Source of the DNA: Lytechinus pictus
Lineage: Eukaryota
Assembly: GCF_037042905.1 (NCBI RefSeq)
Contig: NC_087248.1
Span: 13,578,001-13,642,000 of the forward strand
Direction: 5' to 3'
Length of the DNA stretch: 64,000 nucleotides
The notes below the pieces were generated by a model, which saw only the letters and a list, made by a program, of their open reading frames with translations, had not been told where the DNA came from and searched no databases. A program made the position numbers and the translations under genes. Below, piece after piece: positions 1-64,000 of this stretch. Positions within the stretch are counted from its first letter, which is position 1. Each line of letters opens with the position of its first letter.

Positions 1-661
1 CCTTAATCATTTATGATTCATAGATACAATCAATATGCCATTAAGAATAACTTTCACACAGAAATATTGGTGTACCATTACAGCACTGTAAACAAACTGG
101 CAACAAACAAGGCAACACAGACAGCATTTGATTTGTGATAAAATGCAAGTCTAAAACTGATATCTAACTGCATCTACATGTAACCAAACAGACATTTCTG
201 TAATGAGCAGCATTCTATAAAGCCAACTCAGATTCGAGACCAATTAAAAAAAATATTTCAATTTCCAAAGTTTCAAAGCTTTGATGTGATATCATGACAA
301 AAAACAGTGCAAGAATCTTAAAGACAAGAAAAAATATGATAATGTCATGAAAATGAATAAGCAAGTGATCACAAAAGAGGTTAAATTCTTGTACATAGTC
401 ACATAATAGAGAGAAGAAAACAAGAAAAGTAGTAAAGAGCAAACTAACAAATTCTAATCACACTGATAAGAAATTGAATACTACAAATTTTTAGTAAAAG
501 AGAGAAGAGAACAAGGAAACTAAAACAGACTGTTCTGTTCAGGAAGTCATATAAAAGTAGCAAAAATCAGTAAAGGAAATGTGTTTTACAGAAAGGAAAC
601 ACATGCACTAATGAATAATTCACCAAGGCAATGAACAGCAAAAAGACGTGCTATTATTTAC

Positions 662-3600
662 CATTATTATCGCCACTCTCTCTTGAGTCTGGCTTGCTAC
701 TGCCGCTATTCTGCCGAACATTACTGGAGTACTTGTGGAGGTCTCTGACGCTATTGACTGCGGCCATAGCATTATTGGGCTTGGAGGGCGGGGCACCCTT
801 AGGTTTGGAGGGTGGGGCATTCTTAGGCTTGGAGCCAAAGAAAGGAATGTTATCTTCCTCATCAGATGAGGCGTCATCAAAGATTGGCGTTTTGGGAGCA
901 GAGGGGTTGTCCTTGGTGATGAAAGTGGAAGATTTGACAAGTGCTGGTGTTTTGAAGGGGAAGGTGAAGAAATAGAGAGGGGAAAAAAATAAAATAAAAT
1001 ATATATCGGTTTGGTGTTTTGGATATGGGATGAATGTCACAGGGTTTTAAAGATCGCAAGCTAATACTGAAAGAAAATTGTATGCTAACTTAAGCTGGAA
1101 GTAATGAAGTTGTAGAAACAGACCTATTGAATTTCAATTTTAAAAATGTGTGCGCTTTATTTCATATTTTAGAATGTGTGAGATGGGAGGTAATACTAGT
1201 AGTTTATACTTTCCTTTTTAACTGCTCTACAGTACACATGTACTTCCTGTTAAGTATTTTTTTCAATGAAAGAAATATATACTTGAATCATGAAATTTGA
1301 ATTATTCTATTTTAAAATGCTTTCTAACCTAACAAAATAATCAACAACATGCATTGAATTCAACTGTAAAGAGAAATGATCTTGTTTTAGAAAGTACTGT
1401 GCCTCTGCATTGATGATACACTTATTTTTTTTTCAAAATGTATTTAAAGGAAAACTTTCAGCACTAAAATCTCTTCAGGTCAATCAAAAATCAAATATAT
1501 GAATCATCAAAATAACATGTGCTTCCCTCTATAAAACCCTTTCATTATTGCACCTTTTTTTAGCTGCCTTTTATTTCTTGCCTCTCTTTTTATCAAAACA
1601 GCCCCTAAAAATGAAGCACATTACACATCTGTAAGCCAGTTTTCACATAACCGAAAAAGCTACACACATTGCACTACAATCATATCTTCATCGTTGCAAC
1701 GGTTTACATAACATTGTCCCAAATAGAAGCGGAAAGAAATGATGTGCCATGGATTAAAAATGGAAGTTTCTGATACATCTTGAACTAATGTTGAAATGCT
1801 TGCATAGTGTAAATGAAGATGAACTATGATGGTTGTTGATACGCTACAGTTTCTAAATAAATATAAACACTCTGTACATACATGTAGAAGATGGATAAGT
1901 GAATAAAATGTAATGGAAATGTAAAGACTTTTCAAATGATTGACTAATGAACTGTTTGAAATGAAAGAATACTGACAGAGACAATTGTTTTCAGATTGAA
2001 AAATGGAGATCTCAGGTTCAACGAAAGTGTGCCATGGCATTGGAAAGATTAAGTTATTTAGAAGTACCGCTATCTTTCAATGGAATCACTAGAAATATTG
2101 TCGTGAAGAACTGTGCCATACTTGCAAATGTATGCAACGTAATGTACATGTAAATGACAAATGGAGTATACCATTGATGCGCTGTGAGATCAGGGTCCGG
2201 TTTCATTAATCAACAGTTTCTATAACAAATATACTATCACCCAATCAGCTTGAAGATTTCAGTAGCTTTTAACTGTTATTTCAATTTTTTTTTATAATAT
2301 CAAATTTTTTATGAAACAGGTCCCTGAATGTGTCCATAAACATTACTAGTGTCACTTGATATTACATATTGGAAAAGCTGTTTCTACATGTACAAGTATA
2401 CAAATATTTGTATAATGAAATCAAAAGATACATGAACCAATAACAATAACACGCTGACACCTACCTTCTTCTTTCTGTTTTCTTTCTCTCTCCTAAAAAA
2501 AAACAAAGAAAAATGTAATAAGATTATTTTGTCTACTTTGCAAGCAGATATTATCTGTGATGAAATAAAATTTAGGAGTTCAGCTTATTCTAGTACCACA
2601 CAAAAAGCAGTAAACTCCATCACACAAAAACTGTAAAAAACACTGAAACTTGACAAAAAAGTGAAACAAATCAATGGGTAACGATTACCATAAAAAAGGT
2701 CCCCTTGCCATTGTCATTGCAAACGATAAAGGAATTATTTACAATTTTGGAAGACAGGGGTATCTAACACGAAAACATTAGTGAAAATTGTGGAGAACAA
2801 GAGCATAAATTAACATTTTTTTTTTCTTTCCATTTACTGCCTTTTAGCAATCAATGGCAGGCAAATCATTTTGTATGAATCCCCCCCCAAAAAAAAAATA
2901 TATATACATGAATACTCTTATTGCATGTGAAAATACATGTTACGTCCAATTCGAAAAAGAAAGCCATTGAGAATGAATCTAGAATTACAGCACGTAAATA
3001 CCAAATGTAATAAAAATCATTAAAAAAAAAGAATCAAGGGAAAAAATCATTTAAGGAAAATAATAGCACACCACAGAATTCTGGTTATAGGAAAGAAGAC
3101 TGAGGGGAAATTATGGAGGAATCAAAACTATGCATTAGTCTACTGTCATATCACACACATACATGTATAGAAAAAAAGCATTATTCTAATTTCCATGCCT
3201 CTTCAGACACAAGCTTCAGTGGGTGATTCACGAAGGTAGATTGAAAATAAATGTAAATATCTTTGACGGATGCGATAACAGCCTAAATTATTTCTTTTTT
3301 TTTTCAATAATTGAAATATGATCTTTCAACAATTATAGATGCCTGTTGAGGATGTCTGATGGGGGTAAAAACTGATAATTAGTATGGCATCAAATTTATT
3401 GTTGTTGAAACTTACCAGTTGCAAAGTAGATTTAATGATTGAGAAAAAAAAAGATTTTTTAAAAATTCGACTTACAACAGTACATGTATGTTTGTTGCAC
3501 TTTCCGCACAAACAATATACTGATGAGATATTTCAATTCCCTATCTCATCAAGGAACCCATATTAGATCAATCACAACACTTCAAGTACCACATAACATT

Positions 3601-6600
3601 GAAAATAAAGCATGTAACGCAGGAGTTACCAGTGAAATATCCCTCGTTCTTCTGGGACTGTCCTTCCTCTCATCAGTCCTCAACCAAAATGGCTTCTTTT
3701 CTTCTTGTCTTCCCAACCTCCCACCCCCACCAAATTCCTTCTTTGCTACTTCTTCCCTGTTTGAGGATGTGCTAGTCGATGGCAAGAATGACGGCTTGTA
3801 AGAGTCAGTTTCTTTGGGAGGGTCTATGACCCGAGGCTTAGAGGAGTTGGCAAAAGAAGGCTTGTACGACCCCGTTTCATTGGAAGAGTTTGATCCCGGG
3901 GCCTTTGAGGTGTTGGCATTGCTCTTTATTTTGTTTGACGGGAAATAAGGCTCGAAAGCAGAGGTTTTTGCCTTGGTCTTGGAAGATTGATAAGGATTTT
4001 TAGGACCCGAAAAGAAGCTTAGCTGACCCTGTTCCCCGTGACGCATGCCAAGAGAAAGAAGATAGGCAAAATGTACATGTAAGTATATGATGAAGCAAGC
4101 AATATACATGTAATGTAGTCTATAAACAAGTGGAATGCCTCTGGCCGCCTCACCTGCATCACGCGATTCAATATAGCAGCAGTGCTGATTTTGAAAACTA
4201 CTATAACTCGCACAAGATGTTCAGTGATACTTGGTTACTCTTATTTCCACGTTTTATGAACTAGACCAATACACTTATAGAGATATGATGGCAATTCAAC
4301 AAATACCCCCAACGTGGCCAAAGTTCTTTGACCTTACATGACCTTTGACCTTGATCATGTGACCTGAAATTCGCACAGGATGTTCAGTGATACTTGATTA
4401 CTATTATGTCCAAGTTTTATGAACTAGACCAACACACTTTCAAATTTATGGCTGTAACTCAACAAATACCCCAATTTGGCCAAAGTTCATTGACCCTAAA
4501 TGACCTTTGACCTTGATCATGTGACCTGAAACTTGCACAGGATGTTCAGTAATACTTGATTACTATTATGTCCAAGTTTCATGAATCAGATCCATTAACT
4601 TTCAAAGTTATGATGGTAATTCAACAGATACCCCCAATTCGGCCAAAGTTCATTGACCCTAAATGACCTTTGACCTTGGTCATGTGATGTGAAACTCAAG
4701 CAGGATGTTCAGTGATACTTGATTAACCTTATGTATAAGTTTCATGAACTAGGTCCATATATTTTCTAAGTTATGATGACGTTTCAAAAACTTAACCTTA
4801 GGTTAAGATTTTGATGTTGATTCCCCCAACATGGTCTAAGTTCATTGACCCTAAATGACCTTTGACCTTGGTCATGTGACATGAAACTCAGGCAGGATGT
4901 TCAGTAATACTTGATTAACCTTATGGCCAAGTTTCATGAACTAGGTCCATATACTTTCTAAGTTATGCTGTCATTTCAAAAACTTAACCTCAGGTTAAGA
5001 TTTGGTGTTGACGCCGCCGCCGTCGCCGTCGGAAAAGCGGCGCCTATAGTCTCACTCTGCTATGCAGGTGAGACAAAAAGCAAAAGAAACAATTACTACT
5101 ACATGTATACAGTGTGATCTACAGAGATAAATGAACAGTATGAAGGTTGGTTGAAACTATATCTACTAGGCAACAAACACGAAGCTCAAAGAAAGGAGAC
5201 TACTTTTACTGTAACTATTAAAAGCATATTACATGTATATCCCTGAAGGCCTGAACATCCTTATACTGCTACCATGGCAATACAGACCAAAGTTTGCAGC
5301 AAGTCTCATGAACGTCCAACAGAAAATGAGGAAGTTTTTTAAAATCGCAAATGTGCAATGGACTAATGGACAGCTCCCAAAAAGGTTACATTGAATTGGC
5401 ACGGAAAATAATATAACCTACCAAAATTTTCAATTGCATTTTGTCCAAAGAAACAATGGATGGATGGGAATTTAGGGATTCATTAGAATTGAAAGAAATT
5501 GCATACTATGTGTAGGCAATAATCTGTCAAAAGCTATCATGATTATATATATATTTTGTCTGCCTGTTCATTTAAAGTGAAAGAATGTTCTGTTAGAAAG
5601 TGTTGGTATGAGAGAGCTGTAAGGCAATACTTGGATCAATAAGCTACAAATGAAAATAAGCTTTACAAAAATCTGAAACAATTTGTCAAATGCGTTGTTG
5701 CTCCTACAAGCACATGACATAAATATCTTTAAGAGATATCTCACAAGACCAAAACATTACCTTCCGCTCTTCTTCTTCTTTCTTCTTCCTTTCCTCCTCT
5801 TCTTGCTCTATCCGTCTCCTCCTTTCTTTTTCTTCATCTTTCCGCCTCTTTTCTTCCTCCTCCTTTTCTCTCTTCCTCCTCTCCTCTGCCCTCCTCTTTT
5901 CCTCCTCCTGCCTTTCTCTCTTCTTTATCTCAATGTCCAAATCTTTGAGGACATCGTCGTCCTTCCCAGCTTTGGGCGGAGCAGGTTTGAAACCGCCATC
6001 CAGATCCATCAAGATCTTTTCATGCTCTGAGAGTTCTTTCTCCTTTTTCTTCTCTTTCCTTGGGGAAACCTTCTTTTCTTCTTGCTTCACCTCTGGTTCG
6101 GGCGCCCTTGGTGTATGGTCCACCTTTCGCTTTTCCTCTGCCGATGATGACCTCTTGATGGTTGGCTTTGGTTTGGAGTTCTTGATGTCGTCATTTGAGG
6201 TGGCTCGAGTCTGAGCAAGCGGCCTTGGAGATGAGTCGAAGGTGGCGTTGAGTTTTGCGGGAGGCTTCATCACACGGTTACTGTAAATGTTCCTGATTTC
6301 AAGCTCTTTTTCTTTCTCCTATGGAACAAAATTTGAATGAAAGAGAAATAAAATATAGTTGCTTATTTTGATAGAAAATTATTACGAAGCAGATTCAGGA
6401 ATTCATATTAATGAAGGGTCACAGACATATTTTTAAATCATTAGAGAATTTCCAGACATACATGTACAAACAAAAGAAAAGGAAAAGAGAAGGGAAGGGA
6501 AAACAAGTCTGATCCTAAAAAAAAGGAATGTCATTTATTTTGGACGAAAAAAACAAGCAAAGATAAACATAGACAACTTTAAACCCGAAATATGCTATCT

Positions 6601-9000
6601 ATAATAAATTCATAATTTCTTGCACAACCAAACTTTAGACAACTTCACTTTAATTTGCACAAACTTCTCCAGTGATACTAACTTTGAGTTGGAATTTGAT
6701 GGTTTGATTTTCATCTTCAAGGTAGGAAACTCTGGCTCTGTACTCCCGTTCACGTTGCTTCCACTGCTCACTGTCATGCTTGACATTCTTCTTGACATTC
6801 TCAATGTGTTTCTCAAGCTCCTAAGAGAGAGGACAAGACAGGAAAAATAAAGGAGGTTAATATTGCTATTAAAAGTACATGCAAACAGAATTTCACATTT
6901 TACCAAGGGTAGCCACTTCAGTTTAAAAAAACTATTCTTCCAGTGGGTCCTAACGTGATAATATTACCAGACATGTCAAACTGAAAGACCTACAGTACAG
7001 CAAGAAATTTCATTCAAGTCATGGAAATAAAGGTAAACAATGACAATGTACATGTACATGTAACTGCTATCTTCTTACGATCAAATATATCAAATGTTAG
7101 TGAAAATGGATGTTTACACTACAGTGTGTTAAGTTTTCATTCTCAGAAAACAAACAAAATACACTGTCCTGCATGTTTTTGGTCCTCACAAATTGCTTCA
7201 TTGCAATATAACATCGTTCAAACTTCTATTTTTTAGGCAATGTTCATATAATTACAGTAATATGTAAACTATACATTTTCTTTTCACTTTCTATTTCAAA
7301 TTACTTTGAATTTGACTCTCGGTCCCCCTTTCTCAAAATGTTTTTCTTTTCACTATTCTTTCAAATAATTCTATCAATTGCATTTATATACATGTATCAA
7401 TCATTGACTTAATAATGTATCCATTCATTTTGTCTTCATCTGTTCACATATTCATTTTGTCATGGTGTCATATTCATCATTCATACATTCATTCATTCAT
7501 CCATTCATTCATTCATTCATCCATTCATTCATCCATTTAGTCATTTAGTCATTCATTCATTCATCAAGGATCCTGCCAAACAAACATGAACAGTGCATAG
7601 ACAGAGTAACAAAATTTTGAACTCACAGTTACTCTTCTTTCCTTCTCATCCAAGTTATCATGAAGCTTGTCAACTTTCCTCTGCAGCTTATCCCTGTCAA
7701 GGAGGTGATTGTTCTCGGCTAAGTGTCTAAGTTTCTTCACTTCATCATTCAACCTATTCAGCTCTTCATTCTTGTCCTTCAATCTCCTATCCTTATCCTT
7801 CTCCCTGTCCTGTGTCCTCCGCAGCCTCTCTCGGAGATTGTCCACTTCCGCTGCATGACTCCGCAGCAACTGAGGCAGTTCCTCATCTTTGTCCTCAAAC
7901 TTCGCAAGGGCCGCCTCTTGGCGCCTTTGCAGTTGTTTCATCAACTTATTTTCCCTGATGGCATCGTCGTATTTTCGCCGCAAATCATCAAAGTCACTCC
8001 TTAGTTTGTTGATGGTGTGTCCTTTGGCAGATAGCATTCTTCTTGTCACCTCTGTGCTCCTTGGAGATTGCTGTAAGCCAGTCACACTTTGTGATCTTCC
8101 TGCACCTTTCTTCTTTGGAGCACCTTCAAATTAAAAGGAATGTAATGGAAAGAACATTACTTCATTGAGGTTTAACCTTTCGCTTTTGTTTTCAATTATA
8201 ATATTCGGGAAATAAAAAAAGGGCAAAATGGATGGACACCCAGCATATGTAGGCAATCCATTGATAGATCAGCAGATAACATGCAAGTGGTTTCCGTTCA
8301 TCCTTACATGTACTGTACAGTACATCTGCCACATTATCTACACAAAGAGAACCATCAAGAAAATCTTTATCATTATTTACCGGAATTATTACTTCTATTC
8401 CCCCATAAATGAATCATTAACATCTCTGAATGACTCCTCATCACCTGCTAAAGAAAAAAAAAGCCTACCTTTCTTTACACTAGGTTTGGTTGTTCTGGCT
8501 GTATAGCTGCTTCCATACGACCGATACGTTGATCTACTATCCTTGCTGGTCCCTGAGCTGTACCTGCTTGTAGGTGCATTTGCAGTGGTTCTCCGAGTTG
8601 ATTTTTTATTCCTCGCCGGGGACGCTTTTCTTGAATCCTGCATGGAATCCTCCGAGTCAAACGAGTCTGAATAGTCAGGTGTCCTTGATCTTGACCTTCT
8701 GTAACTAGCTGAAGGTGACCTTGACCTCGACCTTGAGCGGTCATGATATGACCCAGATGAATCTCTCTTGTTCGACATGGTGTCCGATTCTCCTGTGAAA
8801 TTGCCAGAAGTTGAGGATCGGGAGTGATGGGGCGAGGCTTTCCCTGTTTTTCTGCTCCCAGAGTCGGGTTTGTCGTCGTGGGGCGAGTTTGAAAATTGGG
8901 TGGGCGGGGTGACGCCCCGATGGTATTCTCCTTTCAAGGTAAAAGGTTCTTCTCTATCTCCATCAGAGTCAAAGAATGAGTCAATCGCATTTGAGGTCAT
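662..9000 (-). CDS. LCA5: Lebercilin (LCA5)-like ciliary coiled-coil protein; multi-exon, 3' end probably beyond the left edge of the window
   Basis: Exons from GT-AG sites with consistent phases: 9000-8469, 8123-7627, 6820-6683, 6318-5761, 4028-3630, 2492-2465, 943-662 (donor G|GTAAAT at 661). The spliced protein has the lebercilin domain (RRMLSAKGHTINKLRSDFDDL..ENKLMKQLQRRQEAALAKFE..ELPQLLRSHAAEVDNLRERLR..LLDRDKL..EKEKELEIRNIYSNR), an S/R-rich N-terminus and an ER/K charged helix. The last three exons are less certain than the first four. Confidence 0.88.
2191..2326. mobile_element. Small MITE (GGxCCxGTTTCATAA-type TIRs); a related copy lies at about 33920-34063
   Basis: CAGGGTCCGGTTTCATTAA / TTATGAAACAGGTCCCTG inverted ends. 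Confidence 0.55.
4126..5075 (-). mobile_element. Non-autonomous Helentron/DINE-1(HINE)-like element with internal tandem repeats, in an LCA5 intron
   Basis: On the minus strand it starts TGTCTCACCTGCA..GTGAGAC (hairpin), followed by a (GGC)n microsatellite and 4-5 tandem units of about 160-190 bp containing TGACCTTTGACCT. It ends with the subterminal inverted repeat TGCAGGTGAG..CTTGT. It is inserted in T-runs with no TSD. Confidence 0.75.
7478..7563. repeat. (CATT)n microsatellite
   Basis: Direct reading. Confidence 0.9.
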
Positions 9001-10099
9001 ATTCTGTTCAAATCAAAGCAATGAAAAACTGTCTCTCATCACTTTATATATTGTATTCAAATCTTGCTGGCATTTCTGGAAGACAAAAAAGCAAAACAAA
9101 ATGATAAAACAGTCGGAAATTTAAGTTGAATGTGATAATGAAACATAATAATAATAATAAATAATGATAATTTAAATTAAAAAATGTTAATACATATTAG
9201 TTATATTATTTAACAATAAAACAAATTAAATAATTACAGAATAAGAGACAATGACTGGTTTTTTTTACATATTGTACAGTAGTTACAGGATTACATCACA
9301 TGTAAGAAAAATAAAAATGGAAATCTACATGTACCACAACTAAGCAAAAAAGGAAGAAAAAAAAAGTAATATTTCAAAGACACTGTCTATTATTATACAT
9401 GTATGAATGATGTACCAGACCAAGGCCAGGGCCCAGGAAATATTTTAATCTTACTTACAATGTAAAGATTTTAACAAACATTCCCAAGAGGCAAGTGCAG
9501 TAATCATCATCTTTATCATCATCATCACCATCAACTTCATCATCAATCACAAATAGGCCTACTATGACAATGATCACCATTTTTTATTTTTTTTTCGATT
9601 TATTTGCAAAACCAGTAGCAGTGTACCAGTATGACTATGAAACTCTAAGTCTAACTTAGTTACATCTACATAGTACATGTATGTATGAACTACATGTATG
9701 ATGTAGATCTACATGCATGTACATTTTCTTCACCTTGATCTGTAATGCTACTGAGCTAGTAGATTGGTGGAAATGGACATGATGGACTGAATCAATAATG
9801 TAACAATTCTCAACCTCAACCCACACAAGACAATCACACTGACGACCACTCACACAACATGCGAGGTGACTGAGTGAGTGATGTCTGAATCTGATGTCAT
9901 GATTAATGTAAAGAAATTGGGGCCTTGGCTTTTGTTATATATTATAACTCAGTCTCAGCTCAGTTTAATTAAATACAACAAGGAGAGGGGTATTAAAAAT
10001 ATTCATGGCAAAGCAGCATTATGTCTGTAGTTCTTTTCAAATCAGAGCATGATTAGCCCATCTGCAAATCAAAAAAAAAATCCATCCATATCCACTTTG

Positions 10100-10790
10100 T
10101 GACTTAATCGCTCAACCGGAAACGTACACGGAACAATTCACATTTGCAGCGACCGGGGAAGACTGGAAATTGAGTAAACCAATTTGAGCAAAAAACAACT
10201 CACAATAATTTCATCAATCTGCACAAAACACCATTCCACATACGAGCAATATGATTCTTTGACATCCAAAGCTTCTAAAGACGTTTCCAAAAGTCAATAA
10301 GGTAAGTAAACGCTCCGAAAATCACTCAATTTTATTTTTGTCCACTAAAATAGAAACAGCAGCGAAGATCTGCTCGATCGCTATGCGGCTAGCCACGGGG
10401 AGTGGTCAACCTTGAAAACATATCGACAGAGCATCGACTTCTTCTCTAAAAACTGGCATTTCGCAATATTCGAAGGTTACCTTTTCAAAAGAGATAGCAA
10501 TATTCATTAATGTTGTGAGCATACCTTACGATTATTTGACTTCACGTATATTTTCCTGCCGAGTAAATCGTTTCATTTTGACATTTTCGCAGATTTTCCG
10601 AGACAGTTTCTATGAAGCCCTGTGGTATTTCGGCGTTGCGAGCATAGCGATTACATTGTTTTGAAACGCAAATATGGCAACCATGTGACGTTTCGGTTTG
10701 TCGCCATCTAGTGTTCAATGTATGTACCGATCGTCTTTTCTCGATCTCGAAATCCCGGATATCCCTAGCCTCCCTGCATGTATTTTGCCG
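10100..10790. promoter_or_regulatory. CpG-rich promoter region shared by LCA5-like (-) and CNNM copy A (+)
   Basis: Local CpG enrichment in otherwise CpG-poor DNA. Contains ETS-like ACCGGAAA (10115), RFX X-box half-site ATGGCAAC (10674-10681), E-box CATGTGAC (10682-10689) and CTCF-like GTCGCCATCTAGTGT (10700-10714). Splice donors occur on both strands (+10302; -10203, -10480, -10524). Confidence 0.6.
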
Positions 10791-12046
10791 GGTATTTTGT
10801 TATTTAAAAAAAAAAAACTATTTGATTTTATCTCCACATTTTAATAACAAAAGTATGCAACTACAATCATTTTCAACATCACTTAACAATGAACATGATC
10901 ACTAATAATCGTCCATTATTTATTATAATAATAAAAAATACATAGCATTTATTTTTCTAATTAAAAAGTTTAGTCAAATATAATTGCTGAAACATGTAGG
11001 CCTATATGAACAATAATAACTAGTACGTGGTGTAATATGAGCCAAAAAAAAATTGAGGGGGCCAGATATCACGTATCGGACAATATATATATTGTAAAAA
11101 GTTGAAAGCGAGCGATGGGGAACAGCAAACATCTCAAAATGTTTATGTAAAAAATCTAATTTTGTGATTTTGACTTCATATAAAAATTGTGGATTGGTCA
11201 ACCTTGATATACCAATATGGCCTTTATCAATCCCCTCCACATTTTGATCTTCTATGTCTTTTTTATGCAATATATAGTAACTATTTATAAGTGTATTGTA
11301 ATCATCTATGTATGTATTTGATTGTACTAATATTGTATGTTTTTACTCAATATGTGGAAAATAAATTGAATTTAATTGAAATATCATATTTCATTTCTAT
11401 ATCTTTCTTTTTCTCTTTGTTTTCTTGGTCGTGATTTTTTTTGTATGCCACTGATCATCATAGAAATATGTGAGACCGTCATCTTGAGCTTAAATTTGAT
11501 GGAGGCCTCAAAAGGACCGGAAGAGGCAAACCTGATCGGACGTCCCACTGCCCCCCCCCCCCCCTATTCCCTGTTTCTGTGCTATCTGCGCCTGCTTGTT
11601 TAATCCCTGAAGAAAATGTACTAATTGATTCAAACTCTGATGTCATTAATATTTATTTTGCTGAAGACAGCTAGAGTATGTCAGTATGCAGTGCTTATAT
11701 TAACATTGTAAAAGTGCTATAGCAATCAAATAATTAAACAATTATCATTGTTTAATTATTTGATTGCTAGTACAAACTGAAAAAAAATTGAATTATTATT
11801 TTGCACGGTGGAAGAGGGGGGGGGGGGATTGGTTGCCGCCAATTGCCTTATAAGTTATTGCTATCATGTTTCTCACTCAATAAAATTTAATCACAATTAC
11901 AATTTATCCTTGAACTAGGTATGCTGGTACAAAATATATCAAATGTAACTTTAGGATGACTAGAAAAAGATGTATCATGTTTAGTTGACTATTTCACTTA
12001 CTCCTTTCTCATATTTTTTTCAATATTTCATTTTATCCTTTAATAG

Positions 12047-12110
12047 GGGTGTGAAAAGAAGGTTTCGATTGGATCTCTGTGGAGAAGGGCCTATTTACAC
12101 AAGCAAGATG
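12047..12110 (+). other. Probable 5' exon of CNNM copy A whose last three bases are the start codon
   Basis: Polypyrimidine tract plus TAG acceptor at 12046, ending GCAAGATG|GTAAGC. The ATG splices in frame to GCA AAC ACA ATG at 14726. Confidence 0.6.
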
Positions 12111-14987
12111 GTAAGCAACACACTTCTCAAATTTTCAGAGTTTGATTGTCGGTAGTCATGCATTTTATACATTTTCTAAGCAATGCTTCATTAAACACTT
12201 GTATGCTTAAATCATTCCAATTTGCATTGATTTACTATAATTAAATCATTAAGAAAATCATACTATTTATACTTTTCTAATATTAGTTTTGGTTGATTGG
12301 TTTTATAGTAAAATGAGACAAAATTCTATGTTTTCCATATTAAGTATATTTATGCTGATATTATACAGGGACAGTACCAGGGTATTTGATCAGTCCCACA
12401 TTAGGGATTTTAGCCAGTTTTATCTTGATTATTAAATCATGTGAAATATAATTTTCATAGATGCTCACTTCATCATCTGAAATATATTTCCATGAAGTCT
12501 TAATGTAAAATATATTTCTCCTAGTCATGTGGATCCAAGGAGGGGACGTAGTGGTAGAGACCCCCCCCCCCTCCTCTAATGGCAGTGAAAAAACAAAGGA
12601 AATTATGAAGGAAAGAGAAAAAATAGAAGAAAATAAGGGAGGGGAGAAGATGGAAAAATGAATGAAACAAGAAGAGTGGATAATTAGAAAAAAGAAAGAT
12701 TTCAGCTCATTATGAAGGAAAAAATTCGCCTGCACTCACATTGTATGATGCATGGATGGAAATCTGAGGGGGGGGGGGACGCGTTTCCCCACTCTTTGGA
12801 AAGGGGGGGGGGGAGACACAGTATCAAATTCCCCCCCCCCCCCACACACACACATTATTTGTGGAAGGAGCACAAACAAGAAAGAAATGGGGAAGAAAGA
12901 AACAAATGAAAAAGAAGGAAAAGAGAGGAGAAAAAAGAGGAAAATAAGATCAGGATGGCGAGTGAATAAAAATTAGGTGAGGGAAATACATCTTTCATGT
13001 CACTACAGGTGTATATGAAATTTTTGCACGCTTCATGCTCGCATTGCCTGTTCTTTAAGATACATATCTTGCTCAATAGGCTGATATGAAGCTTAAAAAT
13101 ATCAAGTTTTGAAGTCAATAGACAAAACCGTTTTCGGACATCGAACTTTCATTATTTTGTTTGATTTAGAAATTGATTCAAAGAAGTGTTCTGTAAAATG
13201 TCAGTTTTTTGGTCTGAATAATTATCAGCATTTTCAGTGCGCGCTGCTCTAGCATTGTTTGATTTGTCAAGTACCTGTTTCCTTCGTAAGTTATCAACAT
13301 ATCTCTTTTTAGGTCTGATTGTGATGTATCAGCTAGTGCTGTGCGCTTGCATTTCAATTGGTGATTTATGTATACCTATAATTAGTAATTCTAACAAACT
13401 ACTTAAAAATCCCCCTTTCATGACAGTTTATAAAAAATGTCGGCTTGCGATTTGCGCGTGCATTATTTCAGTTAAAAATATATTAACCCATGTATGCTAT
13501 TCATAATTAAAAAAGTGCTTAAAACGTCCAGTTTTCTGGTCTTAATATCAACTTTTTTTCGCGCTCTCATTAGGCTTATTAGATTAATAAGTAAGATAGA
13601 ATAACATTTTCATGAATTCCTAATAATCAAATTGTGCCTTTTGTCAGAACGGAATATCGACAAGCTTCATCTCGCGCTTAGGAAGAGGAATAGAAAGATA
13701 TTTATAATTTTCATACGATGTGAATGTCCCATTCCTTGGTCAAAGTAATAATGAAAAAATACTAGCTCGCGCTTCGCGCTCGCATCATTTATTAATTGCG
13801 ATCCATATCCACTTCAGAATTTTCCTACTGAGTGCTGGAAATAGTGCTTAAATTCACCCTTTTTTGATAGGAATATCATTTTTTTGGGGGGGAGGGTGGG
13901 CTTAAAATGTCCAGGGGGGCTTAAAGGGGGCTTAAAATGTCCAGGTTTTAGGTCGGAATGTCTAAAATTTTCAGCTCGTGCTCCGCGTTCAGATTATTTA
14001 TTGAAATACATTATGTTGTATATTGGCCAATTTTTCAGCTCGGAATATAAACAATTTTCAGCTCGTGCTTTGCTTTTTTTGCGGCCGATTGCTTCTTGGG
14101 AAAAAGTGTTCCCGTCTTCATCAGTATTTTGAAGGACGTATAATGAAGGAGGATGATCATTGTGACCGCATTGTGTGAGATGAATGTATTTCACTGAATT
14201 CTTTCATATACAGTGTACTAGAAATTGATTGTGATGTTTGAAAAACCGCGGCAATGCAGTGATTATAAATTATTTTCCTTGTAAGCCCTTGTAAGTGTAA
14301 GGACAGAACGTTCTGAAAGGAAATATTAAATTCCATCAAAGGATAGCGGTTCAGGCAAATGGATCCAGGGCACATAAATCTGGTCTTTTTTTTAAAGATT
14401 TTTTTTTCTAAAAAAAAAGAAGATATTTTTCGTTAAAAAAGATGCCATTGTTACCAAAACAAAAATGTCAAGTGATAAATTAAAGAAATTTATTGATTGA
14501 AAAATTTTATCACACACACACATAAACATTACTACCAATTAAAATGACGTAATATGTTCTTTTCTTTTGGCAGATCACAGTTTGTCCAGCCCCCTTCCTT
14601 CCTGTTATAACTTATTATGGTTGTTAGTCCATAGTGTTGTCTGTGGTTTATTTTAGGGGTTTTTAATGTTTTGTTGTTGCTGTTTCATGAATCATGTAAA
14701 TTCATCCATAATCCCTTTTCATCAGGCAAACACAATGTTTATCAACTGCACGGTAGTCGATGATACCACAGTCCAATGCAATGGAACTGATTACCAGTTA
14801 CCCGAGGCGCCCATTGGACCTGATGAACCTCAGTTCTGGATCTACATAGGGGTCTACATCGCACTGATGCTCTTTGCCGGTGAGTGTCGGATGGGGTAGC
14901 CCGGGGGGGGGGGGGGCACGGAGGGGATGTGGTACCATGCAGCAGTATATTATCGGTCTACAGAGGTGGAGTGTATTCCCCCCCCCC

Positions 14988-15030
<43 letters not shown>

Positions 15031-18000
15031 ACTTTTATTTTCCGGCTAGGATTATCATTGCCTTGATTAATAATAATAATAACACCGTGCTCATATAGCG
15101 TGTATCACATTATGCCATAACGTCCCTATGCGCTTCCAAAGGACTTGGATATTATTACCCTGGCTGATTATTATTAGTTTTCGGGATTAGTATTAATCCT
15201 CCTGCTTCACTCTATCCGTTTTTATTCCAAGCTAATTAAAATATTGGCGATAAGCGAATATGCCTGTTTAATGACTGCTGTAATAACGTGATATATCCTC
15301 ATAGTATTTCTCTTGTTGATTAAGTATTGTACTTCCTTTTGCTGTGTTGATTATATTTGTGCGTTCTTTTATACAGCTACTTCCTTTTTTTATTCATGAA
15401 CTTTAGAAATAAGAATATAAATTTAATTTAGTTATTTGTTTATACCTATTTTGGCTTTATTAAAATTTTCAATATTTTTCAGCCTCTTTTTATCATCTCT
15501 ATTGATCAATATAAACAATAAAATACCGTATTGGATCATTCGAGTCAAAAAACTATTTACAAGATATTTGTGACTTGCTCTCAAATTCCTTTGATTATTA
15601 AAATTAGAATGGCATGATGTCGAATTTTCAAGGAACAGGTTTTTTTTTTCACTTGGATTCCCAAGCACGACAAAGACATGTATATGTTGAAGAACTATAC
15701 ATCCTTCCGGCTATGTTCAGGTAGTCTGCAGGCACAAACCCTGATTGAAACTTTGATCAACAAGTGTGTCTCCACCATGGGTGTCGATCACGGGGGGGGG
15801 GGGGGGGATGGCCTGTATTATCACCCCCCCATAATTTAGGGTATAAAATTTATAATAATGATAATGAAAAAATGAAAAGTTTGATCATGATGATTATAGT
15901 GATGATTATAGTATGCCATCAATCAGTTTGTTTCCCTCGCAATTTGTGTATGTTGTTATTAAATAAAAACATTCCTTTCCAGGACTTTTAAACAGATGGA
16001 TGGAGGTTCAAAATGAAGAAGAATGAAATGTTTATGTATATGATATTTTTTAACACATGACATAAAAGGACCCCGACGAAAAACAACTTTTGTTGATAGG
16101 GTGTTCCATCCCACCAGTGGTAATATGATCATATTTTTACAATTTTTTAATAAGTGAAATCAATTAATGGTTTCAGAAAGAATAATCATTCATTTCTCTC
16201 TAAAGCGTATCTTCGGATATGAACATCGGATTTTTTTTCCCATGTTATTCTTGTTATTGTTATGGACTTGAATAACTAAACTTGATTATTTTTTTCTTAT
16301 TTTGGCAAAAAGAAATCTCTTTTTTAAGTTTGGAAAGGGATGACAGTTTTGCATTCTATATGAGCACACTCATGCGGTACGTAAATTTCATTTTAACACA
16401 TATATTAGCTGATATTACACACTGATGGTTTAAGAAAATGTTGGAGAAATATCATAACAAGACAGTTGAGTTTTGATTGTTTTTATGTTTGTTTTTTGTT
16501 TCATGCACTTATAAAGCATTTAAAACATATTAAAATCCAGGGTTAAAATCGTCTAAGGAATGACGGTAAGCCCGATGGCGCGCGAGAAGCCACACAGTTT
16601 GTAATTTGTGCTAGTCTTAATTTGTCCGAATCTGCATTTTATCATCATGCATTTAGAAGAAAAAAGATATTGCGAGTCGGGTTAGATTTAAGAGAGAAGT
16701 TGTATACATCATGTTCAATAAACAGATCACTTTGTACATGGTCCAGACAATTTTTGTCATTTTTTCTTTCGTATGAGTTTAGAATAGGCTTTCTTGTAAC
16801 ACAAATTGAATTTTCAAAAAAATTATACAAGTACAGTACACTGCAACAATGAAAGAATTTCCAAGAACACAGTGGCGTAATTACGGGGGGGGGGGGGGGA
16901 GGGGGGCATGGGGGCACGTGCCCCCCAATCGGCTGGCCAAAGAAAAAACGGAGAATAGGAGAAAGGAAGAGAAACGTAGTGGGAATGGAGAAATTATTGT
17001 TCATTATAATGTTATATTATAATAATGTTATAATACATAAGAAACATTTTTCATAACTTTATTTTGCTCAGGCCTAGATGTCTTCATTATTCCCGGTACT
17101 CGCATTGTCTGTTTAACGTTTTTAAGTCAATATACACCAAATATATTTCATCGCACTTCGACTTATTATTGATTTATGTAGTGACATATGGTTCTTTTTC
17201 ATAACTACTTAAAGTGATTGCCCCATTTTAAGGTGTTAATATAAAACATTTCCTGTCCGTGCTTACCTTCGCACTAGTAGATTGGTGAGATATGTCTGCT
17301 CTTCATGAATTCCTAAAAATCAGTCCTTAAAATGTCCCTTTTTCTGATCTGAATATCAAAAATTTTCAGCTCGCGCTTCGCGCTCGCATCATTTGTTTAT
17401 TGAAATACGTATCGTATGGTCTTAGTGAATTCTTACAAACAGGCCTTAGAATGCCTCTCTTCAGGTCTGAATATCCTAAGTTTTCAGCTCGCGCTTCGCG
17501 CTCGCAATATTTGATGAGTGAGATGCGTATTATCATGATTACAATGACTACAAAAAGTGCTTCATGTGTTTAGATGTAGCAAAATCAGCAAGCGCTTTGC
17601 ACTCGCATTAGATGACTATGGTGAGATATGTATACTCTTTATGGATTTGTTTAGCTAGACAGGTATGTATCATGATTACAAAAATTTGCTTATAATGTCC
17701 TTTTTTGGTCTGCATATCAAAAATTTTCAGCTCGCGCTTTGCGCTCGCATTATTTGAGCAGTGAGATACATATCCGTTTAATGGCACTGTCCTTAAAATG
17801 TCCCTATTAGGTCAGTATACCTGGCAACTGTGCGCGCTTCGCGCGCTATACCGTATTTACACTTATACCGTGTTTACACTTAATCGGCATTTGGTTCTGA
17901 ACCAAATGCCGATGCAGAATCGGCATTTGGATTGCGTTTACACGTTGTTACAGCTCGCGGTTCAGAACCGCGAGCCGATGCAAAAACCTGAAATGATACG

Positions 18001-21000
18001 CATACCAACAATATACGTCATAATAAAGACAACGCTGGATCAGTGCGCTTACAGTAACGTCACAATGGTAAAGTAATTGAAATGCGCAAAATTGCCGATG
18101 CAGAATCGGCTTTCTGTTTACACGTAGTAAAAAAGCCGATTCTGCATCGGCTCGCGGTTCAGAACCTACTACTTTGGTGGTGCAAATTGCCGGTTCTGAA
18201 CCGCGAGCCGATTCAAGTTGCTCGCGTTTACACGCTATGAAAAAGCCGATTCAAATGCCGATTAAGTGTAAACACGGTATAAGTGACTCAAAATTTTTGC
18301 TGGTGCCCCCCTCCCCCCAATGCCGTGACTCACGGTACGCCACTGCAAGAACACCATGCATATCAACCACTCACAAATGTCCTAACTTGTTATTTTAGTG
18401 GGGGTAATGTTGAAAGATCCCATCCACAAGAACATTTGTGTCAATCATCCCCCCCAACCAAGAATACCGAACGACACCCATGGTCTCCACGCAAAGACAC
18501 ATACAAAACTTGCTGTTTTAAGAGGGCCTTCAGTACACAAGGCATGAGTAGGCTGCAATTCAGACCCTTTACTCGAGTGAAGGGTTTGCACAGCAGACTA
18601 ATGTTCAGGTGCCATTATCCCAGACGAAGCTTTCGGCGATTCCGGGCGGCGATTACTTCCTGGTTAGATTGTTTCATTGGGTCAGATGCATAGAAAGTAG
18701 CAATTGCTTTTGCTAGGCTTTTGCTTGATTCCGTATGTAAATCAAATGAGCGAGAAAATTAATGCTTTGCCAAAAAGCGTAAGCATAAAGTGAACATTTA
18801 GCATTTGCTTGTGTTTTTCAAGCTCCGTCAGAGCAGCTTGAGCGTTTGCTTGATCAGGGGATTCGCGTTTTATAATCATGTTAATGCACCTGAGGGAGAA
18901 CTCCAAGGTGTACAGTAGCCTACAATACATGAATATATGTTTTTTTTCCTAGTAAGTGCAAAACCAAATACAAACTATATGAATTTCATTTAGAAACAAG
19001 TTAAGGGAATAGTTTGACACCAAGTCTAAGGAAAAGATGTTACATGGGAGGTGTATTTTGCACTGCCACACCTCTAGTATTCGAGTCCAGCATTTGTGTC
19101 GTGTTCGCACCAGGTGACGTCACTTTTATTGTTAAAACCGCTAGCAATTTTGCTCTCTGAAGGCAAGAAAAGGGTTTAAGCACAAGTAAAGGATTAGGCC
19201 GATGCATACGAAATAAAGCAATTGCTAATTCATGATCTTTTGCTTGGCTAGCAATTCCTTTCCAGCAATTGCTACTTTTTATGCATATCTGACTCATTAT
19301 CATGATTGTGCCTCCGTTTCATGGAAGAAAATTGGAAGCGCATCACCGTCGTTGTGATCTCCTATTTCCCAAATCCCATTTGTTTAAATGCAACAATGCC
19401 AAAATACATCATTAGCGCGGCCGTCTTGGGTGGGGGTGTCCTCCTAGAATTTCGAATTGTTTATGGAAACCAGTAGGAAAGTGTCCTCACACCCCATCCT
19501 GCCTTGATTAAAAAAAAATCGCTGCTCATGAAAGAAAAGATGACAAAAGCCTGAAATTTTTACGATCTTCAATATATGCCTCTACGTTTTAGTGATGGCA
19601 GAAGTCCGAATTCGACCAGACAATTTCTTCCCAAATTGCTTTTAGGTTTGATGGCTGGGTTGACCCTTGGTCTTTTGTCTCTGGACATCACTACTTTACA
19701 AGTTCTCTCGACGGCCGGCACCCCGAGTGAGCAGGTCTATGCCACCCGTATCCTTCCACTGGTCAAGAACTCGCATCTCCTTCTCGTCACTCTCATTCTT
19801 GCCAACGCCGCGGCCGTTGAGTCTATGCCCATCTTTCTCGATCACCTCACCAACCCGATCATCGCCGTCGTCGTATCCGTAACGGCGGTTCTCATTTTCG
19901 GAGAGTAAGTTTGTTGGACCTTCCTTTCACAAAATGCAGGAGTATGAATAATAAAAAAGAAATAAATGACATAGAATTTGTATAGTGCACGTACCCTCCT
20001 TGTTCGGTGCTCAAGGCGCTCCTAGTCTATACCGATTCCGGTTCTCACAGCCTTTCTAGGAATTACTTGCTGTCGGTACCCATTTACCTCACCTGGGTCT
20101 AGTGCAGTCGAATGTGGGTAAATTTCATGCTGAAGGAAACACGCCATAAAAAAATATGCTGGCTTGGAATCGAACTCGCGTCCCCCAGATTGAAAGACGA
20201 GAGTCTTAACCACGAGACCAAGACCACGACGCCCCACATGTATAATCATGTTCGGTGCCCTTTTAAGGGATTCAAGTTGTATTATTCAAACTCATTTTGC
20301 CCCCGGGCCGTCGTTGCGAGTCAATTAATTATAGCAAGGTTCGTGATGAAAAGCCACTTCTGGGAAAAGTCACTTTTGGGGCTTTCGCGCTCTGTTAATT
20401 CATTGAGAACTTCTTGAACCCTGTGCACCAGTCTTTTTCCATCATCAATCATACCTTCTTCCCCTATATACCCCCGCAAAATACTGTCTGACAGTCCTCC
20501 TATTTTTTCCTGGATTGGCAAAAAGCACTAAAGAAAAGAAATCAACACTCTACTGCTTCTGAACTAATAAATCCCATCATAACCATAGTTGTTACACTTT
20601 GTTTTTCCCCCTTTTTTTCCAAAAAGCAATGTACTTTTGATCTTTATCGAAGAGTTCTTTGAATGTATAGAGATGACGACTTAATTTATTCATATATTTT
20701 ACGATATGCAAGGGACTACGCATCCCAATGAACTTCTGACTGACTGCAATATTAAGCACTCTTTCCCATTGATACCTGCATCTTATCATTTTCTTTAGAA
20801 TCATTATCTTCCATATCATTTTCTTTATAGTCCTTATCTTTCATATTGAATAACTTATAGTTATTATATTTCATACTGTTTTCCCTTATTATATTGTTGT
20901 TTATTATATTCCTGTACAGAGTACTGCCGCAGTCTATATGCTCAAAATACGGATTGGCTATTGGAGCAAATATGGCATGGTATGTTCTATATCTACAAGG

Positions 21001-24000
21001 ATATGATTCTGACCTAGCATCGCATCGTGTGATGTTGACTATTAATTCTGAATTATTTGAGTCTAGCCCTATGTAAGGCGGTATACGAGCTTTCAAGTGT
21101 GCGTGGCGCTTAACCGAAATGGGCACTATTGTAGTCTAATTGTTATTTTTTAATTCTTAATTCCCTATCAAATTGTCTTTTTTTTCTTCGGTCTTCTTTT
21201 CTTACTTTTAATCAGTTTGAAAACCAAAGGAGAGTAAGCGGAACAACGTCATCTTCATACAATTATACCTGACAAACAGAGAGTGTTATTTTGCTCTCGC
21301 CCATGTTTTATAGAACTGATAAGTCTTGCCAGATGGTCTGACATCAATGACTGTTAAAAGAATGACAGCATGCAAGCCTTTTAAGATGTTTAAATCTAAA
21401 CGACTTGAATGCGGGGGCCTCACAAAATCACCTGTAAATCTTTACTCATTCAAGATCTGCGACATTTTCTAAAAATCTTTAAAGTCAATGTAATCGATCA
21501 AAAAACATTTTAATATTGAGCCATTTGACCAGCATCACTATTTGTTCCGTTTCTCTGTAGGTTTGTGTATATCCTCATTGCCCTAACCTTTGTTATTTCG
21601 TGGCCAATCGCCAAATTGCTGACTCTACTTCTAGGAGAAGGAACGGGGACCTTCTACCGGAGATCAGGTCTGTAGTTGTGCCCGGTTTTCACTTTCGTTT
21701 TATCATAATATTATGAAACCAAGAACATGTTTTTACCCTTTTACGATGTTATTAAAACATTAACAAAAAATCATCCGGCGAGACACGCGCAACGAAACTC
21801 CCTGCACTTCAGATGGAATACGGCATTGAATTGAGATCTCGTACATTGAGATATGGCTTTGATTTTTTTTCATGTTTAGAATATTGGTATCAACCGTTGC
21901 AAAAAAAAAACCCATACAAAAATCGCGATAGATAACGAATTTGTAAGAATGTTATTTGGAGGTTTGAATTCAACGGGACATCAGGCTGTAGTCACTGAAG
22001 TGGAAGTGGGCCCAAGTCAGGCGATGAGCTCACCATTCTCGTTTTCCTTGTTCTTTAAAATGTTGCTTAACCTTCTGGAAACCTTTGTGCTTACCTTGAA
22101 TGTTCGTGATCACCTACTGTTAAATTCTTATCAGGTTAAAAATATGCCCTCTATCAATTTTCTAAACAGAATTAAAAGCACTAATTGATATCCAGGCTAC
22201 CTCCCCCGACGCTGCTGCAGAGGATAGCGCCCTGACACAGGACGAAGTGCTGATCATCAAGGGTGCTCTAGATGCCGAGGGCAAGGTTGCTAGGGATGCT
22301 ATGATACCTCTTGATAAGACCTTCATGCTGGACCACTATGGTATACTTGATAGGAAGATCATGGAGCAGGTTGGGAATAAACGCATTTCACATTTATCGG
22401 GTTAAGAGGGTCTGTTTGGGGGTAAAGTTTGGTGGAATACCTAAGGTATTTACCTTTTGTGAAGGTGATGCGTCAAACTATCAATTCTAGTATAAATATG
22501 GATGTAGCTATCTTTCCGAAGAAAAATTGAGAAAAATAGCGTCATATCACGGATGAAGTAATGGTTCGTCTCATCCACTGAAACAAAACGGTGGTATTTG
22601 TTTTATATTCCACATCTGGTAATCCTTTAATAATTTAAAAGAAAGCAATGATGCCTACACTTAAATTGCAGGAGTGACGTATTTTTCTGAATTAAAATTT
22701 GAATTGTTAATGATTGACAATGCATGTATCTGCAGTTTATTTTGGAGAACTTAAATTATAAACGTTGCTTAATCTTCCAAATTGTGTTTAGCTCATGGCA
22801 AACGGATACTCGCACGTTCCCGTCTACAAAGACGACCGTAAGAACATCCTAGGGGAGTTTGTGGTCAAGAACCTTATCATCCTCGATCCAGATGATAACG
22901 AACCCATCGCGGCATCTCTCGAGAAATACGGTCGCCCCCTCCACTCCATAACGGCTACCAAGCCCCTGTATAACATTCTAGACGAGATGATGGATGGGAA
23001 ATATCGCATGGCGGCGATCTACGACACTCCGGCCATCTTGCCGACCATAGACGAGGCTGACAGTAACGCTCCAAGTACACCAACACTACCAACTACAACG
23101 TCACAGCCTGGAATGGTAGGAGATGTGTTTGGATAATTCGGAGTTGTTTATATACACCCGTAACTTTACTGGCCTGGAGGAGATATTGGTTGGTTTTGAT
23201 AGTTATGATGGCGTGATCGTGGCGGTGGTGATGATGGTGGTGGTTATGAAGATGGTGATGATAATTGTAATGCTTATAGTTGTGAAAGCGGTGATGATCA
23301 TCAACATCGTCATGATCTTGATCATGGTGATCATGATGATCATGCTGCTGCTGATGACGATGATGATTAAGATAATGGTATAAAACCCTTGAAGTAATAA
23401 AAGTAACATCCCTTATTTCGGCCAAAGAATTATTAAAGACGTCTGTTAATGGCGTAATATTCTAAGGGTTACACTTTAGTATTCCACTTGCTCTCATAGC
23501 CATCGTATTTGATAAGTCTATCTTAATAAAAAAAAGTTTGCAAATATCAATTCCCTAGGAAGTTATCAGGCTAGGTTGTTAAAAGGTCTTATTGCTGAGG
23601 ATTTGATGTTTCTGATCACGAACTTTGCAACTTTTTTTTGTCTCGAAGTTTGACGATATTGTTTGCTAATCTTCCTTGCTGTCACCGGTCAGATTTACGA
23701 CCGGAGTTACCGGAATGGCCAGCAAAATTCGCAAAGTTCGTGCGAACCGGTAACTCTACAGTAATATCATCGAATTCAGCGACAAATTTTGTTATAATGA
23801 CGTCTATATGAGTATGATCGATGACGATGACTTCAACGATGAAGTCGTACCTATCCTACCTATGTGATAAATTCTAGCGTCGTAAGCCCGTTCCTTCAGG
23901 CACGGCCATTGCATCCAATGGTGATAATTGCTCTTAATAACTGTTTCATCAACAGGACATTATCGGCTTCATCACGCTGTGGAATGTCCTGGAGGTGGTT

Positions 24001-24692
24001 CTGGGTGAGCCAATCATATCATCCGATGACGTCTACGCCAGTGTACGCCAGAAGGTCCAGATGGGTAAGGTTAAACTGGTCCGGTCACACAGCATGATTC
24101 CGGCTATCACGGCAAGCAATACAGGCTCCATCAACTCATTTCCACCTCCACTAACGGTAAGTATGGCATGTATGGTGTGGCAAACACCCGAGAAGTCGTT
24201 GGTGATAGACGGGTTGCAATGGTTACTATGGTGTTGATTGTAGTTTGATGGACATGATGCATTGGAGGGATTGTAATTTGAAGATGAGATTCGAAAAGGG
24301 TCTATGATCCTTGTAGTTTATAGAGACGACACTCCGAGTTGAATCAACATAAAAATCTAGTGACTCATTATTATAACAGGGAGGAATGATGGTACAATGA
24401 GAGAATGAGTAATAATACTTAGAACAGAAAACCCTTGATTGGTTGATGACGATGTTGCAGCCAGTGGCGAATTTAGAAGCTGCAATTATTCGGAGCGGAC
24501 AATTATTTACCGGCAGCGATTGCATGTTGAACCATGATAGTCCCTTTCCTACCATCTGCGTCTTTGATACTCCTCCTCTCTCTACATCTAATCCACCTAC
24601 TAACATGTCTTTTTCTAATCGTTTTTTTTTTGTAGCCCGAGCCGAATAGTGCAGAAAACACACCACTTCTGTCTTCAGGAAACATGGTCTGA
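12108..24692 (+). CDS. CNNM/DUF21 transmembrane + CBS-pair metal (Mg2+) transporter family protein, copy A, 454 aa, compact Mam3/CBSDUF-like architecture
   Basis: Exons 12108-12110 (ATG|GTAAGC, less certain), 14726-14879, 19646-19904, 20920-20979, 21561-21667, 22170-22369, 22792-23115, 23956-24156, 24636-24692 (TGA). Phases all join (1365 nt). Motifs: AGLMAGLTLGLLSLD, HLLLVTLILANAAA, LIFGEVLPQSIC, WPIAKLL, ELKALI, DEVLIIKGALD, GYSHVPVY, IGFITL. Confidence 0.92.
12760..14100. mobile_element. Older, decayed relative of the 16870-18345 hAT-like family
   Basis: Poly-G/poly-C head, a purine-rich tract, and repeated degenerate units (TTAAAATGTCC..GAATATC..TTTTCAGCTCGCGCTTCGCGCTCGCA) matching 17330-17830. 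Ends are not sharp. Confidence 0.55.
16870..18345. mobile_element. Non-autonomous hAT-like DNA transposon with 8-bp TSD
   Basis: TIRs CAGTGGCGTA / TACGCCACTG flanked by direct repeats CAAGAACA (16862-16869, 18346-18353). Internal repeats read TTTTCAGCTCGCGCTTCGCGCTCGCA. Confidence 0.85.
17866..18279. mobile_element. Foldback MITE (PIF/Harbinger-like) nested in the hAT-like element
   Basis: 28-bp TIRs TACCGTGTTTACACTTAATCGGCATTTG / CAAATGCCGATTAAGTGTAAACACGGTA with internal palindromes. The left end is partially duplicated at about 17847-17865. Confidence 0.8.
19965..20236 (-). mobile_element. tRNA-derived SINE (related family) in a CNNM copy A intron
   Basis: Minus strand: GGGCGTCGTGGTC..GTGGTTAAGACTC..GAGTTCGATTCC head and GACCCAGGTGAGGTAAATGGGTACC core. 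A degenerate plus-strand copy lies at about 33112-33290 and a tail-only fragment at about 15067-15165. Confidence 0.75.
23203..23378. repeat. Degenerate (GAT)n microsatellite
   Basis: Direct reading; explains the spurious His/Met-rich ORFs here. Confidence 0.85.
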
Positions 24693-25127
24693 TACGGCAG
24701 ACCGATCACCTCTCAATAATGGACTACCAGTACTAATCATGTCGAACATAGTAGAATGACAGTACTCCGGCCCTCATGGCTAGACCCATTTCTAAACGTT
24801 ACAACTAGTGATAAGCCGGGGCTATATAGGTTGCTCGATATGATTGATATCATAGGGGCATTACGTTTTTTGGACGGGTACATTCCCGAGAACGCTGAAT
24901 ACTGCTAGTATCAATAGGAACAGAACTGATCAACAACGTGCAGGCAGATTTGCATGCACTTCATACATTACCTGTATGTGCATGCTGACTGAATTCTGAG
25001 TTAAGCATTTAGCGTTCTTGCCTTTGGAACGCTTCCGTCCTTTAGCGTATAACATCGTAGAGGAGATATAAAAGAGATTAGTGAACAGTGATATTTATGT
25101 ATCGAATGTAATTTTATACTATATTAA

Positions 25128-25521
25128 AGAGAAATTCCAGTATTTGCAGTAAACACTGATTTCATGAGAAAGTCTGTAAAACAAGGCTTAATTGTCAGTA
25201 TATCATCGAGGATCTAGATCTGGTACAGTTACATAAACTGAACTTTGTGAAATCTTGAAATCTACGCTGAAAAATGTTCACACTGAAGATCACCAACACA
25301 GATAGGCACACGTGGGACACTGTATTATTATTGCTAAAATAAAGACCCGACGGAAGTGACCGAATCCGCGCTTATTTTGCTTATTTCTCAGCAATTACAC
25401 AATTTCTTCCAGAATCCTTTGGCACATATTTTTTATTCATACAAACAGACACTTAGGTGGTCATTATATTAGATTCTGTAAAAAGTCATTTTTAGATCGT
25501 TACCAAAACTGGAATTTATCT
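25128..25521. mobile_element. TTAA-target MITE (Kolobok-like) in the 3' region of CNNM copy A
   Basis: TIRs AGAGAAATTCCAGT / ACTGGAATTTATCT flanked by TTAA on both sides. Confidence 0.75.
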
Positions 25522-26594
25522 TTAAACGTAGTTGAATGAATCAAGGCTTCCATTGTACCAACAGGTGTACACACTAAAAGTCATCGTTTATATGTATAAG
25601 GTATGGATATTTGTTTTGGTTGTTGAAAGTATGCATAAGAACGTGTATGCCCTTTTCAATTGTTGACTAATGGTAACTGGAAGTAACTGACCAATATTGT
25701 TTGATTCAGGTGATTGGGATTTTATAATTTTTCGTTTAATTTGCTAATGAACTAGGAAAAATATTGTGAGAGTATTTTCCTGCTAGTAATTGAAAGTTCT
25801 CTCTTCCTTTAACCACTGAATCACTTTGTCGCTGATGAACCTCTTGAAGAAAGAGAGATTTCGGTCATCAAGAATAAACCATGAGTATCATGACTTTAAT
25901 ATCAAATGAAAAGTTTTAATTCAAATAAGAATCATTAAGACCATAAGCGAACAGGGAATTTGTTACGGGAAATATGTGACTTCATTATCTTTTCAAGATT
26001 CATCAATTAAATAATCACAACGTTAGGTCATCAAATTAAAAATCCTGTCAGAATAATGTACTTAATAGTTCAGGTGAATTAATTTTGGGAAGATATGGTT
26101 TCAAGTTATATTTTGAGATTTCGGGGATCATTAATATTTTCATAAATTCATAGACACACTTACATGCTTGAACATGACGGATGAAGTTAATCGTATTGTC
26201 TTTTTCATTTACACATATAATAAATTGAATCTTTGTTTAGAATTTTACCAAAATTTGTACATGCACACATATTTAATTTCCATGGTTCACCCACCATGCC
26301 CACCATGCCAAAATAAACGTAAATGCAAAACGTTCCCACAAAGGACTACATTGAGATGTCCTCGCTCTCTAGATCTTTGTTTGACTAAAGGTCAAGTGAA
26401 AGAATTCCGACTGTTTGTATATCGTGTTTGTACTTAGAGGTAAAGCTAGTCCTTCGGCTTTTAAGTCGCTCTTTGGAAAATTTATATTTATATTTAACAT
26501 GTTTAATGAGAATAGTGTAATGATTTAGCTTTACTGAAGTCACACAGTGCTATGCTACATTTTCAAAATGCCAGTCTCACAAACGGGCCAATAT

Positions 26595-26763
26595 CAGGGG
26601 CCACGGAACGGTTTTTCAAAGTGGGGGGGGGGGGGGGGGGGGGGGGCTGACCATGCAAAAAATCACAATCATATGGTAATTTTTACGTTTTTGTACATGG
26701 TTTTGGAAAAAAAGGGGGGGGGCTGAAGCCCCCCCCCCCCCCCCCCCGCTTCCGCGGCCCCTG
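26595..26763. mobile_element. Small poly-G/poly-C MITE
   Basis: TIRs CAGGGGCCACGGAA / TTCCGCGGCCCCTG with flanking AATAT direct repeat. A similar decayed element lies at about 36586-36859. Confidence 0.7.
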
Positions 26764-28665
26764 AATATCAACCGACATGCGCTTGGCCTTTAATTCTGTT
26801 CGGATTTTAATCTCTGTTGTGGGCCTTTCGCGTCTTAATCCTTCAGGAGTCATACAAGGGACTCTAGCACCATCGGGGTTTTTAGAAAGACCCCGTAGTA
26901 AAAAAAGAAAATCATGTTTTGATTTGGGAGGTATCCCTATTTTGTGTCAAATATCCAAGTACCAAGCATATTTAGTCTTGTAATTGAAAAATAATTTTAT
27001 ATGCTCTAACAAATGGAACAAAAATTATGGCGATGGAAATAAAATGATGATTTATTATCCTGAATGAAAATGAAGATGACTGGTGATTCACAGTTTTATT
27101 GAATGTGAAGAAACTCTTAATGCAGCGTGTGAAGAGTTTTGAAAAGAATTGCTTACGAAGAGAAGGGAGAGACAAATGAGGGGGGGGGGTAGAAGAGAGG
27201 GGAAGATATAGATAGGGAGAGAGAGACGACGGGATGGGACTAGAAGGTGGGGAGAGTGAGGTATTAAATTTATTGAGGGTACTGCGATAAAGCGGCAGTT
27301 TGGATTTTGAGTGGGTATAATATTCCCTAAAAATCTAATTCAAAGGAACGTGGAGAAAAACGTGAAAAATATCAATCTGTGCTTTATGGTTAGCACCCCC
27401 TTGTATACAATCAAAGCCGGACCCTGAGTATGGCCACAAAATCCCTAATTTTCACCCTTAAACCATATTTGTAATTATTGCAAACAAGACCAATTTGATA
27501 CCAGTATTGTTCACGCGGCAACCCCCAACCCATCCATTTTGTGCTTAGACTTTATTCGACACACGATGACGAAAACACTGCATTTGAACACTGCATTTGA
27601 AGAAAATGTGTGACGTCATCACTTTAGCAGAATGTGCGAATCCTTTTCTAACATGTCTAATGTACGTCATCTTGTCCATTTATTTACTATAAAGCGTCTA
27701 CAGACAAAACTTCGTTGATTGATAAGCAGTTCAAACGTTCACAAGCCAGGTTGTACGGTATATCGTACGGCACACCGCCTTTTTATCAATATGGTCTACA
27801 CAGTTTCTCCATAAAATTAATTATCAATTTGAGAAATATGCTGGTAATTTTACATAAAGCACATTCCTTTCCAAAGAAAAACATAGCGGATAAATTGAAC
27901 GATGTGAATCTTTTTTTTGTGGGGAATTACGTACGCCTTCTTCTGATTTTTTTTCAAATATATATTTATAATCTAATATTACAAATGATTTTGTATAGAT
28001 AATACTGAAAATGATATTTTGAATTGAAATTGAATTATCAACTGAATAATGAATGCCTAAGACGGACAATATTCCCCATGCAGTCTTTTCAAATGATATT
28101 AACTATATTGCACATGTTTAACGTAAAAAAAAGGGATTCTAGCGTACAACAGACATATGATTATTTTTTTCTGTCAGCAACTATATGACTAATTTAAAAG
28201 TATAAAAAATGAAGTTCATTGAAAATCAAAATATTTAAGATTTCAGAATGAGAATCACTCCAAAACCGACCTTGTATGCCTGTCTTTAACAACGGCGGTG
28301 TGTAATTTTCTTTGGAAAATAAGGTATTACGATTTCCGACGCTTAGTTGACAAAGAAAAAATTATACTTTAGACTTGTTATAATAAAAGAGGTCACAGTT
28401 TTAAAGTGATGATAAAGACTGGTAGTTTATCCATATAACTTTCAGACGTTCTTGGATAATAAAATGATGGCATTGTCAAATTTCATTTAATGAACACCAG
28501 CAGTGTCATTCGCTCTGACCTTATTTCAACTGCTTTGCGGGTTGTCTGTTTCGCATTGTTCCTCTATACCTGAACAGTATACTACAATCTCTTTGCAATT
28601 TGTAAGTGAGTTGTGATTGGTCATAATCTTATGCCTGAAGTTCACCGACAATTGCGCCTGGCTCC

Positions 28666-31600
28666 ATGGCAACAGCTGCCATGTCTTCATCTACTATAGA
28701 TCTCGGTAACGTGAGTGAGATCACGGAACATTCTGGAGAACCAACGTGCAATATTTCCGTTGTGCCGATTGCCCCTGTTGTTGAAGATCCCGATCAGGGA
28801 TGGTTCTGGGTGAATCTGATACTCTTCACCATCTTCACCTTTGGTTCTGGTAAGTGATTGGTAGAAAATACTCATTTATCATGCATGTTAATCTACATTC
28901 TGTTGGTCACTGCTGATCGGTGTCACATCTGTTCGGTATACAGTAGCAATTTCAAAATAAGAGAGTTCAATTGCTTGCATGGCTCACCATCGGTACCTTC
29001 AACTTAAATACTACTCAAAATCACGGTTTTATTAGGCATGAGACATGTTTAATCTTAAACAGTGTTAAAGGTGATGAAAATATCTACAACACTGTCGGTT
29101 TACCTTCCTTGTATATACGGTTCGTATATGGTCTTGGTATAAGGATGATTTGTTTAAATTTCACAGTGTCGTGACATAAATTAGTATTTGACCCATTTTA
29201 GGTGTGTGTTATTGTACCATTGAATCCGTTATGAATAGCCATGCTACAAATCTGAGGGGGGATACTACTTTAGAGTTTTTCTGTCATTTCTACTGCAGTA
29301 CAAAATTTAGGAAGAAATGGGAATTTGCTAACTTTCCTACCGCCCATCGTCAACAGTCTTCATGCTCATAGCGGCAATGCGTCCAGAATCATGAACAAAA
29401 CTACCGCTCTCTTAAAACCCAATCACTTATTTGCGTTCATTATACAGGTCTATACTCGGCCCTGACGACAAGTTTCTTTTCCCAGGACCTCACCAGGCTT
29501 GAGGTATGTCTTCGCCAGGGTACCCGAAGCGAAAAGGTCAACGCCTCCCGGGTCATGAGGCTTCTGAAGTACCCCAATTTACTGATTGTCACGCTCAACA
29601 TGGGTAACGTAGCCGCCATCGTGTGCCAGCCAATCGTCTTAGCCTACATTATTAGCCCGATACTGTCCGTTCTTGTTTCAGCAATAACTGTTTTCATCTT
29701 CAATAAGTAAGACATAGATCTTATCGTGCCATATTGTGTTTACCGGAGGCGGCGGCGTGACTCAAAGGAGAGTTGCCATAAAATCGGCAACACATATGAC
29801 ACAAGAAATCGAAAAAAGGCGATCTCGAATGGAATTGTTTTTTAAGTTATGAATGCCAGTTGCATTTGTCGGATACATTTAATAAGTCTGTTGTTTTGCT
29901 GCGAGTGAATAACTTGATTTCCATTATACATTGTCTTCTGAAAAGCAAAATTATCAAATCTAAATCTGAAAATTACCACCAATAATTGTAAAAATTAATA
30001 TAGTTGTAAACAGCATGATCCGTTAGAAATATTGCCGTGTAATGAAAATTATTTGGGTGTTCCTATTTCCTTTTTAATTCTTAGGTTATTACCTCAGCTC
30101 GTTGGTGATCGACATGGATTGGTTCTTGCCGCAAATATGGCATGGTAAGAATAAATTTATAAAAAATTAATTTGCCTATCTCCTAATTTGAATGTAAGCC
30201 TAAGGATCAATTTCACTTTACTGAAAAAAAAAGCTCAGTATCGATATGAAAATTTAATCTGATATATATTACCAAATACCCTCAACTTTTACGGGATGTG
30301 ACTATTAAAATTTAAACGATCCCGCGGTTAACGGACTCTCGTCGTCAAAACAATAAGGGGGGGGGGGGTTAGTTGATAACTATGAGTGGTTGACAAAATA
30401 ATGAAATGGTTCATATAATGTAGAAGAAATACAAAAAGGTGAATGTGGGCAAATGGGGAAGTCTTTCATTATCAGCTCTTAAACCAAGTAATTTTCGTCA
30501 AGATGGGAAGGCCATGTCCCCTTATCTACCCGCTCTTGCTATTTAATGTCCATTGATATTGCTGGTACCTATAACGTTGATGTTTTGTTTTGTTATCCTG
30601 TCTATCAACAACATTAGGTTTCTTATGTTACAAGTCTAGCTCATCTGGCTAATGTGAAAGAATAGTCATGATAGTTTTCGCCATAATCAGATAATGCAAT
30701 ACATAATGGTAACGTATGGATTCTTTCGTCTAGCAAAGATTAATAAGGTTTCATCAATTAGATTCAAAGAATGAAATTAGAACCTATCATGGAAACAATA
30801 AGCAAAATTATGCATGTAAGATATGATTAAATCTGTTAACAAAATATTTCAAAGAATGATTATTAATTAATTATTAATTGATTATTAATTTCTTCAATCA
30901 TTTCCAGGTTCGTTTATATATCAATTGCAGTGTTTTTCATCATAGCTTGGCCTGTTGCCATGCTGCTATCAGTGTTAATCGTGAAGAGGAAAGACAGATT
31001 TTACGAGCGAGCAGGTAAGAAAGAATTGGATTATCACAATGGATAGGAATATTAGCATAAATGAAGGTGTCCATCAAACTATTTTGGACCTGAACATGCA
31101 AAGACACATGTTATGGATATTTAGTACCTCCCTCAAAGAGTTGATATTGGCTTTTGCGTGATTAATGAGGAAAACTGCGTTTTATTCGTTATTAGTGAAT
31201 TGATATCGACTAAAATGGGGTTACAAGACAATTTATGATTAAAACAGAACGTTCCATGAGTCAAGAAAGTGCCGCCAAATGTATTCGTTAGAGACCGTCC
31301 GATGTTCCTCTTCCTCTTCTCTTCCTATTCAGCGTACCGCATGTAGGCATATATCCATCCGTATTCCATCGTTATTTCTGACATTGTAATTTTCATATAG
31401 TACAAAATCCATTTAGATACTCTGTAAAGAGTCACTGAGCCACTGTACCTCTGCTAAAAAAAAATTGATCGTGATAAAATTTTTAGTTCATATTCACATG
31501 GACATTAATCGTCTTTAGAAAGAAATTGAAGGACAAAACTCACTCAGTCTGTACCATAAAGATTAGGTGATAGGATCTACCCGGATTAGGTCCAATAGTT

Positions 31601-34600
31601 TGGAGGGCCTACCATCATTAACAAACTTACATCAGCGTTGCCATTTGGGGATTAGATGTCTATGGGAATGAAAAAAAAAATCTTTGGGGATTAAAGATAA
31701 ATTTGGGTTTTTATTTTCCATTTTAGGGGATTTTTGGTGACAAGCAATAACATTCGCATTTTTTCAATAATATAACGCTAATACTCAGATCTACTGTAAA
31801 GAGTTAATGTATAGAATCAGCAATAGTGGATAAAATCCACTATGACTTCAGCGCATGTCTTACGCAATTCAACCGATCAATTAAGTAAACTGAACTTAGT
31901 TGTTCGATACAATGGTACTGTTGCAATCTACATTGCATCGAAACCTACTAAAAAGAATTTAGTGTGAACAAACGAGCACACAATTACTAGTTAGGGGCAA
32001 TAACAAAAATAATGATTCATAAGTCTTCTTTTTCAGAAATTATAGTGATTTGAAAAGGTGGGAATTTTTGGTCCAATTTTGAGATTTTTTCAAGTACCTT
32101 TTGGTGATTTCTTCAGCGTGGACCTGGCCTGGCAACACTGACTTACATTGCTCCCGAAATGGTTTCATATCTATTTTGGCTGACGAAGAATGGGAGCCTA
32201 CTCCTTAATTGAAGTACCTAATTAGAGATGATGCTAAAGTCGGGGACGTCATTTTGGAACACAAGATCATATAGACACGAGTACCATATACAAGAATCGA
32301 ACACTCATTAAAAACAAAATGTGTCGAGTAGAACCTTTCTTTGTCCCGTACATCGAACATTTTAAGGTTCTTCAGAGAAGAAGAAAGAAGTTTTAAACAG
32401 TCCTTTGAGCACTTTTGGCTCTGCAAAGAATCCTTTAAGGTTCTTATACATCCTATGGAGTTCTTGGTGGTGTAAAAAGCTCCATAGGATGTATACAGAA
32501 CCTTATACAAAATTGGTGGGGGTCTTCACACTATCAAGATCCCCTTACGATGTTGAACATTAACGTGATAGAAGGGTTCCTTGGAGAACCTTAAAAGGTT
32601 CCACATACGGGACAAAGAAATGTTCTAAAATCTTTTAGAGTGAATATTTATATCTTCAGAACTCAAGGCCCTGATAGAGCTCCAGATGACATCACCAGAC
32701 GCTGCAGCTGAACAGCATACCCTGACATATGACGAAGTTCACATTATCAAGGGAGCATTGGATGCTGAGAGTAAGGTTGCCATGGACGCCATGATACCAC
32801 TGGATAACGTTAGCATGTTGGACTATGATGGGGTTTTTGACAGGAAGACTATGCAGTTGGTAGGTAAATTGTGCAAGGTTTGTAGTGGTGAGGAAGGTAG
32901 GTGATGGCGGCAGTAGAGTGCATTTGTAACGGTTGGGGATAACTTTGTTGATAGTTTCGATGATGGGGGATGAAAATAGGTGAGTTGTGTGGGGATGTGC
33001 GTGTGTGTGCGTTTGCTTCTGTGATTGCGTGGGTGTGCTTGATTGTAGGTGTGTTTATGTATGTGTGTGTGTTGATCTGGCAAAGTGTAGACGTGTATCA
33101 AGTGACGTGTTGGGAGGTGTCGTGGCCGAGTGGTCATGGCGACTGACTACATAATGAGAGAGACCAGAGTCTAATTCCGTGCACAGCCCATGAGCAAGGA
33201 ATTTTATCTACATTGCTATTGTATCTCGCAGCAAGTAAATGGAATACTATGCATTACTGATACCAGCGTCGCGACGCGTAAGTGATAGAGAATGGAGATC
33301 AGAGAGTTTATGAAAAAAATATGTCGCACTGTCCATGCTGACGATGTTTGTTGGGAGTAACCACTAGGACTGACGTTTTCTTGATTTTTACTTGTTATAG
33401 AAGAAGTTTGTGGTGATTGGAAGGTTTCGTAACGATGTATTGAAAATTATTATTACTAGAAAGTCACTATAGTAATTGTTGATGTCACTTGCCTCAAATG
33501 CCATGCCTGCAACAACCTTTCAAAAATCACTTTCATTTCAGTGGCAGCTCGACAGAGTGTTTTCAACAAGCATTATATTAATAATACCAGCATAATCAAA
33601 ATGACAAATTTTACCAAATGTCGTTGATTCTTTGTTGTCCATTCTCCTACTTCAGTAGCTTGCTACACAGAAATTCTCGCACGTTCCAGTCTATAAGAAC
33701 CACCGTAAAAACGTCCAAGGCGAGTTTGTGATCAAGGAACTAATTCTCCTCGACCCCGAAGACCAAGAGCTAATCTCTACGTCGTTCAACAGATTCGGTC
33801 GTTCTCTCCATTTCATTCCGTCAAGTAGACCTCTATATGATATATTCGATGATATGAACCTTGGGCGTTACCGAATAGCTGCCGTGCTTGATGATGACAC
33901 AGAGGTAAGTTTTCAAGACCTGAGGCTCATTTCATAAAACTAAAACAAATTTTAAATAACAGTTAAACGCTAATAAAGCCATTCAATTTGATTGGCTGAA
34001 AGTAAACTCGTTATAGACATTGGCCATTTGCTATTGTTAAAAGTCTTTATGAAACGAGTGCCCGTTTCACATAGAATTAAAATATTTTAATGCTAGGAGT
34101 CCACTTGGGCAGCGCCAGTTCGCTCCCAAAGGAAAGCGGTTGTGGCGCGTTGTTTCGCCAATAACGTGCCTATTGGCGTGCCAAATTCAATTGGTGCTGT
34201 TACGAGTAATCCGGCACTCGTCAGTTGGAGGCAAATTGAGTCACTGCACGCCAATAGGCACCTTATTGGCGACACTAGGCGCCACAGCCGCTTTGCATTG
34301 ACGGAACCTTTATGTTTTGAAAAGGGGGACATAGTCTACTGATAAGACTGGATACCACTTGGGGGCTCCCATCTCTGCCTGTCTTCAATGATCCTTCTAC
34401 CCCTCTCACTTCATCTCTCTTCTCCTTTATCGTTCTCTCCATCTATCTTATTCTTTCCCAATTTTCCTCTGTCTTTCTGCTTTAAGCCCCCTTCTGCTCA
34501 GTGACCTGATTGACTACAGCGTGATTCGCTTTACCCATCGATCCAGTCCTGTATCATTTTGAAACGCTTGAAAGTGGCAATCTTGTTCTCCATCCTTTCA

Positions 34601-35187
34601 TGCTCTTCCCCATCCTTTCATGCTCTTCCCCTTTTCCAGGTTGTTATCGGATTCCTAACGCTACAGAACGTCTTGGATGTGATTCTAGGTCAAACTCGAG
34701 CCCTTAGTCGACGGGACTCATCTGGTACGATGAAGATGGTCCAGTCTGGATTACAACTTGCCATGGAACGCCGGAGGTCCCTTCACGCTAGCAATACCCT
34801 TGTTTCTGAAGGAGTAAGATATTTTCTAGAGAATTCGTAGAGTCATTCGTGGTCTTATTAGTCATCTTGTTGTGGGTAATGTGATGGCGGCGGTGGGGGG
34901 TTTTGGGCAGATGAAGTCCATATACATGATATAATTGCCCTTCCTAGAAACAGTTTAAGACATGTTAGACTGCGAATTATATTCCTATATGCTTTCGTCA
35001 ACTTAGCTTTGTCAAATTACAAATCTTGGGAATGGGCTATGTGGAATGAATGCTTGTTGCGTCTTAAAAAAATAAAGACTTGCCTCATGTTACTGACAGG
35101 ATAGGAGCCTTAGATTTATTTCTTTTTGTTCTTCAACAGAATCATCGACCTACTGAAATTACCCCTTTGATCAAAGAAGTTTCATGA
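28666..35187 (+). CDS. CNNM/DUF21 + CBS-pair family protein, copy B (tandem paralog), 425 aa, degenerate ion-binding motif
   Basis: Exons 28666-28849, 29448-29706, 30085-30144, 30908-31014, 32660-32859, 33659-33904, 34640-34813, 35140-35187 (TGA), 1278 nt in frame. Internal exon sizes 259/60/107/200 are identical to copy A. Motifs: SGLYSALTTSFFSQD, LLIVTLNMGNVAA, LLPQ..GLVLAANMAW, WPVAMLL, ELKALI, DEVHIIKGALDAE, FSHVPVYK. Confidence 0.88.
32302..32642. mobile_element. CACTA/EnSpm-like non-autonomous element in CNNM copy B intron 4
   Basis: CACTC.. / ..TTTTAGAGTG termini, AA 2-bp flanks, and many AGAACC/GGTTCT subterminal repeats. Confidence 0.6.
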
Positions 35188-35446
35188 TCAAAATGATTTC
35201 CGAGACTTAAACTAACGTGGATGAGATGGCACCAATTAGAGATGAAGTGAATTTCTACAGTCTAAGAATACAGACCTCATGCATGTATACCCCAAACGAC
35301 ATTCTAGATTAGCCAATGGAGCATAATAATAATCTTACGTTAATAAAAGAATAAGAGCAACAGAATAAGACATATATAAAGTAGTATTAGTTAAGGTAAA
35401 TATAGTAGGATCCCTAGTTGCCACGTTGGTGTTGAAGGTGTTAGTT

Positions 35447-35577
35447 TTATTATCATTATTATTATTATTAGTAGTAGTAGTAGTAGTAGTAGTAGCAGTA
35501 TAGTAGTAGCAGCAGTACTAATAGTATTATTATTACTATCATCATAATTATGATTAATATTATTACTAGCACTATTG

Positions 35578-35613
<36 letters not shown>

Positions 35614-35875
35614 TAATTACTACTGCTAGTACTACCATTTTTAGTTTTATCCGTTTTGGTAGTGGTGGTGGTGGTGATGGTAGTAGTAGTAGTAGTAGTA
35701 GTACTATAGTAGTAGTAGTAGTAGTATAGAAGTAGTAGTAGTATTAGAAGTAGTAGTAGTAGTTAAGTAGTACTAGTAGTAGTAGCTGTCGTATTAGTGG
35801 TTGAAGTAGTAACAATAGTAGTAGTAGATGCAGTAGTAGTAGTAGTAGTAGTAGTAGAAGTAGCGGTTGTTATAG
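35447..35875. repeat. (TAG)n / (CTA)n / (TAG)n compound microsatellite
   Basis: Direct reading; blocks alternate in orientation. Confidence 0.9.
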
Positions 35876-36887
35876 TATTTTCTTCAAAATGAACAGTTTC
35901 AAATATCTTACAATATTTCATTATCATTCTTTTTTACAAAATAATACAAATGCAAATTGATAAAAGTGAAGTAATTGGTTATATTAATCGCAATTCTCGA
36001 TATGGTGGCGCTCTTCACAATCTCCAACTCCACTCCAGTTTGATGAAGAGTTTGGTAAACCTGGGTCCCACTTATCGGTCCCACAGCACACAGACTAGAT
36101 ACTAATTGTACCAAGGTCGTCAATTGTAAAAATCACCTGTATAATTACTTGCAAAGATATGTATCCTTGCAGGGACCCTGAAATTTACCACAACATTAGA
36201 AAACATGATAATTAATAGGGTGGAATAAGTGGTTGCATAGAACAAAAATACAGCTTGTCACCAGTCCTACCGTAACATTAGCCACACTCTTTGGGAAAAT
36301 CAAGTTCATTTAATATCACTAGTGTACAGATGGGGGGGGGGGGGGTGCCCATGGACTCCCACAACTTTTCACGACCAAGAAAAAAAAGGAAAGAGAAAGG
36401 AAAAAGGTTAAAATATCATACCATGTTTTAAATATTGTGTCTAAATTTCTCTTGTTTTGATTAATATTTTGCATTAAAACGGTCAGAATTTTAGAGTTTT
36501 AAACAACTTTTCCCAAATACGCCGTGTCTGACCCCCTCACCATTGTTGGCTCATTAGGCCATTGATTAATATACAATAGATATATCCAGGGCCTGGTAAC
36601 GATTTTTTGAGTGAGGGTGCCAAGGTTTTCACTACAAACTGGAGGTAAAATCGGTTCGGAGAAAGTTGTAAATAATAAAAAAAGGGGGCATTTAACTATA
36701 AGTTAAGGTCATTTTGGTGTTGTACGTTTCCTTTTTTTACACATCTTTCAGAATACCCGGGGGTGCTGCCTATGGAGAATAATACAAGCAGCACCCCTAA
36801 GGATTTTTCTTAAGGGGGGTGTGCTTCAGCACCCCCCCCCCCCCTTCCCTGGGTCATGGATATATCATCATATGCGACATGAGTTGA

Positions 36888-36960
36888 GGTCTGTTAGCTC
36901 AATCGGCAGAGCATCGTGCTAATAACGCGAGGGTCGTGAGTTTGAGCCTCACATAGACCA
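36888..36960 (+). tRNA. tRNA-Ile(AAT), variant isodecoder (T-loop TTTGAGC); possibly a young pseudogene
   Basis: 73-nt cloverleaf: acceptor GGTCTGT/ATAGACC+A73, D stem GCTC/GAGC, anticodon stem TCGTG/CGCGA with loop CT-AAT-AA, T stem GTGAG/CTCAC. A T-run Pol III terminator follows about 10 nt downstream. Confidence 0.85.
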
Positions 36961-38062
36961 GGAGCTTCTCTTTTTTATGTTATTTCCGAGGTGTTGACGT
37001 GGAAGGTCGGTCTAATAAGGCGCCTATAACAAGACACATGAAAGTCATGGATTTGAAGCCTGACCACGGCATCCCTTTTGCTTCTTTTTTAATAATAATG
37101 GATTGAATAGAATAAAATGTTATCATTCTTATATTTTTTTTTATAGATAGCCCCTCCCCTTGAGGAAAAAAATCCTTGGTAAAATTATTTTAAAAATTGC
37201 ATTGGATCAATCTTTCGGGGCTTGCCGGGTAAAAGTTAAAAACTGTTATTACCACATTTCTGCCAATGATTTTTAAAACAGACCAAAAGGCTGCTAAAAT
37301 AGTTTTGCCCGATAGAAAAGATTCACCTTTGGGATCAACACTATAAATACATTTCTTAATTTACAAAAATACTGAGCTTGTGAGAAATTTCATAAAATAT
37401 ATGAAGAATGGATCAAGATATCAATTTTTTACTGTCGACCGACAATTAAAACGTAGCCGTAATGATATACCCATATTTGATATAATATGTAGAGATCGAT
37501 TTTCATTGAAAATATGACGAAAGGGTGGTCTTTAGAACAAGAATCAGTAAAAGTTGAAAATTTCAATGAAATCATGAAGCCATATGAAGGAAAATACTTA
37601 ACGTACAATACACATACTGTAGGCGCTGAACGAATTTGGAAGAGTGGGGGTGTGGGTTAACTGAATCTCGGGCTGAACGTGCATATAACACAAATTGATG
37701 GTCACACGGTCATGGCCATTAGTGACGAAAAGTAATGAAAATACTATTCTCAAAAGTACACAATGACGTATTGGAGTTATTTTCATGACAACAAATTATG
37801 ACGTAAAATATTCCTATCTTCAAGTTAAAGTTAATCAGATTGTAAATAAACCGCTTTGTGTGTGTATACGTGCCAAACCTTTCAGTATTTACATAAGAAA
37901 AAAAACGATCACAGGACAGTGACTAATAGGAAATAACTACCAATCTAGAAGATTAAAGTAGCTGTAGGTAAATACTCTAGTTTAACCCACGGTGTTTGTA
38001 AGCGCGGGCCGGGGTTCTTATTTTGTACACTTGTTATATTGAAAATGTAGGTAAAATGTAAT

Positions 38063-38093
38063 ATACTACTACTACTGCTAATATAACAACAAT

Positions 38094-38124
<31 letters not shown>

Positions 38125-38210
38125 GCTGCTGCTGCTGTTACTACTACTACATATCTACTCCTACTACTTCTGCTACTACTCCTACTACTACCACCACTGA
38201 TACCACTACC
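38063..38210. repeat. (CTA)n microsatellite
   Basis: Direct reading. Confidence 0.9.
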
Positions 38211-38544
38211 ACGAGTAATTATACTTCATTTTATGATAATTGTAATGGGAAATGATGGTTGTGATGAAGATGAATGAGAAGAGCACAAGTAGGAAGTGGA
38301 GTGGAAGGAAATACAACAATAAAGAAGGAGAAGAAGAAGAGGAGGAAGAAAAAGAAAACATAAGAAAAAGGAAGAACTAAGAAGAAGTAGTAGTATAGAA
38401 ATACCAGAAGTATATGTAGTAGAAGAAAAAAGAAAAGGAAGATGAAAGTGGGGGAGGAGGCTGAGAAAATTATAATTGTCATGATGATGATGATTAGAAT
38501 ACTATCCTACAAAATATGCATGTGATATATATCCACACAATATA

Positions 38545-39887
38545 TAGTGCGTATACAAAAACGGGACAGTTTTGAAGTCTAGTAAAAAATTGTTTCAAAT
38601 TATGATATATATATTTTGATTTTAACAGATGCTCTGAAATCTTATCTTTGAAATGCCATTTAAAAGAATAAATTTTGTTCATGCTTGAGTGAACACGGAA
38701 CGTTTTTGTCGGGGGTTCAAAAAGAGGCTTGCGCCAAAATGGCAGAAATGATAAATTTGATGATCAGACTTCTTGCTAGTCAACAAACTTCCTTTTAACC
38801 TTTTTATTATCTTTGCAATGATTTTCGAATTATGCTGTCAAATTTCATTATCTACTTGAATTTTTTTTTTTATTTAAACTTCTTTTACCTTTGAATTTTC
38901 CTTCATAAGTTAAAAAAAAAAGACTTTTTGTCAACCCGAGCAAGAAGATTTGCATTATTAATTGGGAGAACTTGTAATTGTTTAAATCCTTTTATTATGT
39001 GGCACTATTATGTTATGGTACCTTTAAAAGACATTAATCCTATTTTCAAGGGTTTATTAATTCCTTGACCAAGTTTGATTATATGCTTGACAAACAGGAA
39101 GGGATTCATATTTTTCAATGGCAATGGTGTATTGAGTCAATTTTGAAGGAGCTAGATATGGCAGATCGGATAAAATCATTAAAATGTATTAAAAAGTTGT
39201 GAGCGAGCGAATCGAGCAAGCAAAAAATTTCACATTTTTGATAGTTTTGTGATAGATTTTGACATAATATTTAGAAAATCATATATCACTTTCTATCTTT
39301 CCCTTTATTTCTTTTCCCCCTTTTTTTTCTTGGTCATGATTTTTTTTATTGGGGGGGGGGGGAGCACCCCCGAGCCCCCGCCCACCTGTATGCCACTGTT
39401 TAAAGGCAACGTAGCCTTTGTAGCACACAATGAAAGGATTTGAAAAAAAAATACACGCTCTCCCATACTTCGGTTGAAAAGGTTTGTTTCTGCTTAAAGA
39501 AGAAATATTCAAAGCTAAAAGAGAACATATTAAAAAGAAACAACAACAGAACAATTCAAGCAAATAAACAGATTTGAAAATGAATTTTGACCGCATAATT
39601 CGAAAATAATGGCAAAGATAATGAAAAGGTTAAGAGGAAATCGGCTAATTAGCAAGACGTCCGATCATCATATTTATCATTTTATGCCATTTGGGCGCAA
39701 GCCTCCTTTTTAACCCCAGACAAAAACATTCCGTGTTCGCTCAAGCATGAACGAAACTAAATATTTTTAAATTGCATTTGAAAAATAAGACTTCAGAGCA
39801 CCTATTAACACCAAAATATAGACATCATAATTTGAAACAAAAATTTTATAGACTTTTCAAATCTGTCCCGTTTTTTGATACGCTCTG
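38545..39887. mobile_element. Tc1/mariner-like non-autonomous element with long (~200 bp) imperfect TIRs
   Basis: Left TA|TAGTGCGTATACAAAAACGGGACAG..TTGTTTCAAATTATGAT mirrors right CATAATTTGAAACAA..CTGTCCCGTTTTTTGATACGCTCTG|TA. It contains a second poly-G element at about 39120-39398. Confidence 0.7.
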
Positions 39888-40735
39888 TATATGCACAACG
39901 CAAAGTGATTGTCGTATGTAAACTTTGAGTCTATCATAAGATACCAGCCAGTGTTTGCATAGATTGTCACGAGGAATCGTTGTGATATGAGCAAGGAGAT
40001 ATGGAATATGATTATAGATTGAACTTCCTATACTGAATATTATGCAATTACAAAGCTGAACCCCCTTTATCCCTATCCTCGTAGGACAGGCTAATTCGTA
40101 AAATAAGTTTTCACCCCCCCCCCCACACGCGCGAGCCAGAAGTTTACATACACCCAGGAAATTCATAGAAAAGTTGACACTTGCTAAACATCATAAATTT
40201 ACTGTATCTTACAAAATATTTGTGCTATCATGACGAATTTGATATCAAACAAATGAGTATGTCATGCCCCTTCATCGCATTGCTTTGTCATAAGGAGCTG
40301 AAAAATATTTAGGTGTCATTTTCCTCCAAATCTTCATATTTTAGACAAATTAAAAATAAAACTTGACAATAACAATTCATATTTGTGCTAGTTACTTCTC
40401 AACACAAAACACTTTTTTGTTCAGTGGTGATATATGATAGAAAACGTAATGTACACTATATATTTGACATTTATATATTTCTATGAAACGATGTTTGAGA
40501 ATATAATAACAATAGAACACATTCGGTACCAATGTTACTTTTGTTTCTTCAAAGAAAATTCCACCTGAAATATACTTTAATCCCAATGGCATCCCAGTCA
40601 ATGCGAAAGAGATACCAAATTCGTCATGGTTGTATTATTTCTAAAGATACAGTAAATTTTACGATGTTTGGCAAGCGAACAAATTTCACTGAATTTCACG
40701 AGTGTATGTATAGTTTTGGCGTCAACTATATATAC

Positions 40736-40737
<2 letters not shown>

Positions 40738-40789
<52 letters not shown>
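40738..40789. repeat. (TA)n microsatellite
   Basis: Direct reading. Confidence 0.95.
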
Positions 40790-40794
<5 letters not shown>

Positions 40795-41829
40795 GTAATT
40801 TTAATTAACCCTAAGAAATGGCGATTCAGTTAACCTTTAAAGTTCATCACGCAATAGCAAGGGTCAAAGGGCTGCTTTTTTGCATTTAAACGCACCTTTA
40901 ATGTTGCAGATGGCTACATTAAGCACCCTAATATACAGTTTAAGGAAGGCTAAAATTTGCAATCTTTATATACTAAATATCATTTTCACTGAAAAAGGAA
41001 CATTTCCGAGTCCAAACAAGAATAGAAATGTACATATTTTCACTTCGGATGCACGATTGCAAGTTTCATTCACGTCGTAAACATGAAGTTTTATTTCTTA
41101 GGGTGTGTGTGTACATTATAAAGTGCTGTATCACAGGACCAAGACTTTACACATGACATACTCAATTCTGATAATATTGATGGATTGAATAATATACATG
41201 GCATCTTCTATACCTGTAATTAATGTAACTTCTAAGATTGCCGTCTCATTAAAGGTTTGTTTCTTCTTTAACGTGTATTTCTAAATGCATTTTCCTGAAC
41301 TCTACATAAATTTATACCGTGGTTTCGATAACCTGATCATTCATTTTGTAATGATGACAGGCAAACGTCAACTTTCCATTTCCCCCCCAAAAAAATGAAT
41401 GAGCACATATGTGGAATTCGTGCATGATAAAATACCACCAAGTAGAATGATGCATATACCAAATGCTCCCAGCCTTGATCACTCTCAACTGGAAGTGCAC
41501 CGCATAAAATGAGACGCAAGACCGAAACCAGTTATGAGAAACACAACTTCATTAACGAGGTTCCGATTACAAGATTTTTCCAAGAAATCTGTTGGAGAAA
41601 TACCAACATAAAGTGTATTGTGTTTTATCTTTCAAGAGTGCAACCTTCCAAGTCAACTGAACTCTCCGTAATAATCACATCATTTTTTAATAGTGGTAAG
41701 ATTTTTTTTTTGATTAATTGCATATCACCATTAGATTACATGCGGTAAATAATCTGTTATTTTAGATTTTTTTTTTTTTTTTGGGGGGGGGGAATGAAAA
41801 ATATTAGAGATTATAGTCACTTTATATTT

Positions 41830-42460
41830 TTTTATTCGAGATCAGAGGCATTCGCAAAATAATCGATGATTATTAAAATGTTAGAGTTGTTTGTTAGTAA
41901 GTAATATAAATACTGATAACAGTGCTGGTCCCAGAACAGAGCCATGTGGTACACCACACGAGGTCACTTTAAAAGTAGGCATGGCGCCATTGTGCTCTGT
42001 TGAAGATATAATTCCTGAACGAGGCAAGTGGCAACCACGAATACCATAATTCTGCTGTTAGAAATGTGTATAGAACATGTAGAATGAATAATATTATCAA
42101 AAATGTTCGCAAAATTAAGGAAAACTCCTGTTACTTTCTTATCATCTTGATTTCGAACCCAGTGATGTTGTGCTATGATTATGTCGAAAGAATATTTATG
42201 ATTATATCGTACATCCATTATTCTCTATAAAAAAATATTCCAAATACTTGAGTAATTTGTCAAATATCTTACTTAGAATAAAAAAAAAATGGCAATGGTC
42301 TTTAGTTCCGTGTATGATATTTTGTAGACTGGACTCAACCTAACCTTTTCTAGTGCGTTGGAAAAAAATGTATAAAATTAATTGCAAAGTTAAAATATGT
42401 GAAAGAGCTTAGAAATGTATTGACATATTATCTTAACATTCTGAATTCCTGTTAAGGCAA
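41830..42460 (-). pseudogene. Decayed non-LTR retrotransposon (CR1/L2-clade) reverse-transcriptase fragment
   Basis: Minus-strand remnants of RT motifs in the expected order: N*RP (NYRPI), GVFLNFANIFDNIIH (GVFLDxSKAFDTIxH), TSCGVPHGSVLGPALL (GVPQGSVLGPLLF), FANA (FADD). Frameshifts and stops are present. Confidence 0.75.
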
Positions 42461-42523
42461 TACCTTTTGTGCTATTTCATCTTCTTTGTTTTTTTAACTT
42501 TGTACATATATTGTGTAACTTCC

Positions 42524-42967
42524 TTTTGGAGTTCTCAAATAATATCATTATGATTATGATTAATATTTTCCGGACATCAATTGTAATAATATTGGATAAA
42601 AAAAACGCGTCAATGGCTATGAAATGCGGATAAAATTCACTCTCCCATCTCACTCTGCATTCGAAATCCATGCCACCTTTATCGCACTTTAAATTGAATG
42701 ATTTATTTATGAATATAGCACGGGTTTAACCTATGCAAGGGTTACATATTTTTTGAGTTCTCAAAAAATATCATTATGATTATAATGATTAATATTATCC
42801 GGACATCAATTGTAATAATATTGGAGTAGAAAAACGCGTCGATGGATATGAATACGGATAAAATTCACTCGCCCATCTCACTCAATATTCGAAATCCATG
42901 TCACCTTTACCGCACTTTAAATTGAAAGATTTATTTATGAATATACGAGTTTAATCTAAGCAAGGGT
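42524..42967. repeat. Tandem duplication, 2 x ~225 bp
   Basis: GAGTTCTCAAA.AATATCATTATGATTAT..CCGGACATCAATTGTAATAATATTGGA..GCAAGGGT occurs twice. Confidence 0.85.
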
Positions 42968-43183
42968 GAAAGAAGAATTCCAGTAACTCCAGGCGAATTA
43001 TAGAAACGTAATGTGTGTTTTATTAACGTAAATGGCCGAGAAGACCGATCGTCCATTATCCTTTCTTTTTTTTAAAACCAAATGTGTATATAATTTATAG
43101 AATGTAGGATGAAAGAGCACTATTGGAAAAATGCTTTGCTTACGGATGTAGTTCCGTATAGCCTGCAGGGATTAGGTGCATCA

Positions 43184-43407
43184 TACCGTTTTCAGTAACT
43201 CATGACTTTTTGGTCCGCTGCACAAGCGTTCAAGAACTGCAGGAGATTCCCTCTACTTTTACAATGGCGCTTGGCTGGTGTTGTAAAAACAGCATCAAAA
43301 TAGCCCGGGCATGGCGCTGGCTTTTTTTAGACCGCGCCATTCATAAACTCAAAAGTTTACGACTCAGCCGAGGCCTGATCTGGACCAACGAGTTACTGAA
43401 AGGGGTA
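43184..43407. mobile_element. PIF/Harbinger-like MITE
   Basis: TIRs TACCGTTTTCAGTAACTC / GAGTTACTGAAAGGGGTA with 3-bp TSD TCA. Confidence 0.7.
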
Positions 43408-43832
43408 TCAATCAGACCACTGCACTTCCACAGGATTGCAGGGATATTGAATGGATCGAAAACACAATCCATTAACAACCTTAAACAATGGTGCGGCTAA
43501 TATCCTTCGTTTCTTTTTTTATCCTCTTAATAAGACAATTGTAAACTAATAGCTATAAAAGACCATATAGAGTAAACATCAAAACTGACAAGATATAACT
43601 ATTTTTTTTAAAAACCTACAAAGAAACACTTATGGGTGAAATTTATCACGAACTAGTAATAATAACCTATGAAATCTTGGTTAAAATCACTCAAACGCAT
43701 TTGCTTAACCTCGAGGTGTCAAACTCTTATATAACATGTCTAACGAGTCCTGTAACATCAAATGCATTCAACACCCTAACTGTATTACAACCGATCCAAT
43801 ATACTGTGACAGAGTATGCATGAAACATATAA

Positions 43833-45875
43833 TTTATCCTCAACATTAAGAATTGGTCCAATAAACATGTTATCTTATAAAAAAGCAAATTAAACTCTCT
43901 ATGCATCTATTTGTATGTATTTTTGTATTGCTAAGTTTATCATGTTACAATTGCAATCACTGCAATTAACCATTCAACTACAAAATACACCGTTGCATAT
44001 CACAGTTGGCATTTAACATATTTCAGTGCACTCTCTATGCATCTATTTGTATGTATTTTTCTTTTGCTCACGCTGTAAGATTACTATGTTACAATTACAA
44101 TCGCTGCAATTAGCCTATCAACTACCACATGTGACACTGACACAGTTAAGCATTTAGCAGGCTCCTCGATTATCTGCAATATACAATACAACCACACAAC
44201 TTCACATTATACAATTATGTTATCCTTATTCATTTCTTTCTTCAGAATAAACACCATAACAAAACTAAACTGTACATGGCTAACCATTGAGAAATATAGG
44301 CTCTTGGACACACTGTCCGAATTACGACCAAAGTATCAATGCATAACATAATATGTAGGGAAACACGTAACTTTTCAATGTGCTTGTTTTGTTTGTTTTA
44401 TTTTTCAATGCGTTCAAACTGATACATTATCAAAAGTATATATATTATTTGCAATATACAATCCATATATTATCCATCAAATAACTTTTCAATGTCTTTT
44501 CAATGTGTTTGTTTTGTTTGTTTTATTTTTATTAATGCATTCAAAATGATATATTATCAAAAGTATTTACATTTTTTGCAATAATACGAAATAATCCATA
44601 ATGTATACAATATAATCACAATACATAATTAGAACAAAATAAAAAAAACTCGATGAGAGCATAAACGTCACTTTGTAATAATAAAAAACAGCATTAACTG
44701 ATAAACGCGGGAGACCAGCATTTTCATTTGTTTTAACAATGCAGAGCTATACTTCATACCAATGGTCTGCTTATCAGGTAACATAATTAATACGCATATA
44801 GATAATTTACACCAGTGGGAAAAATATGGAAAACATCAGCAAAGAACGAAATGATAACCATAAAACCTGCAAACCAAGTAGCATTTCTCTCTCTTACAGA
44901 AAAAAAAACATATTTATACCTACCAACGAATCGGACACAGACAACTTACCCTCAACATTAAGAATTAGTCCAATAAACATGTTTCCTAATATACTTAATG
45001 AATAAAAAACAAAGATATTTTAGTACACTCTCTATGCATGTATTTGCATGTATATTGGACTTGCTGACGCTGTTAGATTATCATGATACAATTACCAATA
45101 CTGCAATTAACCCTTTAAGTACTAAATGCATCGTTGTAAATAAATGTTACGTTGACACACTGAAGCATGTAACAGACCTATCTTCAATATACAATACAGC
45201 CCAACAGTTTTTCACTGATACAATTCCATTACTATCCTTATACATGTTTCCGTATATTGTTTCTTTTTTCTGAATGAAAACTATAACAAAACTAAACTGT
45301 ACATGAAAAAAATATGTTGGCTCTTGTACACACTGTTTGAATTACTACTAAGATATCAGTGCAAAGAATATGGAAGAAATCGCATCAAAACAATACATTC
45401 GCGTAATGTGAATTCAGTATTGCCGCTAAGACGAACTTGAAGTTGAGGTTTATCTTTGACACCGAATCAAACAATAGAATACATTGAACGATGTCTATAT
45501 GACATATGAGAATACACGTGGGGAAGAAATGTTGAAAAAATCTATACCTTTTAAACATCATCAACAGAAAAAACATAATAAATAAACGAATGCATATATC
45601 ATCCATCAAATAATTATGTCATTTCAATTTCCACCATTATTTTAACAGTGCAGAGCAATAATTTTTATATCCTAATGGTCTGCTTATCATGTAACGAAAT
45701 GAATACCCATATAGACAATTTACAACAATGGGCAAAAACATGGAAAATATTATGATTAAGAATGAAATGATAACCATATAACCTGCAAACCAAGTAGCAA
45801 ATTGATTTTCTCACTCTATACAGCAATAAAAAACATATTCATCATGTTCATACCAACCAAACAAATCGGCAGGTA
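43833..45875. repeat. Diverged direct tandem duplication, period about 1.1 kb
   Basis: CCTCAACATTAAGAATT(G/A)GTCCAATAAACATGTT at about 43837 and 44949, with collinear similarity (AACAAAACTAAACTGTACATG, AATGGTCTGCTTATCA, ACCTGCAAACCAAGTAGCA) in both units. Confidence 0.8.
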
Positions 45876-46114
45876 CAATTTCAGAGCGACACACACCACA
45901 TCACATAAAAACAGAATAAATTGGTGTAAATTGTGTATTAATATAAAGATTTACAACAACTAAACAGGATATTGTCAAAGAAGAAACTACCATTAACATT
46001 CATAAATGACTATGTATAAGAGATTTAGAAAAAATGAATACAATTAATATTGTAACAAAATCAACATGACCCCCCCCCCAAAAAAAAAGTCATTACATAG
46101 TAATGTAAACAGAG

Positions 46115-46289
46115 CACTAGCGTACCTACGGGGGGGGGGGGGCCAGAGGGGGCACTCTGCCCCCCCCATGACGAGCCACAACCCATACAAAAGACATATA
46201 CCTGCCCCCCCTGACGAGCTTAAAAGACCTTTTTTTGCCCCCCCTGACGAACTTGAAGACCTTTAATGCCCCCCTGAAGAGCTTGAAGA

Positions 46290-46324
<35 letters not shown>

Positions 46325-46384
46325 TGTCAAATTTTTTGGCGGCCGATTTTGCCCCCCCTGTGGAAAATCCTAGGTACGCCACTG
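46115..46384. mobile_element. Short hAT-like MITE with 8-bp TSD
   Basis: Termini CACTAGCGTACCTAC / CTAGGTACGCCACTG with TSD AAACAGAG on both sides. Internal GCCCCCCTGACGAGCTTGAAGACC-like unit occurs 3 times. Confidence 0.8.
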
Positions 46385-47192
46385 AAACAGAGTCTATGAT
46401 TGGAATAGGGGGGGGGTCAAACAAGTGCCTGATGAGGAGGGAAGGCATGCACTCTGGGAGGATGGGGCCAAGAGTGGGGGGGGGGGCTACAGTTCAGGGG
46501 ACGCGAAACTGGGGGACGGTTGTCTGCTGTATTCAACGAATTTTAACGGCTCCAACAGTACAGGCGTATCTCCACAATGGGGACAATATTGAGTCAAGGG
46601 TAGACAGGGGGGCATATAAGCTGGAAGGGAAGCGCATCACGAGGGTATTGAGTGAAACTGTAATATCACAACTAAAACATGAGCTGTGAGGGGTGAGGAT
46701 ACGCTGGTCCCTACTTTGGGGCGAAGAGGGTTATGGGTTTCAGGGGTTCTCATCATCGGAGGGGTGAGGACATCCTTAGTAGATGGCGACTTGTTGGATG
46801 GGGCGCAGACATCGGCATGTGGATGGAGGTCTGGTGGGGCATCAATATCGATTGGAATTGTTACATCTAGGTAGTGGGTGTACAGGGTGTCTACATATTC
46901 AGGTGGTTGGTAGTTGAAAAGGGCATCTACATCTTGTGGGGTGTTGTTGGCGAAATGGGATCGTAACCACAACATCTAAAGTACAGCCAGTTGGTGATGG
47001 GCAGGTGTGTCTATATTTTTGTGTTGGTGGCATGTAATTGCCCCCTTGTTAGAGGGTAATTGCACTCTAGCTCTGGCTGGCTATTAGGCTATGTATGACC
47101 AGTAGTAGGACTACATGTAAGTAGAGGTGAAAATAATGTATGATTGTGTGTGCCACTGTTATGTGTGTCACTGTACGAGAGTAAGACTACTG

Positions 47193-47738
47193 TACCCCAG
47201 GTAACAATACAGCGTGGAACAAAGTTGGGATTTTTTCTCCAACGTTGCATCATCGATAGAAGTGCACGCGCATACATCGTCAGTCCAACAAAGTTTACGA
47301 CGATGTATATCAACGTTGTCTGGCAACAATGCTTCAATGTGGTCTGTCAACGCTATTCCAATGTTGGCTGAATTACAGCGTTGGACAAACGTTGGAACAA
47401 CGTTAAGAAGATATATATTTCTGACGTTGCCTGAACGTTGGTATGCAACGTTGCAACATTATTAGGAGTGCACGCGCATGCATCGTCAGACCAACAATGT
47501 TTCCAACTTCGGTCCAACGTTGTCCACCATCAGTGCTCCAACGTTTTCCAGTAACGTTGGTCCAATGTAGGCCGAGTCATCAATTACAGCGTTGGTGCAA
47601 CATTGGTGTCAATCATATTTTCATCAATCTAATATCCAATGTCGATTCAACGTTAATCCATCATGTCTTTCCAAAGTCCAACGACTTTCAACTTCAAGTT
47701 TCCAACGTTGAGCCAATGTTGGCTTGTTACCTGAAGTA
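47193..47738. mobile_element. EnSpm/CMC-like non-autonomous element built of CAACGTTG palindromic repeats
   Basis: Termini TACCCCAGGTAACA / TGTTACCTGAAGTA with more than 10 degenerate AACGTT units. Confidence 0.6.
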
Positions 47739-48675
47739 GCTGAAAGGTTGCTTTCACATTGGCAAGACTGTCGGTCCGTGATTTTTCAAACGAAACGGGC
47801 AAGCGTATTTGCTATCAGAAATGGAAAATCAATTTCGTTGAGAGGATCGGACACGATTGACTCATTTTGACTCATAAGACGGTGAATCGATCATGAGCAA
47901 ATTGTCGACTGAGGTGAAGATGTTCACTTTGACGAGTGATTCAGGCATTTATTTCTTGTGCACGATGTTGATTTGCACAACTGAAGGTGAACACATCCCA
48001 CTGTTACAGAAAGTAGGGCTGATGTTACTGCCGACAAATTATCACATGTTCATGATAATGCCGGTTGAGAATTGTCCTACATGATACTCTCAACACCACC
48101 CATAAGGGGGAAATGAACATCACCATGGCAACGCAGCTAGAATCACTAGAGCTTTTTTTTAGTTTATGGAAGTAGGTCGGTCGCTCCACTCGACTAAATG
48201 GGCACATAGTTTTATAAATGTTATTGTGTTCGCTGCTACTATGATATAAACCAAGGTTACAAAAACTGAAATGAATCCAACAGCTGTATCAAACACTACC
48301 CGCCCCTACCTCTAGTCTAGAAATCAACAATGATGAAGCTTAAATGATTACCATCAAATGTCGCTCTGTCGCTTGCTTACTAATAATGAATCCAAGGGGA
48401 TGGGAATGTATATTCCACTTGAGAGAGGATGGCGTGTATACAAAGTTCATTTGCATTCTAAAGAAAACGTTATTCCGATTACTGGATCACTCGGTGGATT
48501 TCACTTTTGAAAAGTGATAAACGGACACGTATAGCATAAGTGCAATTGAAATGCTCTTTGAAAACCGACAGAGCACTCGCTTAATCACTTCTTTTTTTCG
48601 CGTAGAAGGTTTGCACAATCATGTACACATGTGGCATTGAAAACCACTGACTGCCCACCTCCTGATATCAGGAAC

Positions 48676-50760
48676 CTAATTTACCTTTGAATCTTTGGGC
48701 ATGTCGGGAGTCACAATCATTATTTTACCAGTTTCAGTAGCCACTGCGGCTGCAGACTCTCCCGTTGGTGGAACTGCTATAATGAGACTATTACAGCTGT
48801 GTGATTCTCCCTGAAACAGGGTATCCACCTTCAACCCCTGAAAGGAGTACCTTTCCAGTGTCCTCTTCGTGTCTTCGCCTGACCATAATACATATAGTAA
48901 GCGATTAGCATCACACCCGATGGCCACCTCCTTCCATTTATCGTCGTGGATAGAGCGAAGTGCCTTTCCGGATTGGTCTAGAATGGACACGGTTGCTGGT
49001 TCGTGCAAGACCGCAATCAAATCTGGTTTTATATGAGGGACAGCGATGCAGGTCGGTGAAATATCCTTCACATCGATTGTATCCTTCAGTGTACCGCTCG
49101 ACCGAAGAACATATATCTTATGGTTGTCGCGATCAGTGATGTAAATATTGTCAGCACTGTCTGTTGCCAAACCAGAGATATTTCGTCCATTTGGTAAATT
49201 ATCATCTATCTGGTCCAGTTTATCCCCAAGGATGTACAACTTCGCATCAGTGGTTGCGATGATGAAGTATTGGTCTGAAAAAGAAGAAAAACATCTGATG
49301 CTTTGGTATTCCAGATCGAGGAAACGGGTCCAACTTAAATCGTTACAGTGAGGTAAGCTTGTAGCCGTCTGTCGAATAACAGTAGACACATCAGTATTCC
49401 TAACTGTCTTTGAATAAGTGTTTAAACAACGATCGCGACACTTTATGCAATATGCACCATCACATGGTTTATACTTCGTGTGTCCATCTGTGACGCCTTC
49501 AGCTTTGACAATGGCTGAAATTCTTCCGTCACGAGAGAACTGAACATCTATTGGTCCATCAATACATTCCACTGTCAGAGTGTTGTGTTCTCTGCAGTCA
49601 CAATTTATTACGACTTTCCCAAATTTCGCCTCTATTGTTTTTACATGATAGTGCAAGTCATCGTTTGACTTCTTTATCTGTTGGAACTGATCCGTATCCG
49701 GTTTATCAGCTATAGTTCTATCCATGGCCTGATTAAGATCTTTGTACATGGAGGCCAGCCCAACAGGATCCTCCTTGTTTTCAAGAAGCTTCTTCGACAT
49801 AGACAAGCTCTTATCTGCCAGTGATCTCATGTGTTCTGTTTTCTTCATCAGTCGATCTAACTGGTTTTCTTGGTCATCAAGAATGTCCTGTGCTTCCTTT
49901 TCCATTTGCAACTGCGTCTTTTTCACCCTTCGATTAAATTCAGTAGAAGCTTTCTCAATGGCTTTGCTTTTTTTCTTAGAGTTGTCTATTATATCATTTC
50001 GGAGTTTATGTAGCGAATTGAGAAAATCTGTAAATTCATCACATTTCTTGGATACCATTACTTGGCGTGAGCTCAGCTCCTCGCGGATAGTCGGGACGTA
50101 ATCCTTCAGTAATTTAAGCGTGTGATCTCCTTGTGCATGGTCAGACAGTGTACAATCTTGGCAGACGGGTTCAAGGCAGGTCACGCAGAAAATCTTTAGT
50201 TTTTCGTCGACATGTTTTGGACAGTGAATTTGGTGGTCTTTATTTTTTATTGATACCTTTCCGGCAAGCAGATCAGATATCTTAGCAACTTCATGTGCTT
50301 TGGTGAGTCGTAAACCAGCGTGTACTGTCGTGCAGCGTTTACATATGACCTGGCAACAATCGCTGCAGAAAGTAAAATTCGAATCCTCAGTCGAAGAAGC
50401 TTTTACACTTGCAGTCCATCCACAAACCTCGCAGTGATTGCCTGAATTCACAAGTTTGCTCTTTCTGGTTTCCTTTTCCCGAAGAGCTGCTACTAAACGA
50501 GTAGCTCTGTAGTCCAGTTTCAATCCAAGGACACCGTTTTCAGGTAGTGTAGTATGTGCACAGCAGATGGCGCACTTCAGGTTGCCTTTCCCAGACCCGG
50601 ACGAGTCATCTTTCGAGCTTTTAAAGTACTTTTCCAAGCACTTCTCGCAAAAGCTGTGCAAGCATTCCAGTATTCGCGGTCTTTCCAACATACTGAGGCA
50701 TATTGCACATTCAACTTCATCGGAAATAACAGAATCAAGAAAAGTGTTTAGAGTTGCCAT
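48676..50760 (-). CDS. Tripartite-motif (TRIM) E3 ubiquitin ligase: RING, two B-boxes, coiled coil, C-terminal NHL-like beta-propeller (TRIM56/TRIM2/3-like); single-exon CDS, 694 aa
   Basis: Uninterrupted 2085-nt ORF. RING CAIC..CLHSFCEKC..CAIC; B-box1 CEVC..FCSDCCQVICKRCTTVH..H; B-box2 CPKH..FCVTCLEPVCQDC..DH..H; heptad region; NHL-like blade ISGLATDSADNIYITDRDNHKIYVL. Confidence 0.95.
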   Translation of the reverse strand: MATLNTFLDSVISDEVECAICLSMLERPRILECLHSFCEKCLEKYFKSSKDDSSGSGKGNLKCAICCAHTTLPENGVLGLKLDYRATRLVAALREKETRKSKLVNSGNHCEVCGWTASVKASSTEDSNFTFCSDCCQVICKRCTTVHAGLRLTKAHEVAKISDLLAGKVSIKNKDHQIHCPKHVDEKLKIFCVTCLEPVCQDCTLSDHAQGDHTLKLLKDYVPTIREELSSRQVMVSKKCDEFTDFLNSLHKLRNDIIDNSKKKSKAIEKASTEFNRRVKKTQLQMEKEAQDILDDQENQLDRLMKKTEHMRSLADKSLSMSKKLLENKEDPVGLASMYKDLNQAMDRTIADKPDTDQFQQIKKSNDDLHYHVKTIEAKFGKVVINCDCREHNTLTVECIDGPIDVQFSRDGRISAIVKAEGVTDGHTKYKPCDGAYCIKCRDRCLNTYSKTVRNTDVSTVIRQTATSLPHCNDLSWTRFLDLEYQSIRCFSSFSDQYFIIATTDAKLYILGDKLDQIDDNLPNGRNISGLATDSADNIYITDRDNHKIYVLRSSGTLKDTIDVKDISPTCIAVPHIKPDLIAVLHEPATVSILDQSGKALRSIHDDKWKEVAIGCDANRLLYVLWSGEDTKRTLERYSFQGLKVDTLFQGESHSCNSLIIAVPPTGESAAAVATETGKIMIVTPDMPKDSKVN

Positions 50761-52842
50761 CGTAATTTATTTCATAGAATAGTGATGGATAAAGCTGAAA
50801 TGACGTATAACGACGGGGATTTTTAAATTATATTTGCGGACTTAACAGAGGTTCAAATGTCAAAGTTCAAGATGATCACAGCCTCCAGGTATTTTAGTAC
50901 CGTTGGAATATCTGGGATGTTGGGGACACGAACGTGGTCACCTGATTATTTGTACTTTGAATAAGATGATATTACCTATTTCGAAGAGGATGACAAACCT
51001 TATGCTGAATCCTGAGAACAGTTTACCTGAAAAGAAGAGGGGATAACCAACGGACTGTAAATGACAAATCAAAAGACGCAAAAGTAGCACAGAATAATCG
51101 ACTTTTACTGTCGGTGTCTCTTTTCTTCTAATTTACAGTTATCTTCAACAGAGTAAAAATTGCTTCAGTTGTAGCTAAATGAAGCAGACCAGAATACATT
51201 TATGCTAAAACGTTGTGTTTGATAAAAAAAGATCTTTCAATGCATCTCCATGTCAACAGTATCTGTTGTAAAGCATCCTTTGCCCGAAGAAAAAGTTTGT
51301 AAAGTTCGTAGATCTTTGTAAACCATCTACTGAAGTCCCCATTTCCTGAACTTATTAGTTCACTTCTTAACATTTGAAACAAACGTCTAGAGCCCGTCTA
51401 GTTTCCCTAACTAAAAACATGATCATATTACAATAACTTTTAACCATGGCACTGGCTACCCATCAAATTTCGCATACAGTTCAAAAATCTACTCTTAACA
51501 TTTTAATCTGTTCATAGTCATGCTACAAAATATCTTTCTGAATTAATCCAGGAAAAAACGTACGTACGTCCCTTCGTTCTGCAAATCAATATTTCTTAAT
51601 TATCAAAAACCTTTTTATTTCGTGATAGGTCATTTTCAAGGCCCCACGTCTGTGTTATATTCTTCCATTTTCCATTCTTTCTATCCCGATACATTTTTCA
51701 GATAAAATTGAAATCTTACCTTCGAAAAAAGCATAAAATTATTCAACATAACTCTATCTAAAGTTATTTAATACTTTACTTTTGGCTTTATAATTTCTAG
51801 TTCTTTTTTTGTACATTATACACTTTGATATGGATCTCATGAAAAGCGCTGTGCAAGTTTAAGTTATTTTAATTATTTATTTTTGGACATGTAACCCAAC
51901 ATAATTATGAATGTGTTCGCTTTATTTTTTAAAATGTTATACATTTGGTTGAATTAAAATAAAATCCTAAGTTATGGTTATTGCTATCGTGTCAAAATGA
52001 TTATCACCTTTCTTCACAACATGAAAATATCAAGAGCTGCGTAGTATCCAAAATATCATCAATACATGGTGTTCTGGAACGAATGAATTGTCTGATGGGT
52101 TCGTTTCCGTTCTGAAATGAATAACAATATTTTTATTCAACCCATTTTAATATCTAAAAATGATCCGGAATTCAAGATTGCTGGTTCAGAGGAATTTGAT
52201 GAGTCAAATGAATGGAAGAGAAAAAAACGTATTGTCACAGACCTTATTCGAAGCAAAAGTGAAATTACAAGTTAGCAGGTTTCGTGCATTTTCAAGCCCT
52301 ACCCGCCTTGGACGATACTTGCATTTAGATCACTCATATTCTTTCGCCTCGACAGCTGGTTCTGTTGTGTCTATTGCGCCACTCAGCGGCTATATAATGT
52401 ATATGACGCCATCTTGTTTAAGCGGAGTTGTGTTAGAGAAGTTCATTATTTCCCTTTTTCTGATTGCGAGTACGCATATTTGAAAATGAGATCACAAGCA
52501 ATGTTGGGTACGTCAATGAACGGGGGCTTGCATTGTGGCTCTAGATTCATACTTTGTGATTTCTCTCCCTACCTCATATTTGGCTTTGTCCGCTACGTCA
52601 CGCAAATCTGTTACACGTCATTTAAATGCATGTAAAACCTTTATGGGTGAAGCTACGCCAACACAGCATATACAAAATGGCAAAGTATCCTATTAGGGAT
52701 TAGGCCCTCAGACCCCCCCTTCAAAAATATGATACTGATGGATTTCCATACAGTTCAGGTTTTTTTGTTTCGTTTGTATCAATCGCAGCTCATTGTAAGG
52801 CGGGCTACTGCATGGTGTTAACGCAACGAGAGTGAAGTCTGT

Positions 52843-53209
52843 ATAATAATAATAATAATAATAATCCGCTTTTATATAGCGCTTAATCCATCGGAACGAC
52901 GTGTCTAAGCGCTTTAGAGATATATTATTACCCCGGTCGTCGGATTCAATCAGTCATTCCCGCACACAATGTGTGCACATCCTCCACTCCCTGGGGAGTA
53001 TTCCCGTCAGTCGCCTGTGAGGTGCACACAGTACTGGACAAGCTACAATGACTTTCACATCCTACCGGGTACCCATTTAGCACCTGGGTCGAGAGTGGCA
53101 AAGTGTGGATTAACGCCTTGCCAAAGGACGCTAGACCGCGGTGGGATTCGAACACACGACCCTCTGTTTACAAGGCGAGAGTCAGAACCACTACACCACG
53201 GCTCCTCCA
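52843..53209 (-). mobile_element. tRNA-derived SINE with CORE-like central domain and (ATT)n tail
   Basis: Minus strand: GGAGCCGTGGTGTAGTGG (A box) ..GTTCGAATCCC (B box), then TCCTTTGGCAAGGCGTTAATCC..CCCAGGTGCTAAATGGGTACC, and tail AAGCGCTATATAAAAGCGG(ATT)n. Confidence 0.85.
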
Positions 53210-53354
53210 CGTATAGCTAGACTACAGACTAAAATTGATATTCCAGAGTGACTTGACGGTAAGTCTTTTTTGTCAGGTCTCCTTGTCTTTTGGAAAATGT
53301 GATTTTGTTACTAAGGATACTAGATTTCGAACCAAGAAGAAGTTGGTCTCTTTT

Positions 53355-54024
53355 TGTCTCGCCCACCAGAGGTGATCGAACCCTAGGGATCCAAATGTCG
53401 TCCGTCCGTCACAAACCTTATGACACATAAATCCGCAACCGTAAGTCACTTTTCAACCAAACTTGGATGGTAGATGGACTGGGGGACCTGCATGTTATGC
53501 TGCAGTTGGAGGTCACATGATAAGGTCAAAAGTCATTTTCAGGTCAACGTTAAAGTTTACATGCAAGACTCTCTTATGACACCTTACTCCGCAACCGTAA
53601 GTCACTTTTCAACCAAACGTGGATGGTAGATGGACTTGGGGGACCTGCATGTTATGCTGCAGTCGGAGGTCACATTGTAAGGTCAAAGCTCATTTTCAGG
53701 TCAACATTAAAGTTTACATGCAATACTCTCTTATGACACCTAACTCCGCAACCGTAAGTCATATTTCAACCAAACTTGGATAGTAGATGTACTTAGGCGA
53801 CCTGCATGTTATGCTGCAGTCGGAGGTCACGTGGTATTAAGGTCAAATGTCATTTTCAGGTCAACATTAAAGTTTACGTGCAAGGCTCTTATGTGTTTTC
53901 CATCCCATGATCCCAGTCATTTCACAATGGAGTTTTGATACAATTATGTTGTCTGCCCTCACAAATCACGATATTTCTGGTTATTTTCATGAGTGGGCGA
54001 GACACAAAATCGCTTTTGCCCTGT
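53355..54024 (+). mobile_element. Non-autonomous Helentron/DINE-1(HINE)-like element with 3 x ~157-bp tandem repeat
   Basis: Subterminal inverted repeats GTCTCGCCCAC / GTGGGCGAGAC, a (GTCC)n microsatellite, and tandem units starting near 53420, 53576 and 53733. Confidence 0.75.
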
Positions 54025-56701
54025 CTTAATATAAAGAAAAAGTGGGTAACCAAACGAAATACTGAAATGGGTGGACGACCGCAACTGGTAATGAGCACAC
54101 TTATAAGAACTGAGAGTACCCTTATTACTCAACTCGGAAAAAATGACATCAGCATTATGTGATCTTGCCCGACCCCCCCCCCCACCCCTCAGTGCGGCGC
54201 CAGCCCGCGGGGGGGGGGCATTAACGAAAATATTAAACAGCATCGATTAGAGGCTCTGTTGACTAGCTTATGATTGAAATCAATACGAAATATTGCTACA
54301 TTTACGATTTACTAGAATTAATTAGGATGGTTAGAATGATGATCTATCAAGTTTTACATTGGAGTGTTTTCAAAACAGGTTTGCCAAAGCCTTCCTAAAA
54401 TTCTTTGTAGGCTCAAGTGTTTTATACATAGGTCTAGATATCTAAATAAATTATTTTCCAGTGGTCATAATTTTGTTTCCAATCAAGTATAGTCAATTAA
54501 TCACAATCAACATAGCATGTAAATCAACATACACATTGGATTATACTACTTTAATATTAAAATAAAAATGGAAATCTTAACTTACTAATGTTTTTTGTGC
54601 TGGAGCTTTTCCGTGTGACACATTTTTCGCAATTAAATTGTCACAAGCTTTGAAGTTGCTTGATCAATGCTTGCAGGTTTTCCTTTACCATAATTCACAT
54701 GTTATTTTAAAAATGCCTACCGAGCAAATAAATAACCAGACATGTTTTTTTGTTCGTTTATGGTATTGCTTTCTCAACCAAACAATAGAATAGAGTTGAA
54801 AACGTGGTATGGCAGTGAAATACGCTCTTGCTGAATAAGTCTCATCACCCACACCTTTAATATCCAAACCGATCATTGCTATTATGTTATTTCAAATGGC
54901 TCAAATATCGGTCGTTGGAAGTCGTTTTTCTTGGTGTGACTGAACGTGAGCGGGGAATTTCCAGTTGGCACGGTGCCAGCTTAAATGTATGAGGTGTTGA
55001 CTGTACAATAGAGATGCACAAAATATATAAGCAAATTTTTTTAAAAACATACAAAATACCAACAGTATGATACGCATAATACAGATAATACAATATCATG
55101 GGTACAGCAACACCAGATTTCAACACCGTACTTGAAATCACTATTAAAATCTGTCAGTTCGGTTTGTCGGTGTCTGTCCTGTCCTTATCTTAAACATCTA
55201 GAATCTAGACTATCTAGGTTTTTTGGAAGATACCATTATCATGAATTCAGCCACAGTTTCCCCATACCCCATACATGATCACTGTTAAAATGTGACATAA
55301 TCACAGAATTATAAACAATGATCAAATCCTTTTCGTCAACGAAATTCTATATAGACTTGAGCATGAATTTACCACCTTTTAACTTTCTTCTGCACATAAT
55401 TGATGCGATTGTGTCATGTAAAATTGGAATCAAGAATGCCACCTAAATACTTACAGTCATCTACATTACGTAATGGAGTATTATCAATTTGAATCTGAAA
55501 TCATTTTAAATTTTAATGAGGCTTTGTTTAGAGCTTTGTGCACAAATCTCACGAAACATTTATTCATCAAAATTGACGCTTTCTTAAAATATTGGTAGTT
55601 GGTAGATGGGCCTCGAAAAAGAAAGTGGTCCTCGATTAAAAAAAAAAGGTTGAGAAACGATGTGCTAGGTCTTCATTAATCTTATAAGTTATTCCAGTGG
55701 GGCTTTTGCATGAACAACAAACCATCGTATTATCTGCTTACAAACTATAGTAATTCATAGTATTTTTAGATGGAAGGTAGGTCATTAACAAATATAATAA
55801 TAGGGGTCCCATATGCATGGGTATCATAATAATCAACAAAAAGTAAGTCCCTCCTTAATGAAAAGGCTGTAGCTTTTGAACAGAATAATTGTGAGATATA
55901 AAATCTCCCAAGTAGTTTTTTTTACCCTCATTGAGCAAGTGCTGTGAAAAATGGAATTGATTGAGGTATGCGTGAGTTTTCAAAGGTTAAGGTCAAAATT
56001 TGCATTATTTTAGTCCAAGAGTCGTTCGGGGGTTGGACAGAGTTTGGGGTAATTTGTTTCTTGTGAATGTTATGGTGCTATTTTGTTTCATCTTCCATCA
56101 TTTAACCGCTCCACAAGATATATTGAAAACGTATAGGCATATGTACATGCTCGAGTGTGCACATTATTTTATTTTGTATCGGGTGCCACGAGCCTAATTA
56201 CATCAGGAGGGCTAAAGATATTCGTTCGACCCGACCCATTCGATTTTTTCAATTTGATATTGCTGATTGGCAAAAGTGTATGAATATGATTCAAAATCTA
56301 ACACTGATTCTAGAAATGGTAACTACTGAACTTCCTTTGTCCTAATTGGGAAGATATATCAATGATTTGGAACTATTTTTTGACTGGCGGAAGAATTGGG
56401 GCTATTTTACTGTTTCAGTTGATGAATTTGATCCCATCACAGTTATCTTCATTAATGGCGATTATTGTTAAAATGAGCTGGCTACGATACCCTTCTCTGG
56501 ACAGATATGGAATGTTAGATATATATCCTATCCAAAGGTAGTAAACATTCAACCCTCTAATTTCACATTTATCTTTTTATGAATTTTTCTGAAGTGCCAT
56601 TTTAACGCATATAAGTCTATGGGGAATGTTTTACGCGCGTGATACCATCGTCAACGAGGTTTTTGGGTAGCACCCTCTATACTCCAATCGTAGGAAAATC
56701 G

Positions 56702-59543
56702 GAAAATGTTAGAGGCGCCCCGGCCCAATTACTCGGACCCCCTCTCCATTTTCAAATTCTGAATCCACCACTGATTTGTACATACATTCAACTGATCCTG
56801 AGAAATTGCCAATAAAGAATGCATAATTTATGCAATATGAACAGTAGAAATTCAGGTGTCCTCGCTCAACTATGGAAGTGTAAAAAGTTTGGAGTGTGTC
56901 TGTGTGTGTGGTGATAAAATGATGGATGAAAAAAACAATTGAGCTGAAATGAAATTCGCCCCAATTACGTTTGACATCCCATCTAAATGAGTCTGTCAAC
57001 TTTGAAAATGATGTTTTCCCACTTTGATGCGTACTTACTCATCCATGAATAAACGAACAAATTTCATTTTTGATAAGAATTTCACCCTTGGGTTGATAAA
57101 CTTCACTGTCAATATTGCTAAAGACATTTTTAAATTAAAAAACAATTATATTGAATAAGGGGTTACTTCCTCTTGAACATAATTATGTACCCACATTATA
57201 CACAATATCTATGAGAGAGGAAATCAAAATGTTTACAAAAGTGAAGTAAGGTTAGGTTTTATGGAAGATTTTTGTTACTTCTGCATAGGTTTTGTTTTTA
57301 AATGAAACTTCGTATGTGACTTCAGAGTGAAACTATCCAAAAGGCACGCACACCAAAATAATATATAATTTGCTGTGGCACAGAGTATGTCTAAAGGGTC
57401 TCAAACTTTCTTCTCATTTACATAATTTTCAAATATTGTGTGCTCACTAAAGTATTAGGCATCGGGGATTTTCATAAAAAGCAAATCAAATGAGCTATGC
57501 ATGAAAGCCTGTGATAGATAACAATATAAGTAGTTGCATCCCCCCCCCAAAAAAAAAAAATCGTAAAAAGAGTTTTTGTTCTATGAAGCGTGAATGTTCA
57601 ATTAAATGCCTTAGAATCATTGAAGCATGTAAAGTGGTCATGAAGATAAACGAAAAAAAGTTGAGAGAATTCCAGCGCTCAAAATGAAACAATACTTGCC
57701 CAAGAAACTTGATAACTGCATTTTTCTGTTCACTAAATGTCATCATATTCTTGCAATAGAAATGAGTAAAAATGCAATTCTAGCAAATTCTGAGTCGTGC
57801 TTCAAGCGTGAAATTAAGAAAGAAGTTGTATCGTCCTTTAACCCTATCTTAACTGGGCTATTTCAGACCCACATATGCGGGGGGGTCAATTTGATTTTAA
57901 TCTGGGTTATAGGGTAGAGTTTAAATGGATGTACATATGTTCAGTATATATACACAAAAAAGAAGTAGGGCCCCCTAAATAAAAATGCTGTAAGTTTTGA
58001 ACGGAATGATTTTGAAATATAATATTTCGTAGGTATTTTTTTACACGCATTAAGCAACTCCTGGAGAAAAATGAGATTGATCGGTTGGGTCATGCATGAG
58101 TAATCAAAGACTGAATTAGAAATGACCACTTTTGAAAGTCACAAGAGTCGTTTTTCAGATTGTGTAAATACAAACATGACAAAGTTGGGCAAAGGTTTTT
58201 TTTTTTTTGGTGAATTTTATGGTGTTAACGCTGTTTTTCTATCCAGCATTTAGACACTCCACACAAGATTTTGATAACGTATGTTCATGGTTGAGTGAGC
58301 ACATTCTTTTTGTGACGTATCATCATAGGGGTTTATGGTAGTATCCCCTTTAACTTGTTTAAAACAAGTTAGAATTAGAAAATGTTAGTGGCTCCCCTCC
58401 CCCAATTTCTCGGCACCTCCCCACTTTAAAATTCTGGATAAAACACCGATTTGTCCATAAATTCAACTGATCCTAAGAAATTGTTAGGAAAGTATACAGT
58501 CTTATGCAGTAAAAAGAGTATTAATTCCCAAGTTTTCGAGTGTGCTCGCTCAACCATGAAAGTTTAAAAAGTTTGGAAAGTGTGTGGTGATAAGAATGAT
58601 GGATGATAAAAACAACATCAAATAAGTTACATTTTAAACCAAATTTGCCCCCATTATTCACTTTATAACCACTTAAAGTGAGTCTGTGACATTGAAAATG
58701 CCCCTTTTCCTCCTTTGAGGCGTGCTCATTTATCCATAAATAAATAAATCGATTGCATAGAATTCTGCCTATAGGTTGATAAATATTACTGCCAAATGAT
58801 ACTGGTCAAGACAGCTTTGAAAAAAAGTTCCACCATATTGAATGAGGGGTTACTTATTCTCAAACAAGTGCACCCAAGGTGTCCATAATGTCTATGAGAG
58901 AGTAATTCAAAATTTTAACAAAATTGAAATAAGGATTGTTTCACAGACGGTTTTTGTTAGTTATGCCAATAGTTCTCTCATGAAACTTCGCAGATGGCTT
59001 CAGGGTGGCATTATCCAAAAGGCACGCCCACCAAAATAAGCATTCGATACGGCACAGAGTGGGGCAAAGGCCTTGAACTTTCATCTCATTTTCATAATTT
59101 TCGAATATTGTGTGCTCACTGAAGCATTAAAAATCGGAATTTTCATAAAAATCCAATCAAATGAACTATGCAGGGAGGTTTGTAAGTAACAGATATATAA
59201 TAAGCAATTGCATTTTTTTCCAATAACGTAAAAAATCATGTTCCACATGTTCATTCAAGCATGAATGTTTAATTAAACACCTCTGAATCATTGAAACATG
59301 TTATTGGTCATGAACATCGCGAAAAAGGTTGAGAAAAGATCATTTCAGTAACCAAATTAAAACATTACTTGCCAATGATATTTAAAATTCGTAATTTTTT
59401 TTAATACTCATTGAGCCGTGAAATGATGAATACTATTGAAGATACTCTTCCCCAAAATAATTGTCACCATATTCGATCATTTTCATCAATGACTGTGTTT
59501 ATTCAACCGTGAAAATTAGCCAAAAAGGGTTGTATCATCTTTT
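56702..59543. repeat. Diverged direct duplication of about 1.15 kb (56702-57837 and 58378-59543) separated by about 0.5 kb
   Basis: Collinear shared blocks: GAAAATGTTAG.GGC.CCC, ATTCAACTGATCCT.AGAAATTG, TGAAACTTCG..TCCAAAAGGCACGC.CACCAAAATA, ATATTGTGTGCTCACT, GTTGTATC.TC.TTTA. Confidence 0.8.
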
Positions 59544-60490
59544 AGAAGGTACCTTTTAGAAGCCTTCTGACCCGGGCCTTCTGACTATTTTTCATGGTGA
59601 GAATGTGGAATTCGTTCCTATAAACTGGAATGAAAGTCATGAAATTTTGCTTGTGACTTTTAAAGAATGGCAATTTTGCCCTTGGCGGTGCTCACTGAAG
59701 CATGACATAAAAAAAGTATGTAACATTCACAAAGAGGGTAGCTTATAAAAATACCTACACGCTCATGTAAAAAAAATATATAAAAATCCCAGTGGTTCGG
59801 AAATTGTGGATGTTTGTTTAAGGGGGGACTTTTTTTAGTGTATAGATGGAAAATCTTATCATAAATAGGGTTTATCTGTAATATACAGATCATATCACCA
59901 TGTATGTCACAAGTCATGGCGTCTTGAAGTTATATCTATCTATTATAGTAGGGAGTTTTCGTACTAAAACATATAACGCTTTCAAGAACATAGCAAATGC
60001 CTTTCACGACAAAAAACACCCAAGAAGTCTCTGTCGAAAATTGGTGAATCAAAACACTAGCGATATATTTTGCAATATATTTTCGTCAGCTTCGAGATTC
60101 CTGTTACGGTTCACCAATTTCCGACAAAGACCTCCCAGTTGTTTATTGGGATTTGCATTTGCCTTTTCAATCAATGCATTTACTGTGTTCTTAAATTCGT
60201 TTTGCGTTGCGGTGCAAAACTCCCCAATTGTCGTGATCATACCAAGACTTATCCATTTAATCACACGTAGATAATGTCTTTAATCTTCACTTTGACATCT
60301 ACCCTGGCAAACATGGACTTTGAACTCGAGTAATATATATGCTTATTCCTCGCATGCATGTATGTGTATATTATCATAGTCACGCTGGTCATTACATCGC
60401 TTCCTATATAGGGAAATTACATCAGCTACATGTTGTAGTTCAGACTGTTTGATCTCAGGAGCTGTATCGTGATTCTGTGAGGTATTGCTG

Positions 60491-60500
60491 GTATATAAGG
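60491..60500 (+). promoter_or_regulatory. Candidate TATA box of the tetraspanin gene
   Basis: GTATATAAGG about 160 nt upstream of the ATG, with initiator-like CCAGTC about 30 nt downstream. Confidence 0.5.
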
Positions 60501-60654
60501 ACTTCTACGCGCCCTTTTAACTCCAGTCACATTCGTTTCCAATCATAGACATAGTTTAATATTGGCCTACATACACATTACAGAAAAGAGTGAAGGCTGT
60601 AGCTGCACTGGAACATTTGATACTTCGGAGTAGAAATATCATAATCAAATCAAA

Positions 60655-63523
60655 ATGGTGGCTGGTTGTGGACCGAAGATCGCTAAACTCTTTTTGTTCA
60701 TCTTGAATTTCTGCCTTTGGGTGAGTATACCCAGATGAAATCATTGACTTTTTTACAATCATTTTTTTAAATGATTGTGTAGGACTATGTATAATAGTAA
60801 TTGTTCGCTTTATTAGGTTGTATTTTCCACTATTGGCGTTAAGGTCTTTGAATCATTAAGGTGGAATAATAGACCTCCATTTCTGGCTTTGATTGCATGA
60901 ATTATGCTAATCAAGGATTGTTTGATGTGTTTTGGTGACGTCATAGAATTTATGAACGATCACGAGGTCTATTTTTTAGTTTCACTTCCATCGTTTACCG
61001 AGTCACGAGGAACACTCTTCCAGCAGGACGTGCAAAAAAGCGCGTGGGTGTAAGTGCGTTCAGGTTGTGGCGGTGGGGTGAAACGGTGAATCCACCCCTT
61101 AATGAAGAGCTTTTCTGATGGTCTTTACCATTATATCCCTTACACTCCGGTTCGTTTTTTTTATTTTATTACAAAAAAACACTATATCTAACTTCAGCAG
61201 CACTATACATAGAACACATAGGTCTCTAAAACACACAGACCTACATGTACATATAATGGCAGGTTAGTCTTAACACACCTACTTATCTTGTAGGAAGGAA
61301 ACAGTAACTGTACAAAACACAGACAAACTTGAGATTTTTGTACAATACACTTTTGGTATCTTTGACAAATGTAAACTATTTCCCTTGTTTTATTATTTTT
61401 GACATAGGCTTTATACCCCCTACTGGACCCATCCCACCCACACTTTACCACACAATATTTGAAAGTGTTACGTTAAAGTTGAATCTCCAGAATATATGTG
61501 CGCACTTGTGTGTGACAGAGAGATTAAATACAACATAAAAAACAAAAAAAAATAAAAAACATAAAATCGATCTTAAATTTATAAAACATCTTAGAAATTA
61601 CATTGTCATTTGCCTTTATATCTCTATCACAAGAAAACTACCGGGAAGTAGACAATTGCATGGCCGTATGCATAATTTTTGTTCGGGGGGGGGGGGGGGG
61701 GCAAGACGCATAATAATGATTGAAACCCGAAAGCGAGGGAGTGAAGCAACCAAGCTTGTCATGGGGCGGTTTTGCATTTTCTTAAGTGGAATTGAAGGAT
61801 TTTCAAAATTTCCGGGGGGGGGGCTTGGTACGGTCATAGATAAGTGTGTACTTGGATACTTATGTAATGTAAATGTTATTTCAATGCTCTTTGTAGATTT
61901 GCAGTATTGCCCTGATCGCTGGAGGTGCTTATTTGACCGCTGAGTACAATCGCTATGTGGATCTCTTCTCAGAGGACACCATCCTGACTGTATCATGGAC
62001 GACAATCGGGATCGGGATCTTCATTTTCATTGTCGGGTTCGCGGGATGCTGCGGGGCCATCGGCGAGAACTCGTGTCTTCTGAAAATGGTAAGGGGCGTA
62101 ACCAATTCAAATAAAACAGACGCATAGTGATGACCCTGGTAATGGTGATGATGATGACAGTAATGATGATGATGATGGAGATGCTGATAATGAACACTGT
62201 GAATTATGGTGATGACGACGACGACGATGATGATGATGATGATGAAAATAATGATGAGGGTGATGATTGGNNNNNNNNNNNNNNNNNNNNNNNNNNNNNN
62301 NNNNNNNNNNNNNNNNNNNNNNNNNNNNNNNNNNNNNNNNNNNNNNNNNNNNNNNNNNNNNNNNNNNNNNNNNNNNNNNNNNNNNNNNNNNNNNNNNNNN
62401 NNNGGTGGTGATAATAATAATGATGATGATAAAGATGGTGGTGTTGATGGCAGTGGTGATGATGATGATGGTGTCAATGATGAAGATAATGATTATGGTG
62501 ATTAAAATGATCATGTTGATATTGTTATTTTTCATTTTGTTGTATTTTGTTAACCAGAAAAATGAATTAATCTAGATCTAATATAAATGGACTTGTATGA
62601 CGTCAGCAACATTTTGACAAGAGGAATTACATTTTTTTTTATTTGTTTTTTTCTCTCTGTTTACAGTATTTCATGTTTGTTCTCATCATCGTTCTTGCTG
62701 AGGCTGCCTTGGGAATACTGACATTTGTCTACAGTGATGATGTTAGTCTATTTATTCATTCATTTAAAGGGAAATCAAGTTTACCCGGTGTGAAGTTTGT
62801 TTGAATAAAAGCAGAAAAACAGAGACGTATTGATGAGGAATTTCTAAAAATCCACCAGAGATTAGCCGCGTTAGGTTTCTTCATAATTGTTGCTTTGGTG
62901 ACGTCATATACGAGTAGCTCCGCCCTAGGTAGCGTCATATAAATTCTATAAAAGGCAATTTTCTCAGAGAATTAAGAATGAATACACTTGTGCATCCATT
63001 ATTTATCATATGGCTCTTCATTCAAATCCAGGTTCCAGAAGAAAACAAAAAAATAAGTCATCGCAAAGCATTAAAAAATGGAAATTTAAGGAATTTATAT
63101 TCAATGGTAATATTGACCAACAGGACTAATTAAATTTGTAAAAATTTTAATAGTGAATTGTTTGAGACAGGCAGAGAATAAAAAGAAGAAGAAACCTGGG
63201 GCGAAGAGAAAAATATTATAGACATTATAAATAACCCTCTTTTCTGGGGATTTATTACAATTCCTGGCATTTTACTATGTAATGGGGAGTGTAGCCAACG
63301 TAGTTAGGCGGAGCAACAACCTTTTGATATAGTTAATGGGTCATCCTCCCAATGTAATGGATTTCCATGTATTGCAAGTTGTGAAAGGTGTGTAATTTAT
63401 CCATCGTTCATTGTCATATTACAGATTGAGCAGAGTTTGGAAGATGGTATGCTGCAATCAATAAACGAAACCTATGGTCTAAAGGAAGGTGCTACGGCAG
63501 CTGTAGATGACATCCAAAGATTG
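60655..63523 (+). CDS. Tetraspanin (CD63/TSPAN-type exon layout), first four coding exons; continues beyond the right edge
   Basis: Exons 60655-60720 (MVAGCGPKIAKLFLFILNFCLW), 61897-62088 (..IFIFIVGFAGCCGAIGENSCLLKM), 62667-62741 (YFMFVLIIVLAEAALGILTFVYSDD), 63425-63523 (..AVDDIQRL). All are phase 0 with canonical splice sites, and the tetraspanin GFxGCCGA..EN.C.L signature is present. Confidence 0.92.
62127..62520. repeat. (GAT)n microsatellite containing an assembly gap (N 62271-62403) in tetraspanin intron 2
   Basis: Direct reading; 133 Ns. Confidence 0.95.
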
Positions 63524-64000
63524 GTAAGACGAACATGTTTTTAAAATTATGTATGGCCCCTTTAAAATATGAGGAATTTAACGTTACAGGACGTGAATGT
63601 TCCCAGGAACACCAAACATTAAATAGAATTTCAATATATAATTTTATGGAGCATATATACCTATACAGGTAATGTATGAAATGCAAGTTATTAGAGGGTT
63701 GTGATGTCTCCTTCTCCTCACCGAACCAACACAATTTAGTTATATGAACGCCATGAAATGCACTTCAAACCATCGTTGCCTCATGCATTGAAGAGGAACG
63801 GTTGTTCAATAGTTGAAAAGAAGAATTTGGCTTTATCAGGAAGATTCCCGTCCTGTAATTTATACGATTAAGTCCCCAATAGCTACTTTCATTTGCCATC
63901 TACATGTATGCCAGGACTAATATCCAAACAATAGTGATGCTGGTGATAGACCGTAATCATATTGGTGGTGGTGGTGATGATGATGATGTTGATGAAGATG

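What the first reader, a model, noticed from the sequence alone, without database searches (positions are those of the whole stretch)
12108..35187. Tandem pair of compact, fungal/plant-style CNNM genes: candidate organellar Mg2+ transporter plus pseudo-transporter partner
Seen: two adjacent same-strand genes with matching intron positions encode a short N-tail with N-glycosylation sequons (NCT, NGT; NVS, NIS), no obvious signal peptide, then DUF21, a CBS pair and a short tail (454 and 425 aa). Established: vertebrate CNNM1-4 also carry an extracellular Ig-like domain and a C-terminal CNBH domain, while yeast Mam3 and plant CBSDUF/MGR proteins lack them and several are vacuolar. CNNM/CorB proteins work as dimers. 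Inference: this is a little-studied second animal CNNM lineage. Copy A keeps the ion site, while copy B is an intact but site-dead paralog that could heterodimerise to tune transport. If the host is an echinoderm, vesicular Mg2+ handling may matter for high-Mg calcite skeletons (speculative).
Basis: partly seen in the sequence, partly recalled or inferred. Interest (0 to 1): 0.8.

Follow-up and report, generated by a model that had tools for sequence, protein, structure and literature searches.

The report
Sea-urchin short CNNM gene pair
Two neighbouring sea-urchin genes encode short, yeast/plant-style relatives of the CNNM magnesium transporters; one looks like a working transporter, while the other belongs to an old urchin-only branch that keeps the fold but has replaced the acidic residues that hold the magnesium ion.

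Summary
Gene A (12108-24692) and gene B (28666-35187) lie on the + strand and share seven intron positions and phases. They encode 454 and 425 aa, identical to NCBI's Lytechinus pictus models LOC129258981 and LOC129258417. Each has a short N-glycosylated tail, a DUF21 membrane domain and a CBS pair, with no Ig or CNBH domain. Complete cDNA contigs from other urchins show the same.

Trees put both genes outside canonical CNNM (100/100). They fall in an animal Mam3/MGR-like group found from sponges to tunicates, which NCBI names "DUF21 ... At4g33700-like". A 2024 paper already lists it as a gene lost in vertebrates.

New here: A and B come from an urchin-specific duplication. The B type is also present in Diadema, and this genome has a third, unlinked copy, C. 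All B-type proteins replace the invariant Gly-Glu with Asn-Lys and lose two more membrane acidic residues. They remain under purifying selection (dN/dS about 0.12-0.16) and fold confidently like CorB. A keeps Glu but lacks both TM1 serines. A and B both have an altered ATP site.

Heterodimer modelling gave only weak support, and three RNA-seq runs show A without B. Other notes from this scan on the same window had already flagged the NK change and the last-exon motif.

The parts
12108..12110 (+). Gene A: start codon on an upstream mini-exon. The ATG is directly followed by a GTAAGC donor. The 5' UTR extent was not mapped.
   Evidence: Sequence. The NCBI model XP_054753220.2 begins MANT.
14726..14879 (+). 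Gene A exon: N-glycosylated luminal tail (NCT, NGT, two Cys) and the start of TM1. It ends in phase 1.
   Evidence: The N-tail Cys...CNGT.Y motif is conserved across the animal family.
19646..19904 (+). Gene A exon: DUF21 TM1-TM3. It contains FAGLMAGLT (Ala at both TM1 serine sites), LANAAAVE, and Gly 19900-19902. The Glu codon is split by the intron (19903-19904 plus 20920).
   Evidence: Pfam CNNM E 1.4e-7 on the exon alone. Alignment to the CNNM4 structure, residues 199-283..
20920..20979 (+). Gene A exon: the rest of TM3, with the pi-helix motif E-V-L-P-Q.
21561..21667 (+). Gene A exon: juxtamembrane helix.
22170..22369 (+). Gene A exon: helical bundle region and the start of CBS1.
   Evidence: It is 69% identical to the matching B exon.
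22792..23115 (+). Gene A exon: CBS1 end (G-Y-S-H-V-P-V-Y, His in place of the phosphate-binding Arg), CBS2 start, and a Pro/Thr-rich insert.
23956..24156 (+). Gene A exon: CBS2 end (T-L-W-N in place of T-L-E-D) and the tail.
   Evidence: RNA-seq depth 1-3 with the first mate on the - strand.
24636..24692 (+). Gene A last coding exon with the acidic dileucine motif E-N-T-P-L-L (24654-24671) and the stop codon.
   Evidence: The 24156|24636 junction is read by 6 reads in X19 and 1 in X20. The motif [DE]xxPL[LI] is conserved across the animal family.
25124..25525 (.). A 402-bp MITE (21-nt terminal inverted repeats, TTAA at both ends) downstream of A's stop codon, in the likely 3' UTR. It is not part of the genes' function.
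28666..28849 (+). Gene B exon 1: start codon, tail with NVS and NIS (one Cys only), and the start of TM1.
   Evidence: The model equals XP_054752670.2.
29448..29706 (+). Gene B exon 2: DUF21 TM1-TM3. It contains GSGLYSALT (both serines kept), N-V-A-A-I-V (the TM2 Glu replaced by Val), and Asn 29702-29704. The Lys codon is split by the intron (29705-29706 plus 30085).
   Evidence: Pfam CNNM E 3.4e-8.. A contig in run X1 begins at the acceptor.
30085..30144 (+). Gene B exon 3: the rest of TM3 (K-L-L-P-Q).
30908..31014 (+). Gene B exon 4: juxtamembrane helix.
32660..32859 (+). Gene B exon 5: helical bundle and the start of CBS1.
33659..33904 (+). Gene B exon 6: CBS1 end and CBS2 start. Its acceptor is a CAGTAG tandem.
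34640..34813 (+). Gene B exon 7: CBS2 end (T-L-Q-N) and a basic tail.
35140..35187 (+). Gene B last exon with E-I-T-P-L-I (35155-35172) and the stop codon.

Best explanation
A and B are tandem paralogs of the animal Mam3/MGR-type DUF21-CBS proteins. These are 'short CNNMs': a luminal glycosylated N-tail, three TM helices plus a juxtamembrane helix, a CBS pair and a C-terminal [DE]xxPL[LI] motif.

Shown:
- The gene models, the architecture and the fold.
- Placement outside canonical CNNM.
- An echinoid-specific duplication into an A type and a B type.
- Conservation of the tandem pair in Lytechinus variegatus and Strongylocentrotus purpuratus.
- Purifying selection on both genes.
- Transcription and splicing of A in this species.

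Inferred:
- A is a divalent-cation (most likely Mg2+) exchanger. It keeps the invariant Glu, the pi-helix Pro and the TM2 Asn.
- A sits on endolysosomal or vesicular membranes and moves Mg2+ out of the cytosol into the lumen. This follows from yeast Mam3 and Arabidopsis MGR1 at the vacuole and from the conserved adaptor-type dileucine signal.
- B cannot bind Mg2+ in the family's way. Gly-Glu is Asn-Lys, the TM2 Glu is Val and a nearby Asp is Ala, which removes three acidic residues and puts a Lys at the ion site. The same is true of the unlinked copy C and the Diadema gene.
- B nevertheless keeps the whole fold under selection, so it most likely has a transport-independent or changed role as a regulator or sensor built on the CNNM scaffold. 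It probably acts on its own schedule rather than as an obligate partner of A. Mixed A:B dimers remain possible wherever both are expressed.
- The Mg-ATP switch of the CBS pair was remodelled in the urchin stem lineage, before the duplication.
For: Gene models and annotation:
- The models are identical to the NCBI proteins.
- Pfam finds CNNM plus a weak CBS match only, while the canonical L. pictus CNNM2-like protein and a frog CNNM2 show CNBH (the frog also Ig).
- A matches the CNNM4 structure residues 182-522 at E 4.5e-57.
- The AF2 model of B has mean pLDDT 80, and block means are mostly above 90 in the TMD and the CBS pair. Its best PDB matches are MtCorB (E 1.9e-17) and the CNNM2 CBS pair (TM 0.90, 1.8 A).

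Phylogeny:
- Canonical CNNM clade 100/100.
- The animal short-CNNM group is one side of a branch, at 99/99 and 99/92.
- Echinoid clade 100/100, and B-type clade 100/100 with the topology (Diadema,(C,B)).

Ion site:
- MtCorB binds Mg2+ through Ser21, Ser25, Ser71, Gly110 and Glu111, with Glu111 invariant from archaea to humans. CNNM2 E357K is a disease allele of that Glu (PMC8242095).
- GE occurs in 340 of 354 family sequences. NK occurs only in the 5 echinoid B-type proteins in that set. S. purpuratus B also has NK.
- Of 111 columns at least 93% conserved in 105 non-echinoid members, A differs at 18 and B at 57. N134, K135 and V107 are fixed in all B-type sequences.

Selection and synteny:
- dN/dS (NG86) is 0.05-0.19 for A and 0.12-0.16 for B.
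- The tandem pair is also present in L. variegatus and S. purpuratus.

Expression:
- A's last junction is read in stranded RNA-seq.
- Full-length B-type and A-type cDNA contigs exist in other urchins.
- A contig in X1 starts at B's exon-2 acceptor. B exon-sized word shares are held by runs of two studies.

Function of relatives:
- MGR1 and Mam3 are at the tonoplast, and MGR1 rescues the Mg content of mam3 yeast (PMC9804957).
Against: - No transport, localisation or binding data exist for any animal member.
- A lacks both TM1 serine hydroxyls that coordinate Mg2+ in MtCorB, so its substrate or affinity may differ. Position 196 is Ala in the whole animal group; position 200 is Ala in urchin A and in amphioxus.
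- The ATP-site changes (Arg to His, Asp to Asn, Thr to Ile) could disable regulation in A as well.
- The dileucine motif is degenerate in strongylocentrotid B (L-Y, L-F).
- A Lys in a cation site sometimes replaces a co-ion rather than abolishing transport.
- The trees contain no fungal Mam3, and only one long-branch land-plant sequence in the first tree. 'Mam3/MGR-type' therefore rests on architecture, on NCBI's best-hit names and on the literature.
Confidence: 0.55

Rival explanations
1. One reading: B is a dedicated pseudo-transporter subunit that forms A:B heterodimers to tune A's Mg2+ transport.
For: - CNNM/CorB proteins work as dimers through TM2/TM3 and the CBS pair (PMC8242095).
- The tandem arrangement has been kept in three urchin species.
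- Run X1 holds parts of both genes.
- Complex prediction for A(30-415) with B(40-400) gave weak support: score 0.54, best control 0.13. The mark was reached by 51 of 78 solved complexes and 2 of 108 mismatched pairs. At 0.60 or under it was reached by only 5 of those 78 solved complexes and by all 4 mismatches that passed. The runs agree in at least 79% of contacts, and the partner's pLDDT is at least 72.
Against: - That test does not tell which member of a dimeric family binds, and close cousins pass it.
- In three stranded RNA-seq runs A is read and B exons 1-2 have zero reads.
- The best holders of A (X1-X4) and of B (X22-X24) within the same study are mostly different samples.
- Copy C is 6.3 Mb away.
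- The Diadema B-type gene has no A-type gene within 10 kb, and no Diadema A type appeared among the hits.
Confidence: 0.25
2. B-type proteins still transport, but something else or in another mode. The Lys amine would take the place of the bound cation, and the changed cavity would give a new substrate or uncoupled exchange.
For: - Fold and selection are retained.
- Both TM1 serines, the TM2 Asn (kept in all B-type rows except C) and the pi-helix Pro-Gln are kept in B.
- The substitutions are fixed rather than scattered across the B-type clade.
- From general knowledge, basic residues replace a cation in some sodium-independent relatives of sodium-coupled carriers.
Against: - Three acidic cavity residues are lost together.
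- Copy C has also lost much of CBS1.
- The equivalent human change, E357K, is described as a charge-reversal disease allele of the Mg2+-coordinating Glu (PMC8242095).
Confidence: 0.15
3. B is a decaying duplicate on its way to becoming a pseudogene.
For: B has many substitutions at conserved positions (57 of 111), and no reads in three RNA-seq runs.
Against: - The reading frame is intact, with all splice sites, in L. pictus, L. variegatus, S. purpuratus, a further strongylocentrotid cDNA and two Diadema species.
- dN/dS is 0.12-0.16.
- The derived residues are fixed across the clade.
- The AF2 fold is confident.
- A full-length spliced cDNA contig exists.
Confidence: 0.03
4. Both are ordinary CNNM1-4-type genes whose Ig and CNBH exons were missed.
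For: None found.
Against: - The canonical CNNM2-like gene lies on another contig (C12) and carries CNBH.
- The trees separate the two groups at 100/100.
- The cDNA contigs have upstream in-frame stops and 3' UTRs directly after the short ORFs.
- A's terminal junction and 3' UTR are read in RNA-seq.
Confidence: 0.01

Closest known systems
Yeast Mam3 and Arabidopsis MGR1/CST2 (vacuolar Mg2+ sequestration; PMC9804957)
   Same: DUF21 plus CBS pair without Ig or CNBH domains. The TM2 motif N-A-x-A-x-E and the G-E-x-x-P-Q motif are shared with algal and protist members. NCBI names the urchin proteins after Arabidopsis DUF21 genes.
   Different: - The animal proteins form their own group in my trees.
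- No fungal sequence was included.
- Localisation and transport are untested in any animal.
- The animal members have a conserved Cys...CNGT.Y luminal tail and a C-terminal [DE]xxPL[LI] motif.
Canonical metazoan CNNM1-4 / Drosophila UEX
   Same: The same TMD and CBS-pair core (E 4.5e-57 to the CNNM4 structure), and the same Gly-Glu, Pro and Asn site in copy A.
   Different: - No extracellular Ig-like domain and no CNBH domain.
- A separate clade at 100/100.
- The urchin has its own canonical CNNM2-like gene on contig C12.
'DUF21' Cnidaria-and-Bilateria regeneration gene (PMC11077316, Genome Biol Evol 2024)
   Same: By its description and distribution (kept in cnidarians, planarians, starfish and Ciona, with paralogs only in low-regeneration species) it is the same animal short-CNNM lineage.
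   Different: - That paper treats it as an uncharacterised transmembrane protein.
- It reports lethal RNAi in amputated planarians.
- It does not describe the echinoid duplication or the NK-type clade.
- I did not check sequence identity with their planarian gene.
Human CNNM2 p.Glu357Lys (hypomagnesaemia allele)
   Same: The same residue and the same substitution as in the B-type proteins: the invariant Mg2+-coordinating Glu becomes Lys.
   Different: In urchins the change is fixed, comes with further cavity changes (Gly to Asn, Glu to Val, Asp to Ala/Asn), and has been kept under purifying selection in a separate paralog while a Glu-bearing copy remains.
Archaeal MtCorB / bacterial TpCorC (solved structures)
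   Same: The best full-length structural match of the B model (7m1t, E 1.9e-17). The topology is the same, and the site residues can be mapped by alignment.
   Different: No CorC/HlyC C-terminal domain; about 17% identity; and the ATP-contact residues Arg235 and Asp316 are His and Asn in both urchin copies.

Membership tests
CNNM/CorB superfamily (DUF21-CBS) | DUF21/CNNM transmembrane domain (PF01595) | tested here: met
   A 95 bits and B-type (L. variegatus orthologue, 97% identical) 74 bits against a cut-off of 28.4. Single exons also pass. The genome-wide scan finds 4 loci.
CNNM/CorB superfamily (DUF21-CBS) | Cytosolic CBS pair after the TMD | tested here: met
   The Pfam CBS match is below cut-off (17-22 bits against 24). 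However, A matches the sequences of CNNM2/3/4 CBS-pair crystal structures at E 1e-16 to 1e-21. The CBS pair of the B model superposes on the zebrafish CNNM2 CBS pair at TM 0.90 and 1.8 A.
CNNM/CorB superfamily (DUF21-CBS) | Invariant Mg2+-coordinating Glu in the TM3 pi-helix (G-E-x-x-P) | tested here: inconclusive
   Met in A (G-E-V-L-P-Q). Not met in B (N-K-L-L-P-Q) or in any B-type protein. B is therefore a member by fold and descent, but not by active site.
CNNM/CorB superfamily (DUF21-CBS) | TM1 serines and TM2 Asn/Ser of the Mg2+ site (MtCorB S21, S25, S71) | tested here: inconclusive
   A has Ala, Ala, Asn. B has Ser, Ser, Asn. The mapping goes through the CNNM4 S196/S200 equivalence stated in PMC8242095.
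CNNM/CorB superfamily (DUF21-CBS) | Mg-ATP contacts in the CBS pair (MtCorB T207, S234, R235, T313, D316) | tested here: not met
   By alignment, both A and B have Ile, Ser, His, Thr, Asn, so 3 of the 5 polar contacts are changed. The Arg-to-His and Asp-to-Asn changes are shared by all echinoid copies. Binding itself was not testable.
CNNM/CorB superfamily (DUF21-CBS) | Homodimer | not testable with these tools
   Only an A:B model was run, and it gave weak support.
Canonical animal CNNM1-4/UEX | Extracellular Ig-like domain (PF25511) and C-terminal CNBH domain (PF25562) | tested here: not met
   Both are absent from A, B, C and Diadema. CNBH is present in the L. pictus CNNM2-like protein, and both are present in a frog CNNM2. 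The cDNA contigs are complete.
Canonical animal CNNM1-4/UEX | Placement inside the CNNM1-4 clade | tested here: not met
   The canonical clade has 100/100 support on a branch of 1.3-1.5 and excludes A and B.
Mam3/MGR-type short CNNM | Architecture: short N-tail, DUF21, CBS pair, no further domains | tested here: met
Mam3/MGR-type short CNNM | Grouping with fungal Mam3 and plant MGR rather than with canonical CNNM | tested here: inconclusive
   The animal group is separated from a set that holds green algae, protists and canonical CNNM (99/99, 99/92). No fungal Mam3 could be obtained, and one land-plant row sat on a long branch.
Mam3/MGR-type short CNNM | Vacuolar or endolysosomal localisation and Mg2+ sequestration | not testable with these tools
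   The only indirect evidence is the conserved C-terminal [DE]xxPL[LI] motif.

The most novel reading that the evidence does not exclude
The echinoid B/C/Diadema clade is a natural, long-lived 'E357K-type' CNNM-fold protein. It has been kept under selection since before the split of diadematoid and camarodont urchins, which I place from general knowledge at roughly 200 million years or more. That would show that the DUF21-CBS scaffold has a function independent of carrying Mg2+, for example sensing, regulating another channel or transporter, or damping vesicular Mg2+ loading as a mixed dimer. This bears on the old dispute over whether CNNMs are transporters or regulators.
Probability: 0.3. Interest if true: 0.7.

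Novelty: new variant of a known kind. Interest (0 to 1): 0.5.

Why it matters
The CNNM field has long argued over whether these proteins carry Mg2+ themselves or regulate other channels. Here one organism holds three things side by side: a canonical CNNM, a short Mam3-like copy with the ion-binding Glu, and two fold-intact copies in which that Glu is Lys, the same change as a human disease allele. The Lys copies have been kept by selection across distant urchins. Lytechinus pictus is a laboratory species with genetic tools, so transport-dependent and transport-independent roles can be separated directly.

The work also documents that invertebrate animals keep a yeast/plant-style Mg2+ transporter that vertebrates lack, and that nobody has yet localised or assayed.

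Tried and rejected
- My first gene models ended in the long open frames of the second-last exons (481 and 418 aa). I corrected them after finding the tiny last exons.
- The Rfam scan of 12000-36000 found nothing.
- Pseudogene status for B is rejected.
- Truncated canonical CNNM is rejected.
- I looked for a named fungal Mam3 among 20 long representatives. They were only algae, amoebae, a stramenopile and Corallochytrium, so fungi are missing from the trees.
- I looked for papers naming the urchin accession or LOC numbers and found none. A search combining sea urchin with DUF21, CNNM and magnesium listed no paper that mentions sea urchins.
- No Diadema A-type gene was found among the hits or within 10 kb of the B-type gene. 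Absence is not shown.
- The ML dN/dS estimate for B against cDNA L006 gave an odd dS (0.27), so I used the NG86 values.
- Because codon pairs were taken from tblastn pieces, some piece ends read into introns and slightly inflate the differences.
- The Mg-calcite link has no evidence for it, and the distribution of the family argues against a specific tie.
Full report
**What is in the sequence.** The stretch is AT-rich animal DNA with short exons. By translating the three + frames and comparing the two halves, I found seven colinear exon pairs and fixed their borders on GT-AG sites. The motifs ENTPLL and EITPLI sit behind good acceptors, and matching donors exist in the previous exons.

The final models give 450 aa for A counted from the Met at 14735, or 454 aa with an upstream mini-exon whose ATG (12108-12110) is directly followed by a donor. 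B gives 425 aa. The seven shared introns have the same phases, and four consecutive exons have the same lengths (259, 60, 107, 200 nt). The codon of the critical Glu (A) or Lys (B) is split by the same phase-2 intron.

**Whose genes they are.** A search with A's DUF21 exon against 1.8 billion representative proteins returned a 455-aa Strongylocentrotus purpuratus protein at 95% identity over the exon. Word-based searches and cluster look-ups then gave the names.
- My B model is identical to Lytechinus pictus XP_054752670.2 (LOC129258417).
- My A model is identical to XP_054753220.2 (LOC129258981) from residue 5.
- The record's contig length equals that of the window's contig.

The genome is therefore L. 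pictus. NCBI calls the proteins 'uncharacterized' there, and 'DUF21 domain-containing protein At2g14520/At4g33700/At5g52790-like' in L. variegatus and S. purpuratus.

**Architecture and fold.** Pfam finds the CNNM (DUF21) domain and a sub-threshold CBS match in A, B, the third copy C and the Diadema protein. It finds no Ig_CNNM4_N or CNBH_CNNM2_C domain in any of them. In the same call the canonical L. pictus CNNM2-like protein shows CNBH, and a frog CNNM2 shows both domains.
- A aligns to the CNNM4 structure over residues 182-522 (E 4.5e-57) and to many CNNM CBS-pair crystal structures.
- An AlphaFold2 model of the B type (L. variegatus orthologue, 97% identical, 51-row alignment) has mean pLDDT 80, and block means are mostly above 90 through the membrane domain and the CBS pair.
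- Its best solved matches are archaeal MtCorB over the whole core (E 1.9e-17) and the CNNM2 CBS pair (TM 0.90, 1.8 A).
- Two Logan contigs from other urchins are spliced cDNAs with complete ORFs of 424 aa (B type) and 465 aa (A type). Both have in-frame stops upstream and a 3' UTR downstream.

No hidden Ig or CNBH exons exist.

**Phylogeny.** The genome has four DUF21 loci: a canonical CNNM on contig C12, A, B, and one more on the same contig as the window, 6.3 Mb away. I built two maximum-likelihood trees with 43 and 47 proteins. The rows were canonical CNNMs of urchins, a starfish, a hemichordate, amphioxus, Ciona and vertebrates; short CNNMs from sponges to tunicates; green algae; protists; and Corallochytrium.
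- Canonical CNNM is a clade at 100/100 on a long branch.
- The animal short CNNMs are one side of a branch at 99/99 and 99/92.
- All urchin short CNNMs form a clade at 100/100.
- Inside it, the A type (98/86, 99/93) is sister to a B-type clade (100/100) with the order (Diadema,(C,B)).

It is not new to databases, though. Hits cover sponges, cnidarians, molluscs, annelids, a nemertean, a brachiopod, a horseshoe crab, echinoderms, hemichordates, amphioxus and tunicates. PMC11077316 lists 'DUF21' among genes kept in highly regenerative animals and reports high mortality after RNAi in amputated planarians. My trees lack fungal Mam3, because none could be identified among the named representatives.

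**The ion site and other conserved positions.** In MtCorB the Mg2+ is held by Ser21, Ser25, Ser71, the Gly110 carbonyl and Glu111. Glu111, Ile112 and Pro114 are invariant from archaea to humans. CNNM2 E357K reverses the charge of that Glu, and CNNM4 S196 and S200 line the cavity (PMC8242095).
- Among 354 family sequences collected here, 340 have Gly-Glu. Asn-Lys occurs only in the five echinoid B-type proteins in that set, and S. purpuratus B has it too.
- I took the 111 alignment columns that are at least 93% conserved in 105 non-echinoid animal members. A differs at 18 of them and B at 57.
- The B-type clade has fixed Asn-Lys for Gly-Glu and Val for the TM2 Glu of the N-A-A-A-V-E motif. It has Ala or Asn for a following Asp. 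It keeps the Pro-Gln of the pi-helix, both TM1 serines and, except in copy C, the TM2 Asn.
- A keeps the acidic residues but has Ala at both serine positions.
- Both types share changes that must predate the duplication. The phosphate-binding Arg (MtCorB Arg235) is His, the ribose-binding Asp (Asp316) is Asn, and Thr207 is Ile. The acidic run E-E-I-x-D-E-T-D after CBS2 is largely lost.

So 'A keeps the site, B is dead' is a fair first approximation. But A is itself a derived member, and B's change is a coordinated remodelling of the cavity rather than one lesion.

**Selection, synteny and the third copy.**
- The A-then-B tandem is present in L. variegatus and S. purpuratus. A lebercilin-like gene lies upstream on the other strand in S. 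purpuratus and in the window.
- Pairwise dN/dS (NG86) is 0.19, 0.09 and 0.05 for A. It is 0.16, 0.12 and 0.12 for B. The comparisons are against L. variegatus, S. purpuratus and the cDNA contigs.
- Copy C (G000:C4, about 7274176-7284908) has the same exon plan and Asn-Lys. It also has a long Asn-Ser-Thr-rich N-terminal extension and a degenerate CBS1, and is 88-100% identical exon by exon to its L. variegatus orthologue.
- The Diadema setosum B-type gene has no second DUF21 gene within 10 kb.

B is not a pseudogene.

**Expression.** I laid reads on 23900-29800, which covers A's last two exons and B's first two.
- In three stranded RNA-seq runs of this species, A's exon is covered at depth 1-3.
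- The 24156|24636 junction is read 6 times in X19 and once in X20.
- Signal continues into a 3' UTR.
- All pairs have the first mate on the - strand, as expected for a + strand RNA.
- B's exons 1 and 2 have no reads in these runs.
- In a contig-only run (X1), one contig begins exactly at B's exon-2 acceptor.

Word shares fit exon-only content for A in X1-X4 and X15-X18 (0.27-0.35). They reach or approach it for B in X22-X24 (0.18-0.20) and X39 (0.40), with 0.13 in X1. Both genes are therefore transcribed, their best samples differ, and at least one sample holds both. Cell-level co-expression could not be tested.

**Heterodimer test.** One complex prediction of A(30-415) with B(40-400) gave 'weak support'.
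- The score was 0.54 against a best control of 0.13.
- The mark was reached by 51 of 78 solved complexes and 2 of 108 mismatched pairs.
- At 0.60 or under, it was reached by only 5 of those 78 solved complexes and by all 4 mismatches that passed.
- The runs agree in at least 79% of contacts, and the partner's pLDDT is at least 72.

The tool itself warns that close family members pass regardless of which one truly binds. This moves my odds very little.

**How it most likely works.** Shown: descent, architecture, fold, conserved and lost residues, selection and transcription. The rest is inferred, by homology and retained residues.
- A is a Mg2+ (divalent cation) exchanger.
- Mam3 and MGR1 sit at the vacuole (PMC9804957), and the animal family conserves a C-terminal [DE]xxPL[LI] motif. 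From general knowledge, that motif is the form recognised by clathrin adaptors for endosome and lysosome sorting. A therefore probably sits on endolysosomal or vesicular membranes and loads Mg2+ into the lumen.
- The motif is weaker in strongylocentrotid B (L-Y, L-F).
- B-type proteins cannot coordinate Mg2+ as the family does, and they probably serve a regulatory, sensing or altered-transport role.
- I rate an obligate A:B partnership at about 0.25.
- The high-Mg calcite idea is not supported by anything seen. The family occurs in many non-calcifying animals, and the starfish and crinoid hits are ordinary GE-type proteins.

**Novelty.** Gene A is a new, already annotated member of a known kind. 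The charge-inverted B/C/Diadema clade and the stem remodelling of the ATP site appear undescribed, since no paper in the library links urchins with DUF21 or CNNM. I class the whole as a new variant of a known kind, of moderate interest.

Noticed in passing
window 25124-25525: A 402-bp element with 21-nt terminal inverted repeats and TTAA at both ends, so a MITE, possibly of piggyBac type. The first look found about 2,900 candidates in this genome, and the 40 that were scored are 99-100% identical. It is heavily covered on both strands in RNA-seq. It lies downstream of gene A's stop codon, probably within its 3' UTR.
   Followed up: partly
G000:C4:7274176-7284908 (L004, L010, L011): A third short-CNNM paralog (LOC129258497, 487-491 aa), 6.3 Mb from the pair. 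It has Asn-Lys at the ion site, a long Asn-Ser-Thr-rich N-terminal extension with many sequons, and a degenerate CBS1. It is conserved in L. variegatus.
   Followed up: partly
window 33650-33660: The acceptor of B's sixth exon is a CAGTAG tandem after a phase-0 intron, so use of the upstream AG would insert an in-frame TAG. The tandem is shared with L. variegatus but not with S. purpuratus or Diadema. Its use in RNA was not tested.
   Followed up: partly
window 7564-8082, - strand: An exon of a lebercilin-like ciliary protein gene (Pfam PF15619, E 4.5e-38). The same neighbour lies upstream of the S. purpuratus pair, so synteny extends beyond the two genes.
   Followed up: partly
window 48676-50760, - strand: A 694-aa single-exon open frame with RING and B-box zinc fingers (TRIM-like).
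   Followed up: no
window 12500-12980, 14880-15100, 15760-15840, 16850-17000, 26550-26850: Several short stretches rich in G or C runs give Gly- or Pro-run open frames on both strands, in A's first introns and between the genes. They are probably copies of one repeat family.
   Followed up: no
G000:C12:625110-628622 (L001): The canonical CNNM2-like gene of this genome has one large first coding exon of 466 aa. It covers the extracellular region, DUF21 and part of the CBS pair, unlike the finely split short CNNMs.
   Followed up: partly

What the first reader, a model, noticed from the sequence alone, without database searches (positions are those of the whole stretch)
29690..30100. Copy B has GE->NK at the CNNM Mg2+-binding site, mimicking the human loss-of-function CNNM2 E357K allele
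Seen: copy A reads LIFGE|VLPQ (GA|A across the intron). Copy B reads FIFNK|LLPQ (AAT AA|G, 29702-29706 + 30085) in exons of identical length. Established: the Gly-Glu of FGE-x-x-PQ coordinates the ion in CorB/CorC structures, and CNNM2 p.Glu357Lys causes hypomagnesaemia. Inference: copy B probably cannot bind Mg2+ at this site. A Lys there could act as a tethered cation or switch the substrate, yet the ORF and all splice sites remain intact, which implies retained function.
Basis: partly seen in the sequence, partly recalled or inferred. Interest (0 to 1): 0.72.

Follow-up and report, generated by a model that had tools for sequence, protein, structure and literature searches.

The report
Sea-urchin CNNM paralogue with charge-reversed ion site
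One of two neighbouring sea-urchin genes for a magnesium-transporter-like membrane protein carries Asn-Lys where almost every other family member has the metal-binding Gly-Glu, and this change is an expressed, selectively maintained feature shared by sea urchins that split about 250 million years ago, not damage or an error.

Summary
Copy A reads LIFG-E(GA|A)-VLPQ and copy B reads FIFN-K(AA|G)-LLPQ, in exons of 259 and 60 nt in both genes. The window is Lytechinus pictus. Copy A is LOC129258981. My copy B model equals XP_054752670.2 (LOC129258417) residue for residue.

- **Splicing:** spliced contigs of run X1 show the 29706>30085 joint and four other joints.
- **Conservation:** NK is not private. 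It occurs in L. variegatus, S. purpuratus, a strongylocentrotid-like mRNA contig, two Diadema species and a second paralogue, B2. About 220 other homologues have Glu there (one has Asp).
- **Selection:** codons vary synonymously (AAT/AAC, AAG/AAA). dN/dS is 0.08-0.14 overall, 0.08 in the membrane domain.
- **Wider change:** B also lost two other conserved membrane acids (Glu>Val120, Asp>Ala/Asn127, the latter equivalent to CNNM2 D335). It gained Ser61, Asn112 and Asp156, and its C-terminal acidic patch became basic.

Pseudogene, private mutation and assembly error are all rejected. B very probably cannot bind Mg2+ in the canonical way. It is a neofunctionalised, echinoid-specific CNNM (Mam3/MGR-type) subfamily. 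What it now does, altered substrate or coupling versus a regulatory subunit, is inferred, not shown. No literature on it was found. This is a new variant of a known kind. The scan had already noted this same stretch (s1-313820).

The parts
28666..28849 (+). Copy B exon 1 (ATG at 28666). Encodes the N-terminal luminal/extracellular part and the start of TM1, including Ser61 (28846-28848).
   Evidence: Model equals XP_054752670.2. The X1 loose end before 29447 matches the end of this exon.
29448..29706 (+). Copy B exon 2 (259 nt): TM1 to the first half of TM3. Holds Ser65 (29456-58), Asn112 (29597-99), Asn115 (29606-08), Val120 (29621-23, replaces an invariant Glu), Ala127 (29642-44, replaces the Asp equivalent to CNNM2 D335), Asn147 (29702-04) and the first two bases of Lys148 (29705-06).
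   Evidence: (Pfam CNNM, E 3.4e-8).
29707..30084 (+). Copy B intron 2 (378 nt, GT..AG, phase 2). It splits the Lys148 codon.
   Evidence: Joint 29706>30085 in an X1 contig.
30085..30144 (+). Copy B exon 3 (60 nt): third base of Lys148 (30085), LLPQ with the conserved Pro151, and the gained Asp156 (30107-09).
30908..31014 (+). Copy B exon 4 (107 nt): end of TM3 and the juxtamembrane helix.
   Evidence: (joints 30144>30908 and 31014>32660).
32660..32859 (+). Copy B exon 5 (200 nt): linker and start of CBS1.
33659..33904 (+). Copy B exon 6 (246 nt): CBS pair.
   Evidence: (joint 33904>34640).
34640..34813 (+). Copy B exon 7 (174 nt): end of CBS2 (GFLTLQN motif) and the basic C-terminal segment.
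   Evidence: (joint 34813>35140).
35140..35187 (+). Copy B exon 8, including the stop codon. Encodes ...TEITPLIKEVS.
14726..14879 (+). Copy A first large coding exon. The annotated Met lies on a further upstream exon that I did not locate.
   Evidence: residues 2-454 of P0156 (LOC129258981) map exactly.
19646..19904 (+). Copy A exon 2 (259 nt), ending GGA GA (Gly at 19900-02, first two bases of Glu at 19903-04).
20920..20979 (+). Copy A exon 3 (60 nt): third base of Glu (20920), then VLPQ.
21561..24692 (+). Copy A exons 4-8: 21561-21667, 22170-22369, 22792-23115, 23956-24156 and 24636-24692 (the last includes the stop codon).

Best explanation
Copy B (L. pictus LOC129258417) is a functional, expressed member of an echinoid-specific subfamily of Mam3/MGR-type CNNM (DUF21 + CBS-pair) membrane proteins. 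It arose by duplication of the canonical gene (copy A) before the Diadema-camarodont split, so it has been maintained for roughly 250 My. In this subfamily the cation pathway of the membrane domain has been rebuilt. The TM3 Gly-Glu that binds Mg2+ in CorB/CorC is Asn-Lys. The invariant TM2 Glu is Val. The Asp at the outer end of TM2 (equivalent to CNNM2 D335) is Ala or Asn. Several hydroxyl or amide side chains (Ser61, Ser65, Thr68, Ser70, Asn112) and a new acid two turns below the Lys (Asp/Glu156) are fixed. The protein therefore cannot coordinate Mg2+ in the canonical way. The Lys ammonium most likely sits in the former metal site as a built-in positive charge. It would be hydrogen-bonded by the retained Ser/Ser/Asn ligands. 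That would turn the cavity from a divalent-cation site into one that handles a different ligand (an anion or polar solute) or uses a different coupling (Lys as a proton carrier). Shown here: identity, splicing, conservation, purifying selection, intact predicted fold. Inferred: loss of Mg2+ binding, and above all the new activity.
For: - **Sequence and splicing:**. The model is identical to XP_054752670.2.
- **Orthologues with NK:** L. variegatus P0151, the strongylocentrotid-like mRNA contig P0001/L005, S. purpuratus P0270, Diadema setosum P0152, D. antillarum P0153, and B2 P0154/P0274.
- **Other homologues:** 217 have GE, plus one each of AE, SE and AD. None has Lys. Profile searches of 5.8 billion proteins found no further NK clusters.
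- **Tree:** the echinoid A+B clade has support 100/100. The B clade including Diadema has 100/100 on a stem of 1.37, against 0.19 for A.
- **Synteny:** the tandem A>B arrangement is conserved in L. variegatus (L006) and S. purpuratus (L009).
- **Selection:** B dN/dS is 0.083-0.109 (L. pictus vs L. variegatus) and 0.12-0.14 (vs P0001). By region it is 0.08 in the TMD and 0.06 in the CBS pair. The N and K codons turn over synonymously (AAT/AAC, AAG/AAA).
- **Conserved-but-different sites:** of 87 family-conserved TMD columns, A keeps 71. B keeps 29, and 15 are fixed to a new residue. Ser61, Ser65, Thr68, Ser70, Asn112, Val120, Asn147 and Lys148 are invariant in 8 B-type sequences. Ser61 is a gain at the position of MtCorB Ser21 / CNNM2 S269, on TM1, which is not part of the dimer interface (PMC8242095).
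- **Fold:** the AlphaFold model has pLDDT 81, above 90 in the TMD and CBS pair. Its best structural matches are MtCorB and CNNM2 CBS pairs.
- **Chemistry premise:** PMC8242095.
Against: - No functional data exist, so loss of Mg2+ binding is deduced from homology only.
- 43 of the 87 family-conserved TMD columns have become variable in B. This also fits partial relaxation, as expected for a protein that no longer transports.
- Expression is very low in three deep RNA-seq runs: one junction read in about 6% of each run.
- In liposome assays, some CorB binding-site mutants (S26A, S30A, N76A) increased rather than abolished transport. The site is therefore not all-or-none, although E118A did reduce transport.
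- I could not inspect model coordinates, so the orientation of Lys148 and any pairing with Asp156 are untested.
Confidence: 0.55

Rival explanations
1. B is a non-transporting 'pseudo-transporter'. It keeps the fold, the dimer interface (TM2/TM3), the CBS-pair nucleotide sensor and the sorting signal. It acts only as a regulatory subunit, for example by heterodimerising with the neighbouring canonical copy A, or by modulating another channel as vertebrate CNNMs do with TRPM7.
For: All three conserved membrane acids are gone. Half of the family-conserved TMD columns are relaxed in B. The tandem linkage with A is conserved in three species. The CBS2 ribose motif G-h-h-T-x-x-N is retained. CNNMs are known to regulate TRPM7 through their cytosolic domains (titles and abstracts).
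Against: Polar cavity residues on TM1, away from the dimer interface, are invariant across about 250 My, and one (Ser61) is a gain. TMD dN/dS (0.08) is as low as in the CBS pair. Diadema setosum has the NK gene with no A-type gene within 10 kb on either side, and no A-type protein appears in either Diadema annotation. B can therefore exist without A next to it.
Confidence: 0.3
2. B is an incipient pseudogene, or NK is a private mutation or an assembly error.
For: It mimics a human loss-of-function allele. RNA depth is low in three runs.
Against: NK is present in at least 6 species or paralogue lineages, with synonymous codon turnover. dN/dS is 0.08-0.14. The ORF is intact with eight GT..AG exons identical to the RefSeq model. 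Spliced transcripts are seen in two species.
Confidence: 0.02
3. A-to-I RNA editing restores Gly-Glu in the mRNA (AAT AAG could read as GGT GAG if three A's were edited). On this reading the genome-encoded NK would be a switchable form.
For: This is only the codon arithmetic: every base that differs is an A that would have to read as G.
Against: The X1 spliced contig across 29706>30085 shows no A>G difference at 29702-29706 or 30085. The orthologous full-length mRNA contig L005 reads AAT AAG. Contigs do drop rare variants, so low-level editing is not excluded.
Confidence: 0.02

Closest known systems
Human CNNM2 p.Glu357Lys (hypomagnesaemia with seizures)
   Same: It has the same residue change at the homologous position: the invariant TM3 Glu of the G-E-x-x-P pi-helical turn becomes Lys. 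From a GAG codon it would be the same single G>A step.
   Different: The human allele is a rare pathogenic variant on an otherwise canonical protein. In urchins the Lys is fixed, about 250 My old and under purifying selection. It is accompanied by Gly>Asn and by replacement of two other membrane acids, one of which (Asp>Asn in Diadema and B2) also mirrors the CNNM2 D335N disease allele.
Archaeal/bacterial CorB/CorC (MtCorB 7M1T, TpCorC) Mg2+ transporters
   Same: The DUF21 three-helix membrane domain plus juxtamembrane helix plus CBS pair. MtCorB is the best Foldseek match. Ser/Ser/Asn ligand positions and the Pro of the pi-helix turn are retained.
   Different: The carboxylate ligand Glu111 is Lys. 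The CorC_HlyC C-terminal domain is absent. This protein is eukaryotic, glycosylation-type and has a long N-terminus.
Yeast Mam3 / Arabidopsis MGR (DUF21/CBSDUF) vacuolar Mg2+ transporters and their metazoan 'At4g33700-like' orthologues
   Same: B is nested by phylogeny within the animal branch of this subfamily. It has the same domain order, no CNBH domain, and a conserved C-terminal x-T-P-L-[LIFY] motif.
   Different: Every other sampled member, including urchin copy A, keeps GE, the TM2 Glu and the outer Asp. B does not. Vacuolar localisation and Mg2+ transport of Mam3/MGR are taken from the literature listing (PMC9804957, title and abstract) and from general knowledge, not tested here.
Transporters in which a Lys or Arg side chain occupies a lost cation site (e.g. 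ApcT Lys158 versus the LeuT Na2 site; CaiT Arg262)
   Same: The concept is the same: a tethered positive charge replaces a bound cation and changes coupling. This is recalled from memory as a lead and was not tested.
   Different: These are unrelated folds and families. No such case has been described for CNNM/CorB in the papers I could search.

Membership tests
CNNM/CorB (Pfam PF01595 DUF21 + CBS pair) | DUF21/CNNM transmembrane domain | tested here: met
   P0268 scores 73.8 bits against PF01595, E 1.8e-20, cut-off 28.4. It aligns with CNNM4 182-346 at E 2e-15.
CNNM/CorB (Pfam PF01595 DUF21 + CBS pair) | CBS-pair (Bateman) domain after the membrane domain | tested here: met
   The Pfam CBS hit is below the cut-off (22.2 versus 24 bits). 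However, the model superposes on CNNM2 CBS pairs with TM-score 0.86-0.90 and rmsd 1.5-2.2 A, and the G-h-h-T-x-x-D/N motif is present as GFLTLQN.
CNNM/CorB (Pfam PF01595 DUF21 + CBS pair) | Invariant Glu of the TM3 pi-helical turn that coordinates Mg2+ (MtCorB E111, CNNM2 E357) | tested here: not met
   Lys148 in all B-type sequences. The paper calls this Glu invariant from archaea to humans.
CNNM/CorB (Pfam PF01595 DUF21 + CBS pair) | Invariant Pro three residues after that Glu | tested here: met
   K148-L-L-P151-Q. Pro is invariant in alignments A1 and A2.
CNNM/CorB (Pfam PF01595 DUF21 + CBS pair) | Mg2+ transport activity | not testable with these tools
   Needs liposome, yeast or cell efflux assays.
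Mam3/MGR-type (metazoan 'DUF21 At4g33700-like') subfamily | Phylogenetic nesting and shared architecture (no CNBH domain, C-terminal PLL-type motif) | tested here: met
   Tree, hit lists, consensus.
Mam3/MGR-type (metazoan 'DUF21 At4g33700-like') subfamily | Subfamily-invariant TM2 Glu (A-V-E-x-M-P) and outer Asp (F-L-D) | tested here: not met
   Glu (100% conserved in 108 other members) is Val120. Asp (94%) is Ala127, or Asn in Diadema and B2.

The most novel reading that the evidence does not exclude
The NK-type proteins are a new functional class within the CNNM fold. They would be transporters or sensors with a charge-inverted central site (Ser/Ser/Asn/Asn/Lys) that handle an anion or use Lys as a proton shuttle. 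They would have been invented once in the euechinoid stem and kept, in Diadema possibly as the only Mam3-type gene. A link to echinoid-specific ion handling, such as high-Mg calcite biomineralisation or acidic vesicles, is conceivable but has no support yet.
Probability: 0.25. Interest if true: 0.8.

Novelty: new variant of a known kind. Interest (0 to 1): 0.6.

Why it matters
The TM3 glutamate is described as invariant from archaea to humans and as the Mg2+ ligand. Its Lys substitution causes human disease. Here nature has kept that substitution, embedded in a coherent set of co-changes, under strong purifying selection for about 250 My.

This gives CNNM researchers a natural, matched pair for study: canonical copy A and charge-reversed copy B lie side by side in a laboratory-tractable urchin, L. 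pictus. With it they can ask what the central site does, whether the fold can carry other substrates, and whether CNNM proteins have transport-independent roles. It also warns annotators that 'DUF21/CNNM' in echinoids does not imply Mg2+ transport.

Tried and rejected
- **Pseudogene, private mutation or assembly error:** rejected by orthologues, dN/dS and transcripts.
- **RNA editing back to GE:** no A>G in the spliced X1 contig or in the orthologous mRNA contig.
- **NK-type proteins outside echinoids:** none found in the representative library, in two single-protein searches or in one B-clade profile search. Starfish, crinoid, hemichordate, mollusc, cnidarian and sponge members all have GE.
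- **Literature on urchin CNNM/DUF21:** none found.
- **Paper for the CNNM4 cryo-EM entries (9y9d/f/g, 11gq):** not in the library.
- **Species of the Logan runs SRR6173504 and SRR31798690:** not found in papers.
- **Raw RNA-seq runs X6-X8:** almost silent over the gene, with one junction read. They add little and do not show absence.
- **YN00 and dS for A-versus-B and Lytechinus-versus-Diadema pairs:** saturated, so no dN/dS could be obtained for the B stem branch.
- **Direct residue alignment to MtCorB:** the profile hit ranked 18th and its alignment could not be printed. The mapping rests on the E-x-x-P motif and the CNNM4 alignment.
- **Complex prediction:** not run. A-B heterodimer prediction between paralogues of a homodimeric family would not discriminate between the hypotheses.
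Full report
**What is in the sequence**

The window holds two tandem, intron-bearing genes on the + strand whose exon 2 translations hit Pfam CNNM/DUF21 (PF01595).

- Copy A exon 2 (19646-19904) ends TTC GGA GA|GT. Exon 3 (20920-20979) begins A GTA CTG CCG CAG. This gives L-I-F-G-E-V-L-P-Q.
- Copy B exon 2 (29448-29706) ends TTC AAT AA|GT. Exon 3 (30085-30144) begins G TTA TTA CCT CAG. This gives F-I-F-N-K-L-L-P-Q.
- Exons 2-5 are 259, 60, 107 and 200 nt in both genes.

**Identity of the genes**

Copy A maps residue for residue (2-454) onto Lytechinus pictus LOC129258981 (P0156). Its first large coding exon lies 4.8 kb upstream, at 14726-14879. My eight-exon model of copy B (28666-35187) translates to exactly XP_054752670.2, 'uncharacterized protein LOC129258417 [Lytechinus pictus]' (P0268). 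So the window is L. pictus.

Searching the whole assembly finds four CNNM-domain loci:
- A
- B
- a second B-like gene, B2, 6.3 Mb away on the same contig (L004, LOC129258497)
- a classical CNNM2/4-like gene (L001, IFGEIIPQ)

**Transcription and splicing**

Contigs of run X1 laid on 29300-35250 carry precise GT..AG joints at 29706>30085, 30144>30908, 31014>32660, 33904>34640 and 34813>35140. A loose end before 29447 reproduces the end of exon 1.

The own-genome search shows no intronless B copy, so these contigs are cDNA. No A>G difference is reported at the N or K codons. Three deep RNA-seq runs of the same species label are nearly silent, with one junction read in about 6% of the data. Expression is therefore low or tissue-restricted.

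An independent full-length, intron-free 1631-nt Logan contig (L005, P0001) encodes the orthologue of a strongylocentrotid-like urchin. It is 86-97% identical, exon by exon, to the S. purpuratus gene.

**Is NK private?**

No. NK is present in every B-type sequence found:
- L. variegatus B (P0151, P0267)
- P0001 and P0272
- S. purpuratus XP_030851178.1 (P0270, FNKILPQ)
- Diadema setosum (P0152) and D. antillarum (P0153)
- B2 of L. variegatus and L. pictus (P0154, P0274/5)

Among the other homologues with a readable motif, 217 have GE and one each has AE, SE and AD. None has Lys. No further NK clusters exist in the 5.8-billion-protein collection.

The codons vary synonymously while the residues stay the same: AAT in Lytechinus and P0001, AAC in Diadema and B2, AAG versus AAA in B2.

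**Phylogeny and age**

In a maximum-likelihood tree (LG+C20, 35 sequences), echinoid A and B together form a clade with 100/100 support. The B-type sequences, including Diadema and B2, form a 100/100 clade on a long stem (1.37 substitutions per site). The A stem is 0.19.

A retains the ancestral states, so B is the derived copy. The duplication predates the Diadema (Aulodonta) versus camarodont (Carinacea) split. The crown-euechinoid node is dated around the Permian-Triassic boundary (PMC8940180).

The head-to-tail A>B arrangement, about 4 kb apart, is conserved in L. variegatus (L006) and S. purpuratus (L009). In D. setosum, no A-type exon lies within 10 kb on either side of the NK gene. Neither Diadema annotation yields an A-type protein.

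**Selection**

Exact spliced mapping recovered the coding sequences, and the exon structure is conserved.

| Comparison | dN/dS | Note |
|---|---|---|
| B, L. pictus vs L. variegatus | 0.083-0.109 | dS 0.12-0.15 |
| B, L. pictus vs P0001 | 0.12-0.14 | dS about 1.1-1.2 |
| A, L. pictus vs L. variegatus | 0.15-0.21 | |
| A, L. pictus vs S. purpuratus | 0.09 | |

By region, B shows 0.08 in the membrane domain and 0.06 in the CBS pair. Only the N-terminal 44 residues are near neutral. B evolves about 1.8 times faster than A at the protein level over the same depth, but it is clearly constrained. The pseudogene reading is rejected.

**What else changed**

I compared B-type sequences with 108 other subfamily members and the three A-type sequences. 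Of 87 membrane-domain columns conserved at 85% or more in the family, A keeps 71. B keeps 29, has 15 fixed to a different residue, and 43 are variable.

The fixed changes include:
- Gly>Asn147 and Glu>Lys148
- the subfamily-invariant TM2 Glu>Val120
- the Asp at the outer end of TM2>Ala127 (Asn in Diadema and B2)
- Ala>Ser61, Gly>Ser70, Leu-Leu>Phe71-Phe72 and Leu>Asn112
- Thr/Ser>Asp/Glu156, a gained acid eight residues after the Lys

By the constant offset of 73 from CNNM4 numbering, Ala127 is the position of the CNNM2 D335N disease allele mentioned in PMC8242095. Ser61 and Ser65 occupy the positions of CNNM4 S196/S200, that is MtCorB Ser21/Ser25, the TM1 Mg2+ ligands. Asn115 (Ser in B2) occupies the TM2 ligand position.

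The conserved acidic C-terminal stretch of the family (E-D-x-x-E-E-L-x-Q-E-E-I-x-D-x-E) reads Q-N-V-L-D-V-I-L-G-Q-T-R-A-L-S-R in B. All this shows a concerted removal of cation-binding acids, not a single hit.

**Fold**

An AlphaFold2 model of the L. variegatus orthologue, built with a 60-sequence alignment, has mean pLDDT 81 and above 90 throughout the membrane domain and the CBS pair. Lys lies in the middle of the long TM3 helix.

Foldseek ranks MtCorB (7M1T) first. CNNM2/3/4 CBS pairs follow with TM-scores up to 0.90. I could not access model coordinates, so side-chain geometry is untested.

**Literature premise**

In MtCorB the Mg2+ is coordinated by Ser21, Ser25, Ser71, the Glu111 carboxylate, and the Ser21 and Gly110 carbonyls. 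Glu111, Ile112 and Pro114 are described as invariant from archaea to humans. E118A (TtCorB) reduces transport. [quoted passage not shown] E357K is listed among the hypomagnesaemia mutations in PMC6429129.

Gly itself is not invariant: TtCorB has Ser117. The weight therefore lies on Glu>Lys.

**Interpretation**

- **Shown:** B is a real, spliced, annotated gene. NK is an ancient, fixed and selectively maintained state. The fold is intact.
- **Inferred with high confidence:** the canonical Mg2+ site cannot form.
- **Inferred with moderate confidence (about 0.55):** the cavity is still used. This rests on polar residues on TM1 that are invariant across about 250 My. TM1 is outside the TM2/TM3 dimer interface, and one of these residues (Ser61) is newly gained. 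Membrane-domain dN/dS is also as low as that of the CBS pair. On this reading Lys148 serves as a built-in positive charge, giving a new ligand or a new coupling mode.
- **Main rival (about 0.3):** B is a regulatory pseudo-transporter, possibly pairing with copy A. The many relaxed columns and the conserved linkage favour this. The invariant cavity residues, and Diadema's apparent lack of an adjacent A, argue against it.

**Novelty**

The genes are in RefSeq only as 'uncharacterized' or 'DUF21 ... At2g14520-like'. No paper in the searchable library deals with them. This is a new variant of a known family, not a new kind of system.

The same stretch was already noted by this scan (s1-313820). 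Related notes on the same window are s1-313799 and s1-313846.

Noticed in passing
G000:C4:7275519-7275896 (L004); L. variegatus L008: There is a second NK-type paralogue, B2 (L. pictus LOC129258497, FFFNKVLPQ). It has a roughly 100-residue Asn/Ser/Thr-rich repeat at the N-terminus (many N-x-S/T sites) and a CBS1 region with a 13-residue deletion and strong divergence. It branches after Diadema and before the Lytechinus/Strongylocentrotus B split. No S. purpuratus counterpart was seen in the protein database.
   Followed up: partly
L007 (Diadema setosum OZ188204.1, 9.50-9.53 Mb): The Diadema NK-type gene has no A-type (GE) gene within 10 kb on either side. Neither Diadema annotation yields an A-type protein. 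Diadema may have only the NK form of this subfamily, or its A gene lies elsewhere or is unannotated.
   Followed up: partly
window 34640-34700 (B) and 23956-24010 (A): In both urchin paralogues the CBS2 acidic cluster, which makes ATP binding Mg2+-dependent in CNNM2 (E570/D571/E574), is reduced to a single acid. A reads T-L-W-N-V-L-E and B reads T-L-Q-N-V-L-D. The ribose-binding Thr and Asp/Asn are kept. This suggests nucleotide sensing may be Mg2+-independent in the whole echinoid clade, which sits on a long stem (1.15) in the tree.
   Followed up: partly
window 14700-14726: Copy A's annotated initiator Met is not encoded at the start of the 14726-14879 exon, which is preceded by an AG acceptor (the genome reads CAG|GCA AAC...). 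The ATG must sit on a further upstream exon that I did not locate. An in-frame Met follows four codons later (MFINC).
   Followed up: no
G000:C12:626610-627122 (L001): This is the classical CNNM2/4-like gene of L. pictus. It has one large first exon (466-aa open frame) containing the extracellular domain and the whole DUF21 domain, with a canonical IFGEIIPQ motif.
   Followed up: partly
window 16810-17053, 26516-26790, 36241-36457: A repeated element containing a poly-G/poly-C run (translations with GGGGGGG and PPPPPP) occurs upstream of A, between A and B, and downstream of B. It is probably an interspersed repeat.
   Followed up: no
window 23120-23380 and 35369-35900: Long trinucleotide-type simple repeats (open frames of poly-Val, Ser, Asp or Thr) lie in intron 6 of A and just downstream of B's stop codon.
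   Followed up: no
window 29530: The X1 transcript contig differs from the assembly by C>T at a third codon position (AGC>AGT, Ser, synonymous). Three further differences in 29447-29631 are not itemised by the tool. This is probably allelic variation between individuals.
   Followed up: no
window 34055, 34270-34300: RNA reads of runs X7 and X8 map only partly in intron 6 of B and have unrelated loose ends. They are most likely transcripts of a dispersed repeat rather than of B.
   Followed up: no
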